From: Chiloscyllium plagiosum
Lineage: Eukaryota
Assembly (NCBI RefSeq): GCF_004010195.1
Contig: NC_057718.1
Coordinates: forward strand, 100,837,637 to 100,901,636
Direction of reading: 5' to 3'
DNA length: 64,000 nt
The notes beneath the pieces are model-generated. The model saw only the letters and a program-made list of their open reading frames with translations. It was not told where the DNA came from and did no database searches. Below, one piece after another: positions 1 through 64,000 of this stretch. Each line of letters begins with the position of its first letter. Position 1 is the first letter of the stretch. A program made the translations under genes and the position numbers.

Positions 1-149
1 AAAGACTAATTGATTGATTCAAGATGGTGCTGACACGAGGCGATTACTTGTGACTTCCCTATTCTAATATTTCTCATAACCATTCCATACGTATAAGCAT
101 CAATTCTAAGTCTGTAAAAATTGCTCACTACAGTCTGCCTGTACTGAGT

Positions 150-472
150 CAGAGAGCCATAAAGATGTACAGCGCTGAAACAAACCCTTCGGTCCAACTG
201 GTCCATGCTGAGCAGATATCCTAAACTAATCTAGTCCTATTTGCCAGCATTTGATCCATATCCCTCTCAACCCTTCCTATTCATATACCCATCCAGATGC
301 CTCTTAAATGTTGTAATTGTACCAGCCTCCACAACTTCCACTGGCAGCTCATTCCATACATGCACGACCCTCTGAGTGAAAAAGTTACCCCTTAGGTTCC
401 TTTTCAATTCCTCTCACCCTAAACTTATGCCTTTAGTTCTGGATTCCTCTACCCCTGGGAAAAGACTTTGTG
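150..472 (-). mobile_element. CR1-clade LINE 3' fragment
   Basis: Near-identical to the 3' ends at 38627, 47323 and 57106; reverse strand encodes the ORF2 end (WNELPVEVVEAGTITTFKRHLDGYMNRKG) plus 3' UTR. Confidence 0.9.
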
Positions 473-525
473 CTGCTCACAAAGTAAAGATTTTTGCTGT
501 ATTTAGATAGATGTGACGACAATAA

Positions 526-739
526 AGAGAAAGTGAGGACTGCAGATGCTGGAGATCAGAGCTGAAAATGTGTTGCTGGAAAAGCACAGCAGGTCAGGCA
601 GCATCCAAGGAGCAGGTGAATCGACGTTTCGGGCATGAGCCCTTCTTCAGGAATGAAGGGCTCATGCCCAAAACGTCGATTCTCCTGCTCCTTGGATGCT
701 GCCTGACCTGCTGCGCTTTTCCAGCAACACATTTTCAGC
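526..739. mobile_element. PLE-derived inverted-repeat element, family 1, with hammerhead core
   Basis: ~90-bp arms in inverted orientation; TSD tgtgacgacaataa (512-525) / tgtgatgacaataa (740-753); minus strand reads CTGAAGA AGGGC tcat GCCC GAAACGTC. Confidence 0.85.
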
Positions 740-837
740 TGTGATGACAATAAGTCAAATCAAATTGTACCTCATTGAACAAGGCACAATTTTATCTGGG
801 ACTCAAGAATTTCAACAGCACAATCTGAAACCAAACT

Positions 838-1190
838 GGGAGGCATGGTGGCTCAATGGTTAGCACAGCTGCCTTACAGCGCCAGAGACCCGGGTTCAAT
901 TCTACCCTCTGGTGACTGTGTGGAGTTTGCACATTCTCCCCGTGTCTGTGTGGGTTTCCTCCGGGGGATCCTGTTTCCTCCCACAATCCAAAGATGTGCA
1001 GGTTAGTGAATTGGCCATGTTAGATTGCCCCATAGTGTTCAGGGATGTGCAAGTCAGGTGCATTAGTCAGGCCAAGTATAAAGTGATAAGGTGGAGAAAT
1101 GGGTCTGGGTGGGTTGCTCTTCGGAGGGTCGGTATGGACTTGTTGGACCTAATGGCCTGTTTCCACACTGTAGGGATTCTATGTCTATGT
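838..1190 (+). mobile_element. Full-length tRNA-derived V-SINE (HE1-like)
   Basis: A box (tggctcaatgg), B box (ggttcaattc), V-domain core gtgggtttcctccggg...tttcctcccaca, CR1-type tail ggcctgtttccacactgtagggattctatg. Confidence 0.88.
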
Positions 1191-1782
1191 GAATGACAGA
1201 CCAGGACCCCTCAATTTCTGTGTTAATCTGCATTTGCACTAAATCCTAAAGTTTCTGTCTGAGGGTTAACTATGACAAACCAACTTTTTAAGTTAATTTA
1301 AACAACTGATGTATAAATTGGAATCAAATACTGATATTATTGATCACTGTTAATTGCCTAGAGGAATCAGACTATTATCTGCAATTTTAAAGCAAAACAT
1401 AGTTTTTTTTTGTCTTTGTTTGTTTTCCTGTTCTTCTAAAGATGCTAATGCACTCATCCTCTGGATGTAGCACTATTACTCAGTTAGACAGCTATGGTTT
1501 GAAGCCATTCTCCAGGACTTGAATCCTTGACGTGATGACCAGATCATTTATCTTATTGCTATTTGAATGCACACCTGGAATAAAATCCAATACCTCACAC
1601 TGAAAAGGACAGTAGCCCTCCAGACAGGATGACTAATTCATTGTGTTTTTGTGTTGCTGCTACCACTGCAGGCACCTCATCCTGCATCTCATCCTCTTCC
1701 CCCATAACTTGGTCACATTGTTGTCATAATGTAGGAATGGAAATATTCACTGGACCCTCTAATACATGCTGAGTATTTATTT

Positions 1783-2601
1783 GGGAAGGCCAAGTGGTAT
1801 TATCGTTAGACTATTAATTCAGAGACCCAGATAATGTTCTGGGGAGCCAGGTTAAAATCCCACCATTACAGATGTTGGAATTTGAATTCAATATTTTTTT
1901 AAGATCTGCAATTAAGAATCTAGTGATGAATATGAAACCATTGTCGATTGTTGGAAAAACCCAATATTATCCTTCAGGGGAGGAAATTAGATTAGATTAG
2001 ATTAGATTACTTACAGTGTGGAAACAGGCCCTTCGGGCCAACAAGTCCACACCGACCCGCCGAAGCGCAACCCACCCATACCCCGACATTTACCCCTTAT
2101 TTAACACTATGGCCAATTCACATAACCAGCACATCTTTGGACTGTGGGAGGAAACCGGAGCACCCGGAGGAAACCCACGCCGACACGGGGAGAACATGCA
2201 AACTCCGTGCCATCCTCACCTGGTCTGGCCTACATGTGACTCCAGACCGACAGCGATGTATGGTTGACTCTCAACTGCCCTTTGAAATGGTCTAGCAAAC
2301 CATTCAGTTGTACCAGTCGCGACAAAGAAATGAAACCGCAAGAATCACCAGGCATGACCTCAGCACCACAAAAGACAAGGGGAGGTAACAACCCTGTTGA
2401 CCTGCAAAGTCCTCCTTGCTCTGGGTCAAAATCCTGGAAATCCCTCCCTAATGGCATTGTTGGTCAACTCACAGCAGGTGGATTGCAGCGTTTTCATGAA
2501 AGCAGCTCACCCCCTCCTTCTCAAGGGGCAACGAAAGGCGGGCAATAAATGCTGGGCCCAGCCAGCAACACCCACGTCCCAAAAAAATGAATAAATAAAA
2601 A
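1783..2601 (+). mobile_element. tRNA-headed SacSINE-like element with extended LINE-derived 3' part, split by an HE1 insertion
   Basis: Head and body match 23618-23940 and 42700-43050; body resumes at 2207 after the HE1 insert; 2420-2600 matches the LINE 3' end at 29878-30035. Confidence 0.75.
1987..2206 (-). mobile_element. 5'-truncated HE1-like SINE nested in a SacSINE-like element
   Basis: (gatta)n tail, cagtgtggaaacaggcccttcgg, V-domain reverse complement. Confidence 0.85.
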
Positions 2602-2676
2602 GGTCACCTTGAGTCTTGAATGGTGATATTGCAGGAGAACATCAGTTATCAACGTAACCTCAATTATGCTGATCAT

Positions 2677-2870
2677 TAACTCAGTTGGCTGGACGGCTGG
2701 TTTGCAATGCAGAATGATGCCAGCAGCAAGGGTTCAATTCCTGCACTGGTTGAGGTTACCATGAAGGTCTCTTCATATCAACCTCTCTCCTCGCCTGAGG
2801 CATGGTGACCCTCAGGTTAAACCAACACCTGCGCTATGGTCTGGCAGGACTACGGTGAGTTTTCCTTTAC
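2677..2870 (+). mobile_element. Third tRNA-derived SINE family ('SINE-3' here)
   Basis: ctcagttggctgga...ggttcaattcc...tgaggttaccatgaagg...ggtgaccctcaggttaaacca; recurs at 38530, 59025, 61810 and reversed at 26305-27060 and 63585. Confidence 0.7.
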
Positions 2871-3654
2871 TTATAGAAGCTGTTGTATCTTGATGAATTC
2901 TGTCTCTTTTGAAGGAAGAAGTACTGCAACATAAAAATAACCTGTGCCAAATATTTTGACCTGATTGTTTGAGAGACCGAATAATTGAAAGCTTAAAATG
3001 AAGGTTAAGAAGTGAGAGTCTGGAAACATCATACTAACAAATCTCAATCTCCAATGTAAATTTTATTGTGCTGCATTTTCTATCAGGCTGACTGCAAGTT
3101 TGTTTTGCAATTCACTGATACCATTGACTGATGTCGGAATGTACAGTGCTGTAACTAATAAAGTGGAAAGAACTTTATTCTGTAATTACAAACATGACAG
3201 GCTTTTAAAAATAAAGAAAATGCAATTAATTCAGCTTGTGCTGGTTGAGAGGTTAAATTCAGGCAATGTTTGATTAGAGATGGAGAGAGAAACGACTGGA
3301 AATCTGTTGTTCGGCACTTACCAGACTTAGCCTGAATGCTGTCTGGCTCCAGCTGTGATTGATGATAAGCATTGGCTTTCAGCCTGACAATGTCTTGATT
3401 TTAACAATTGTCATTCTTGTTTTAACATCCCTTTTTAGCCTCCATCTCATCTCTCTTTCATCCCTCGTGCTCTCTCTCTCTTTCCCCCCCACCCCCTCTC
3501 TTTCCTCCTACTACAACATCACCTATTGACCCACAGTATAGTCTCTCAGTCCCCCAATCTCTCTCTCTCTCTCTCTTTCTAATCCCCTATAGCCCTACAG
3601 ACCCTAGAAATCTCTGAGGTCCTCCAAGTCTGGCCTCATGCTCATCCCCAATTC

Positions 3655-4160
3655 AATATTCACTCCCTCCACCACCAACCTTTAGTAGCAGCAGTGTATA
3701 CGATCTACAAAGTACACTGCAGCAACTCAGCAAAGCTGCCTAGACATCACCTTCCAGACCCATGGCCTCTACAACTTTGAAGGTCAAGGGGAGCAGCTGC
3801 ATTCCCTCTAATATTTCCTGTGGCTTCACAGACCTCCAAGGTCTGAGTGTAGTTTCTATTGAACTGGAAGTCAGTGTGCCAATACTCTAACTGGGGTACA
3901 TTGACCCTCTGACTATGCAGCTTAGCGGGAGCATTGGGCAGCAGATACCTGGGACAACAACACCACCTACAAAGCCACACGCCATCCTGACTTGGAACCA
4001 TTCAACCGTTCATTCATTGGTGCTGGATTAAAGATTCTAGAAATCTCTCCGTAATAGCACTGTGGGTTTCCCAACACCACAAAGACTGAGGAAGGCTGCT
4101 CACCACCACCTGCTTCAGGGCAGTTGAGGATGGGCAATAATTACTGACCCAGCCAGTGAC
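3655..4160 (+). mobile_element. CR1/L2-group LINE ORF2 C-terminus and 3' tail (second LINE family)
   Basis: Matches 29560-30035 (VAAVYTIYKVHCSNS...); ends gggcaataa...ccagtgacacccacatcccatga. Confidence 0.75.
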
Positions 4161-4272
4161 ACCCACATCCCATGAGCACAGAAGACTAAAATCTGTTGAA
4201 TTGTGTGATCTTGGATTGACACAACAGACTGCTGGGTGAGCTGATGTTTACAGAGGGTGCAAGGTGGCAGTT

Positions 4273-4590
4273 TGATTAGATTAGATTCCCTACAGTGTGG
4301 AAGCAGGCCCTTCGGCCCAACTAGTCCACACTGACCCTCTGAAGAGTAACTCACCCAGACCCATTTTCCTCTGACTAATGCACCTAACGCTATGGGCAAT
4401 TTAGCATGGCCAATTCATCTGGCCTGCACATCTCTGGACTGTGGGAGGAAACCGGAGCACCCGGAGGAAACCCACGCAGATATGGGGGGAATGTGCATAC
4501 TCCACACAGTCAGTCGCCCGAGGCTGGAATCAAACCTGGCACCCTGGTGTTGTGAGGCAGCAGTGCTAACCACTGAGCCACCGTGCTGCC
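4273..4590 (-). mobile_element. HE1-like V-SINE
   Basis: Reverse complement of 838-1190 with (gatta)n tail. Confidence 0.88.
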
Positions 4591-4706
4591 CAGAGAGAAA
4601 TGGAGTATTCGAATTGAGAGGAAACAAAGGCACAAATGAGAATTTCAGCATCTGATGAACTGTGACAAGTCACCAGGATTAGTTAGTGCCATCACATTAA
4701 CGTAGA

Positions 4707-4957
4707 GATTTAAAATAGATATATGGGGCAAATCTTTTACACAGAGGGTGGTTCGCATATGGAATGCATTTCCTGAGGGAGTGGTGGGTGTGGGGATAAT
4801 TGCAATGTTTAAAAGACATTTGGATAAATACATGAATAGGAAAGGTTTGGAGGGATATGGGCTGGGAGCAGGCAGGTGGGACTAGTTTAGTTTGGGATTA
4901 TGGTTGGCGTGGACTGGTTGGACCTAAGGGTCTGTTTCCATGCTGTATGACTCTATG
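4707..4957 (+). mobile_element. CR1 LINE 3' fragment
   Basis: FTQRVVRIWNAFPEGVV...FKRHLDKYMNRKG then ctgtatgactctatg terminus. Confidence 0.85.
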
Positions 4958-6404
4958 TGGGGCAAATTAATTGTCACTATTGATGGAAAGGTGGTCCATG
5001 TCCCAAAGTGTACAGCTACACACAATAAAGCTCAGATAGAAGCCAGAGGTGTTTCCTTGAACACTTCATTTTCCTTGAAGTTACCCTTCCAGACTATTCT
5101 ATTTATCCCATTGAGAGGATTTGAAACATGGAACAGCTTTTTTTGACCGATGCATTGTTAGATTCTGCCTGTGCCACCTTATTGCTGTATTTATTATCTT
5201 GGAGACTACTGCAGTCTGCCGAAGTGCTGCCTTCCTTCAGGGCTCACATCGTTTAGCTTCATCGACACGGGAAGAGCAATACTTGGAGAGAATAAATTAA
5301 ATCAATAAAGCCTTGGCTTGCAAAATTATTTGTTAATTATATTAATAGTTTGGTCACTACAAGTGGTCAAAGGTGCATTACTTCGACAATGTTATTGAGG
5401 GCAAAGGTTACTTGTCTCCTCTGTGTATGAGGCATTCTGAGCTGGCTGGAGGGACTTCCCTCAGCTGGGGTGAGGAGGTTGGGAATGGACCTGCACAGAG
5501 TTGACAGGCAAGTTTTAATAAATTATTTCATGTATATTATGCTTTCTCATTGTTCCAGCTGGCTGCCCAAAGCTACTGACAGTGACAAAAGTGGCAAGAA
5601 ATGGGAACGGGCATGATTGGAATATTTTATCCCAGCACCTTGTTTCAATTCAGAGTCACTTGACGTTTTAGAAACTCAACGAGTTACAGATGTACAGCCG
5701 GACCTAGTTACTGCAGACTGCTCGATTCTGGTTCGATTAAGATAGCATCCCACTGGCAATCCATCCAGTACCAGTTATCAAACAGGCTGGAGGTTGTGAA
5801 ATTATAAAATAGTTTGCGTCTCAGCAGAAGGTTGGTATTTTCTTTCTCGTTGGAAATCTTAATTGCTGGCCCTTTTCCCATATATTAACATAATGAGACT
5901 GCATTGTTTTCATTCCAAGGCTAAGCAATCTTTTAATTGATGTTTAGCAGAGATCTGTGTGTGCACTTTCTGAAAAACAGCATGTTAATTTTTTTTTAGA
6001 AGAAGTATCCAAAGATGCCAAACCACCTCGTCACCCATTTAAAAATTCTGTTCCAGTACAGTATATAAAAATAAGTAATGAGCTTGATGTTTCAGTCGGC
6101 TTGATTTCAAATGCAAGTATGGTATTGAACACTGATGTCTAGAAGCTGGTGCCGATGGGATTTGTAAATTTCATTCTCTCGGCTAGATGTAATAAAGGCA
6201 GGTAAAAATGTACTCTCATTTCTGCCCTGCAAGCAAATCACAAGAGATGGTACGGCGTACAGAAAGTCAAATCCTGAATATTTATTTCAAAGTCACTTCA
6301 GATGAAACAGGGGCAGGGTGACACAATTAATGGTAGGGCCTTGTAGAGCAGAGAACCTAGGGGGTCAGGTACGTAATTCTTTGAAGTTTGTGACACAGGG
6401 TCAT

Positions 6405-6825
6405 TAAAATCTGGAATTAAGAGTCTAATGTTGATTGTTGGAAAAACTCATCTCGTTCGTTAATGTTCTTCAGGGAAGGAAATCTGCCATCCTTACCTGG
6501 TCTGGCCTACATGTGACTCCATGTGGTTGACTCTTAACTGACCTCTGGGCAAAGTGAGGACTGCAGATGCTGGAGATCAGAGTCGAAGAGTGTGGCGCTG
6601 GAAAAACACAGCCGGTCAGGCAGCATCCGAGGAGCAGGAGAATCAACGTTTCGGTCATAAGCCTGATGAAGGGCTTATGCCCAAAATGTCAACTCTCCTG
6701 CTCCTTGGATGCTGCCTGACTACCTATGCTTTTCCAGTGCCACACATTTTGACTCTGACCTCTAGATAATTAGGGATGGACAATAAATCCTGGCCCAGCC
6801 ACCACCGCCCACGTCCTGTGAATAA
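6405..6825 (+). mobile_element. SacSINE-like 3' part interrupted by a family-1 PLE hairpin element (~6550-6760)
   Basis: SINE body ends ...cctctgggcaa, then an inverted element with ctgatgaagggcttatgccc, then taattagggatggacaataaa resumes. Confidence 0.8.
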
Positions 6826-7159
6826 TTGGGGGAAAAAAGCCACAGAATTGCAAATTGGCAAATATTTTGCTTTTCCCAAACTATTTCTTGCTTCTCAACT
6901 TGTGCTATGTAATTAACCATTTTTTTATGATTACTTGTGATGAATCTCTCCTTTTAAATGTTTTTGTCTCTGTTACTGTCAATTTTAATTCTTGCACTCA
7001 TTGCATCGCTTACAAGTTGATTTATCTCCTGATACAGCCAATATGTAGAAAGACTCATCAACCAGACTTTTTATTTATTGTGTGGTGTTAGTACAATTCC
7101 TGCAGATGAATAACATACCTTATGTGATGAATGTTTACATTTATTTTAAAGTTCTAAAG

Positions 7160-7715
7160 AACTTTAGTTAGGCCACATTTGGAGTGTTGCGTACAGTTCT
7201 GGTCACCACACTGGCAGAAGGTTGTGGATGCTTTGGAGAGGGTACAGAAAGGGTTTACCAGGATGTTGCCTGGTATGGGGGAATTTAGCTCTGGAGAAAT
7301 TTGAAATTTGGGTTTGTTTTCACTGGAATGCAGGAGGTTGAGGGCCGACCTGATAGAAGTTTATAAGATTGTGAATGGCGTGGACAGAGTGGAAAATATG
7401 AGGCTTTTTCTCAGTGTGGGTCAATTACTAGGGGACACAGGTTCAAGGTGGGGGGGGGGGGGGGAGCAGGGGAGAGTTTAAAAGAGATGTGCGAGGCAGG
7501 TATTTCATACGAAGAGTGGGGAGTGCCTTGAACACACTGCCAGAGGAGGTGGTGGAAGCGGATACAATAGCAGCATTCAAGTATACCTGGATGAATAGGA
7601 AGAGAATAGAGGGATATGGATCCTGTAAGTGTAGACAGTTTTAGTACGGAAAGGCAAATTATCAGCATAGGCTTGGAAGGCCGAAGGGCCTGTCCCTGAG
7701 CTGCATTGTTCTTGG
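7160..7715 (+). mobile_element. CR1 LINE 3' fragment (variant subfamily)
   Basis: LVRPHLECCVQFWSP...LERVQKGFTRMLPG; frameshifted; opposite-strand relative at 58300-58985. Confidence 0.85.
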
Positions 7716-8572
7716 ATCTTTATTTGAAGCAGCTTCTGCACCATAATCTGGATATCCACTCCCTACTGCCCATTCCTCTTTTACCCTCGATCCTTCCTTT
7801 AACATGCTTCTTAAAACTACCTCTGTGATTGATCCCATCCACATCTTTTTGCCTTATGTAACTTCATATCAAATCTCGCAACATGACACTCCTGTGAAGT
7901 GCCTTGGGGAGATTGCATTATATTAACGATGCTGTGAAAATGCAAGTTGTTATTGCAGCCAGAAAACAATTTGTTTTTGACCTTGTTTTGTTTTAATCAA
8001 GAAAAACCTATTAAATGCTTCACATTATCATCAGTCATGCATGGCGCAGAATTCAAAAGCTATTTAGTTCATGTTTTGTATTTGTCATTTAACATTGTGA
8101 TTTCTTAAAACACTTATGGGATGTGGCCATCATTATAAAGGGCAAAGGATTTTTGTTTAGCCAATTCTTAAATTCCACTGTCATCCACATGGCCAACGTC
8201 TCCCTGCCATGCTGTGAGGAAAGGGAGCTCTAGAATTTTGGCAGTGATGGAATGGACATATAGTTCCAAGTCTAGGAGGGTGTGTGGTCTAGAGATGGCC
8301 TTGTAGGTATCGGTGCTCTTGTGGACTCCCTCCTCCCCACTACCCTTGTCCTTCAGGATGGAGAGATTTAGAAGGTGTGTCAATGGATAACCTATGATGA
8401 GTGGCTACAGTTGTTGATCGATAGTGCACACTTCTGCTTCCATGTTGGAGGAGGTGAATGGTCAGTGATTGTAGGATTATAATCCTTCTTTTAAAAAGTA
8501 AATACCATTAAGTCTGTGTTGAAAAGAAAATCTGACTGAACCTTTTCAGGAAGCTCACCTGGTTTTGAGATA

Positions 8573-8711
8573 TGGTGTCGAAGTACAGGTGTTGGTCCGG
8601 GGCGGAGAGTACAAGGTCAGAAATCACACGACACCAGGTTACAGTCCAACAGGTTTATTTGAAATCACAAGCTTTCAGAGCGCTGCTCCTTCGTCAGGTG
8701 AAGTGTAACTT
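8573..8711 (-). mobile_element. PLE-derived element, family 2, single arm
   Basis: aatcacacgacaccaggttacagtccaacaggttt...agctttcagagcgctgctccttcgtcaggtg; TSD ctggttttgagata / ctggttttgggata. Confidence 0.75.
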
Positions 8712-8864
8712 CTGGTTTTGGGATAATAAGTCATAAGTAATTTGATTTGTACTTTTCAGTTTAATAGGTGCCCTAATTTTTATGTCTGTTCAGCACTTTT
8801 TCCATCATCCTGATGCTTCTAAATGGAGTGATGATTATGTTCATCCATTAACTATAAGCAAATT

Positions 8865-9260
8865 AGGCTGGAGAAACTTAGCAGGTCAGGAAGCATCTGA
8901 GGAGAGAGAAACAGAGACAATCTTTGGGACTGGAGGGGTCTGGAAAATGATTTTTCTATGCCATTGACTAAGGGGGAGGAGGACCGATTGGAACAGACAG
9001 GGAGGGTGCCCAGAACAAAGACAAAGGGAGTGCCGATAGTGATAAATGAGAGATCTTGATGCAAAATAGGTGTTAATGGTAAGTGAGAATGGTTAAAAAT
9101 AGGTTGTCTTTGCTGAGAGCAAATAAGCCATCAGGAGGGGAAGGGAAGGGAGATGATCAAACTGGAGGACAATATTTATGTTCTGAAGTTGTTAGTTCCA
9201 TGTTGATTCCTGAAAGCTCTGAAGTGCTTAGGCAGAAAATGGGGTGCTGTTCCTGCAGCC
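8865..9260 (-). mobile_element. Penelope-like element 3' fragment (ORF end plus pLTR, family-3-like)
   Basis: Reverse of 9180-9255 reads EQHPIFCLSTSELSGINME, resembling the PLE GIY-YIG C-terminal EQHLIFRLGTLQPxGLN; followed by a pyrimidine tract and cagatgcttcctgacctgctaagtttctccagc. Confidence 0.6.
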
Positions 9261-9393
9261 ATTCATCCATTTGTTGGTTGTAGATTTGAGAACTACAGTA
9301 TAGGAAATGTGTAAATACCAGTTGTGATGGACCGAACGGTGTCCGTTTGCACTGTGACCATTCTGAACTTCAGCTTGATGGGTTTTAAGAACA

Positions 9394-9487
9394 AAGCTGA
9401 AACTTTATTGCTGGAACAGCACAGCAGGTCAGGCAGCATCTAGGGAACAGAAGATTCGACGTTTCGGGCACATGCCCTTCTTCAGGA
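9394..9487 (-). mobile_element. PLE family-1 single arm with intact hammerhead core
   Basis: Minus strand ctgaagaagggcatgtgcccgaaacgtcgaat; TSD ttttaagaaca at 9383 and 9488. Confidence 0.8.
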
Positions 9488-9767
9488 TTTTAAGAACAGC
9501 CAGAGACTGGAGCAAGTCTCGAACACAGTCTTCAAGTGCTGGGCCATAACTTTAGGATCCAGTTCATCTCTGCTGGTTAAGGTAAATTAAGTTATAGCTG
9601 CAAAATAAAGACTTCATGAAGCCTGAAATGAAGATTCATTTGAGAACCAGTTGGGTGCTGTAACAGGATGACAATAAGATTAGAATTTGGTGAATTGAGA
9701 TCAATTGGGTGATAGTACTTTGCTCGTTCTGAGGTGGTACGGTATGTAAACTTTGAACAGGCCTCTT

Positions 9768-9878
9768 ATGTTACAGTGGTATTGCCTCTGCCTCTGAGCT
9801 AGGAGACCCAGGTTCAAGTCCCACCTGCTCCGGAGTCATGTACCATCATGTCTCTGAGCAGGTTGATTAGAAAATATC
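9768..9878 (+). mobile_element. Short tRNA-like SINE ('SINE-4')
   Basis: cagtggta...ggttcaagtcccacctgctcc...caggttgattagaaaatatc; second copy at 17905-18205. Confidence 0.55.
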
Positions 9879-10631
9879 TGTAAAATTCTAGGAACTACCT
9901 TAACAGCAGGCATTAAATGCAAGTACAAAATTAAAATACTGTGGATGCTAGAAATTTGAAGTACGTGCAGAAAATTCTGGAACAAAAGCAGAAATTGCTG
10001 GAAAAGCTCAACAGGTCTAGAAGCATCCGTGGGGAGAAATTAGAGTTAATGTTTCAGGTTGAGTGAGTCTTCCTCAAAATTCTGGAAATGCTCAGGTATC
10101 ACCTGTGTAGGGGAGAACAGAGTTAATGACTCATTTTGGTCAAACCAGGACGAGAGTGAAAACTTCTTAATTCAAACACATTTGGGATCTCCCCCTGGTA
10201 TCTTCCCACTTGTTTTTGATGGCCAAATTATTGCTGCTTTCTGCTCTTAATTTATTAAAGACAATCACTGCACATCATGTTACGACCCATCTCACCATGC
10301 TACATCTGCATCGTTCCTCTTTACTTTCCCCATTTCTCGTAATTAGATTGTCAATACAATTGTACAATACACAGGAGGCTCTTCAGCCCATCAAGTCTGT
10401 ACTGCCCAAGCTATGCTAAATCTAAACAAGTCCCACTTTCCAGTGTTTGGCCCCAGAGCCTTGAATGTTATGATGTTTCAACATGGTCCTTCTGGCTGCA
10501 AGGTAGGGGCACTACCATAGGAACCCTAGGGTAATTAGATTTTGGGTAGATATTAGAGCAGCCTTGATTTTCATATGGAACACCTTCTGAGAATATTCAA
10601 ATCAGACACCTGCCTGTCAGATGAATCGATG

Positions 10632-11110
10632 AGGATCAGATACGTAGACGACACTTTTGTTATCATTAAGAGAATAGAAATCGAGAACACCACACCGGAT
10701 TATCAACACCATGCTCACAGGGATGAGATTTACGAGGGAGGAGGAAACCAACAATGAGCTCCCATTCCTGGATGTAATAGTACAAAGAACACAGAACGGT
10801 GATTGTACCTCAAAACTGTACAGGAAAGCCACACACACCGAGCAGGTCCTGAACTACAACAGCAAACACACAAGAGAAGCTGCATTAGGACCCTGTTCAA
10901 AAGGGCTACAACACACTGCAGCTCTCCCGACCTACCAAGGGAAGAAAAACACCACCTCCTACAGAGTCTTCACCCAGAACAGATGTCCCCACAACTCCAT
11001 CCACAGATGCCTAATGACGATGACACGCCCAACCGAACTCACAGCCACGCTACCTTAGATAAAAAACTGACAGCCTGATTTCTCTGACCACTTGGGTTCA
11101 TGATAGGCCA
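10632..11110 (+). mobile_element. Penelope-like retroelement reverse-transcriptase fragment (frameshifted)
   Basis: RYVDDTF RT motif, LPFLDV, YRKATHTEQVLNYNS, KRSCIRTLFKRATTHCS across three frames: typical PLE RT/thumb region. Confidence 0.85.
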
Positions 11111-11114
11111 TGTA

Positions 11115-11234
11115 GGAAACCCATGCAGACATGGGGAGAATGTGCAAACTCCACACAGACAATCGCTCGAGGGTGGAATCGAACCGAGATCCCTGGTGCT
11201 GTGCGGCAGCAGTGCTAACCACTGAGCCACCGTG
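11115..11234 (-). mobile_element. HE1-like SINE 5' head fragment
   Basis: cagtgctaaccactgagccaccgtg is the reverse of the tRNA-like head. Confidence 0.85.
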
Positions 11235-12016
11235 GTGGAAGAGTAAGTGAAATTAGAGATGGATGGATGGATAGTGGCACCCTGAGGTTCCTAGAGTTGA
11301 AAAGGCAGGAGATGCACACTGGTAAGTAAAGCTAATATATTTCCAGCCGTGAGACTTGGTGTTGATAAGGTGAGGTAATAAAGATAGAGTCAGGCAATGA
11401 GTCAGAGATGGAAGTAGTAAATTCCCATACGTTATCAACATAATGACAGAGTTTAAAATAAACCTCAGATTCATTGCAGCTAAATATTGGATTTCTCAGG
11501 ACCCATTATAAATATTTAAATACTGCACCATAATTTACTGCTGCATTGATGCACAATACCAGGGCAATACTTTGTCACAAACGCACAAAATTTTGGCAGA
11601 TCTGAATTCTGCCAGTAGAGGGTGCAGAGATTCCATTCACTTTAATTTCCACCTTTTGTATTCGGACTCGGTTCTGTGTGATGATGCATTACATTTTGTT
11701 TCAGCTGCTGAGTGCCTGTGAATTTTCCAACTTGATTTCTTTCTATCACCTGAGTTTCTTAAGAATGCTCCTTACAGCTTGCATTCCAGCTTCCTTTTCT
11801 TCTCCTCTCTCTTTTCTCTCCCCATTCTCTTTTTCTTCTATTTATTTCTTTGTGCCTTTTTCTTTCTCAGTGTATGTTTCTCCTTCCCTGTATCTCTCTT
11901 GCTGTCCCTTTTCCTCTCCCTTTCTTTTCCTCTATTTAGTTGTGTCTCTGTTCTTGCCTCTCATGAACCCTAGTAATTTGCCCTGTGTCATTCACAATGT
12001 ACACCATCGCAGTACC

Positions 12017-12390
12017 ACAGAATCCCTACAGTGTGGAAGCAAGCCATTTGGCCCATCGAGTCCACACCAACTCTCCAAAGACCATCCCACTCTATCTCTG
12101 TAACCCTGCTTTTACCATGAATAACCCATCATGATCATTTAGAAAGACCTTTCTCCTGAAAGAAGATGCATCTAATTTTGGGATCTCAGTAAATGCTCTG
12201 GACATTGAGGCAATTTAGCATGGCATCACCTGCACATCTTTGGACTGTAGGAGGAAACCAGAGTATCCGGAGGAAACCCACACAGACACTGGGAAGAATT
12301 GTGCAAATTCCCCATAGACAGTCACCCAAGGGTGGAATCAAACCCAGGTCCCTAGCGTTGTGAGGCAGCAGTGCTAACCACTGTGTCACC
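12017..12390 (-). mobile_element. HE1-like SINE carrying a 70-bp foreign insert
   Basis: Tail at 12017-12060, head at 12330-12390; 12132-12201 is not SINE sequence and matches 13454-13526. Confidence 0.8.
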
Positions 12391-12629
12391 CTTAAATTAG
12401 TCACACGTTATAACAAGAATTCACTTTAACAAGCAGCCAATTGGCCATTCATAATTTTTTTTAAAATGCTTATTAACAGTACACTCAATGTAACTGCAAT
12501 ATTTGACTCATGTATCTTACTTTCCTGATTGGTTACAATGCTTTCCAAGCAATTTCTATTGCACAGTTTCAGATAAGGCACTTATATTGCTACATAAAGG
12601 ATGATGCTATCTGCAGCTTTAAGAATTGA

Positions 12630-12790
12630 AGGGAACACGTGGCATTCTCCATGGCAACAGCTGGACCAATCAGAGTCAACTTGCCGACCAATCCACATCA
12701 TCTTCTCACACAGTAAAAATTGTTGTTCCCTTTGGAACTCTGTATTCTTGCACCTGTCCTAATGAGTAGAAGATGAAAATCTTTGTTTCT
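12630..12790 (+). mobile_element. Old PLE-like pLTR remnant (family 4) with promoter-like motifs and decayed hammerhead core
   Basis: ccatggcaac, two CCAAT boxes, then tattcttgcacctgtcctaatgagtagaagatgaaa; related gcattcttgcattttgtcctgatgaatgcaagat at ~35392-35426. Confidence 0.4.
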
Positions 12791-14169
12791 GCTTTTTAAA
12801 CTCATTGATACTCAAGTTTCTTATTATCAAAAATGATTGTTTAATACACTTACAGTTCATAAGATAAGCTTACGGATGTGGAGTTTTGCATAAAGCTCTT
12901 GGCCACCCCTGTAAAAATTGGAAAATTGAATATTGAGCCTGGAAAATTACAAGCAGTCTCTGTGTTGGACTTAAACACACGCACATACATGGTGCACTAA
13001 CAGCTTCCTGGATTCTATGACAATACTTATGCCTGTTTACAAATGCAATCAGTTACATGTGCATTTGAAGCTGAGGATAGGGCCCTCACTGTTGATCTTT
13101 TTATTTTTAGACCCTGTGCGCTTCTCATTTGACCCCAATCAGAATCTCTCTGAGGCGATGACCTTCTGGTTTTTTTAACACGGCAATGCTGCATTGATTA
13201 AATGTGAAGAGGGTAAAAGTTCATTGACTACAATTTGCCTCCTCTTGTGATAACCGGTACTTCAGCTGGGTTGCTGTCGCAGGCACTGCCCTGGGAGTTG
13301 ACCTGTTTGATTTGATAAGTGAACACAAACTGTGCCAAAGCTTAGTCCCTAATAGCCCTCCTGTATCTCTATCCCACTGAGAAGGAAGTAGCGTTGTTTA
13401 GAAGCAACTGATTGTTGTTTCCTGCAGCAAAGCTTCATTCCTCTTTCAACGCTTGATCATTTTGGAGGAAGATCTTTCTCCTGAAAGTAGATGCGTCTAA
13501 TTTTGTGATCTCACTAAATGCTCTGGTGATTCCTGCCATTTCGAAGGCCGTCCATTCACAGTGTCTGCGCACAGCTAATTATCATTATTAATTCTCAGCA
13601 TGTGCCTGTCACTTGCAAGGCCAGCATTTTCCTAATTGCCCTTGGGAAGGCAGCAATGAGCTGCTACTTTCAATACAACCGAGGGGCCTGATAGGCCATG
13701 GTAGAGGGCAGTTGAGTGACAGCCATATTCCTCAGAGTCAGGGTCACAGATAGGGCCAAGCAACAACACGAACTTGTATTCATGTAGCATCGTAGGGAAT
13801 AAAATGTCCCGAGGTGCTCAACAGTCGCATTATACATTTAAATATGATACCGGCATCCATAAAGGGAGATTCGGTTAGACCAGTCCCTGGATAACGATCT
13901 ACTGATTTAATTCCTTAAAGGGAGTGTGAATATAATTGTACTTTGGTTGTAATGATCCAATCCTCAGTTTTAAGATATTTGTATAATTTACAAAAACTAA
14001 CAGAGTTGAGACAGCTCAGAGAGTTTTTCAGATACTCTGCTGATGTAATTCCAACATAGGGCTCAATTTCTTTCTCATAAATACAATCTCTTTTGTGGTT
14101 GGTGTTTTATAAAATTTGAGGCCAGTTTTGTGTTCCTTTGCATGTGCTCTCTCTCCAGACGTAAAGACA

Positions 14170-14950
14170 TACCCATGCAGTCACATGCACACTGCTATGG
14201 TGCACTCTCATACACATACACACACACTCCCTCACACATACTCTCTCACACATATTTGCACGCTGTTGCACACTCATTGTCTCTCACAATATTCTTTGTC
14301 ACATTTGCATGCTTCACACTTGCTCACTCTTTTTCACACTCGCACACCTGTATACTCTCACACGCATGCTTTCCCTCACGCGCTGTCTCGCACATTCATG
14401 CACTCTCTCACACTCTTACGCTGTCCCTCGCATGCTCAAACACTGTCTCTTACATGCTTGCATATGTTCTCTCACACTCACGCACACTCTTTCACACACT
14501 CGCCCATGCTGTCTCTCACACACACACTGAAGCACATGCTGTCTGTTGCATGCACTCACATGCTCGCACTTGCTGAGTCACTCACTCACACAGACTTGCA
14601 CATGCTCTGTCATACTTGCACACACTCACTCACAAACTCTCACATTTGTGTGCTCCCTCTCTCTCTCACTCTCAAGATCTCTACCTCACACATGCTCACA
14701 CACTGATCTTACATACACACTTCCATGCTCCTTCTGAGGTACACATTCACACCATGCACTGGCACACATCCTCTCTCTCTCATGTACATAACTTGTACAC
14801 TGATGCATATATGTGCATTCTTTCTCTCCAATGTGCATTCTTTCTCTCGCAAACTCACGTGCACACTCTCTCACACACATTTGTGTATCTCTGTCTCTCT
14901 CTCTCTCATGCGCTCTCTCGCTCTCTCACTCACTCACTCACTCACATTCT
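14170..14950. repeat. Degenerate (CA/CT)n low-complexity tract
   Basis: cacactctcacacatgc-like units; explains the His/Thr/Leu/Ser-rich ORFs. Confidence 0.9.
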
Positions 14951-15021
14951 TTCTTGTTTCTTGTCTCCCCCACACCCCATTGAGCGAGTGAAGATATTTA
15001 AACCAACCTTCTCCCTTGCAG

Positions 15022-15168
15022 GATCTTCCGAGGATTATGTGGTGCTGCTTCCTCCCATTTTTTCTTCCAATTCCAGGGTCCACTATCGAAGGTACAGGGG
15101 GAGGATTCGCTATCATCTTAATCAAAGCAAATCCCTTCACCTTCCAACAGGAGAGACCAATCAATTCG
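15022..15168 (+). CDS. Candidate internal coding exon of an unidentified gene (phase 1-1, 147 nt)
   Basis: Acceptor ccttctcccttgcag, donor G|gtactt, stop-free frame (G)SSEDYVVLLPPIFSSNSRVHYRRYRGRIRYHLNQSKSLHLPTGETNQF, several retained CpGs, non-repeat; no recognised homology. Confidence 0.3.
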
Positions 15169-15399
15169 GTACTTTCTTGCTTATAATTTAACAGTACAAT
15201 ATCTCACAGCTCCTGCCCTTTCCTTTTGCGACTTGCTTTCACATATGTGCTGAAATGATGTCGATGTGCAACAGTATGTAGTGGTTGTTTTCATCATCTA
15301 GTGGCTTGATCTAATGAGCTAGAGACTTGAGCTCTAATCCCACCACAGCAGTTGGGCTAGTTTCAATCCAGTTGATAAGTTGTAGACTATAAGACACAG

Positions 15400-15752
15400 A
15401 TCACCTATACTAGGAGAAAGTGAGGACTGCAGATGCTGGCGATCAGAGCTGAAAAATGTGTCGCTGGAAAAGCGCAGCAGGTCAGGCAGCATCCAAGGAG
15501 CAGGAGAATCGACGTTTCGGGCATAAGCCCTTCTTCAGGAATGACAGATCACCTTTACCTCCATCTCCATCCACCTATCACACTCAGCTATCTTCCCCCC
15601 CATCCCCACCCCCTCCCCACCCCCTCCCATTTGTCTCTCCACCCCTCCGGCTCCCAGCCTCATTCCTGATGAAGGGCTTTTGCTCGAAACATCGATTTTC
15701 CTGTTCCTCAGATGCTGCCTGACTTGCTGTGCTTTTCCAGCAACCCACTCTT
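15400..15752. mobile_element. PLE family-1 inverted element with longer sense arm
   Basis: Antisense arm 15412-15543, pyrimidine-rich sense arm to 15752; perfect 15-bp TSD gactataagacacag (15385, 15753). Confidence 0.85.
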
Positions 15753-17024
15753 GACTATAAGACACAGGAGCAGAGACAGGCCATTCAGCCCATAGAGCCT
15801 TCGTTTCCACCATTCAACAAGATCATAGTTGATCTGATCATCCTCGATTCCACTTTAGTAACCGAGGGGCTGCTAGTTTACCACTAAAATGCCAGCCAGG
15901 GAAGGGAAGCACTGGCTGGGTCTGACCTACATGTGGCTCCAGGACCATAGCAATGGAGCCAATCTCAGAATGCCCTCTGAAATGGCAGAGCAAAGCCACT
16001 TGATTTAGTGCAATTCGGGATGGGCTCATAAATACAGGCTCTTCCAGACAAATCAATGTCCCTGGCAAGAATGAAAAAAACAAACCCTCTCCCTTGCCCA
16101 CTAACCGGCTGGTGTCCATGACTAACTCATCAGCAATTTGGATGCAAATGTAATCACTATTTCAAGATTAAATGTGTGTGTTGCTGAGTGGATTGAGACT
16201 TCATTGTATTCACTCTGGGGGATAACGTTAACAGCCTGACCTGAAATTAAATTTTGTTTAAAAAATATCAGAGCCACCTGCAACAAACAACAGCCAGTCT
16301 TTTTAGGAGATTGGTCTCTTTCCAAAATCATCAATTTTATCTTAATTTTTATCCCTGTTTGGCGACGCATTTATTTACCAGGGACGACAGGCATGTTCAA
16401 ATTGAGGGAAATCTTCTGTCTGTCTCCTCCTTCTGCCATCTTTTAATCTTACTGAAAACAACAGGGCCCTGATCTAACTCTGGAGCTGCGTTACCAGTTT
16501 TCATACATTGAAGGAGTGTCAATTTTAGTCCATGTTTACCATCCTGTTAAATGTGCTGATTTCTCAGCTAATTGTAACAATTCTTGTTAAAATCCTAACA
16601 CGGCCTTTCTTTGAAGACAGTGGAGTCATTGTCATTCTCTCTGTACCTATTAAAATATATATACAGAAGGATTTAAACTTGAACGTAAGAGGAGTTGGAT
16701 GCAATTTGTCCTATTTATTTTGAAATGTGAAGAGGAGCATGTTGGGTGGTGATTAACCCCACCCCGATCCCCAGCGGTGAGATATGAACTTGATCACCCG
16801 CAGATCTGTTTGGGAAGAGCTGACAGGCAGAGCTCAGCCAAGATTTCCATCGGATCAAGGACCTCCAGGTTGGCCAACTGGGTCACCAGAAACTGCTGGC
16901 CAATCAGAGGCCAGTACCTCCTGGGTGCTGAGGGTGGTGGCCAGTTGCTTGGGAGATGACTGTGGATTCGTTTGGGTGGATTGGGGAGAGGTTCGTCAGG
17001 GGTCAGAGGCCAGGTTAGGGACAT

Positions 17025-17420
17025 ACATGCAAACCACCACCCTACAAACACGCCTCCACCACCCCACATACATGCACACTACCATCCCCCACACACACTT
17101 CCACTACCCCCCCACACACCTCCACCACCCCACGCACACGCCTCCACCACCCCCCACACACCTCCACCTGCAGACACATGCCTCCAACACACACACACCA
17201 CCACTACCTCAAACACACTCACACACCCATACAAACCAACCTTTCCACATACTTCTATAAACACATGCACAGACAGATAGACACACACACACCTCCTCAT
17301 GATCCCCCCCATCCACACGCAGTTACATGCACAGACACAGACACCCATACTCACCCAACCCACACACACACACACCCACTCCCATACTTGCCACCCTCAT
17401 ACTCTCACCTCACCTTATGC
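17025..17420. repeat. CAC/CA-rich low-complexity tract
   Basis: ccacacacacctccaccacc-like units. Confidence 0.85.
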
Positions 17421-17994
17421 ACAGATTAATTGTTATATTGCTGAAGTGGCCATAAAAAAAATCATTCATATGATGTGGGACAGCTCTAATTGTCCAACCC
17501 TAGTTACCCAGAGTGCCGTTAAGAGACATCTATGTTGCTGTGGATGTGGAGTTATGTGTAGGTCAGACCAGGTCAGGGTGACAGAATTCCCTCCCCTCAA
17601 GGGACCTGAATGAACCAGATGGGTTTTAAGGTAAGAAAATGGTCAAGTATTAGCCATTTAAGCATTTTAATTGCTCAAAAGTTGACAATGGAACTTCTCT
17701 CGCAGCTCGTCATTGCAGAGCAGAGGTGGTTACATTCCTCTCCAACTCACTGCATTATTTTCTCTTCTCATCATCTCAGCATGGAGGGAAGGAATTCCCC
17801 CTTAACATCTGACTCTGTGGATGAAACCACTGATGGTCACAAAGGTGGAGGGCTGTGACAAATTAAAGAAATTGTCCATGAGCATGATCATCTATTGTCA
17901 GAACGGGGGCATTTGTGATACAGTGGTAGTGGCCCTACCTCTGAATCAGGAGGCCAGGCTTCAGGTCCTACCTGCTCCAAAGGTGTGTAATAAC

Positions 17995-18127
17995 AAATAA
18001 AAGCCAAATGAACTGCGAATCCCGTAAGTCAGAGACAAACTGTTCTGAGGAAGGGTCGCTCAGCCCGAAATGTTAACTTCGATTTCTCTCCACAGTTGCT
18101 GCCAGACCTGCTGAGCTTTTCCAACAA

Positions 18128-18171
<44 letters not shown>
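17995..18171 (+). mobile_element. PLE family-3 element plus (TG)n(AG)n microsatellite inside SINE-4
   Basis: gttctgaggaagggtcgctcagcccgaaatgttaac...cctgctgagcttttcca; host SINE resumes at ataacatctct. Confidence 0.65.
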
Positions 18172-18172
<1 letters not shown>

Positions 18173-18644
18173 TAACATCTCTCCAACCAGGTTATTAGAA
18201 ATATTAACGGCCAAATAATTGACAAATGAATTTCAACACGGATGAGGGCGTGATTTTACATTTTTTGCAAAACAGGAAAGGCAAACATTGGTTCGAGCAT
18301 GAGAATCTAGCTGGAAAACAGGAGAGAGGCAATCTGCATGTTATAAATAAACATATAGTGTTGCAGGGTGCAGGCCATTCAAGAAAAATCAAATCAAGCA
18401 ACTTGGAGTTCTTTCAGGAGTGATTGAATTGTAAAGCAGAGACGTTGTGCTAATCTTGTATCGAGTCTTTGTGTACAGTTTTGGCTGTCGTTTTACTAAG
18501 AGGATACAGCGGCACTGGAGCGTCTACAAAGATTTTACAGGGATAATTGCTAGATCTGTGGGCTTACATCCACAAAGAGAGGAAGAATGGGCTGGTTCTC
18601 CTTCCTGTTAACACTGAGAATGTTGAGGAGTGACCACATTCAGA

Positions 18645-18842
18645 TCTGATCAGGAGATGCTGTTGTCGGACTGGGGTGGACAAAGTTTAAAAACCACGCA
18701 ACACCAAGTTATAATCCAACAGGTTTAATTGGAAGCACTAGCTTTCAGTAGCTACCTGATGAAAGAGCAATGCTCCGAAAATTAGTACTCCAAATAAACC
18801 TATTGGACTATAACCAGGTGTTGTGTGGTTTTTGACGTTGTG
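18645..18842. mobile_element. PLE family-2 inverted element in an old CR1 remnant
   Basis: Inverted arms around ctgatgaaagagcaatgctccgaaa; TSD cacattcaga (18635, 18843). Confidence 0.8.
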
Positions 18843-20769
18843 CACATTCAGAACGTTCTCATGATTTGATCGACAAACACAGGGGAGGGTGGAATGAGTA
18901 TTGCTGCTGTGGGAAAAGCATTAGCAGAGAATGTCAAGGTGAGATAGTCAACAAAAGGAATTCAAAAGAAAAACCTTGACCCAGAGAGTAGTGAGAGCCT
19001 GGAACTGGCTAGTACAGAGGGTGGTTGGGGTGAAGGGTATTCAGATGAAACTGGATAAGTACGTGAGAGAGTAAGAACAGCAGGGAAGTCTGGGGTGCCC
19101 CAGATGTTAGGGTCCCAAAAGCATGACACTGTTATAGCTGGACCACATTAGTGAGATGCCTCCTATATTGAAGGAGCAAGATGAAAGTTTAAATAAAAAA
19201 TCATCTCTATGGAGAGCTGTGGGACCTTGACCATGAGATACGTTACAAACAAACTTGGGATATATTGAACCGCATGATAATGACCGATGTTAATGATCGA
19301 TTGAGAGGGATGGGACACTTGTGTGGAGCATCAACACTGACCTGGAAATTTCAGCAGAATGGTCTGTTCCTTCTTGCACCGTGAAACCTGTTTCTCTTCA
19401 TTACGTCCAATGATGAGATCGGATTTGGCCTGAACTGATCATTCAGAAACCTATTCCTTACCAGCACTGTCAACATATACCTGCAGTACATGCACTGTAG
19501 TGGTCCTAGAAGTTAGCTCATAATTACCTTCACCAGGGCACTTGAGGGTGAACGGTGAATGTTGGCCGAACTAGCAAATGCCATGATCTAATCTCTAAAG
19601 GAAATTCAGTTGCCCTATTAAATAAAAAAACACTAAAATAAATTTAATTAAATAAACACATCTTCCTTGTGTTACTGAGACATTCTTGATATTGCTCCTT
19701 TGAGGCGAAGCACTACTGTATCCCAGGGAGGTCGGGTTATTGTATCTGTAAGCCGAGGAAAATAAGTGCAGTTTGAAGGGTTTTCTTAAACAAGAACAAA
19801 TGTGCGTTTCTGTCCTAGTCGTACGGCCAGTTTTGGGCATGATGCTTTCTCCAGATGAGCTGAATCACAAAAACCACAAACATAATTCAATTCTATTTGC
19901 TCCTTACTTAGTTGCATTAATAATAGTCTGATGCGATGTCACCAGGTTGGGCTGGTATTGTTGCCTTAATTGAACAAAAACTCAAGCCGGGTCCGTTGAT
20001 TTCTTTTCAGCCAGTTTCCTCTTAAAACTTTGATTTGGGAGCTGACTTGGCAATGCCTGAGTGCAGATGGTTTAGCAGAACCTCACAATTCCTATTTGTT
20101 CTCCGTTGCAATGTTTCCTGTTTCCTATTTATCACCTTACATTTATCGACATTAAATATTCCTTCATCCATCAGATTAATTGATCTATAATTTTGTCAAT
20201 GATCTTTATACTCCTTTAGCTCCCGTCCTTACGAATCACCGTTAAAAATTTGGTATGGTCTCAGTAGTTATTGTTCTTTCAAGTCTAATGTGGATAAGGT
20301 GCTCTGTAAGAAACATGAAACCTGTTCTTATTCTGGAACTCTGCTAGTCCCCACTCCTAGATTAGCAGATTTTAAGTTACAAATTGCAGGGTCAGTTTTC
20401 AATACCAAGTTTCAATGTGCCATTAATTCTGCAAAATGTATTCCCCTTTGGGAAATCATAGAAAAATCCAAATAGGCTGAATCTCTCGTCTAATTGTTTG
20501 GTTACTGCCTCGAACAATTCCAACAATTTACTGAAACATAGCTTATCACTTACAAGTCCACACTAATTGCTGCTCATAGCCTCAGTGTTCTTTCGATTGG
20601 ATATTGATGGTTTTGAAAAAAATGCCATCAAGCAGTTTTTCATTTCAGATGTTTTTGGCTCCTTCTGTAATTTCAAACTTTATGTTTCGCTCCTGCACTT
20701 AACATTGGAACAGCCATTGTTGTCTTGGATGTAACCTCCTGTTACAAAACGCCAGAAATGCTAACTTTT

Positions 20770-21080
20770 TTTTGTTCATTCACGGGATGATGGTGTCGCT
20801 GGCTGGGCCAGCATTTATTACCCATCGCTAATCTCCCCAGAGGGCAGTTGAGAGTCAACCACATTGCTGTGAGTGTGGAGTCAGGTGAAGGCCGGAATAT
20901 GTAAGGATGGCAGTTTCCTTCCCTACAGGGGATTAGTGAAACAGATGGGCTTTTTTTTCCTGACATTTGACAGTCATCATTAATTCCAGACTTTTACTGA
21001 ATTCAAATTCACCATCTGCTGTGGTATTCGAACCCTGGATTAACAGTCCATCGATAATACCATGAGGCCAGCACCTCCCC
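20770..21080 (-). mobile_element. SacSINE-like SINE
   Basis: Reverse complement of 23618-23940. Confidence 0.8.
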
Positions 21081-21989
21081 TAAATACTGGAGCTGTATTT
21101 CGTTTCTATTGTGCAATTGTCCCATTTATTCTGGCCACTTGCTGGGCATTTGATTGCTTCTGTTGCTAGCATGATACTTTCCTGATGTGTTCTTATGGTG
21201 TGGATATCTGAACCAAAATGGAGAGCTGGAAAGGGGATGAAAGATTGTCAGGGATATGTAGGAATGTAGAGTTGAGGTTAAAATCAGATCAGCTATTATT
21301 CTTATTGAATGACAGCATGGGTTTAAAGGGCCGAGCGGCCTACTCTTTGTTTATATTTAGAATTTGATCTTACTCTCCATTTATGAAGATTATGTTGAGA
21401 CAGTTTGCACTGATTTATTCCTTTTTCAATTTATCTGTCACAGCTCCTGTGTGTTAATACACGGTCAACTGTTAAACTTGTTAAAGTGAAATCTTTTCAA
21501 CCCTCATGCTGTTAGTTCCTCATTTGTATTGGCCACTTTCCCTTAGGACAATTCTGAGTCCTCACTGATTTCAGTTCGAAATGCTTCTGTTTAGACCTTC
21601 TGCTTATTTCAGGCCTTTGTGTACAGAAGTGCTTCCCAAAGTCTCTCCTGAATGGTCTGGTCCTGTTTAACCTCATCAGGTGAATGGTTGACCTCTGCCG
21701 CATCTGGTTTCTCCAAGATCCTACACACTCTTCCACAACCTCTCTCTTATTGCAACTTCCATGCCTGAGTGGTATTGGCTTAGCTAAACCTCACAATTCC
21801 CATTTGTTCTCTGTTGCAATGTTTTCTGTTTCCTGTGTATCACCTTACATTTATCAACATTAAATATTCCTTCGTCCATGAGATTAATTGATCAATAATT
21901 TTGTTTGCCGGATCAGTTGTTAATTGTAAATATGCAATGCGTAAATTCATGCTAAGCAAAGGAAGCAAAACTAACATGGTCATTCTAAA

Positions 21990-22173
21990 AGATGAAAGAC
22001 TTAAGCTTAATTTGTTTAATATTACATTCCATTATACTGCAATCCTGTTGCTATAAAGTCTGTGTCTTAAGATTCTGCTCCACAACCACCTGATGAAGAA
22101 GTAGCGCTTTGAAAGCTAGTGATTCCAAATAAACCAGTTGGACTATAACCTGGTGTTGTGTGATTTTTAATTT
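21990..22173 (+). mobile_element. PLE family-2 sense arm with upstream TATA-like box
   Basis: tataaa at ~22052, then cacctgatgaagaagtagcgctttgaaagctagtg and the family-2 3' end gtgatttttaa. Confidence 0.7.
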
Positions 22174-23354
22174 TGTTAGGCAAAGGCATTAAGGGATATG
22201 AGCCAAAGGCAGGTATATGGTGTTAGGTCACAGATCATGATCTCATTGAATGGTGGAACAGACTTGAGGGGCCGAGTGGCCTCCTATTCCAATATACACC
22301 TAAAGAGTTAGGTTTGAATGACCCTTGCAAAATATTTTCATGGTAACATGCTGCAGATAGTTGTATATTGTCCATTCTTTTTCTGCTTCATTTGTCATTT
22401 CTGCTATGGTCCACCAACCAGAAGTTTAACTTTTCTGCACTCAAGAGTTTTCTTCTTGTTGACTTGGTGCTGTAGAATCAGCCACATTGTCTAAATAAGA
22501 CAGACTATAAAACGCTGGGGCCATCAAGCTACATCAGGGAAAGTAGTACTTCTTGTGTAACCCAGATCTGCCTGAATGGGTGTGCTTTCACAAAGCAGGT
22601 GTAGATATGGCAACACTGCAAACTACTGCTCACCAGAGGATGTAAACCAGCTGCAGGGGATTACAGCTCTGTAAAGTGACTTGATTTTGAGTGTATTAGC
22701 CATGGAAATGGCTGTGCTTAATCATTCCCACAGTGACGTGAGGTCTTTTGCCCTATTAACATTACCTCTCTAAAAGTGGTAGCTAAGTGTCTCCTCACCC
22801 CAGCCCTCCTCACTTCTGTTTAAATTTGTGTTGTGAAGTTTGCTGTCTCTCGGGCAGAGATTGTGTGGGTTTGGGCTGGTGGGTGGAAGTAGAGGGGTAG
22901 CCTGAGCATATCTGACCCCTTTTAATGCTAATCTTTGCAATCGCTATGCCTGCACCTTCACCCTTCACCTTTCACCATTACCCTGCTCTTGGCTAACCAC
23001 AGCTCCCTGTTGAAGAGAATAACTCTCACTGCCCCCATGCTCCCAATGAACTTGATTTTTCTAAAGTCAACCTCTCACCCCGGAAGTCTGCTGGCTGTCT
23101 GCTCTTTTTGTGTTCCTGTGTTATTTCCTTGTGCACTTTGAAGGATGAGTGTGGGTGTGTATGGTGTGTGTGAACCAAGTGTGTTCCATTCAAAAATTAG
23201 CTTTGCGAAGGTGTGTTCCACACTTCCTTACATGTGGTTGATCACTTAGAAGTCATCTGCATAGCCAAAGTGGTGCAAACTTCTGGATTTCTTCATGCAG
23301 TAACTAATTATATTTCCTTCCCTAATGATGGAAAAAAGCAATTCTTAAAAATTT

Positions 23355-23590
23355 AGTTGTGGAATGTGGGCGTTGCTGGCTGAGCTCAGTATTCATTGCC
23401 CGTCCCTTGAGAAGGTGTGGATGAGCTGCCGCCTTGAACTGCTACAGTCCAAGTGCTGTAGGTAGACCCAGCATGCCCTGAGGGAGGGAATTCCAGGATC
23501 TTGACCCAGCGACAGTGAAGGAACGATAACATATTTCCATGTCAGGATGGTGTGTGGCGTGGAGAGGAACTTGCAGGTGATGGTGTTCCA
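23355..23590 (-). mobile_element. CR1/L2-group LINE 3' tail
   Basis: Reverse complement of 29800-30035. Confidence 0.75.
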
Positions 23591-23617
23591 GAACGTGTGC
23601 TTTTTGCAGCAATCTTA

Positions 23618-23940
23618 GGGGAGGTGATGGCTTAGCGGTACTATCGCTGCACTGTTAATCCAGAGACCCAGGAAATGTGCTAGGGACCCAGGTTCAAATC
23701 TCACCATGGGCAGATGGTGGAATTTGAATTCAATACCAATCTGGAGTTAAGAGTCTAGTGATAATCACAAATCCATTGCCAAATCAGTTGTTGGAAAAGC
23801 TCATCTGGTTCACTAATGTAGGTCTGCCCTACGTGTGACTCCAGGCCCTCAGCAATATGTTTGCTTCTTAATTGCCCTTTGGGATGGGCAATAAATGCTG
23901 ACCTAACCAACAATGCCCTCATCCCTTGATTGAATAACAA
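23618..23940 (+). mobile_element. Full SacSINE-like tRNA-derived SINE
   Basis: A box tggcttagcgg, B box ggttcaaatc, body, tail gggatgggcaataaatgctg shared with the second LINE family. Confidence 0.8.
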
Positions 23941-24359
23941 AAATCTGCTCAGAATGTTGTCTAAGTTCTGGTTTTTAGTTATTAAAAGACATCAATAACT
24001 TACACCACCTGAATAAGATGATTTCTTCTTAGCAAAAGGAACCGTTTCATTGATGGTCACAGCGGCAGGGACAGTTATGAAGGGGCTCTGATACTACTCC
24101 TGACCCACACCCTAACCCAAGGGGACCAGGCTCCCATTTCTGGGTTACCATGTCCCAGGTCCTGGATGGTCACATCATACTTCCGGTTTTTGAAGTTTTT
24201 TACAGCCTGGAGAATGAAATTGTCCAAAATACCAAGAGCCTGGGGAATATTGTAACCTTTCCTACAGTTTTCTTTCACCAAAAAAGTGGGTGGAGGACAA
24301 AGATGGTAATGATGTGTTCAACAGACAGCTGGTGCATGTAATCCTCTGGTATTTAGCTC

Positions 24360-24546
24360 AAGGTATTCAGAATTACTGTTTTTGGAGATCATTTTTCTTT
24401 CTTTTTGGGAGAATGATTATCCACACAGTCAGTCGCCTGAGGCGGGAATTGAACCCGGGTCTCTGGCGCTGTGAGGCAGCAGTGCTAAGGTATTCAGAAT
24501 TACTGTTTTTGGAGATCATTTTTCTTTCTTTTTGGGAGAATGATTA
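24360..24546. repeat. Perfect 60-bp direct repeat flanking a 67-bp HE1 fragment
   Basis: 24360-24419 is identical to 24487-24546; spacer 24420-24486 is a minus-strand HE1 head piece. Confidence 0.92.
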
Positions 24547-26381
24547 AATTGACTCTTCTACTTAGTTATCCTGGAATAACCCAAGGACACAGGCTCCGCT
24601 ACTTTCTCACGAAAGAAAATAAAATCCGAAAGCTTTTGTAGTGAGCTTTCCAGAGAGTGGAATAAGAATGACTTCTATTTAAATACCATTGTAGTCACGT
24701 ACCTTAGTGATCTGAAGGTGCAGTAATTGCATTAGATTGAAAAATAGGGAAGGTGAATGTGCAGGGAAGCATTCTCTAACATAAATACCTATAACAATCA
24801 GCACACTGACATCTGTCGGACTTCACCCATGTACACAGTATTTTCTCAGTTGGGAAGTAATGTTTTTTGCTTCTTTGAATTCACAACAGCGCTCCATCCA
24901 TTTCAAACAACTTTTATGTTATTTGTCACTGCGGTTCCATGAGAGAGTTCCATGCAAATTAAGGAAAATGTCAGCATCCTGAATTCTGAAGAGTAATGCA
25001 GTGTGTGCTGTAGTCTAAATACACAAGCATTTGACTTCCCCTGCAATTTAGTCTCATGCCAACCTGCTTGTTCGTCAGTCTGTTGACTTGCGATATTTGA
25101 CATGCATTGCCAACGTTTAACATTCTGAGAACTTGCTATCCCTGGCCATTTATGTCCATGGCGGTGTACCAATCTTCCACTTAGCAATTTAGCCAGCTTA
25201 ATTTCGTAACATGTGCCTTTCTTCCTCGGCGCCAGTCTTCTTGTTGGCTGTGGCAATGGGATGTGTCAGGTTCTATTCAATTCTGTTCTCCATTATCTTT
25301 GGATCTTGATTCAGATCAGTATCAAGGCTGTTGGACAGAGCACATTATGGTAATAAGATGTCCCTGAGGAGAAGGAACCTATGTGTCCTGTCTCATTGTA
25401 TAGACATCCGTGGTTGTTAGCTTGTTCTGAATTGATAGTGACAGCAGCCATGGCGAAATCTTTTGCCTGGACTCTAGGAAGGATGAGCTGTCAGGAGGAA
25501 GAAGATGATATTTGTAGTGATGCTTTGTCATAATGTTCAGCTTATGTCAAATTCAGTACTTTGACCACACTTTCAAGGGTAAAACATCCAAGCATTTTAT
25601 AAAATGGGAGAACATTTCTAGTTATCACTAGCAATCTCCATCATTATCACTGCGTGGCAGAACTTCAGTGTTAAATGTGAGAACCCTGATTTCTAAATTG
25701 TTTCCCTTTGTTCTAGACACTCCCTCATGGGCCACGACCCTCTCAGCATTGACCCGGCCAAGCCCCCTCAGGAGCTGATGTTTCAATCGGATCATTTTTC
25801 TAAATGCCAGTGGCTATAAACTCAATCTGCTGAACCTTTCCCCATAAGATAACTCCTTCATCGCTGGAATTAGTCAAGCAAACTACTTCTGAACTGCTTT
25901 TCATGTAGTTTATCCTTTCTCAGATGGCAATCTTGAGTACCGTGTGCAGGTGATGCAGATTCTATACATAGAAACATACTATAGAGCAGCTCAAAAGTAA
26001 TAAACATCTCATGCTTCACAATAGCGTCATAAAGTAGAATCTGAGGCGGATTCACATAATTATTTCAGCTTATGTTAGAGCAAAATCTTCGTCAGGAAGT
26101 TGGTTTTAAGAAGCCTTTTAAAGAAGGAAAGTAAGGTCGAGGTAATGAATTTTGTGATCGTGTCCTCAGACTTTTCCTGTTTTATACAATGAGATTAGTA
26201 TGTTTTAGCAAGAAAATTATTTTAATATGGGCACAGGGAGACACAAACAGCAATGAAATAAATTGTCAGATAATCAATTTTTTGCAAGGTCTTACTGGAT
26301 CATGAGAGAGACAGAGAGAGAGACAGATAAAATTGTTGGTGGTTTAACCTCAGGGCCACCACACCTTTGATGCGGGGTGAA

Positions 26382-26962
26382 TCATAGGGATGTACAGCAT
26401 GGAAACAAATCTATCGGTCCAAGATGACTTGGCATCTGAATCTGACCTAATCCCATTTTGCCAGCATTTGGCCCATATCCCTCTGAACTCTTCCTATTCA
26501 TAAACCTGTCCAGGTGCTTTTTAAATGTTGTAATTGTACCATCCTCCACCACTTCCTCTGGCAGCTTATTCCATACAAGCACCACCCTCTGCATGAGAAA
26601 GTTGCCCCTTAGGTCCCTTTTAAATCTTTCCCCTCTCACCCTAAACCTATGCCCTCTAGTTTTGGATTCCCAAGGAAAAAGACCTTGACTGTTCACCCTA
26701 TCCACGTCCCTCATGATTTTATAAACCTTTACAAAGTCACCCCTCAGCCTCCGATGCTCCAGGGAAAATAGTCGCAGTCTATCCAGCCTCTCCTCATATC
26801 TGACATCCTCCAACCTCAGCAACATCCCTGCAAATCTTTACTGCACCCTGTCAAGTTAGCAACATCCTTTCAATAGAAGGATGACTGGAATTGTATGCAG
26901 CATTCCAAAAGTGGCCTCACCAACATCCTGTACAACCACAACGTGACATCCCAACTCCTATT
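26382..26962 (-). mobile_element. CR1 LINE 3' fragment inserted in a minus-strand SINE-3
   Basis: ORF YEERLDRLRLFSLEHRRLRGDFVKVYKIM...WNKLPEEVV; SINE-3 halves at 26305-26380 and 26963-27060. Confidence 0.9.
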
Positions 26963-28027
26963 CTAGAGGAGAGTCGCCCATGGTAACCTCAGCGGGTGTG
27001 GGAATTTGAACTTACACTGTTGGTGTCACTCTGAACCCAGCCATCAAGCCAATGCGCCAACCAATCCCACACATAAAACAGACTGGACTGTCACATGCAA
27101 ACTGAGGACATTTTTATTCCTGCCAATAATGAAACAGCAGCCGATCAAAACCTGCACTCTCCGCACCTTCCCAACTAACCGCAACACAGTTTCGGCTCCT
27201 CAGAACTTTCCAAAAAGAATGGCTTTTGGAAATTGAGTCACATTTGGCAAGGCAAACAGGACTGCAGCCAGGAATCATCCTGCCTCCATCCAGATAAATA
27301 AATAGCGCGTTAAATAAGATGCAGTTGTAAAGCAGCCAGCTTTTCCTCAAAGCGTGTTATTCGGAAAGGCAGTTATCAGGTAAATGCTAGTTAAATGGCT
27401 GATTTAATCGGATGTTGTAGGTAAAAATTGTTTTGGGACTTTGTACCTTTTAATTTGGTGACAGCTGGTGTACAAGTACTGAGGGAGCATTTCATTGTCA
27501 CTGTGAAGTAAACAGTTTTAGGCCTAATTTTTTTTATGTTTGGGCTGCACAATTACAGAATAAAAGTTCTCTCTTGTGTTAGATAAAATGCCACAGTTAC
27601 ACAGTCCAGTGATTTGTACACTGAAAAAAAATTGTTTGTTATCTCCTTGGGTATAACTTTCAATTGAACCGTGTATGGCTAGCTCACTTCCCTACTTAAC
27701 TGCTGGCTAAACAATGATATGAAGATAGCTGGCATTAGACAAGGACAATTTCCTATTATCTGTTTAGCTGGTAAGTACCGAACATCGATTGTGAAAGAGC
27801 TTGAACTTTGGGCGAGGATGTAAAATGACGAGAGGCCAATTAACTGTTCATGACATGCCTTATTTTTGTTGCTTCATTAAGTCTGATAAGCTGAAAGAAT
27901 CAGCTTGAAGGGAAATAAGCTTGCAGGGCTAAAGTGGAGGATGGGATTGACTAGATTGCATTGTAGAGGGTCAGCATGGACTCAGTGGGCTGAATGGAAT
28001 CTTTCTGTGCCTCTTTCTGTAATGATA

Positions 28028-28365
28028 CAGAGTGGTGCGTGTGTGGAATGAGCTGCCAGAGGAGGTGGAGGCGACTGGTACAATTGCAACAGTTAAAAAG
28101 CATCTGGATGAGTACATGAATAGAAAGGGTTTAGAGGGATATGGGCCAAATGTTAGCAAATTGGACTAGGTTAATTTAGGTTCGAGATTAGAGTGGTGCT
28201 GGAAAAACACAGCAGGTCAGGCAACATCTGAGGAGCAGGAAAATCGACGTTTCGGGCAAAAGCCCTTCATCAGGAATAGAGAGATTTAATAATTTAGGAT
28301 ACCTGGTTGTCATAGACAAGTTGGACAGAAGGGTCTGTTTCCATGCTATATATCTCTATGACTTT
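28028..28365 (+). mobile_element. CR1 3' end with nested PLE family-1 arm (28181-28289)
   Basis: CR1 tail split; TSD taatttagg (28172, 28290); intact minus-strand ctgatgaagggcttttgcccgaaacgtc. Confidence 0.85.
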
Positions 28366-28529
28366 AGGTCATTCACTTATGTTGCATGTATCACATAGAA
28401 AAATTACCTGGTGGACACCTAATTCCATGCCATACTTAATGTGCATGTAGATGATGTCGTGGGAAGTATTTTGAAGGATGCACAATGTTACTGGGTTTGT
28501 TTTGTTGGGACCAGAGAAAGTGAAGGGGA

Positions 28530-28780
28530 AACGAGCTGAGAATGCTGAGCAGGTCTGGCACCATCTGTGGGGAGAAACAGAGTTAATGTTTCCAATCCAC
28601 TGACTCCTCTTCAAAGCTGGAAGGGAGAGATACCATTCTAGTCGCTGACCTGTGTTCTGAAGAAGTCACACTGGACTCGAAGTGGTAACTCTGTTTCTCT
28701 CTCCACAGATGCTGCAAAACCTGCTGAGTTTCTCCAGTGTTCTCCTGGTTCAGATTTCCAGTGTTTACAGTATTTGCCTC
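28530..28780. mobile_element. PLE family-3 inverted element
   Basis: gcaggtctggcaccatctgtggggagaaacagagtta ... taactctgtttctctctccacagatgctgcaaaacctgctg; central gttctgaagaag. Confidence 0.7.
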
Positions 28781-29544
28781 CCTTTGAAGGTTAAGGGGAG
28801 ATTCGATGGAGATCCTCAAGCGTGCATTGGGTTTTGATAGAGTCGATGGAGTAGGCACTTTTCTGGGTTGGGGTCAGCAGACAGCACAGGGTTCAGGTCG
28901 CTTGCTTCTCGGCACGCTGCTCAGAATGTCTGGAAATCATGAAGCCAGAGATGACCCACCCCGTTTCCTGTATCTGGTGGTTATGAGCTGCCCTAATCCT
29001 CTCCCACTCTTCGCTAACTATCTGGCCTTGATGTCTTCCTGCTCATCTCCAGCCACGTCCCTCCTCATTTCTCTGTCATCCAACACCACCACTCACTGGA
29101 TCTCATTCCCAACTTAGTATTACTCCACGAGCCCCTGCCTTGTCTTTCTTCCAGACGTAGAATTATTAAATTATCCGTGGCAGGTGAAGGCCAGATTGCC
29201 CATTATGCACTTTCTGGCTCTTTGGTAAACGGGTCCTACTAATTCCCTTGCCCTTTTCACATGACTCCATCAATGTTTCTTTACAAATATTTATCCAGGC
29301 TTGAGTTGTTCCTTACATTGGATGGAAACTTGATTGTATTCCAAACTTTCCCTCCCACCAATAGTATGGGCCCATAAATGTGAGGTCAGCTCTGATTATA
29401 TTTGTCTCTATATATTTATGTGCATCATTGATTTCCAGCAGTATCTTTCCACAGTGTAACTTGTTTCTATCTGAATACAGGCAGACCATCTATCTGACAA
29501 CATGAGTTAGAGAACTTGACTGTTGATGGTCAGTATAGCCTGCG

Positions 29545-30035
29545 AGACAAGTCACGATTGTGATGGAATTCTCCCCACCTGCCCTGGATGGGTGCAGCTC
29601 CAACAACACTCAAGAAACTTGACACCATCCAGGATAAAGCTGCCCACTTGATTGGCACTACAGCCACAAGCATCCACTTAGTAGCAGCAGTGTGTACCAT
29701 CTAAAAGGTGCACTGCAGTAATTCCCCCAGGCTCCTTAGACAGCACCTTCCAAACCCATGACCATTTCTGTCTAGAAGAACAGAGCAGCAGGTAGATGGG
29801 AACACCATCCCCTGCAAGTTCCCCTCCAAGCAACTCCGCATCCTGACTTGGAAATATATCGCCATTCCTTCAGTGTCACTGGGTCAAAATCCTGGAACTC
29901 TCTTCCTTGATTGTATTGGTCATAGAATGTAGCAGTTCAAGGAAGCCGATCACCACCGTCTTGTGAAGGGCGATCAGGGATGTGCAATAAACAGTGACAC
30001 CCACGTCCTATGAATGAATGAATGAATAAATAAAA
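29545..30035 (+). mobile_element. CR1/L2-group LINE ORF2 C-terminus and 3' UTR ending in (gaat)n
   Basis: WMGAAPTTLKKLDTIQDKAAHLIG...HCSNSPRLLRQHLPNP...SFSVTGSKSWNSL with stops and frameshifts. Confidence 0.8.
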
Positions 30036-31464
30036 AGAACTAGGTGAAGCTACTTTGTGAGGTGCAGTACTGAGTGTACTTTCCCTCTTACTTCAGAATT
30101 ACAGTGTGTCTGAACTGCTTCAGCTGAACTGGCAACTTAACACATTCAGACCTACTGCTGCATGATGTTCAATCCCACGTGTTTCTCTTTTGTGATTGTA
30201 CTCCCACTGAAAGCAATGCAGCACGCAAGTGCAGTCGGCCTCCTGATTGCAATGAACATTGGGTTATGTGTTTCCGAAGGAGTGATTCAATGTGTTGGCT
30301 GTTGAGAAGCGATGCACTGTGTAACTTAATGAGCCATGTGCGTTTTTTTTTAATGGTACCTGTCTGATGAGATTGATAGACTATTGGAAATACTTTGCTG
30401 TGAGGAACATTGTCTCTAGACTTCAGAAAACTCTCATCTCCCAATCTGCCCCAAAGATAGAAAACAAATTGCTGTTTTGTACTTAGCTGCAGCAGTACTG
30501 TGCAAGATTCCCTGCTGAGAGGAGATACGTCGCACTAATGTAAGCTGGTAGAACTTTTCTTGAGTTCCATTGACCTGCTTTCTCTCCCTCACAGCCTTGC
30601 AATTTCCTTTCCTTCAAGTACTTAACCAGTTCCCTTTTGAAAGCTACCAGTGAATCTGCAACCACCAGCCCTTCATTAAACTATCACCTCAATTTTATTT
30701 GAGCATTATCTCCTCCTGACTGTCTCCTAAAGTCTGCTTTAAAATATTGACTGAAATGGCCTCTGATGTGGTGTTGGATAATCCAGTTGTGTGAATGATC
30801 AGACCATCCATGTGTGTGACCAAGGAGTGCTCTGCATTAGGGTCTTTTGCCTGTTTGGAAAGGAGAGCTCGAGAATTGTAATGCAGTCTGCCGTCCCACA
30901 GCCTGGCCAATTCGAAGCTAAACAATCAGAGGAGAATGAATTTGAAGATTTCAACATCTCACTATCTCAGTCAAGGGAAAATGTTGTGACACTTCAGATG
31001 TTCTACTCACTTGGCAAATCTCTCGTGTCAAGAATAATTGATTATTTTTTATGGATGGGTTGGAGTGTGATGTCAGTGTTGGCTCTGGGTTCATAGATGG
31101 CTCAGTAATGATCCCTATTTTAGCCTCAGCTCTCCCACTGGGAGCATATCAGTTGTTGGGCAATGGAGGTGGTGACAAGTAGCTGCCCTCTTGCTCCATC
31201 TCTCTCACTGTTCTCACCCAGCGGCTACTGTCGGAAGTTCTTGACGCTGTTTTTGATTGTGAAAGGTTATTTTGGCCACACTTGGAGCAGATCTTAATGG
31301 AGGCAGTCTTTGAAATGTTTTGTTTGTACCCAGGCTCAAAGGGGACCCTGGTGTAATCCTGAGCATCTGTTTGTGGGCTCTTGAGCCAGACATCTGACCA
31401 CAAATCCCTTCTATCTCAACCGATGGGAGACTATCATAGCCTCTGTACTCAGCATATCATCAAA

Positions 31465-31715
31465 TCATAGAAACCCAGCAGTGCAGAAAGGGGCTAGTCA
31501 GCCCATTGAGTCTGCACTGACCCACCCAATCCCCATATCCCCACATTTCCCATGGCCAATCCACCCTAACCTGCACATCTTTTGGACTGTGGAAGGAAAC
31601 CAGAGCACCCGGAGAAAACACATGCAGCAACGGGGATAATGTGCAAACTCCACACAGTCACTCAAGCTGGAAATCAATCCCAGGCTCCTGGCGCTAAGAG
31701 GCAGCAGTGCTGACC
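31465..31715 (-). mobile_element. HE1-like SINE
   Basis: V-domain and head reverse complement. Confidence 0.8.
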
Positions 31716-32199
31716 TACTTATTCCAATTCCTTTTAAATCCACGACCTCTGCCATCTAGAAGGACAAGAGCATATCCACGGCTTGAGGATGACCATGTTT
31801 GTTTATGTCCTGCCACCCATTTTGCAAGATCCTTCTAAGACAATGTTGCTGATGTTGTTGTTGTTCCAAGATTAATCATCTAAACTGCAGGACCAAAGAT
31901 AAGTGTGAAGGGAGTCACTGCTTGGTAGACTTCTAGTTTGGTGTCAGGTCTGTTGGGCCGTGTTGCAAAAGAGAAGGTGGGATTGCTATGGTCGTGAGCA
32001 GGCCTCCTGTGTGTGATTATGCACCATCCCAGTTTACACCATGTTCTCGACTTGGCAGATTTGTAGAGGAGTTGCCCTTTCTTATTGCCATGACATACAC
32101 TCTCTGAGGGGGTATTTTCGAATCAACTTGTTCAGAGGCTTTCTTACATACCTCTGGAGCAGTTAGCCCTGTAGTATTAGCTTAGCAACAGTCTACCTA

Positions 32200-32570
32200 C
32201 CTCTGAGGAGACTCTGAGGGGATTTCATCAGATAGGGGTTGAAAGGACGCTTCCTGTTGTGGGAGAGTCTAGGACTCATAGTTCAAATATATCAGTGAGG
32301 ACGCCCATTTCGAACAGAGATGAAAAAATATTTTATCTCTCTGAGGGTTGTGGATCTTTGGAATTCTCTTCCTCAAAAGGCACTGTACGTAGAATCTTTA
32401 AATATTTTTAAGGCAGCGGTGGATAGATTCTTGGTGACCAAGGGAAAGTAAGATTATTGGGGGAAATAGAGTTGAGGTTAAAATCAGGTCAGCCACGATC
32501 TTATTGAATGGGGGAGCAGCCTTGAAGGGCCAAGTGGCCTACTGTTACCCCATATTCCCATGTTTGAATG
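32200..32570 (+). mobile_element. Older CR1 3' fragment
   Basis: FISLRVVDLWNSLPQKA...FKAAVDRFL; related fragment at 32670-32870. Confidence 0.7.
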
Positions 32571-33715
32571 CTCAAAGGGGCACGTTAATTGTATCTTATA
32601 TTTAAAGGTTTGAAACAAAATGGATAATAAGAGTCAGGTTGAAGCATGGCCGAATCTTGTCCACATAACACAGGGTTTCACACAGAGGGTGCATCTCCTT
32701 CCTCAAAAGGTGGGAGAAGCAGACACGTTAATATTTTTAAGGCAGAGGTAGGTAGTTTCTGATAAACAAGAAGGGCAAAGGTTATCGAGGCAGACAGAAC
32801 CTTGAAGTAAACAGATCAGCCACGATCTTATCGAAAGGGGGCGCAGGTTCGAGGGCTGAATGGCCTGATTCATAAAAGCCTTAAAAATGTACTTTGGATC
32901 GGCACATGTGAACTGATTGATCAGCTGCCTCATTACAGGTGAATTTCAGATTTGAACAAATCTCTCAAGAGACTGTAGACTTGGATCCTGAATTGTGTAT
33001 TCCGCCTTGGAATGAGGTTCCGAGGCCAGGTGTGATACTAGAACTGGAACCCAAGCAAACTGCATTGTGTTGTCCAAGGATTTACAATTGTTCTGCTGGA
33101 TATTGAATGGAAAGCTCTGCTGCTGTGGGCTGCCTTTGCTTTGCCTCATCAGTGGCTTATCCCATAATCACCACTCGAGATGCCCAACGGCAAAATTGTA
33201 ATAGACCAATCATTGTGATTGCGAGCTTGCATGTAATTAGTTGCTTTAGTGTTGGTGCTGATGCTGTGCAATGCACCTGGAATGTAAATAAGGCAAATTT
33301 TTCACAGTATCCATTCCATATGCACAATTTAGAACTGCTTCAGATCTGAATTGTGAACTTGTTATTGGCATCACCCTGACACAGCACAGATGGATTTGCA
33401 ACAGAGACCAGGCAGAGGACAGTTCCAGTATTAAGCAAGCATTGTCTTCTTGTATCTGGTGATTTATTTCCTCCTCTGAGATCTCCTTCCCTTTTTTAAC
33501 TCTCTCAACCCTTTGTTCCTAACGGTCTGCCTTAGTCATTCTCAGAAGCATGATGCCAAGTTTAAAACATTTAGTGGAGGGGAGAAGTTGCCAAATGCAA
33601 AAATGTTCCTTTTTTGACTCTTCATGTAATGCATTTAACCTGAGAACGCAGTGTTTTTAACAGTGGTAACTGGTAGAAGTGTCTACATCCCAACGTCTGC
33701 CATTTGCTGCACCAC

Positions 33716-34330
33716 TGATTTGCTTTGATTTGATTTGATTTGATTTATTTTTGTTACATGTACCTAAGGGCAGTGAACAGTTTTGTTTTGCGAGCAGTAC
33801 AGGCAGATCATAGTAAACAAGGGCGTATAGAGAGAGATAGGCCTACAAGGTTACAGCTGCAAAGGAGGGGCACATAGCATGATCAACGTTATTGGAAATT
33901 AGAGAGGTCCATTCAGCCATCTAATAACAATGGGGAAGAAGGTGTAATTGAACTTGCTGGTACGGTGTGTTTCCATATCTTCTGCCTGATGGAAAAGGTT
34001 GGAAGCTAGCGTTACTGGGGTGAGTGGGGTCTTTGATGATGTTCGAGGAGAAAGTGAGGACTGCAGATGCTGGAGATCAGAGCTGAAAATGTGTTGCTGG
34101 GAAAGCGCAGCAGGTCAGGCAGCATCCAGGGAACAGGAGAATCGACGTTTCGGGCATAAGAAGGACTGAAGAAGGGCTTATGCCCGAAACGTCGATTCTC
34201 CTGTTCCTTGGATGCTGCCTGACCTGCTGCGCTTTTCCAGCAACATATTTTCATCTTTGATGATATTAGCAGCCATTCTACGGCAACTCACTGTTGTGTA
34301 AGGATCCTGGAGCAACCTTACAATATTGGC
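33716..34330 (-). mobile_element. Rex1/Babar-like LINE 3' end with nested PLE family-1 hairpin (34044-34253)
   Basis: (tttga)n tail; opposite-strand relative of 44808-45357; PLE TSD tctttgatgatgtt / tctttgatgatatt. Confidence 0.75.
34166..34197 (+). ncRNA. Minimal hammerhead ribozyme core (family 1)
   Basis: CTGAAGA A GGGC ttat GCCC GAAAC GTC; stem I partner lost at the inversion junction. Confidence 0.6.
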
Positions 34331-37300
34331 TGGGAACTGCTTCCCACAGGGTATAAATAGCACAGTGTGGGTGGAGTTAGATAGGTGGAAAGTAGATAGA
34401 TGAATGATGGAAGGTCTTTAGCATTAAACAGGACACAAAAAAAAACTAACCAGCTGGAGAAATGGGCCAAAGCCAGCTAAGTTTGCAGGGGAACCTTCTC
34501 ATTATTTTGTCCATAAGGTAAAGAGGAACCATTCTGTGCTCTTTACTTCTGACTATGCTGATGTCTACACTTTTCCCTCTGCAACCAAAAATAACAAGGG
34601 AGTTCTTCCACAGCAGGATTCTTATTTTATTTCCACTCACCCTCTCCTCCCCCAGTAAACAATTTTGCGACCACTTTCAGCTCGGAAGAAAAGTCCGATT
34701 GAACTCAATATGTTGACCCTGTTTTCTCCCCACAGATGCTGCCAGACCTGCTGAGTTTCCCCAGCAATTTCTGTGTTTTTTTTATATGGGGAAATGAGTA
34801 TTTAGGACTGTATCTTGTGACATATGGAAAGGAAGACGTCGTGTTGGATACTGAGGAGACCAGAGAGGAGCATGAGCAGAGGGAGGTATGAGCCAGAGGG
34901 GGAACAGGCAGTTCACTTTGATAACCAAGACTCCATTTATTTAATTAATGAAATTGCACTACTGTGCACTGCCAGAGGCAAAATTCAATTTGTTCCGCTC
35001 CCATTTGTTTAGTTAATTAATTGTCAGCTGCCTTATTCTCCTCAAAGTCTGATTTCATGTACAGAATTTCCATTTATTTGACCTGTCCACTTGGAAACCT
35101 CATTGCTTTTTATTTGGTTTACGTTATTTATTTACTTCCTGTTTGGCCCAAGGCCAGAGTTATCCCAATTCCATTTAAGTATTTGTTTAGCTGGCCTCCT
35201 GCCCAGAAATATGATTCAAATTCAGAAATGCATTCTGTAGCTCCTTTAACGTAGGGAATGTCTTTAGGTACATTGTGGAACCTTGCTGAAACGTGAGATA
35301 CATTACCAATGCTTATGCTCATCAGGACAAACACAAGAATGCCAATTTTTTTTGAATAATTGCAACAGTTGTTGTGATGGTTTGAAATTTGGCATTCTTG
35401 CATTTTGTCCTGATGAATGCAAGATACCAAGTGACTATTTTGTGTGGCACGCAAAATGTCTGCAAACACACAAAAGGGTGATGAAGAGAGCTGACCAATG
35501 GCTGTTGGAGACTGGTGAAAAAGTTTGGTCAGGCAATTCCAAAGTGTTGGAACGTTACTGGACTGTATGGACAAAGGACTAAACGAGTTAGGAAAGAATT
35601 CATCTTGAGAGCAAGATATATAAACGGACATGGGCTGCAGAATTGGATGGCTTTGTAATGTAACATCTTGGATAATGTGTGATGTTGGAAAACTGGGAGT
35701 ATAAGAAGTGTATCTTCCTTAGGGCAAGGATAATGGGTACATAAGGTTACATGCAGCAAAATTATTGGACAGGTTGTAATATCCAGGTGACCACATTGTA
35801 TTGAGTTGGATGATCAGTCCTGATCATATTAAATGATGGTGCAGGCGCAAAGGGCCGAATGGCCTACTCTTGCTCCTCTTTTCTATGTTTCTATGTATCC
35901 TCTCCAATAGAGGGAGGGTGGATATCTTTACTTGGGATCAATGCAACCTTGACATCTCTGTTTCATTCCACAGCCAGAGGTGATGGGTTGACTCACATTT
36001 AGTTGATTTCTTAACTAATTTCTCCACCTCAGCTCAAACGTAAGGTAAGGGTTGTCTTTCTCTGCGATATCTAAATGCATTTTTGAACTGAGGATTTATC
36101 AGGAAGTGCAGTGCTGAATGGTCCTCCCCAGTTGTGCAGAAATGCCTGAAATTCTCTTGGCTTCTCGACCAGAATCCAGCACAAGTACTGAAAGATTTGA
36201 CACATGGAGTCACATCTCCCAATGCCACAGCAAAGTGCTTTGGAACACCAGCTGTGCTGCTCATTTTGTTTCAATCTTGGTCAATAATTGAGAGTTTTAT
36301 CATTGTAACTATGGAAATTTGGATGCAAGCCACCTCATAGCTTTCACAATTTATGCTGAAACTGTTGTGGCTCAACAATTGAGTGACTCCAAGTCAATCA
36401 ATAATCAAGGACATACTCCCTATCTCAGAGAAGTACTTCCGTTATGTTATTCATATCCAAAAATATGAATGACAACGTCCGCATTTTCCCCCCAGTGGTA
36501 AACACTAAACACATCAGGTTCTCAATATCCACATTCAGTTGACCTTAGCAATTCCAATGCAATGCTCTCAATCATCAACTCTTTGTTAAAGTACTTTAAT
36601 AACTTTTCCGCTTGGTCCTAGTTTTGTCTCTTGGTTATCAGGGTGAAAGATTTTAGGTGACGTGTAAGTTACATGTGTTGACGCTGAGTGATGTGGAATC
36701 TCTCAACTTGAATTATACTTCATGTCACTTTTGTGCTACAGGCATGCAGTGTTCTGCACCCAGACATCTGAATGCTAGTCGGATTTTAGCACAACTAATC
36801 TAAAAGACATCCCCGCCAGCATTAAAAATTAATTGCTTATCAGGCTGCCTGCAGGGAGTGGTGGCACTAATTGCTTAGCTTCACTAAGACCTGCTCATGA
36901 GATAGCTCCAACAGCACAAACACAATGGACTGAATGGCCTGTCTCCCGGCTGTGATTCTATAACTGATGCCAGGTGGTGATGCCAGCTGTCATCACAGAA
37001 CACTTGATGTTATCAATGGCAGTTTTGGGGCTGCAATAAAACCGACACTAATTCCCAATCCACCAGAGGCTGGAGAAAAATGTAGCCAAATCGTCGTTTC
37101 TGCTTTAATCCTGAACATTAACAACCCCAGAGTACCTTTGCTGACCTCCACATAATCAATCTTCTGACTGGGAGCCAAGAACATGACCCAATAAGCCTCA
37201 GTTGACACGAGTGGTGAGTAAGGATGGCACATGCTGCATGTAGTAGTCAACCTTACAAAGTAACGTTGCTGAGAAATGTTAGCACATTGGTGGTGTGCAA

Positions 37301-37449
37301 ATGTTTCATGTCAGCCTATCCATGTTGCTATCTGTGGAGTTGATTTCTATGCTGTAAACTTTCTGTGACTTTATTATTACGTTGCTGCGTGCAGTTGGCA
37401 GTGGGCTGAATGGCATCCTTCAGTCACAGCATCGTAGAATTACCCAGCA

Positions 37450-37825
37450 CCAATCTTCTGCTTTTTCCCCATCTCCCTGCATACCATTTCTATCCAAATA
37501 ACCATCCCAGTGTCCCTCTTGAATGCCTCATTTGAATCTGCCTCCACCGCATTTCTAAACAGCCCATTGCACACCTTAACCACTCGCTGTGTGAAACAGT
37601 ATTTCTCTCATCACCCTTTCTTTGTTTGCATGTACTTTAAATCTATGTCCCCACATTCTTTTTATCTTTTTTGTATGGGAACACCTGCTAATCCACCCTA
37701 TCCAGCCCTTTGTGATTTTGAGACCCTCTATTGAATCTCCTCTTGCCCTTCTTTTCTGTAAGGAAACCAGCCCCACCTCCTTCAGTCTATCCTCATCATT
37801 GAAGTTCCTCATCTCTGGAACCATT
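37450..37825 (-). mobile_element. CR1 3' fragment (older subfamily)
   Basis: ORF 37576-37824: DEDRLKEVGLVSLQKRRARGDSIEGLKI. Confidence 0.75.
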
Positions 37826-38626
37826 TTTATAATTGAGTGTTATTTGGTAACACATGCTACCATGATGAGTTACTGAGCTTTGTTTGGAAGCAGAAGAACA
37901 TGGGAAGAAATGGGAGAACATCCTAATGTTAGACCCCACTTCGTGCAACATTACAACCTGCTGATTTCTTTAAAATAATGTCTGCCTTTGCTGAACTTGA
38001 ACCATCGATAGGTACGTTCCGGTTAAAGCTGTTTTGATGACCCACATCACCGATATCAATCCCTCCCCACAACTCTACCACTATCTCACTTTCGTTTTGA
38101 TGAAGATATACTGAAGCTTCTTTTCCACTATGTTCTCAACTTGGAATTTTGGATGTCGGTCAACCATTGACCCGCTGTTGACCCTCTTGTTGCTTCACTT
38201 TTCGCTTCCCCCCAACACCTCACTCTGGCTATCCCTCATGTTGAGTTACTCTTTGCCCCAGCACCTTAACAAAGCAGCAAGGAGGGCGAATGGAGGGAGA
38301 GGGGGAGTAGGAATCGAGGGGTTGGCAAGTGAGGTGGTGGTGGGGGCTGGTCAGCAAGTGAGGGGGTGGGGTGGGGGTGCTGGAGGTGGCGGGAAACTGG
38401 AGACAGCAGAAGTAAGCATGCAACAGTGACATTGGCACTGCTAACGGCCTGTCCAATGGCAAGAGATTCGCCATGAAACAGACTCCCGATAGCAAAGGAA
38501 AGCCACAAACGGCCTTTACAATATTCCTGCAGTCAGTCATGGGTTGGTTAAGCCTTGTTGGCTGGACAGTTGGTTTGCGTTGCAAAATGATGCCAAAGCA
38601 CGGATTCAATTCCCACTGCAGCTGAG

Positions 38627-39574
38627 TCATAGAATTATAGAGATGTACAGCATGGAAACAGATCCTTCGGTCCAACTCATCCATGCTGACTAGATATTCT
38701 AAAGTAATCTAGTCCCATTTGCCAGCATTTGGCCAATATCCCTCTAACCCCTTCCTATTTATATACCCATCCAGATGCCTTCACCACTTCCTCTGGCAAC
38801 TCATTCTATACACACACACCACTCTCTGTGTGAAAAAGTTCCCCTTAGGTCCCTTTTAAATCTTGCCCCTCTCACCTTAAACCTATGCCCTCTAGTTTTG
38901 AACTCCCCCACCTCAGGGAAAATACCTTGTCTATCTACCCTATCCATACCCCTCATGATTTTATAGACTTCTATAAGATCACCCCTCAGCCTCCCGACGT
39001 TCCAGGAAAAATAACTCCAGCCTATTCAGCATCTCCCTGTAGCTCAGACCCTCTAACTCTGGCTACATCCTTGTAAATCTTTTCGAAACTGTTTCAAGTT
39101 TTATAACATCCTTCCTATAGCAGGGAGACTAGAATTGGACACAGTATTCCAAAAGTGGCCTAACCAATGTACTGTACAGTCGTAATATGACCTCCCAACT
39201 CCTACACACAATGCACTGATCAATAAAGGCAAGCATACCGAATGCCTCCTTCATTATCCAATCCACCCACGATTTCACCTTCAAGAAACTATGAACCTCC
39301 ACACCAAGTTCTCTTTGTCCAGCAACACTTCCCAGGACCTTACCATTAAGTGTACAAGTCAGAATGCAGCAGCTCATGTTTATCTAAAATCCATCTGCCA
39401 CTCCTCAGAGTGGACTCAGCACCGATCCTTGTGGTGCACCACTGGTCACAGCCTCCAGTGTGAAAAGCAACCCTCCACCACCTCCCCCGGTCTCCTCCCT
39501 TCGAGTCAATTTCTATCCAAATAGCTAATTCTCCCTGTATTCCATGTGATCTCACCTTGCAACCAGTCTACCAT
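38627..39574 (-). mobile_element. Internally deleted CR1 fragment inserted in SINE-3
   Basis: LYSTLVRPLLEYCVQF and GIQGELAIWI motifs; short TSD gctgag (38621, 39575); SINE-3 halves on both sides. Confidence 0.9.
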
Positions 39575-40794
39575 GCTGAGGTTACCATGAAGAACTCCCT
39601 TTCTCAACCTCTCCCCTCACCTGAGGAATGGTGACCCTCCAGGTTAAAGTACCTCCAGTCGTGTGTGTGCCTGTCTCGTTTTCGCGCTCTCACTCTCTCT
39701 CTCTGCCCCCCCCCCCCCCCCCAAGATAATGAGAGAGCACGCCTCTGAGTCTATCAGCGAATTTATCTGTATTTTTGTCAGTCTGAATCACAGAAGTATT
39801 ACGGCACAGGTAGAGGCCATTTGGCCCATTGTGTCTGACCTTAATTTATTTAAATTAAAAGTGATTTGGGAGTAAAATCAAATAATTGGCTTTACTCAGC
39901 ATTCGGGTCTGTTGTATATCTGAGCCCAGAATAATTGAAATGTGCATTTGAGATTCAATATGGCTGTGGTCAGCTGTACGAACAATAAATACTCTGAATG
40001 ATGCTGTCTTTTTTTCCAGAAAGCAATAGCCATTAAGAATTTGTTATGCTGGTTATACCTTAAGAACAATTTTCATACGAAAATAATCTCCGGGGCACAC
40101 AAGCGATTGTATTACGGATCTGTGCAGTACATTGTAATAGGTACACATGCATCTGAACTAACTGCCTGAAATAAAGACCATGATGATAGCTCCTAAGTGG
40201 AAAATATGGATGAAAAATGTGCTGATAGGCCAGAAATACTGTTCATTATCCAGCAGCTAATAGCACGATATTTATTTCCTGTATAGAATGGATATTTTTG
40301 TTGATTAACAGCAGATTTTGATGTTGTCAATGACTCTGTTGGCTCAGGGAACAGTTAAATCCATCTCTTGAGGGTTGCCTTTTGGAACAATAACAAATAA
40401 ACACACTGAGATTAATAGGCCTTCGTTTTTGGATGTGGAATAATTTAATCGGGTTGCAGGAAGAAGCAGCTTGCTGGAGGGAAGGTTCTAGAGAGATGAG
40501 AAGTTAAGCTCGTGGTTTCTGTCGGTGAAACTATTTGATTTTTTTTCCCCACTGTTTATAGATCTTTTAATTGGTGTGTGCACTAACCCTGATGTGATGG
40601 TTGTAAAGACAACAAAACTGTCTGCATTCTCCATCATTCAAACTGGGAAACTGACATTAATCTCTGGATTCCACACGTGTGTAGTTAAATATGAAATCCT
40701 CGATGTTTCTGTAGCTGGCTTTTTGCTCGTCTGTAAGGGTGGCAACCTTTAAAAATCAAATGATTCACTTTCCACTTTGATGCTGTTCATCCTT

Positions 40795-41200
40795 TAAGAT
40801 CTGTTAAGCTGAGGTTGTTTTCCCTGGAGCTTTAGAGGCTGAGGGATGACCTTATAGAAGTTTATAAAATCATGAGGGGCATGGATAGGGTGAATAGTCC
40901 CCAGGTTGGAGAGGCTTAAGGTGAGAGGGGAATGATTTAAAAGGGAAATAAAGGACAATGTTTTCAGACAGAAGGTGGTGTGTGTATGGCATGAGCTGCC
41001 AGAGGAAGGTGTGGTGGCTGGTACAATTACAACAATTAAAAGGCATTTGGATGGGTATCTGAATAGGAAGAGTTTAGAAGGACATGGGCCAAGTGCTGTC
41101 AAATGGGACGAGATTAATTTAGGATATCTGGTCAGCATGGACGAGTTGGACTGAAGGATCTGTTTCAATGCTATATAACTCTATGACTCTTTGACTGTAT
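40795..41200 (+). mobile_element. CR1 3' fragment
   Basis: LRDDLIEVYKIMRGMDRV...; ctctatgactct terminus. Confidence 0.88.
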
Positions 41201-41249
41201 GACCCCCTCAAGAAAATTACTCCTTGTTGAATGAGGTATAACCTTTTGT

Positions 41250-41625
41250 TAATGGGATGTGGGTGTCGCTAGTAAAGCTACCATTTGTTACCTGTCCCTA
41301 ATTGCCCTGGATCTGAGTGGCCTTTCAGAAGGTAGCTAAGAGTTAGCCATGTTGTGGTGAGCCTAGAGTTCCTTGGAGATCAGATCAAGTAAGGATGGCA
41401 GATTTCACTCCCTCAATGAAATAAGTGAACCAGGTGAGTTTTTGTTTTAAATGACAATTGAAGTGCTTTTGTGATTATTATTAGACTAGATTTTAACTCC
41501 AAATGTGTGAATTTAATTTAAATCCCACCATCATGCTGTGGGATTGAAATCCATGTCCCCAGAGCCTTAATCCAGGTCTCTGGATTACTAGTCCAGTAAA
41601 AATACCACTCTGGCACCACCTCCCA
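41250..41625 (-). mobile_element. SacSINE-like SINE (diverged)
   Basis: Reverse of tail, body and head. Confidence 0.65.
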
Positions 41626-42064
41626 CTATGTTCATGATTACTTTTAAGTACCCTCTCTGGCCCTGAAAATCATTGTAATTTTTTTAAATGTTGCTTGGCA
41701 AATCACCAACTTAAATAAAAGAAATATCTCTGTAGTCCCCAGCCTCAACAAATTCTCTCAACAGTGTTTAACGTTGTGTAAACTCTTTTTGGACCCGTGT
41801 ACTTTCTCGTCGACCACATAACTTCAACCTTGAGGGTGTTCGGAATGCTGAAGGGAGTTTACAGGGAGTCGTGGACTAACACCTTGTGGAAGATCTGACA
41901 TGGTAGAACCCTGGCTTTGATATTGTGCAAAATCCATGAGAGACCCAAAGTACATACCACAGCAGATCTGGATCGACAAATAGGAAGCTGAAAGCTCTTC
42001 AGTGTATGTACCTGGTCACTCAGAATGGATTGTAGAACATGTAATGACTTGATTTATAAAACCG

Positions 42065-42390
42065 TAGAATCCCTACAGTGCAGAAGCAGGCCATTCAGCC
42101 CATCGAGTCCGCACTTCAGAAGAGCGTCCCACTCAAACTCACCTCCCCTAACCATACATTTCTCATGACCAGTCCACCTCGCTTACACATCCCTGGACAT
42201 TAAGGGCCATTTAGCTTGGCCAATCCACCCTAACCCGCACATCTTTGGACTGTGGGAGGAAACCGGAGCACCCGGAGGAAACCCACGCAGACACAGGGAG
42301 AATGTGCAAACTCCACACAGTCGCCTGAGGGTGGAATCGAACCCGGGTCCTGGTGCTATGCGGCAGCAATGCCAATGACTGAGCCACCGA
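42065..42390 (-). mobile_element. HE1-like V-SINE
   Basis: Full reverse copy. Confidence 0.87.
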
Positions 42391-42699
42391 CTCTGGAATA
42401 GAAAGAAAGAAGCCCGGCTAATACTCTGCTAGGCCTGATGAAATTGTCTGCCTTAACTGCCTGAACGTAAAATTTATAATGATTTGTAATCCCACACTGT
42501 GAGGTAGCACACCAGAAATCAACCCTCGCAACTCCTGAAGTTATCTCAAAAGTCAAAGATTTTAAAAAGTATGAAAATGTCTCCAATGCAACTGACTTTC
42601 AGACCCACGTTGACAGGAAACAAAGATCAGGTACTGTACTTAACAAGAATGACTGTTTATTAGAAGTAAGTAGATTGTAGCTACAGGCTAAAAATTATT

Positions 42700-43050
42700 A
42701 CTCTAGTCGCATTATCACTGGACTGTTAAACCAGTGAACCCACTGAATGTTCTGGGGACTGGGTTCGAATCCCAGCATGGCAGATGGTGGAATTTGAATT
42801 CAATAGAACCCTGGAATTAAGAGTCGAATGATGATTGTGAATCCATTGTTGATTGTTGGATAAACCCACCTAGTTCACTAATGTCTTTTAAGGACAGAAA
42901 CTGCCATCCTTACCTGGTCTAGCCTACACGTGGCTCCAGATCCACAGCAATGTGATCAACTCTTAACTGCCCTGTGGGCAATTAGAAATGAACAATAAGT
43001 GATGGCCTCGCTAATGTTGCTCTCATCCCATGAATGAATAACATAAAAAT
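42700..43050 (+). mobile_element. SacSINE-like SINE
   Basis: B box ggttcgaatccc, body, tail catcccatgaatgaataa; another copy at 43788-44140. Confidence 0.8.
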
Positions 43051-44419
43051 GTTGACTTATAAGTCGACTCGTGAAAACTCTGACCCCCTTACATACATGC
43101 AGACAGTCTCAGGCAGAAAGAAAAAAATGGGTATTATGGATGGAGGGAAAGACTGGGAAAGCATGTCAATGGTCCCTGTTCACAGGATCTGCTGAGGTGA
43201 TTTTTGTGCTAATCAGAAAACTGCTGGTCACTCTTCCTTTCACCAGAAACAGCTCTGATGCCTGTGGAGATATGATGGCCTATCCCCATCTTGTTTACGG
43301 TCCCTAAAGCTGTTCAGCTCCTTGGGAGCCAATCTCTCAGTTTTTGGCAGACTAGACCTTTCTCATCAATGACTGGTCATTGCTCCACAAACAATCAGCT
43401 GCTTGTTGTCTGCTGAATCTCTGTGCACTTCCCTCAGTTCCAGCTAGTCTGCAAACTATACTTCACTACTACTTGAACATGCAGCTGTGTAAACGCTGCT
43501 TATAATTTCTTTGAAAAACTGCAATAATCCTTCAACAATTCTTGGTCTTTCAAACAGCTATTTTTCCTATTTCAGTCCACAATCAAAAATGCAGAAACAA
43601 TGCAACCTATGCACCAGTCTTTGCTGGACATGTGTTTTAGCTGAAAACTGAGCGATCTTACATAGATCACTCCAGTCCCAGATCAACTGGGAAATCTGAA
43701 CCCCAGCCAATATTGTGATTGAATGGGCAGCTATAAGGCTGATCTGTTTTCAGTGGAGCAGGTGCAGGATTTATTGCCAACAATATGGGAAGGTGATGCT
43801 CTCATGGTATTGTCAATGGGCTAATGATTCAGAGGCTCAGTCTAAAGTTCTAGTTCCATAGGTTTGAATCCCACTATAGCAGGTGGTGAAATTTGAAGTG
43901 AAGTTTCAAAAAAATCTGGAATCAAAGGCTCGTATAATGGCAATCATCCAAACACTGTTGATTCTCACAAAAATGGACCTGGTTCACTAGTGTCCTTCAG
44001 GAAATGAGAAGGAAAGGAAATCCGTTGGTCTGGCCTATGTGTGACTCCAGGTATACAGGAATGTGGTTGACTCTGAACTTCCCTCTGGGCAATTAGGACA
44101 GGCAATGAATACTGGCCTAGCCACTGATGCCCTCGCATCACCACACATTTTTTAAAACCACCAAAACATTTCAAATGGGATGCAAATGTGAGAGTGTCAG
44201 CCTTGCAATTATGTGGTGCCCTCCAAAAGCAGCTTACAGACGAGGAAGAATTTTTGAAGTGTTATTGCTGTTGTTAAGTGTGGAAACAGAACAGCCAGTT
44301 AGCACACAGGAAGATCCCAGACATACCAGTGTGATGACAACTGGCTACAGTTCAGCGAATATTGCCCAAGACACTGGGGCAGTTTATCCTGCTGAGAGAT
44401 AGCCCTTACAGCAGTACAG

Positions 44420-44775
44420 CTAGTTTCCTCATTTCCCCTCCCCCAACCTTACCCCAGTTCCAAACTTTCAGCTCAGCACCGTCCTCATGATCTGTCAATC
44501 TTTCTTCCCACCCATCCGCTCCACCCATCGTCCGACCTATTACCTTTACCCCTTCCTCCATCCACCTATTGCACTCTCAACTACCTTCTCCCCAGCCCCA
44601 CCCCCTCCCATTTATCTCTCCACCCCTGAAGCTTCCAGCCTGATTCCTGATGAAGGGCTCCTGCCCGAAACATCGATTTTCCTGCTCCTCGGATGCTGCC
44701 TCACCTGCTGTGTTTTTCGAGCACCACTCTAATCTTGACTCTAATCTCCAGCATCTGCAGTCCTCACTTTCACCT
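44420..44775 (+). mobile_element. PLE family-1 sense copy (pyrimidine tract, hammerhead, full 3' end)
   Basis: ctgatgaagggctcctgcccgaaacatc at 44647; ends cagcatctgcagtcctcactttcacct; TSD agcagtacag (44410, 44776). Confidence 0.82.
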
Positions 44776-44807
44776 AGCAGTACAGTCCTGCCTCAGCACA
44801 CACTGAA

Positions 44808-45357
44808 ACACAGCCAACATCATCAAAGACTCCTCCCACCCCGGTTATACTCTCTTCCAACCTCTCCCAATGGGCAGAAAATACAAAATCTTAAACACGC
44901 AGACCAATAGGTTCTTCCCCACTGTTCTTAGACTTCTGAATGGACCTCTGAAATTTTAAATTTAGGTTTGATCTCGCTCCTCGTGCAGCTTCTCTGCAGC
45001 TGTAACATTGTATTCCTCACTCTGTTCTACAGTCAGTTCTGTTATAACGCGCGTGTCTTCAGCACGAATTGGCTATTACACAATTGAAGAATTTAAACCA
45101 TTATTTCTACAATGCGAACTTTCCTTACCTGTATTGGCTATAATGCGATTCTGGCCCCATTTGTTTAAATGGTGTTGTTATTAAGAGATTTTCTTATAAG
45201 GCAGGGTCGCATGGGAATGAAACTTTCACGTTACGTCAGAATAGACTGTATTACCCTAATGCACTTTGTACAGTATGATCTCCCTATACTACATGCAAAA
45301 TAAAACTTATCCCTGAACCTAGATATATGTGATGTTAATAAAGCAAATGAAATCAAC
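44808..45357 (+). mobile_element. Rex1/Babar-like LINE 3' end
   Basis: ANIIKDSSHPGYTLFQPLPMGRKYKILNTQTNRF...VLRLLNGP; split by a MITE. Confidence 0.7.
45030..45248. mobile_element. Tc1/mariner-superfamily (Tigger/pogo-like) MITE
   Basis: TA|cagtcagttctgttataacgcg ... cacgttacgtcagaatagactg|TA; imperfect 22-bp TIRs; host ctctgttcTAttaccct is restored on removal. Confidence 0.75.
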
Positions 45358-45690
45358 CAAGTGATGTTTCAAATCCTCAGAGAATTCTGAATCCATTTTG
45401 TCAAAGCGATGATCTGAATTTTCATAAGGCTCCTTTTCATTTCTGTACCTGTTTAAAAAAAGCTCTGAAGCCCGTGGCAGTGGCCTGGAGCTGCACTCTG
45501 AGATGTGAACGCATGGTTGATGCTCATTGTATTATTGTAATCCTCCACCCCCACCTGATGTGATGTTGGAAAAAATTCCCGGTATTGTTGGTTGGTGCAG
45601 AAGGTTCTCTGATTGTTCACTGCTGTTCCATTCTCATCTAAAAAAAGTAAATCCAAACCAAATCGCACAGTGCTAGAAACATGCAGGAGG

Positions 45691-45860
45691 CAAAGGTGAG
45701 GACTGCAGATGCTGCAAACCAGAGTCTAGATTAGAATGGTGCTGGAAAAGTACAGCAGGTCAGGCAGCATCCGAGCTTTTGCCCGAAACGTCAATTTTCC
45801 TGCTCCTCGGATGCTGCCTGACCTGCTGTGCTTTCCAGCACCACTCTAATCTAGACTCTG
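45691..45860. mobile_element. PLE family-1 inverted element (centre deleted)
   Basis: 15-bp TSD gaaacatgcaggagg (45676, 45861). Confidence 0.82.
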
Positions 45861-47322
45861 GAAACATGCAGGAGGTCATGGGGATAGAAGCAGATTCAAT
45901 GCTGACAGTCAATTTTAACTTCAGAACAAAGCAAATTTCTGATGGCTGTTCATATCCGACTGCAAATGTTCATAACCTGTGGGCAAAAGCAGTGTTGCCT
46001 GACCTGCAGAGTTTGCCATTACTTTCTGTTTACATGATAAATAATAACTGATCATTAACTTCATTGCTGTGTTTGATGTCTTACTGTGTGCAAAAGAAAT
46101 CACTGCTCCTTTTGCTTTCAAATGTCGTTGCATTGCCACATAATACCCTCTGACAGAAGTGCCTTGAGACATGCTCTGATAAGGCATTATATAAATTCAA
46201 CTTTTCTTAAAAAGAGAGCTACTCCTTCCTCTTTAATTACTAATGATGTAGTATCTGAAATGTTCTTGACAGAGTAAGAGATAACCTCACTGCTCTTGTC
46301 AACTGTACCTATTACTCAAGTAGCATGAGTTGTCATATTGGTATTGTACCATTCATTTATATTGATTCTCCATTTGTTTTGCTACATGGAAATTTGAAGT
46401 TAGCAGATATTTGTTCTAAGGTCATTTTCGATTTTTGATGACCAGGATAATTTTTTTGGAATGTAAAAGTATATTCTTTAGTGCTCATTCAAGTAAACAA
46501 ATGCAGTTCTCCCTTAGTGTATGCATGTGTAGTTATGCGTGCCTTTATCATTGGGAGATGAATCCAAGTTTCATAATTGCAGTGAGGGTTATAGACTCCC
46601 CATTGTTACAGCACAAAGACAGCCAAATCAAATCAGCTTCCCTAACCCTGTATTCACCACATAGTAAAATTAAGACATTCAATAACCCTGAAAATTGACC
46701 TCAATGATTCCAATCAAGACTTTGTATTAATGATACAGTCACTTTAACAGATCAAAGTTAAACAACAAGGCAATCAACTAATGTCTGTGATTTAAACCCA
46801 AACTTCTGAGATTTCAGACTCCGCTGTCACAAAGACGGGCAGAGGTAGTTAAGGGATACATTGAGGAAAAATGGAAGCGATGTAACCTGGCAACCCACTG
46901 AACTCCGTAATATCACAGGCACATGGGAGTATTGCTTGCTTGGTTTCAAGCGACATCAATCAATGCAAATAGTTTCCAGCAGGCTGAAAGCAGTATTCAT
47001 TTAACTCTTATAACTGGGCTTCTGTTCTCTAAACTTTCAGTAAGTTGATAATGGGAGGATAACCAGAGAGAAGTTAGATCTCCTTCCTGAAGCTTTAGCA
47101 GCTCCAGTCCTTCTGTCAAAAACAACCATAGTTCAAACCCAGTGCAAACTTTTGATTCACTTTCTGTTTATTTTTACAATATTGTCTTTGTTGGAACTCT
47201 GGCCTCCTTATGATTGTCCATGCTAACAGTCAAACGTTTGCCTATTTGAACATAACCTAGAACTGAAACATCTACAGTGTTACTTGAACCAGCATCAACC
47301 TGCAATTAATTTCCAGGCCAGG

Positions 47323-49075
47323 TCATAGAGTCATAGAGATGTACAGCATGGAAACAGACCCTTCAGTCCAACCCGTCCATGCCGACCAGATATCCCAACA
47401 CAATCTCGCCCCACCTGCCAGCACCAGGCCCAAATCCCTCCAAACCCTTCCTATTCATATACCCATCCAAATGCCTCTTAAATGTTGCAATTGTACCAGC
47501 CTCCACCACTTCCTCTGGCAGCTCATTCCATACACGTACCACCCTCTGCGTGAAAACGTTGCCCCATTTCTATCTTTCCCCCCTGCCCTCTAGTTCTGGA
47601 CTCCCCCACCCCAGGGAAAAGACTTTGCCTATCCCTATCCATGCCCCTCATAATTTTGTAAACCTCTATAAAGTCACCCCTCAACCTCTGACCCTCCTGT
47701 TCAGCCTCTGCTTATAGCTCAAATCCTCCAATCCTGGTACCATCCTCGTAAATCCTTTCTGAACCCTTTCAAGTTTCACAACAAATTGCATGCAATATTC
47801 CAACAGTGGCCTGACCAATGTCCTGTACAGCCGCAACATGACCTTCCAATTCCTGAACTCAATACTCTGACCAATAAAGGAAAGCATACCAAATGCCTTC
47901 TTCACTATCCTATCTACCTGTGACTCCACTTTAAGGAGCTATGAACCTGCACTCCAAAGTCTCTTTGTTCAGCAACACTCCCTCGGACCTTACCATTAAG
48001 TGTATAAGTCCTGCTAAGATTTGCTTTCCCAAAATACAGCACCTCGCATTTATCTGAATTAAACTCCATCTGCCACTTCTCAGCCCATTGGCCCATCTGG
48101 TTCAGATCCTGTTGTAATCTGAGGTAACCTTCTTCGCTGTCCACTACACCTCCAATTTTGGTGTGATCTGCAAACTTACTAACTCTACCTCTTATGCTCA
48201 TATCCAAATCATTTATGTAAATGACAAAAAGTAGAGGCCCAGCACCGATCCTTGTGGCACTCCACTGGTTACAGGCCTCCAGTCTCAAAAACAACCCTTC
48301 ACCATCACCCTCTGTCTTCTACCTTTGAGCCAGTTCTGTATCCAGTTGGCTAGTTCTCTCTGTATTCCATGAAATCTAACCTTGTTAACCAGTCTCCCAT
48401 GGGGAACCTTGTTGAACGCCTTACTGAAGCCTCTATAGATCACATCTACCACTCTACCCTCATCAATCCTCTGTGTTATTTCTTCAGAAAACTCAATAAA
48501 GTTTATGAGACATGATTTCCCACGCACAAAGCCATGTTGACTATCCCTAATCAGTCCTTGCCTTTCCAAATACATGCACATCCTGTCCCTCAGGATTCCC
48601 TCCAACAACTTGCCCACTACATCAGGCTCACTGGTCTATAATTCCCTGGCTTGTCCTTACCACCTTTCTTAAACAGTGGCACCTTGTTAGCCAACCTCCA
48701 GTCTTCTGGCACCTCACCTGTGACTATAGACACAAATATCTCAGCAAGAGGTCCAGCAATCACTTGCATAGCTTCCCACAGAGTTCTAGGGTACACCTGA
48801 TCAGGTCCTGGGAATTTATCCACCTTCATGTATTTCAAGACATCCAGCACTTCCCCCTCTGTAATATGAACATTTTTCAAGATGTCACCATCTATTTCCC
48901 TACATTCTATATCTTTCATATTGTTTTCCACAGTAAATACTGATGCAAAATACTCATTTAGTATCTCCCCCATTTTCTGCGGCCCCACTCAAAGGCCGCC
49001 TTGCTGATCTTTGAGGTCCTAGAAATATTGGATTGTTTGTACTCCCTAATCTTTGTCAAAACTAAACTGCTGCTC
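47323..49075 (-). mobile_element. CR1 LINE ORF2 reverse-transcriptase region and 3' end (pseudogenised)
   Basis: Consecutive frameshifted ORFs: PGPDQVYPRTL, PLFKKGGKDKPGNYRPVSL, QHGFVRGKSCL, FSKAFNKVPH, GPLLFVIYINDLD, KFADHTKIGG, WQMEFNSDKC. Confidence 0.95.
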
Positions 49076-49080
49076 ATAAC

Positions 49081-49210
49081 TAGGAGAAAGTGAGGACTGC
49101 AGATGCTGGGAATCGGAGTCGAGAGTCTGGTGCTGGAAAAGTACAGCAGGTCAGGCAGCATCCGAGGAGCAGGAGAATCGACGTTTCGGGCAAACGCACT
49201 TCATCAGGAA
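49081..49210 (-). mobile_element. PLE family-1 single arm
   Basis: TSD tgctgctcataac / tgctgctcacaac; hammerhead core on the minus strand. Confidence 0.8.
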
Positions 49211-50364
49211 TGCTGCTCACAACGAAAAGGTCACCATCACCTGTCAGCTCACAGCTCCCAACTCCAAACCAAAACAATGATAAAAAAGAAAAACAGCAAG
49301 GGATCTAAGACCATTCATTTCAATAGTAGATATCCGTGGAGTAAAATGCCTTGTTTTGAGAGTTCATCCATAAAGTTCCGATTATTGTCTCCCCTTTAAG
49401 ACAGTGGCTCAAATTGGATGCTTTCTTGCAAGCACTCATGGATTGTGGTGACTTTGCTTGAGTGGTCATCGTCTGTGTGAGATGAAACAAGTATTGTTAT
49501 TTGTTCGGGAGGGGCGGAGGTGGTCTAGAGGGAGCACTAATAAGCTTCTCCATCTCCCAGTGTCTGCTGGACCTGATATATGTAATTGATAGATCTTTCT
49601 GGCCTTGTGCATCAGTACCAGTATGGGCTTTGCACCTCTCTGTATCTGCAATACTCTTCAGTTCTGCAACCCTATCAGATCTGTGCAGTCCTCCAATCCT
49701 GGCCTCCCGGGATGTCCCCAGGTTTAAGCACTCCATGTTGATATCTGTGTACTCAGCCTGCCTGCTTCTCCTCTTTTAAGGTTTTCCTTAAAACTTACCC
49801 GTCTGAGTATCTCCATGTGATTTGATATCAGATTTTATTTGATTGTTCCTGCGATGTGCTTATTGTTATCATTATAATTGTCATTATTATTTTAGTGTAT
49901 GAAAGGCAGTATATAAATGCCCAGATGGTTGTTGCTGAGGAGATAGGGTTTCTTTAAAATAAATGAACTTCTGAACATATGAACATGTGAATTCCCAGCA
50001 GAATTAGGCCTCTTGACTTCTCGAGTCTGCTCTGACATTCAGTAAGATTATCAGAATGGGTTGAATTATCTACTTCAGCTCCTATTTCGTATGTTCCTAG
50101 AAGTGTAACGTCTGATTTTAAAATAGAGTGCCCAAGCTTTGGACTCACCCATAGGAGGAAACACCTTTTCCACTTCTGCCTTGTCAAGATCAGTCAAGAC
50201 TTCAAATTTTCATCAATCACCCCTCGCTCCTTAAAGCAAGCTCAGTCTCTCTGAGCCAACCTGCTCATTCCAGCAATCGATCTACTCCAATGCATTTACA
50301 TTCTTCCTTAACAAAAGGGACCAAAACTGCACACACTGTTGGAGATGCAATCTCACTAATCATA

Positions 50365-50625
50365 GATCATCGAATCCTACACTGTGGAAACAGGCCATTC
50401 GGCCCATTGAATCCACATGCCCCTCCGAAGAGCATTCCACCCAGACCCACTCTCCTATCCTTTCCCTGTATCCCTGCATTTTCCATGGCTAATCCACTTA
50501 GCCTATACATTCCTGGACACTATGGGCAATTTAGCATGGCTAATCCACCTAGTCTGAGGCTGAAATCGTCCCTGGGTCCTTGGCATTGTGAGGCAGCAGT
50601 CTAACCACTGAGCCACCGTGCCTCC
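50365..50625 (-). mobile_element. Internally deleted HE1-like SINE within an old CR1 remnant
   Basis: Tail joined to head with the V-core missing. Confidence 0.75.
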
Positions 50626-51764
50626 CAGTGTAATTGAAGTATGCCCTTACTTTTATGTTGAATTCCTTTTGCAATTACAGATAACATCCCATTAGCCTTT
50701 TGAATTACTTGCTGTACATGCGTGCTAACTTTTTGCAGCTCATACATTTAGAACATTAAGATTCCACAGTGATGTTGCTGCATCTTTGATCAACGTGATT
50801 GTATTCTGTGGTGAAGTTGGAGCATGCTGCTATACAGCCTTAATGTCATGTACAGTGTTAACAATAAGCATAGGTTAACAGTTACTAAGGAGTCTGGCCA
50901 ATACTTGAAGAACCCACAGTGGAACACGATCAAGCAGGTACTAGCTGCTGAGTTGATGGAGGGTAATGGAGGAATGTGGAGACTGGAGTTCTCTCACCAT
51001 GTAGTTAATGCCCGAAGTTTGACTGGTCTCTTACAGATAAGTGATTCTGTGCATGTAAGTGTCTAAAATGTTTGCTCATCTGACACCAATTAGTCTCAGT
51101 GATGTGAATTGAGTACTTCTTCCCTTCAGTTTCACTTCACTCTGAAACCATTCATGTTCTCATGAGATGTAGAATTTACCAATGTGTTATGTTTGTCGGT
51201 CATTTATGTTATTCTGTAACTAGCAGCTGTTAATGGAACCGATAGTCACAAACCCCCAAGTGGGGCTTGTTTTGAAATAGCTAATTAGTGATTGGCCATA
51301 ACTATGAAATTTGCTGGAAAGGTTTAACTCAAACATTCAGGGGATGGGCTGACTTTGAAAAGTTTTGTTTTTTTATAAAGATTTTCTTTTGCACGTGCAT
51401 TTACAATCAATTTTGCGTGGAGTGACTGAAATTGCAATTAAAATCTAAAGCTAAACATGTTGTGAAGCAGAGGCAAGCTAAAATGCTAATGTGTGGGAGT
51501 CCCTGTTTCTCCAGAGGAAGCATGATCTGGGGCTGAAACCAGTTTTCAGAGGAGAGCGATAACATAATGAAGGGAATATCTGAGCAGTTGGATTGAAAGA
51601 AGAATTTTGAAACATCTGTTGATGTCTGAGGTGCAGGTCTGCGCACTTGAACTCAGCTCCAAGATGTCTTGCCTTTAACATTTCAATTCAGTCAGTATCT
51701 CTGGGCTACAAGGAAGGAGGAAGCAGACAATTTGCTCTCAATGTAACATTATGCACAAAATGAA

Positions 51765-52077
51765 TTAGATTAGATTAGATTAGATTCCCTACAGTGTGGA
51801 AACAGGCCCTTCGGCCCAGCCAGACCACACCGACCCTCCGAAGAGTAACCCATTTCCCTCTGACTAATGCACCTAACACTACGGGCAATTTAGCATGGCC
51901 AATTCATTTAACCTGCACACATTTGGATTGTGGGAGGAAACCGGAGCACCTGGAGGAAACCCATGCAGACACAGGGAGAATGTGCAAACTCCACACAGTC
52001 ACCTGAGGCTGGAGTCAAACCTGGGACCCTGGTGCTGTGAGGCAGCAGTGCTAACCACTGAGCCACCATGCCGCCCC
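51765..52077 (-). mobile_element. HE1-like V-SINE
   Basis: (gatta)n tail through to ccactgagccaccatgccgcc. Confidence 0.88.
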
Positions 52078-53539
52078 ACAAATTAGTGTTACTGTACAGC
52101 AAATGATCGCTGCATCTGGGGGAGGTGAGTGCATGTTCCCAGCCTAACCCCTGAGCTATGCCTTTGTGCATGGAATCTATGTGAGACTGAATTAGAGAGA
52201 CTTCTGATTGACAAAGATGAATGGGGAAGTGGAGTTCAGGCAAACAATCAAAGGGGGTTCCGGTTAGGTCCTTATGAATGAAGATCCCAACTCCCAAACC
52301 TAAACTCGGCCAAGCACAAGAAGGAGATCGCATTCTTTGCAAAGTCAGAATCTGGACGGGACAGAGGGGCAAAAGGATCTGGGAGTACAAATACACAGAT
52401 CACTAAAAACAGCAACAGAGACCTCTGAAGGCCAATGGTACAGAGCAAGCCAAGTGATTTCGAGAAGGATAGAATTCAAAAATGGTTAAGTGATGCTAAA
52501 CCTGTATTAAACCTTGGTATGACCATACTTGGGAGTGCTAGGTGCAGTTCGAGTAGCCATATTCCATTTGGTACTGGAGTGGTTGAGGAACAAAGCTAAT
52601 ACTGGAATTGTGAAGCTATAGTTAAGAGATGAATGATGTGCCCTTCTCCCTTCAAAAGGCAAATTAATTGAAATCTTAAAAATTGTGGGAAGTTTTGATG
52701 GAGTAATTGGCCATAAGACAATGGAGCAGAAGTAGGCCATTCAGCCATCAAGTCTGCTGCACCATTCAATATTATCATGGCTGATCTGATATTCCTATAC
52801 ACCACCTCCTGCCTTTCCCCCTTGATACTCTTCCTGATGAAAATATACCTGTCTCAGCCTAGAATGTACTGAGTGACCCAACCTTGACAGCATTCTGCAG
52901 TAAAGTATTCCAAAGACTCATAGAAAATAAAAATCATCCTCAGCTCTGTCTTAAATGTGTGACCCCTAACTCTGAGCATATGTCCTCTGTTCTTTGACTG
53001 CCACAAGGGGAAACAACATCTCTACATCCATAATGTCAAATTCCCTAAGAATCGTCTGTGCTTCAATAAGATCTCGTCTACTGCTTTGTATTTTATATAC
53101 ACATGGCTCCCTGTTTAAGGCCCCTTGGCTATTGTCAACAGGATTCTTCCATCTACGACAGAAAAGCAAAACAGTCCAGATGGTGGAAATTTGAACTGAA
53201 ACCAGAAAATGCTGGAAATGCTTAGCAGGTCAGGCAGAAATAGAGAATTCCACCTGTGGGAAAGAGCACAACTAGAGGCTATTACTTCAAGATTGTCATC
53301 AAGAAATCAAATAGATAATTAAAAAGAATTGTGTATTCCCAGACAGCGGTAAGCATGTGGAAATCACCATTAGTGACTGAGTGTAGATACGTACAAGTAA
53401 GAGCTAGAGAACTGCATGAGGCATTGAGGAAAAGTAAGTTGTACTAACGGAACCCTGGCAGCATTTTCTTAAAATTCATCTGTGGGAGGTGAGTTTGACT
53501 GGCTGGCCAGCATTTATTGCCTGTCTCTCGTTGCCCTTG

Positions 53540-53725
53540 CTCTGTGGAGAGAAAGCAGAGTTAGAATTTCGAGTCCGGCAACCTTTGTTTGGAACATTCT
53601 GAAGAAGGATCACTGGACTTGAAACGTTAGCTCTGTTCCTGTTATCACAGCTGCAGTCAGACCTGCTAAGTTTCTCTAACAATTTTTGCTTCTGCTTCAG
53701 ATCTTCAGCACCGGCAATTCTTTGC
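53540..53725. mobile_element. PLE family-3 inverted element
   Basis: ttctgaagaaggatcactggacttgaaacgttagc core; further copies near 9925-10130, 34680-34775, 54790-54890, 62390-62540. Confidence 0.65.
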
Positions 53726-54281
53726 TGTGTTGTACTGATGGAGTTGGAGAAGGGAGATTGGGAGGACGTTCAGGTCAAGCTGAATGGCCTATTCCTTTCA
53801 TGGATATTCCATTGGAGAGTCCCACTGAAAGTTCAAATCTAGGATTATTGAATGTACTAAGCATTTCTGACATATAATCATTGTAGTCACTGATGGGAAA
53901 CTTAACAGAGAATGTGCATAGTTGCTGTCCCACAAATAGTAATAAGGACTCAACTGCCTCTTCTGGTGATGTTGGTCAAAAGTGGTGTTTGCCTGGGCAC
54001 TGCTAGATATTCCTGCCTTTCTTCCAATTGTCTGGTGGTTTCTTTTACATTCAACCAATGCCTTCTATCCCTCGTCTCACCAGCCGCAGGTTTTGAGTTG
54101 GGTGCCTTGTTGATCAGCAAATGTTCTTTCATTGTTAACTGGGCATGTTGAATACTGAAAGGAGAAAAGCAACACTGAAGGCATGCCAGCCATAGTAACT
54201 TCCACAGCTGCAGACGTTTTCTGCCTCTACCTCATATTGTTTGTACAAACAGTAGAATTTGTACATGTATAGTAAACAGTG

Positions 54282-54487
54282 CTGAAAATGTGTTGCTGGA
54301 AAAGCGCAGCAGGTCAGGCAGCATCCAGGGAGCAGGAGAATCAATGTTTCAGGCATGAGCCCTTTTTCAGGCTCATGCCCAAAATGTTGATTCTCCTGCT
54401 CCTTGGATGCTGCCTGACCTGCTGCGCTTTTCCAGCAATACATTTTTCAGCTCTGATCTCCAGCATCTGCAGTCCTCAATTTCTCCC
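54282..54487. mobile_element. PLE family-1 inverted element
   Basis: 14-bp perfect TSD tatagtaaacagtg (54268, 54488); tail on the right arm. Confidence 0.85.
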
Positions 54488-56474
54488 TATAGTAAACAGT
54501 GGCCTGCTGTACATGATTACAGGTTGTTGAGCTCTGTGCTCACCTTGGAGAACAAATGGATTTTAACACTAGAATTTTCAGAAAGTGTGACATTTGAAGT
54601 GTTGTTTCCAAACCCACAACCTCCACCATCTGGAATGCACATACATGGGCACACCATTTTCCCTTGCTGGTCTCGCACCATCCTGATGGTTAGAGTTGCC
54701 AACGATGCTTATATCCCATTAAAAAAAATATTAAAAACCTTTGGATCGTAAGGCCTCAGGCAGGTGTATAAACATTCTATACTTAGCTTCCGGCTGAGGA
54801 AGGGTCTATCAATCTGAAACGTTAACTCTGATTTCTCTTCACGGTTGCTACCAGACCTGCTGAACTTTTCCAGCAAATTCTGTTTTTGAGTAGACATTCC
54901 ATGCCCTTAAAAACATGTGTTTTCATTTAAATCAGATAACAAGTTGGTTTAACAACCACTGCATTGTCCTTGATGGTGGGGGCACTTGTTTTCCACTGTA
55001 CAAGTGCTCCTTGAATTTCACTTGTTCAATTTATGATTTGTCAATAATAAACAGCAGTTCGGAGTACCAGGCTGAAGAATTCAATATGCACTATTTGCCT
55101 CATTCTGAATGAGTTGTTGCACTCAAAAACAATTTATTCTAATTCAGAAAGTGGGATCAATAATTATTTTCCAAAATATTGTGTTTTTTTTAGTGCAGTT
55201 AGCTCAGTTATTGATGTGAGAAGTTGCTTGCTTGGCATTTTTGATTAAAATCTGTGATTGAGAGAATTGCCAAAGATTTACAGCAAAGAGACAGAGCATG
55301 TGGCTCAAATAGTCAGAGTTTATGCTCCAAATATGTTGTTTCCATCTTTCCCAGGCTAAACCAGTAAGCAAAGCCTTTTATTCCTTTCCCCATTTTCTGC
55401 TTATTTTGACTCCCCTTAACTGCATTGGTTCTGTTCACTACTGCTGTTCCCAAAAGCAGTGAATTCCATATTTCTAACCACCTTTTGGGTAAAGAATTTT
55501 CTCCTGAATTCCCTTGGTTTTGATAAATAGTGTAGGTTTATTACATAATAGTTGGTAGCTAGTTATATTTCAAGTGAATACATAATCATCTCTTGTGAGA
55601 CATAAGACTCGACTCAAAAGTACATATTAATGGTATCAGTGTGAACTGGATTGAATTTGTTAATAACTATTATAAAGCACCAGAAGTATAAACATATAAT
55701 GGAAGGTTCTCTTGAATTGATGATGTTTCTTCATTCTACAGAAAATCTCTTCTTTATGCCTTATGTGAAAGTAATGTTGGATTTGACACGATTCCTGTGC
55801 TTACAGTCTACATACAGTACTATTTACTCCATGGTAATTAAATCTGTGCATGCAGTAAAATCTCAGATAACACTTTATTGGGTTTTTCCCTTTCAAATTC
55901 AAGTTGTAAGTAAGTTGGGTTTCTCATTCCCACCAAAGCAGTGAGCATTTATGCTCCATTTGATGAGATGGGATGAAAGATACAGCGGAGATCAGTGTGG
56001 GAAGATGTGCTAACACCTCTTGACAGGAGCTGTCTGCTCAAGCTGTCTCAACTACTGGTGCCTTTTTCACCCTGCTCTGTTACTTCCCCTGAAAACACAC
56101 TTTAGAGGTGAAGTAATTCTTTCAAGCCAGCCAGGGTGACAAATGTTATCAGCTCTTGATTTTTAAAATCTCATTGAAGTATTTGGAAACAATAGATGCC
56201 GATAGGTGCCTCACACCTTTTCACTGACAGTGTCACATCTGTGAACTAATTTCTTTACATAAGCATTAGCAATAAAACAGGCAGCACATTGTGCTTGTAA
56301 AACTGAGAGGCGACGTACCCTGGAATAGGTTTGTGAGGTCCATACAACAGCATGGGAAAATGTGTAAAATAAAGACAACAGTACTTCAAGGAATTTGTTT
56401 TTAATCCATATTAAATCATCTTTAAGAGATGCCATTCTCTGAAAGATGCCATTCATTCGGCCATGTAAAATATT

Positions 56475-56880
56475 TTTTTTATAGATATTTTTATTAGAAA
56501 TTTAACATTTTTACAAGTTTACAAAAATAAACAAAACTCTCAAGTACAAACATTGATATACAATTAAATCTTAAATATATAATAACCAAAATTTAACAAA
56601 AGAAAAATACCGAGAAAAATAAACAAAACTCAACTAACTACTAATCTAACCTACAACTAACCAGAGTGTATATTTAAGTCTCTTACATTATTCAAATAAG
56701 AGAAAGAGAAAAAAAACAGTGGATAACACAGAAATTGGGTAGTGAGATACATGCTCGGAATGTGTTAACATCAAATGTAACAAAACCCGTATTCGTGCAG
56801 GATTCCTCTCCCAAGGGGCCCCGGACCAGCCAGGTTCGTAATCTCAATTAAATAAAAGCCCTTGTTAGGATAGCCAAAAT
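56475..56880 (-). mobile_element. 5'-truncated L1-type retroposon 3' end
   Basis: Perfect 16-bp TSD ggccatgtaaaatatt (56459, 56881); T-run and tttatt (minus-strand polyA and AATAAA) at left end; minus-strand target tt|aata resembles L1 TT/AAAA. Confidence 0.75.
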
Positions 56881-57105
56881 GGCCATGTAAAATATTAACA
56901 AGGAACCATGATTAACTTTAAGTTCCCCTCCTTGTAATTAATAGTTTAAATGCTAATATCTGTGAAGGCCTCAGGAGATAATCACTGAGATCTGCTTTTC
57001 CTGATGATTATATTCATGATCGTTTTGGCAAATGACTCAGCAAAAAAAAAGCACAAAACAAAGATATTTTCTAATCAGTATGTTCAGAGATTTCATTACA
57101 CATGG

Positions 57106-57475
57106 AGTCATAGAGTTGTATAGCGCAGAAACCCATCGGCCCAACTTGTCCATGCCAACCAGATATACTAAATTAATCTCGTCCCATTTGCCAGCATTTG
57201 TCCCATATCCCTCTAAACCCTTCCTATTCATGTACCCATCCAGATGCCTTTGAAATGTTGTCATTGTAACAGCCTCCACCACTTCCTCTGGCGGCACATT
57301 CCATACACGCACCACCCTTTGCATGAAAAAGTTGCCACTTAGCTCCCTTTTAAATCTTTCCCCTCTCACCTTAAATCTATACCCTCTAGTTTTGGACACC
57401 CCTACCACTGGAAAAAGACTTTGGCTCTTTACCATATCCATGCCTCTCACAATTGTATAAACCTATATAAGATCT
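57106..57475 (-). mobile_element. CR1 3' fragment
   Basis: ORF 57037-57450: SKTRGYRFKVRGERFKRELSGNFFMQRVVRVWNVPPEEVV. Confidence 0.9.
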
Positions 57476-58299
57476 CTGGAGCAGGTGGTATTTGAAGCCA
57501 GGGCTCCTGATTTAGAGACAGGAACCTCTCATTGTTCCACCAGAGCCTCGTTACAAAATTATAGATTGGACGGCGGGAAGTTCTACAATGATAAAAAGAA
57601 AACTTAAATTTCTCTTCCACATATCAGATAGAGTTTCTTAATCGTAGCAATCGTTGTAATTTTCGTTTGCCTGAGTTTGTAAAAGACATAACATGAAATG
57701 TAGATGTCAGACTTTGAAGTTGTAAATTATATGTGTTTCTGTCGATTAAAACAGGCATTCATCCCAACATCATTTTCAGGACACATACTGCATATCACTC
57801 CCGTGAGCCCTGGTAGATATGGCTAAAATCTATCTTTCTGTCAGTATGGAATGTTTTGTGGTTGTGTGGAGCAAGACCATCTGAAATGTTTTGGACAGAT
57901 TCATCGCCTCAATTCTCCTTTTTTTCTACATTACTAATATCAGTTGGGGAAAGATTCTCACACTATGTCTTTGGTAGACTCAATCTTAATAAAAAGTGTT
58001 GGTTCATTACATAAATGTTGGTTGCTAGTTATATATCAACTGACTGTATAATTGTTTCTGGTGAGGCATAAGACTCAACTGAAAAATATGTATTAGTGCT
58101 ATCTTTGTGAATTTAACACTAGAACAGCAACTTAGAAAGATCCTGCTAAAGATGTATTAATACCCTTTTAGATACTAATGGGCAGAGTCTATCTCGTTCA
58201 GTTAACCCTTTCAGGAACTAACTATCCGATACAACAGGAACATCCACATCGCTGCTGAATCAGGAATTCACTCAGTTGCTGAGTAATCCTTCATTGAAT

Positions 58300-58985
58300 A
58301 AAGAACAATACAGGCCCTTCGACCCTCCAAGCCTGCGCCGACATATTTTACTAAAATTGCCTTCACTTACAGGATCCGTATCCCTCTATTCCCTTCCTAT
58401 TCATGATTTGGAGATGCCGGTGTTGGACTGGGGTGTACAAAGTTAAAAATCACACAACACCAGGTTAAAGTCCGACAGGTTTAATTGGAAGCACACTAGC
58501 TTTCGAAGCAACGCTCCTTCATCAGGTAATATCAGCTGATGAAGGAGCGTCGCTCCGAAAGCTAGTGTGCTTCCAATTAAACCTGTTGGACTATAACCTG
58601 GTGTTGTGTGATTTTTAACTTCCTATTCATGTATTTATCTGGGTACTTCTTGAATGCTGCTATTGTGTCTGCTTCCACCACCTCATATTGCAGTATGTTC
58701 CAGGCACTCACCACCCTTTGTGTGAAAAACCTGCCCCACGCATCTCTTTTAAACTTGTCCCCTCCGCACCTTGAACCTGTGTCCCCTAGTAATTGACCAC
58801 TCCACCCTGGGAAAAAAGCCTCATATTTTCCACTCTGTCCATGCCATTCCCAATCTTATAAACTTCTATCAGGTTGCCTCTCAACCTCCTGCGTTCCAGT
58901 GAAAACAAACCCAGTCTGTCCAACGTTTCTTCAACACTTAAATTCCCCCATACTGGGCAACATCTTGTACCCTCTCCAAAGCATT
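58300..58985 (-). mobile_element. CR1 variant 3' fragment with nested PLE family-2 hairpin (58406-58618)
   Basis: TSD cttcctattcatg (58393, 58619); near-perfect inverted arms. Confidence 0.85.
58533..58567 (+). ncRNA. Minimal hammerhead ribozyme core (family 2)
   Basis: CTGATGA A GGAGC gtc GCTCC GAAAG CTA gtg. Confidence 0.65.
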
Positions 58986-59166
58986 TTATTAATGAGTCTT
59001 ATTTATCCCCTCCTAAGGAGACAGTCAGCTAGCTCAGTTGGCTGGATAGCTGGTTTGTGATGCTGAGTGATGTCAACAGCATGGGATTTAGTTCCTGCAT
59101 TGGCTGAGATTACCATGAAGATCCTGCCTTGTCAACCTTTCCCCTTGTCTGATGTGTGGTGATCCT

Positions 59167-60090
59167 TTTTATTTCACAAATATGCTTTATTCATAAAAAT
59201 CTTTGTATACATACACAGTCAGTAGAGTGGTTTGTTTCTGTACACAGTGTTTACATATAGAACAAATAAACCCAAACGCAAGACTATGCTTGCATACATT
59301 TTGAGGGACTGAGAGGGTCTGATAACTGTATGGGCCCCATTTACCTTCTGCAGGAAGACCTCAGATGGTGGTCTTTCCCCACCGTGCCTTGGTGACAGCT
59401 GCTCCAGACTTTAGTGCGTCCCTCAGTACGTAGTCCAGGACCTTGGAGGGTGCCAGTCTGCAACACTTGGTCAGAGCCAACTTCTTGCTCTGTAAGGCCA
59501 ACAAGTTTCGGGCAGACCAAAGAGTGTCTTTCACCGAGTTGATGATCCTCCAGGTGCAGTCGATGTTTGTCTCGGTGTGTGTCCTGGGGAACAGACCGTA
59601 GAGCACAGAGTCCTGCGTCACGGAGCTGCTTGGGTGATCCTCAACATAAACCACTCTATTTCTCTGCAGCTTTGCTTTGCAAAGGTACATTGCAGTAGGA
59701 GAACTGTGATAGTCTCTACCCCCCACGGCCATTTTGAGGGCAGCGTGTGGTAGTGCGGAGAATCCGGGCATATGTGAAGGATCTCACCATCAGCCAAGCA
59801 ATGTCTTGGTGCTTGTCAGAAAGTTCAGTGACGGGGCATTCTGCCCAATGACTTTGACCGTCTGCTCAGGGAACAACCCGACAGAATCCACCCTCTCCTT
59901 TTCCTGCATCTCGAAGATTATGCAGTGCTGACCACCTCCTGATGGACATGTGGACAAAGGTGTTTTTCTTTGCAAGTTTGTCCACGTGGGACTGATGATA
60001 CAGAACAGTCCCACTACTTGGATCATTCCACGGCAGCTAGGTCAGGCTCATCCTTCGCAACACCGGGGACAGGTAGAACCTCAGTACGTA
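59167..60090 (-). mobile_element. Tx1/L1-clade LINE 3' fragment (internally deleted) inserted in SINE-3
   Basis: ORF 59361-59771: QDSVLYGLFP...WRIINSVKDTLWSARNLL...YVLRDALK...RWGK; aataaa and A-rich tail at left; TSD gtgatcct / gtgaccct. Confidence 0.8.
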
Positions 60091-60528
60091 GTGACCCTCA
60101 GATTAAACCACCACCAGATGTGTACTCTAATGATAGAACAGACCTATGATCCATGTCAGACTATGGTGACCTTACCTATCAGACTAAGTGGTACTTTGTT
60201 TCTAGGTTGGTGACTTTAATTGTGAGAGCGAGACCATGTGGAAACTATACCTCAAGGTTTTCTCATTTTGTTAACATGTCTTCTAGATATTCACACTTTA
60301 TGCACCCACCAATCTTTCTCATTGCCTGTCTCTACATTATTTAAATGGAAATGTGAATCGTAAAGCCCACCAATATTTGCCATTCTCTCTCTTACAAGTA
60401 ATTTTCATGTAATTATTTATCTAAATCTGGAATGATCAATATTTATTTGTGTTTTATGATGCTGGAGCAATTTTTGCACCATCTCAGCTGACCACACTAG
60501 ACTATTCACAAGTATGATCCTGATCATG

Positions 60529-60734
60529 ATTTGGAGATGCTGGTGTTGGACTGGGGTGTACAAAATTAAAAATCACACAACACCTGGTTATAAACCAACA
60601 GGTTTAATTGGAAGCACACTAGCTTTCGGAGCGACGCTCCTTCATCAGGTGATGACGGAGCGTCGCTCCGAAAGCTAGTGTGCTTCCAATTAAACCTGTT
60701 GGACTATAACCTGGTGTTGTGTGATTTTTAACTT
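60529..60734. mobile_element. PLE family-2 inverted element
   Basis: 14-bp TSD tgatcctgatcatg (60515, 60735); almost identical to 58406-58618. Confidence 0.87.
60617..60651 (-). ncRNA. Complete minimal hammerhead ribozyme (family 2)
   Basis: Minus strand: CAC CTGATGA A GGAGC gtc GCTCC GAAAG CTA GTG; stem I CAC/GTG, stem II 5 bp, AGCT palindrome. Confidence 0.7.
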
Positions 60735-61809
60735 TGATCCTGATCATGTTTTATATGCAGAACTAGTAAGATAAATTCTGTCAATCTGCTTAAGGAGCCA
60801 CATTTCCTCCTGATTTTTTAAATAATAGCAGCCTTTTTGCAATCCATCAATTTTCAGTTAGGAGGTTCAATAATATACTTAACTGCTTTCTAAGAACACT
60901 TAATGTTTTGCACGGAACGTAACTTATTAATGGCTGTGTCCACCAGCAATACTGTGCTCACTGCTTTTGGATTCTGTGCAAGTGGGACATTTATCTTATT
61001 ATTCAGTAGCACCTGCCAGAACTCACTTAAAACATGTAAACAACTGCGATATTCACTGTTGAAGCACTGCATTCCTGATAACATCCTGGAAGGGTTTAGG
61101 ACCACACAGAAAGCCTTCTCTCCCACCACCCCAACTTTTGTCTTGCAGTTACTTGTGTTTAAATCTGACTCTGCCTCTCACGCTTAGGAACACCAGGATT
61201 TTTGCTTAAAGCTACAGTTGCTGTATTTTTTTTTAATCAATCCACGCATCTGTGGGATGTGCATACTGCCAGCAAGACCAGGATCTCTTGCCTGTCCCAA
61301 GTTTTCCGTGAGAGGGTGAATTGCTGAAGTCTGCATGGTGAAGGTGTCCCCACAGCTCTGTCCATGATGGGAGCTTCACGTTTCTGACGCCAGAGACGAT
61401 GAAAGAATTGTGAAGCATTGACGAGGCAGACTGGCGTGCGACGTGGAAGGGAAACTTGGAGGAGGTCGTATTCCAATACATTATGTGCCCTTGCCACAGA
61501 AGTTTTTTTTATTGGACATTGCTGGCTGGGCCAGTATTTATTGTCCGCCCCCAGTTGTCCTTTGAGAACTGCCTTCTTGAACCACTGCAGTCCATGTGCT
61601 GAAGGTATACCAACAACCCCCTTAGGGAGGGAAAGTGCTTACCTCCCACCGAGAGTTCCTATTTGGCAGAATGCTGATTGAATAATCACTCCTCAGAATT
61701 GCAGGAGCATTGATTGTAAATCCCACATCATGAACCAGCAATGACCTTTTTTTTTATCAGGCTGCAGATTCTTGCCTCCATTAAACTTTGAGAGCCTAAT
61801 AGGGTTTGG

Positions 61810-62135
61810 TGAGCTCAGTTAGCTGGATGACTGGTTTGTGATGCAGGGTAATGCCAAAAAGACAAGCAGGAGACTGGAAGATCACAGCAAGCCCAGCAGC
61901 GTCAGGAGGAGGAGAAGTCAATGTTTCAGATATAACCCTTCTTCAGGACTGCAGAGTAGTGTCAGCAGTGTGGTTCAATTCTGACATTAACTGAGGTTAC
62001 AGTGAAGGACTCTCCTCATCAACTTCTCCCCTTGCCTGAGACTTGGTGACACTCAGTTAAACCACCGCCACTCGTCTCTGTCCAAAGAGAAAGTGACACT
62101 ATAGTGTGTTAAAACTATATCAACTTTGCCTTTAG
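61810..62135 (+). mobile_element. SINE-3 split by a decayed PLE arm (~61858-61949)
   Basis: Insert ...aatgtttcagatataacccttcttcagg; diverged duplication tgcagggtaatgcca / tgcagagtagtgtca. Confidence 0.6.
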
Positions 62136-63734
62136 CCTAGTTAGCTATTAGGTTGATCTTAGTTGATGAACAGGAGTAGGCTTCTGATGTTTCTGCATAT
62201 GATTATTAACATTTGACTTTAGAATTAGCTTTAAGTAATGACTTGCAAAAATGTTTGACCTTTGCCATCTTCTTGGATTATTCACAAAGTTAGCTACTTA
62301 AAATTCTAAGAATAGAAGATTGTTCAAAAAGCGAACACAACCGTAGAAACTTACTCAAAAACAAAAGATTGTATGTGTTTGGAAAATTTGAAATAACATG
62401 TAAATACTGGGATTACTCAGCCTCTGGAGAGAGAGAAAATCAGAGTTAATATTTATGGGTGAAGAATTTTGATCAGAGCTGAAGTATCACTTGTTTTCCT
62501 CTCTATAGATGCTGCTGAACTCCTCCAATGGGTTCTGTTTCTAATTGGCTGTCAGAGCTTATATTTGCCTTAGCTTTGGGCATTTGATAGAATCTATTCC
62601 TCTTTAATTCATAATTAGTTTTAAAAACCATTGGTAAGAATCTGTTAGGGATTCATTCTGAGTGGCATAACATCAGGTATAAAGTTTCTCCTCTTAATCT
62701 TGGAAAGGAACTAGAAAGGCTGTCCAACATTGAGACAATTGCTCTGTGTGATTTAAATAAAGTATATTAAAAGACAGATTTATTTTCCCCACAAGATGCA
62801 AGCATAAGTCTATCCAGATTCTCATTCCCTCTAGCCTTGAGCACGGTTTAGATATTTAATTTTGGAAAGTGTAGACTCCATTGAGCTATGAGTTTAATTT
62901 ATTGCCAGCTTTATTGCAGGTTTCGCAACTGCATTATGAATAAACTGAACGGTTAACTGTGCAGACAAATGCATTCGTTTATTTCTAGTGCTGTGTTCAT
63001 CCATCAGCACGATGACTGTCCCTTAAGGTTACAGTAGATATTGGCTTTTCGAAAGACTGAACTCCTACACCTCCCCCATGCCATGATACAATAATAACCA
63101 TTGGTACAAACAGCAATTGTATCCTTGGTTCTATTTCTATTGTCAGAAATCTAAAGGCCAGCATTTCCCATGTCCAACTTGAGGGCAGAAGGATTGGAGA
63201 GGGGGGGACTTTGGAGAATTTTTTGCACGCTCCCAGTGGATTTGGGAGTGGGGTAGGGGAGGAACACACTGTCTGGAAGAGAAGCAGAAAGCCTCTTTGC
63301 GTTTTATCAAAATGGAATAGGTATAATTTACAAAGACACGGATGGAGAGTGAGGAAGTGACATCAGACTGGATAGCTCTGTCCAGCCAAATATAGTGAGT
63401 TGAACAGCCTCCCTCTTCACTGAATGTTTTTGGACTATCTATAAGAAATAAGGGTAGATGACGAATCTTGTGCCTCCTCCAACATTTGGTTGGACTGTGG
63501 CTGAACTTCCACCTCAAAACCCATTTCCACCTGGATTCTGTGGATCTCACTCTTGGAAATGCTAAATATCCACTGCCCTCTTGGAACTGAACCCACGTTG
63601 TTGGCATCCCTTTGCATCACAAACCAGCCTTCCAGCCAACTGAGCTAACTGACCCACCACTCAGTCTGCGATGCACTGAACTGAAAGTGGTTGGTGAAAC
63701 AATACTCCTGTGAATTTTGTTTGTTGGTGTGCAG

Positions 63735-64000
63735 ACCTCCGAGATCTGTACACGGTAGCGACCTCCAAAATTGGAAGTCAATGTGTTGGCAGGATGATTG
63801 GCGTGTGCAGAACATCCAAGTGTTTGTGCAGCTTAAAGGGAACAGTGCATGAGATGGAGGATGATCAGGGAGAAGATACAGAGGTCAAAGAAATGATCCC
63901 TGATCAGGAGCGGACCAGAAAATGTGCTCCTCTGTCAGCGGGACGGTCCTATGAAGTGAGATTAGGCAAAATGGGCCCGTGTCCTCTACAGAATGACAAA
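63735..64000 (+). CDS. Candidate coding exon running off the window end
   Basis: Acceptor ttttgtttgttggtgtgcag; frame open 63698-64000: LRDLYTVATSKIGSQCVGRMIGVCRTSKCLCSLKGTVHEMEDDQGEDTEVKEMIPDQERTRKCAPLSAGRSYEVRLGKMGPCPLQNDK; CpG-retaining, non-repeat; no recognised homology. Confidence 0.3.

Follow-up and report, generated by a model that had tools for sequence, protein, structure and literature searches.

What produced the short ribozyme-bearing repeats that crowd this stretch of Chiloscyllium plagiosum DNA (64,000 nucleotides, analysed as a whole and called the window here), and what set their ends? We defined a hammerhead descriptor as CUGANGA, a stem II of at least 3 pairs and GAAA-NN-UH, leaving helix I out, and searched 827,127 non-N bases comprising the window and 80 evenly spaced 10-kb stretches. 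The search returned 82 matches, including 17 from the window; the 10 dinucleotide shuffles gave 0-5 each. An extra nucleotide stood after A9 (between 9 and 10.1) in 77 of the 82 and was A in 67, and positions 15.1-16.1 read ACGU in 40, AGCU in 10 and the CpG-decayed ACAU or AUGU in 22; a preliminary description of this DNA, which had reported hammerhead motifs with an extra A following CUGANGA and an ACGU or AGCU palindrome for helix III, is borne out on these points. Among the 72 distinct matches, the palindromic 15.2-16.2 that replaces helix III was CG in 30, GC in 10 and CpG-decayed CA/TG in 22, and pair 10.1-11.1 was G-C in 47 and G-T in 23. Watson-Crick pairs in helix I were formed at 2.1-1.1 in 55, at 2.2-1.2 in 61 and at 2.3-1.3 in 28; these first three pairs exceeded all 2000 shuffles with several pair types, which amounts to covariation in a comparison that does not control for relatedness of the copies, and pairing at helix I positions 4-6 was not above all 2000 shuffles of the same matches. 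An Rfam scan found no hammerhead family at E 10, and the palindromes gave microRNA-hairpin look-alikes below gathering score. Judged by their sequence, the motifs are the known minimal type-I hammerheads of Penelope-like elements (PLEs). As in published PLE minimal hammerheads, we see the type-I core, the extra nucleotide between 9 and 10.1, G10.1-C11.1 and the palindromic 15.2-16.2, as well as several consensus families per genome, mostly as solo motifs of truncated PLEs with some dual motifs on opposite strands. Unlike them, the repeats here extrapolate to about 0.9 million arms, against 4,000-9,000 motifs counted by a different method in coelacanth and Xenopus, and in the published description the motif is not located at any transcription start.

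The three families named in the preliminary description were found at all 18 of its loci, and all three run on into reverse transcriptase (RT) and GIY-YIG frames. Motifs read by eye in the frames of families 1, 2 and 3 gave an RT followed by a C-terminal GIY-YIG, upstream of the pLTR, the longest stretches recovered extending as far as the RT core. The family 1 ORF matched Pfam GIY-YIG (E 0.014) and RVT_1 (E 0.006), both failing the cut-off; the family 2 ORF (L047) was 34% identical to that of family 1 over 98 aa (blastp, E 8e-14), and Pfam and PDB searches with it returned nothing relevant. This contiguity, with the helix I covariation, upholds the PLE origin proposed earlier. A CX2-5CxxC linker precedes GIY-YIG in each family (CHCRNCKTC-type in family 1, CHGGRCKMC in family 2, CNCxRCNTC-type in family 3); such a linker is given as defining the Neptune/Nematis clades (PMC8557442), and by this motif the families are assigned to Neptune/Nematis-type Penelope-like retrotransposons. 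They had been called unrelated, which does not hold for two of them: identity between families 1 and 3 is 71.5% in a 130-nt stretch at the ribozyme and 71% in 375 nt of ORF, and family 2 gave no blastn match to either. By these alignments families 1 and 3 are sisters, making two lineages rather than three.

The window holds about 25 insertions (35 arms), and the density is therefore about 1 per 2.6 kb, close to the 1 per 3 kb estimated before. Coordinates below are window positions, and C3 denotes the position of core C3. Family 1 forms head-to-head pairs with arms on both strands at 526..745 (left long arm antisense, right short arm sense; 13-bp target duplication; minus-strand core intact, C3 650), 6550..6765 (decayed cores), 34044..34262 (intact core at 34166, without the helix I 5' strand), 45688..45859 (without CUGANGA) and 54283..54486 (14-bp duplication, decayed cores). 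Its solos, all on the minus strand, are short arms at 9394..9487 (target duplication; intact core, C3 9485) and 28176..28277 (hammerhead intact, C3 28273), long arms at 15410..15544 (intact hammerhead, C3 15538; 15-bp duplication) and 49077..49217 (beginning at the initiator-like A discussed below; 14-bp duplication, damaged stem II), and an old family 1-like copy at 61874..61951. The arm at 15410 is nested in the 5' junction of an older plus-strand copy that reads through upstream of its hammerhead (15545..15760, C3 15666, helix III decayed). A longer, 5'-truncated plus-strand copy (44420..44777) carries the end of the GIY-YIG ORF, a 3' UTR and a long arm with tail, with TTATCT at 44612-44617, the initiator-like A at 44643 and C3 at 44647. 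Family 2 contributes a minus-strand solo long arm (8573..8701, hammerhead near-intact, C3 8697, 5' end about -4), an older pair (18645..18845) and two young pairs, 58406..58621 (12-bp duplication) and 60529..60734 (13-bp duplication; minus-strand hammerhead intact, C3 60648), each pair spanning both strands; its plus-strand read-through copy at 22013..22176 keeps a promoter-like layout (TATAAA 22052-22057, initiator-like A 22082, C3 22090, AATAAA 22128-22133). Family 3 is represented on the plus strand by solos at 18035..18145 (C3 18045, decayed helix III), 34662..34782 (decayed), 53597..53723 (long arm, decayed) and 54794..54888 (short arm, intact core, without the helix I 5' strand), on the minus strand by an old fragment (8867..8928), a decayed copy (9973; 9921..10079) and a fragment (53179..53237), and on both strands by a decayed pair (28535..28737). 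The preliminary description was silent on head-to-head pairing, target-site duplications, the two 3' ends and six further copies (those starting at 8867, 9921, 34662, 45688, 53179 and 61874). In many of the copies that it did name, the core, stem or helix III is broken; by our reading only 5 of its 9 family 1 loci retain ACGU together with an intact core. Reading by eye the 18 open frames of at least 130 aa, we recognised no host exon.

These repeats, which we call stubs, consist of 85-135 bases of PLE terminal repeat and are very abundant, a single family 2 40-mer having 22,421 exact matches genome-wide. Their 3' ends are bimodal in each family, at about +80-97 and +122-135 from C3, giving short and long arms. 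About half of the arms sit in head-to-head pairs with 10-16-bp target duplications (detected in 31 of 38 family 2 pairs), and the pairs nearly always join one long and one short arm: 36/38 in family 2, and in the unselected sample 11/11 for family 2 and 32/36 for family 1, with family 3 obeying the rule in only 6/10. For part of the solos, too, target duplications confirm that the boundaries are true. We conclude that the stubs are short, dead insertions of the pLTR of three PLEs.

Their 5' ends pile up 4-8 nt before CUGA, not at the ribozyme cut site. Of the 143 family 1 arms in the unselected sample, 75 have their end at or before +8 and do not extend upstream, 30 are read-through and 38 end further down. 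The pile-up coincides with an initiator-like A (at -4 relative to CUGA in families 1 and 3, at -8 in family 2) about 30 nt after a TATA or TATA-like box, most stubs ending a few bases downstream of that A. In read-through copies, TATAA(A/T) lies 27-33 nt before the A in 46/50 of family 2 and 28-29 nt before it in 15/30 of family 3, and TTATCT lies 29-32 nt before it in 52/66 of family 1. The family 1 box is not a canonical TATA. Because the box lies upstream of their 5' end, the stubs lose it. An apparent -8 peak of 5' ends in family 1 was corrected, being partly a subfamily alignment artefact. A splice-acceptor origin of the boundary was rejected, since none of the three families has AG immediately in front of the A. 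In a fourth hammerhead family, TATAAA lies 48-53 nt upstream but there is no pile-up: all 25 copies among the matches listed (one locus twice) reach at least about 35 nt upstream of CUGA.

We then counted by hand the base preceding the A in the first 100 of the matches listed, excluding templated C. In family 2 (1,477 matches) it was G in 78, A in 8 and T in 14, against G 18, A 20 and T 62 for copies starting at -9 and G 31, A 28 and T 41 for those starting at -6 (Fisher P about 4e-7 for the G excess against each control). Family 3 gave G 49, A 21 and T 30, and family 1 gave G 16, A 5 and T 2 in 23 CTGAAGA rows, after 77 rows of a subfamily with templated T had been set aside. A script check of family 2 found G at 57 of 69 loci, just one of these being read-through; 25 of the 57 share the G with the end of the inverted mate and 26 have it within junction-inserted bases; clean solo cases are few, and the window's own copies show no clear extra G. 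A subfamily with templated G was rejected as its source, since only 9 read-through copies genome-wide carry that G against roughly 1,150 G-starting ones (78% of 1,477). The G excess is absent from read-through copies (9 G, 10 A and 57 T of 76), and none of the 6 loose ends listed (126 further) showed a poly(A) pile inside the family 1 arm; strand transfer of cap-copied cDNA into long copies is not supported. The coincidence of the pile-up with the initiator-like A, the TATA or TATA-like spacing and the extra G is new here.

Since most stubs stop at a promoter-like start just before the ribozyme, usually with an extra G in family 2, they were likely copied from the capped 5' part of the element's own mRNA, rather than being separate ribozyme-bearing elements; we think it probable that most are run-off cDNA of the first 90-140 bases of that message. 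Transcription would start at the initiator-like A, and the hammerhead would therefore be the first structure of the mRNA. The element's protein would nick both target strands, reverse transcription would be primed internally, at the two start sites near +80-97 and near +122-135, and the cDNA would run off the capped end, adding C. The cDNA end would be joined either to the target, giving a solo, or by microhomology to a second cDNA, giving a head-to-head pair; read-through RNA, primed within a downstream pLTR, would give rise to the longer copies. In retroviruses, priming near the RNA 5' end yields a short discrete product, the strong-stop DNA. In full-length L1 insertions, run-off at the capped 5' end leaves an extra, cap-derived G (PMC11702581). 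Unlike either, the stubs would be primed by nicked target DNA at internal sites and their short product integrated. Several points count against the cap run-off reading, among them that an RT may append C to uncapped as well as capped RNA, that the fourth family has no pile-up, and that Penelope of D. virilis is described with a TATA-less internal promoter and an intron before the ribozyme (PMC2377424). RNA reads from a related species (a fragmented poly(A) single-cell library) also showed no read-start pile.

That ribozyme cleavage generates the template's 5' end is scarcely credible. A few arms do end at +26..+31 (6/143 in family 1; 2/36 in family 2, where ends at +31 derive partly from a 2-nt subfamily indel; 0/56 in family 3), but these counts are about the background of neighbouring positions and the main pile lies 30-40 nt upstream with the whole core kept, so that the 5'-end distribution of the unselected sample largely refutes cleavage-defined ends. 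The 5' strand of helix I coincides with the boundary as well, and the protein of PAc, a Poseidon element of Anolis, is reported to bind this region and assist the ribozyme (PMC11167929); an uncapped RNA end or a ribozyme-set RT stop, with a 5'-3' nuclease trimming to helix I or bound PLE protein, or the RT stalling, and terminal transferase adding C, could thus be imagined. We consider this unlikely: G is favoured at one position only (-8, not -9 or -6), in three families the boundary falls on an initiator-like A with TATA spacing, and a stall within the template would not favour G. A somewhat better chance, though still a minor one, attaches to an account of the pairs only, in which a single cDNA, folding back through a micro-hairpin at the edge of the ribozyme, self-primes and copies itself, and the endonuclease trims the tail of one arm, with no joining of two primed cDNAs. 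Self-priming has been proposed for head-to-head PLE junctions (PMC3846280), some junctions resemble tiny hairpins (the 60529 copy), and the long-plus-short rule would be simply accounted for. However, solos occur with either end (31 long and 44 short in family 1), both ends correspond to RT start sites used in vitro by PAc (PMC11167929), and at one pair (L321) each of the arms stops at -8 and a G stands on either side.

The preliminary description had instead regarded the repeats as self-propagating non-autonomous elements, SINE- or retrozyme-like, that plant active self-cleavage sites on both strands of host pre-mRNA. Their very high copy number and discrete size speak for this, read-through copies retaining a TATA box could be sources in trans, and animal retrozymes have been argued to derive from PLE pLTRs (bioRxiv 2026.07.22.740005). 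We nevertheless hold it to be very unlikely, and self-propagating non-autonomous families are not supported: junctions vary among the 38 family 2 pairs, no subfamily with a junction or flank in common across loci was seen in a small sample, stub lengths grade continuously into the ORF, the upstream box is missing from the stubs, and the window copies are solos or head-to-head pairs, with no tandem head-to-tail units among them. The family 1 core is about as worn as its neighbours (identity 0.96 against a downstream median of 0.95), the corresponding values for family 2 (0.98 against 0.90, 20 arms) and family 3 (0.93 against 0.88, 16 arms) being subject to alignment bias. About half of the motifs are locked in hairpins. 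The copies with cuts predicted at 34193 and 58564 have the right core, but positions 2.1 and 1.1 hold A-G and G-G instead of a pair, and both copies are embedded in long hairpins (-168 and -157 kcal/mol); energy folds of monomers and cofolds recovered the hammerhead fold only to stem II, such folding not modelling the core. Such motifs are reported to be inactive as monomers (PMC4209133) or protein-assisted (PMC11167929). Because most copies are decayed or hairpin-locked and, in a related species, polyadenylated family 2 RNA runs across the cut site largely uncut, cleavage of host pre-mRNA by the stubs is unlikely. The ribozyme is a passenger in the stubs, whose ends are not set by its cleavage.

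The run-off reading finds parallels in known systems. PAc Poseidon is described with two internal RT start sites flanking a 'tail', both strands being cut and extended in vitro, with insertion needing no ribozyme cleavage and RNA reads showing no ends at the cut (Frangieh et al. 2024, PMC11167929); unlike PAc, of the Poseidon clade, the families here carry the CX2-5CxxC linker, and the main text on PAc describes neither cap-site run-off nor a long-plus-short pairing rule. Canonical PLE insertions likewise have an inverted 5'-truncated pLTR adjoining the 5' end, and a putative TATA plus Inr was noted before in a rotifer pLTR (Arkhipova et al. 2013, PMC3846280; Craig et al. 2021, PMC8557442). 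They are reported with a 30-40-bp tail at one end only and 8-10-bp duplications, whereas here we find mostly a ribozyme-to-tail module, 10-16-bp duplications and a position-specific extra G. Animal non-LTR retrozymes share the type-I hammerhead and the kinship to PLE pLTRs, but are head-to-tail tandem units by definition (bioRxiv 2026.07.22.740005), unlike the solos and head-to-head pairs with target duplications seen here. More speculatively, and with the odds against it, the pLTR might be laid out like a retroviral LTR, with a promoter, a cap-proximal hammerhead (in family 2 with a poly(A) site at +57/+60) and RT start sites; two mRNA 5' ends might make a kissing contact by way of the palindromic helix III and supply a protein dimer, which would prime a long and a short cDNA on the two nicked strands. 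The ribozyme fold would then be an RNA dimerisation and decapping switch, and close to a million stubs would be fossil strong-stop DNAs that pinpoint the start site at single-base resolution.

Published accounts (PMC8557442, PMC11167929) describe as unclear both what PLE hammerheads do and how PLE insertion proceeds. Should the stubs be cap run-off products, the genome alone would reveal, for vertebrate Neptune-type elements, where transcription starts, the two sites at which RT begins and the stagger of the cut. It would also show that the template is not produced by ribozyme cleavage, and would put the ribozyme in the first bases of the message, so that cutting there would take off the cap. 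About 2-3% of the genome would then be explained as by-products, to be annotated as PLE ends and not as MITEs, SINEs or microRNA hairpins.

We searched the window and 80 evenly spaced 10-kb stretches of the 3.56-Gb genome (827,127 non-N bases in all) with a minimal-hammerhead descriptor, numbering positions from the first base of the CUGANGA core (C3 = 0); the predicted cut falls after +27 or about there in families 1 and 3 and after +28 in family 2. The descriptor matched 82 times, against 0–5 times in 10 shuffles, so the minimal hammerheads noted in the preliminary description are real, and every locus it named holds the family assigned to it. The extra nucleotide was present in 77 of the 82 matches, and two features outside the descriptor also hold: 15.2–16.2 is palindromic, and helix I has three base pairs drawn from several pair types (shuffle test, whose significance is overstated because the copies are related). 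Extra nucleotide, palindrome, and short helix I are all given as traits of the minimal hammerheads of Penelope-like elements (PLEs) in the available text of PMC4209133. No hammerhead model matched at E 10 in an Rfam scan of the window.

The same element origin had been proposed for all three families, and it is borne out by their upstream sequence. A genome search with the long family-1 copy at 44420 returned loci reaching 0.2–1.4 kb upstream into reverse transcriptase (RT), cysteine-linker, and GIY-YIG frames (Pfam support for the RT and GIY-YIG frames being weak); family 3 copies are likewise contiguous with such frames, as is family 2 at one locus of the genome (L047), where the connection bridges a gap in the assembly of its microsatellite. 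All three families have the CX2-5CxxC linker by which the Neptune and Nematis clades are recognized (PMC8557442, in part) and so belong, on sequence, to one or other of these two clades. The families had been called unrelated, which does not hold for families 1 and 3: these share 71% DNA identity in ORF and arm and are by that measure sisters, while family 2 gave no blastn match to either. The motifs are real and belong to a known kind of element.

The unselected sample contained 237 arms, solo or paired (147, 35, and 55 in families 1, 2, and 3), of which the window contributes 35. The 202 arms in the 763 kb outside the window extrapolate, roughly, to ~0.9 million arms or 2–3% of the genome, and one family-2 40-mer has 22,421 exact genome matches. 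Many window copies have broken hammerheads. By our reading of alignments and descriptor matches, two solo arms in the window are fully intact (C3 at 15538 and 28273, both on the minus strand); three are nearly intact (C3 at 9485 and 8697, minus strand, and 22090, plus strand), and the intact arms with C3 at 650 and 60648 are part of hairpins with predicted folding energies of −180 and −146 kcal/mol. Helix I is retained in the copies at 22082–22135 (plus strand), 15495–15542, and 28230–28277 (both minus strand), but not in those with cores at 34166 and 58536. The palindromic pairs are 90-bp near-perfect hairpins that could enter small-RNA or editing pathways; those at 58481–58580, 60604–60693, 34121–34217, and 6631–6704 score with microRNA precursor models below the gathering threshold, and such pairs will mislead microRNA annotation. 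The window also holds many CR1-like LINE 3′ fragments and SINE copies (repeat families D1, D3, D5, and D8–D12), one group at 148–391, 26365–26837, 40935–41196, 47322–48318, and 57037–57462 and another at 2062–2215, 4359–4588, 12224–12396, 42170–42378, and 51848–52073; these families are presumably those named HER1 and HE1. A 140-aa open frame at 59361–59783 resembles, by eye, the C-terminus of L1/Tx1-type ORF2.

The 5′ ends of the arms pile up at the ribozyme's front edge rather than at its cut site. With upstream subfamily differences corrected and 5 arms of family 1 that fall at gaps or edges excluded, 75 of 143 family-1 arms end at or before +8, 30 read through, and 38 stop further down (6 of them at +26 to +31); the corresponding numbers are 17, 8, and 11 of 36 in family 2 and 34, 1, and 21 of 56 in family 3. 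Read-through copies carry an initiator-like A at −4 in family 1 (TCATTC) and family 3 (TCAGTT) and at −8 in family 2 (CCACAA). It is preceded by TATAA(A/T) at 27–33 nt in 46 of 50 family-2 and at 28–29 nt in 15 of 30 family-3 read-through copies, and by TTATCT at 29–32 nt in 52 of 66 from family 1. TATA and initiator elements have a known consensus, with 30 nt from TATA to start; the family-2 copy at 22013–22176 displays this layout directly.

The base before this A, when not the templated C, is often G. Hand counts among the 100 family-2 matches listed of 1,477 gave G 78, A 8, and T 14, against G 18 and A 20 for starts at −9 and G 31 and A 28 at −6 (Fisher P ~ 4e−7). Among the family-3 matches listed the counts were G 49, A 21, and T 30, and one family-1 subfamily had G 16, A 5, and T 2 in 23 rows, leaving out 77 rows with CTGATGA, mostly with templated T. 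A script check found G at 57 of 69 family-2 loci, in approximate classes 25 common to the mate's end, 26 junction-inserted, 5 solo, and 1 read-through. An extra G in full-length L1 insertions is a known mark of a copied cap (PMC11702581, in part).

The 3′ ends are bimodal, at about +80/+128, +84/+122, and +97/+123–135 in families 1, 2, and 3, as expected of the two RT start sites flanking the PLE tail (PMC11167929, in part). Solos use either end. Head-to-head pairs hold 114 of the 237 arms and mostly join a long to a short arm (32/36 pairs in family 1, 11/11 in family 2, 6/10 in family 3). The long-short combination recurred in 36 of 38 pairs of a second family-2 set, drawn from 90 matches listed of 22,421 (85 loci after 5 overlaps were dropped, two further overlapping loci being double-counted among solos). 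Target duplications of 10–16 bp accompany 31 of these 38 pairs. No two pairs need share a junction, since junctions vary across the set; every pair was hence assembled as it inserted. At family-2 loci L421–L460 short templated repeats of ribozyme-edge sequence are frequent at pair junctions and resemble synthesis-dependent end joining. At L232/L233 the long arms (−352 and −154) of a head-to-head insertion of family 2 flank sequence resembling the ORF of another PLE family. At 15393–15767 a young family-1 solo is nested where an older copy of that family has its 5′ junction, and the two carry separate 15-bp duplications.

We consider it probable that the stubs arise by run-off at the cap. Transcription would begin at the initiator A, the element protein would nick both target strands 10–16 nt apart, reverse transcription would be primed close to the mRNA 5′ end, at the start sites of the long and the short arm, and cDNA synthesis would run off the capped RNA end, the cDNA ends then being joined to the target or to one another. 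Longer copies would require RNA that reads through into a downstream pLTR and is primed there. For the joining step, fold-back self-priming (PMC3846280, in part) may apply instead, and a strand-transfer extension of the run-off model was looked for without finding support. A fourth hammerhead lineage outside the window (L082:2788–2818, L100:5697–5727, L117, L094, L090, and L316) has an extra U after A9, a 6-bp stem II, two subfamilies, and TATAAA 48–53 nt upstream. It shows no 5′ pile-up at the ribozyme edge in 25 copies among those listed, which counts against the generality of the run-off model. Also against its generality is Drosophila virilis Penelope, described in PMC2377424 and PMC4209133, each in part, in which the promoter is TATA-less and an intron precedes the ribozyme. 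Earlier papers already describe the hammerhead motif and its origin in PLEs, as well as the tail and the inverted arm; cap-site run-off stubs, the extra G, and the long-short rule for PLEs returned no description in a literature search thin on subscription papers and supplementary figures. The proposed cap run-off is one testable mechanistic addition to a known kind of element.

About 2% of a single-cell poly(A) run from a related species (X22) was sampled, and its reads were mapped to a family-2 pLTR. Reads ending in poly(A) numbered 292 at +57 and 417 at +60, ~20 nt after an A(A/T)TAAA hexamer; the site comes before both RT start sites. In that species' RNA the poly(A) signal of the family-2 arm is functional (locus L035:1543–1566, equivalent to 22128–22150 in the window). 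Depth in the same orientation was 867–951 over the ribozyme, 1067–1119 directly after the cut site, and 313 beyond the poly(A) site; most such family-2 RNA therefore spans the ribozyme uncut. Many copies across the genome are the source of these reads, and host promoters may drive their transcription. For family 1, reads mapped to both strands, and the loose read ends shown include no poly(A) pile; neither family has a read-start pile in the RNA mapping. Self-cleavage of host pre-mRNA, the function proposed in the preliminary description, is unlikely, given that family-2 poly(A) RNA mostly spans the ribozyme uncut. Ending of host transcripts by the family-2 poly(A) signal is a more plausible host effect, and tens of thousands of sense family-2 copies could terminate host transcripts in this way.
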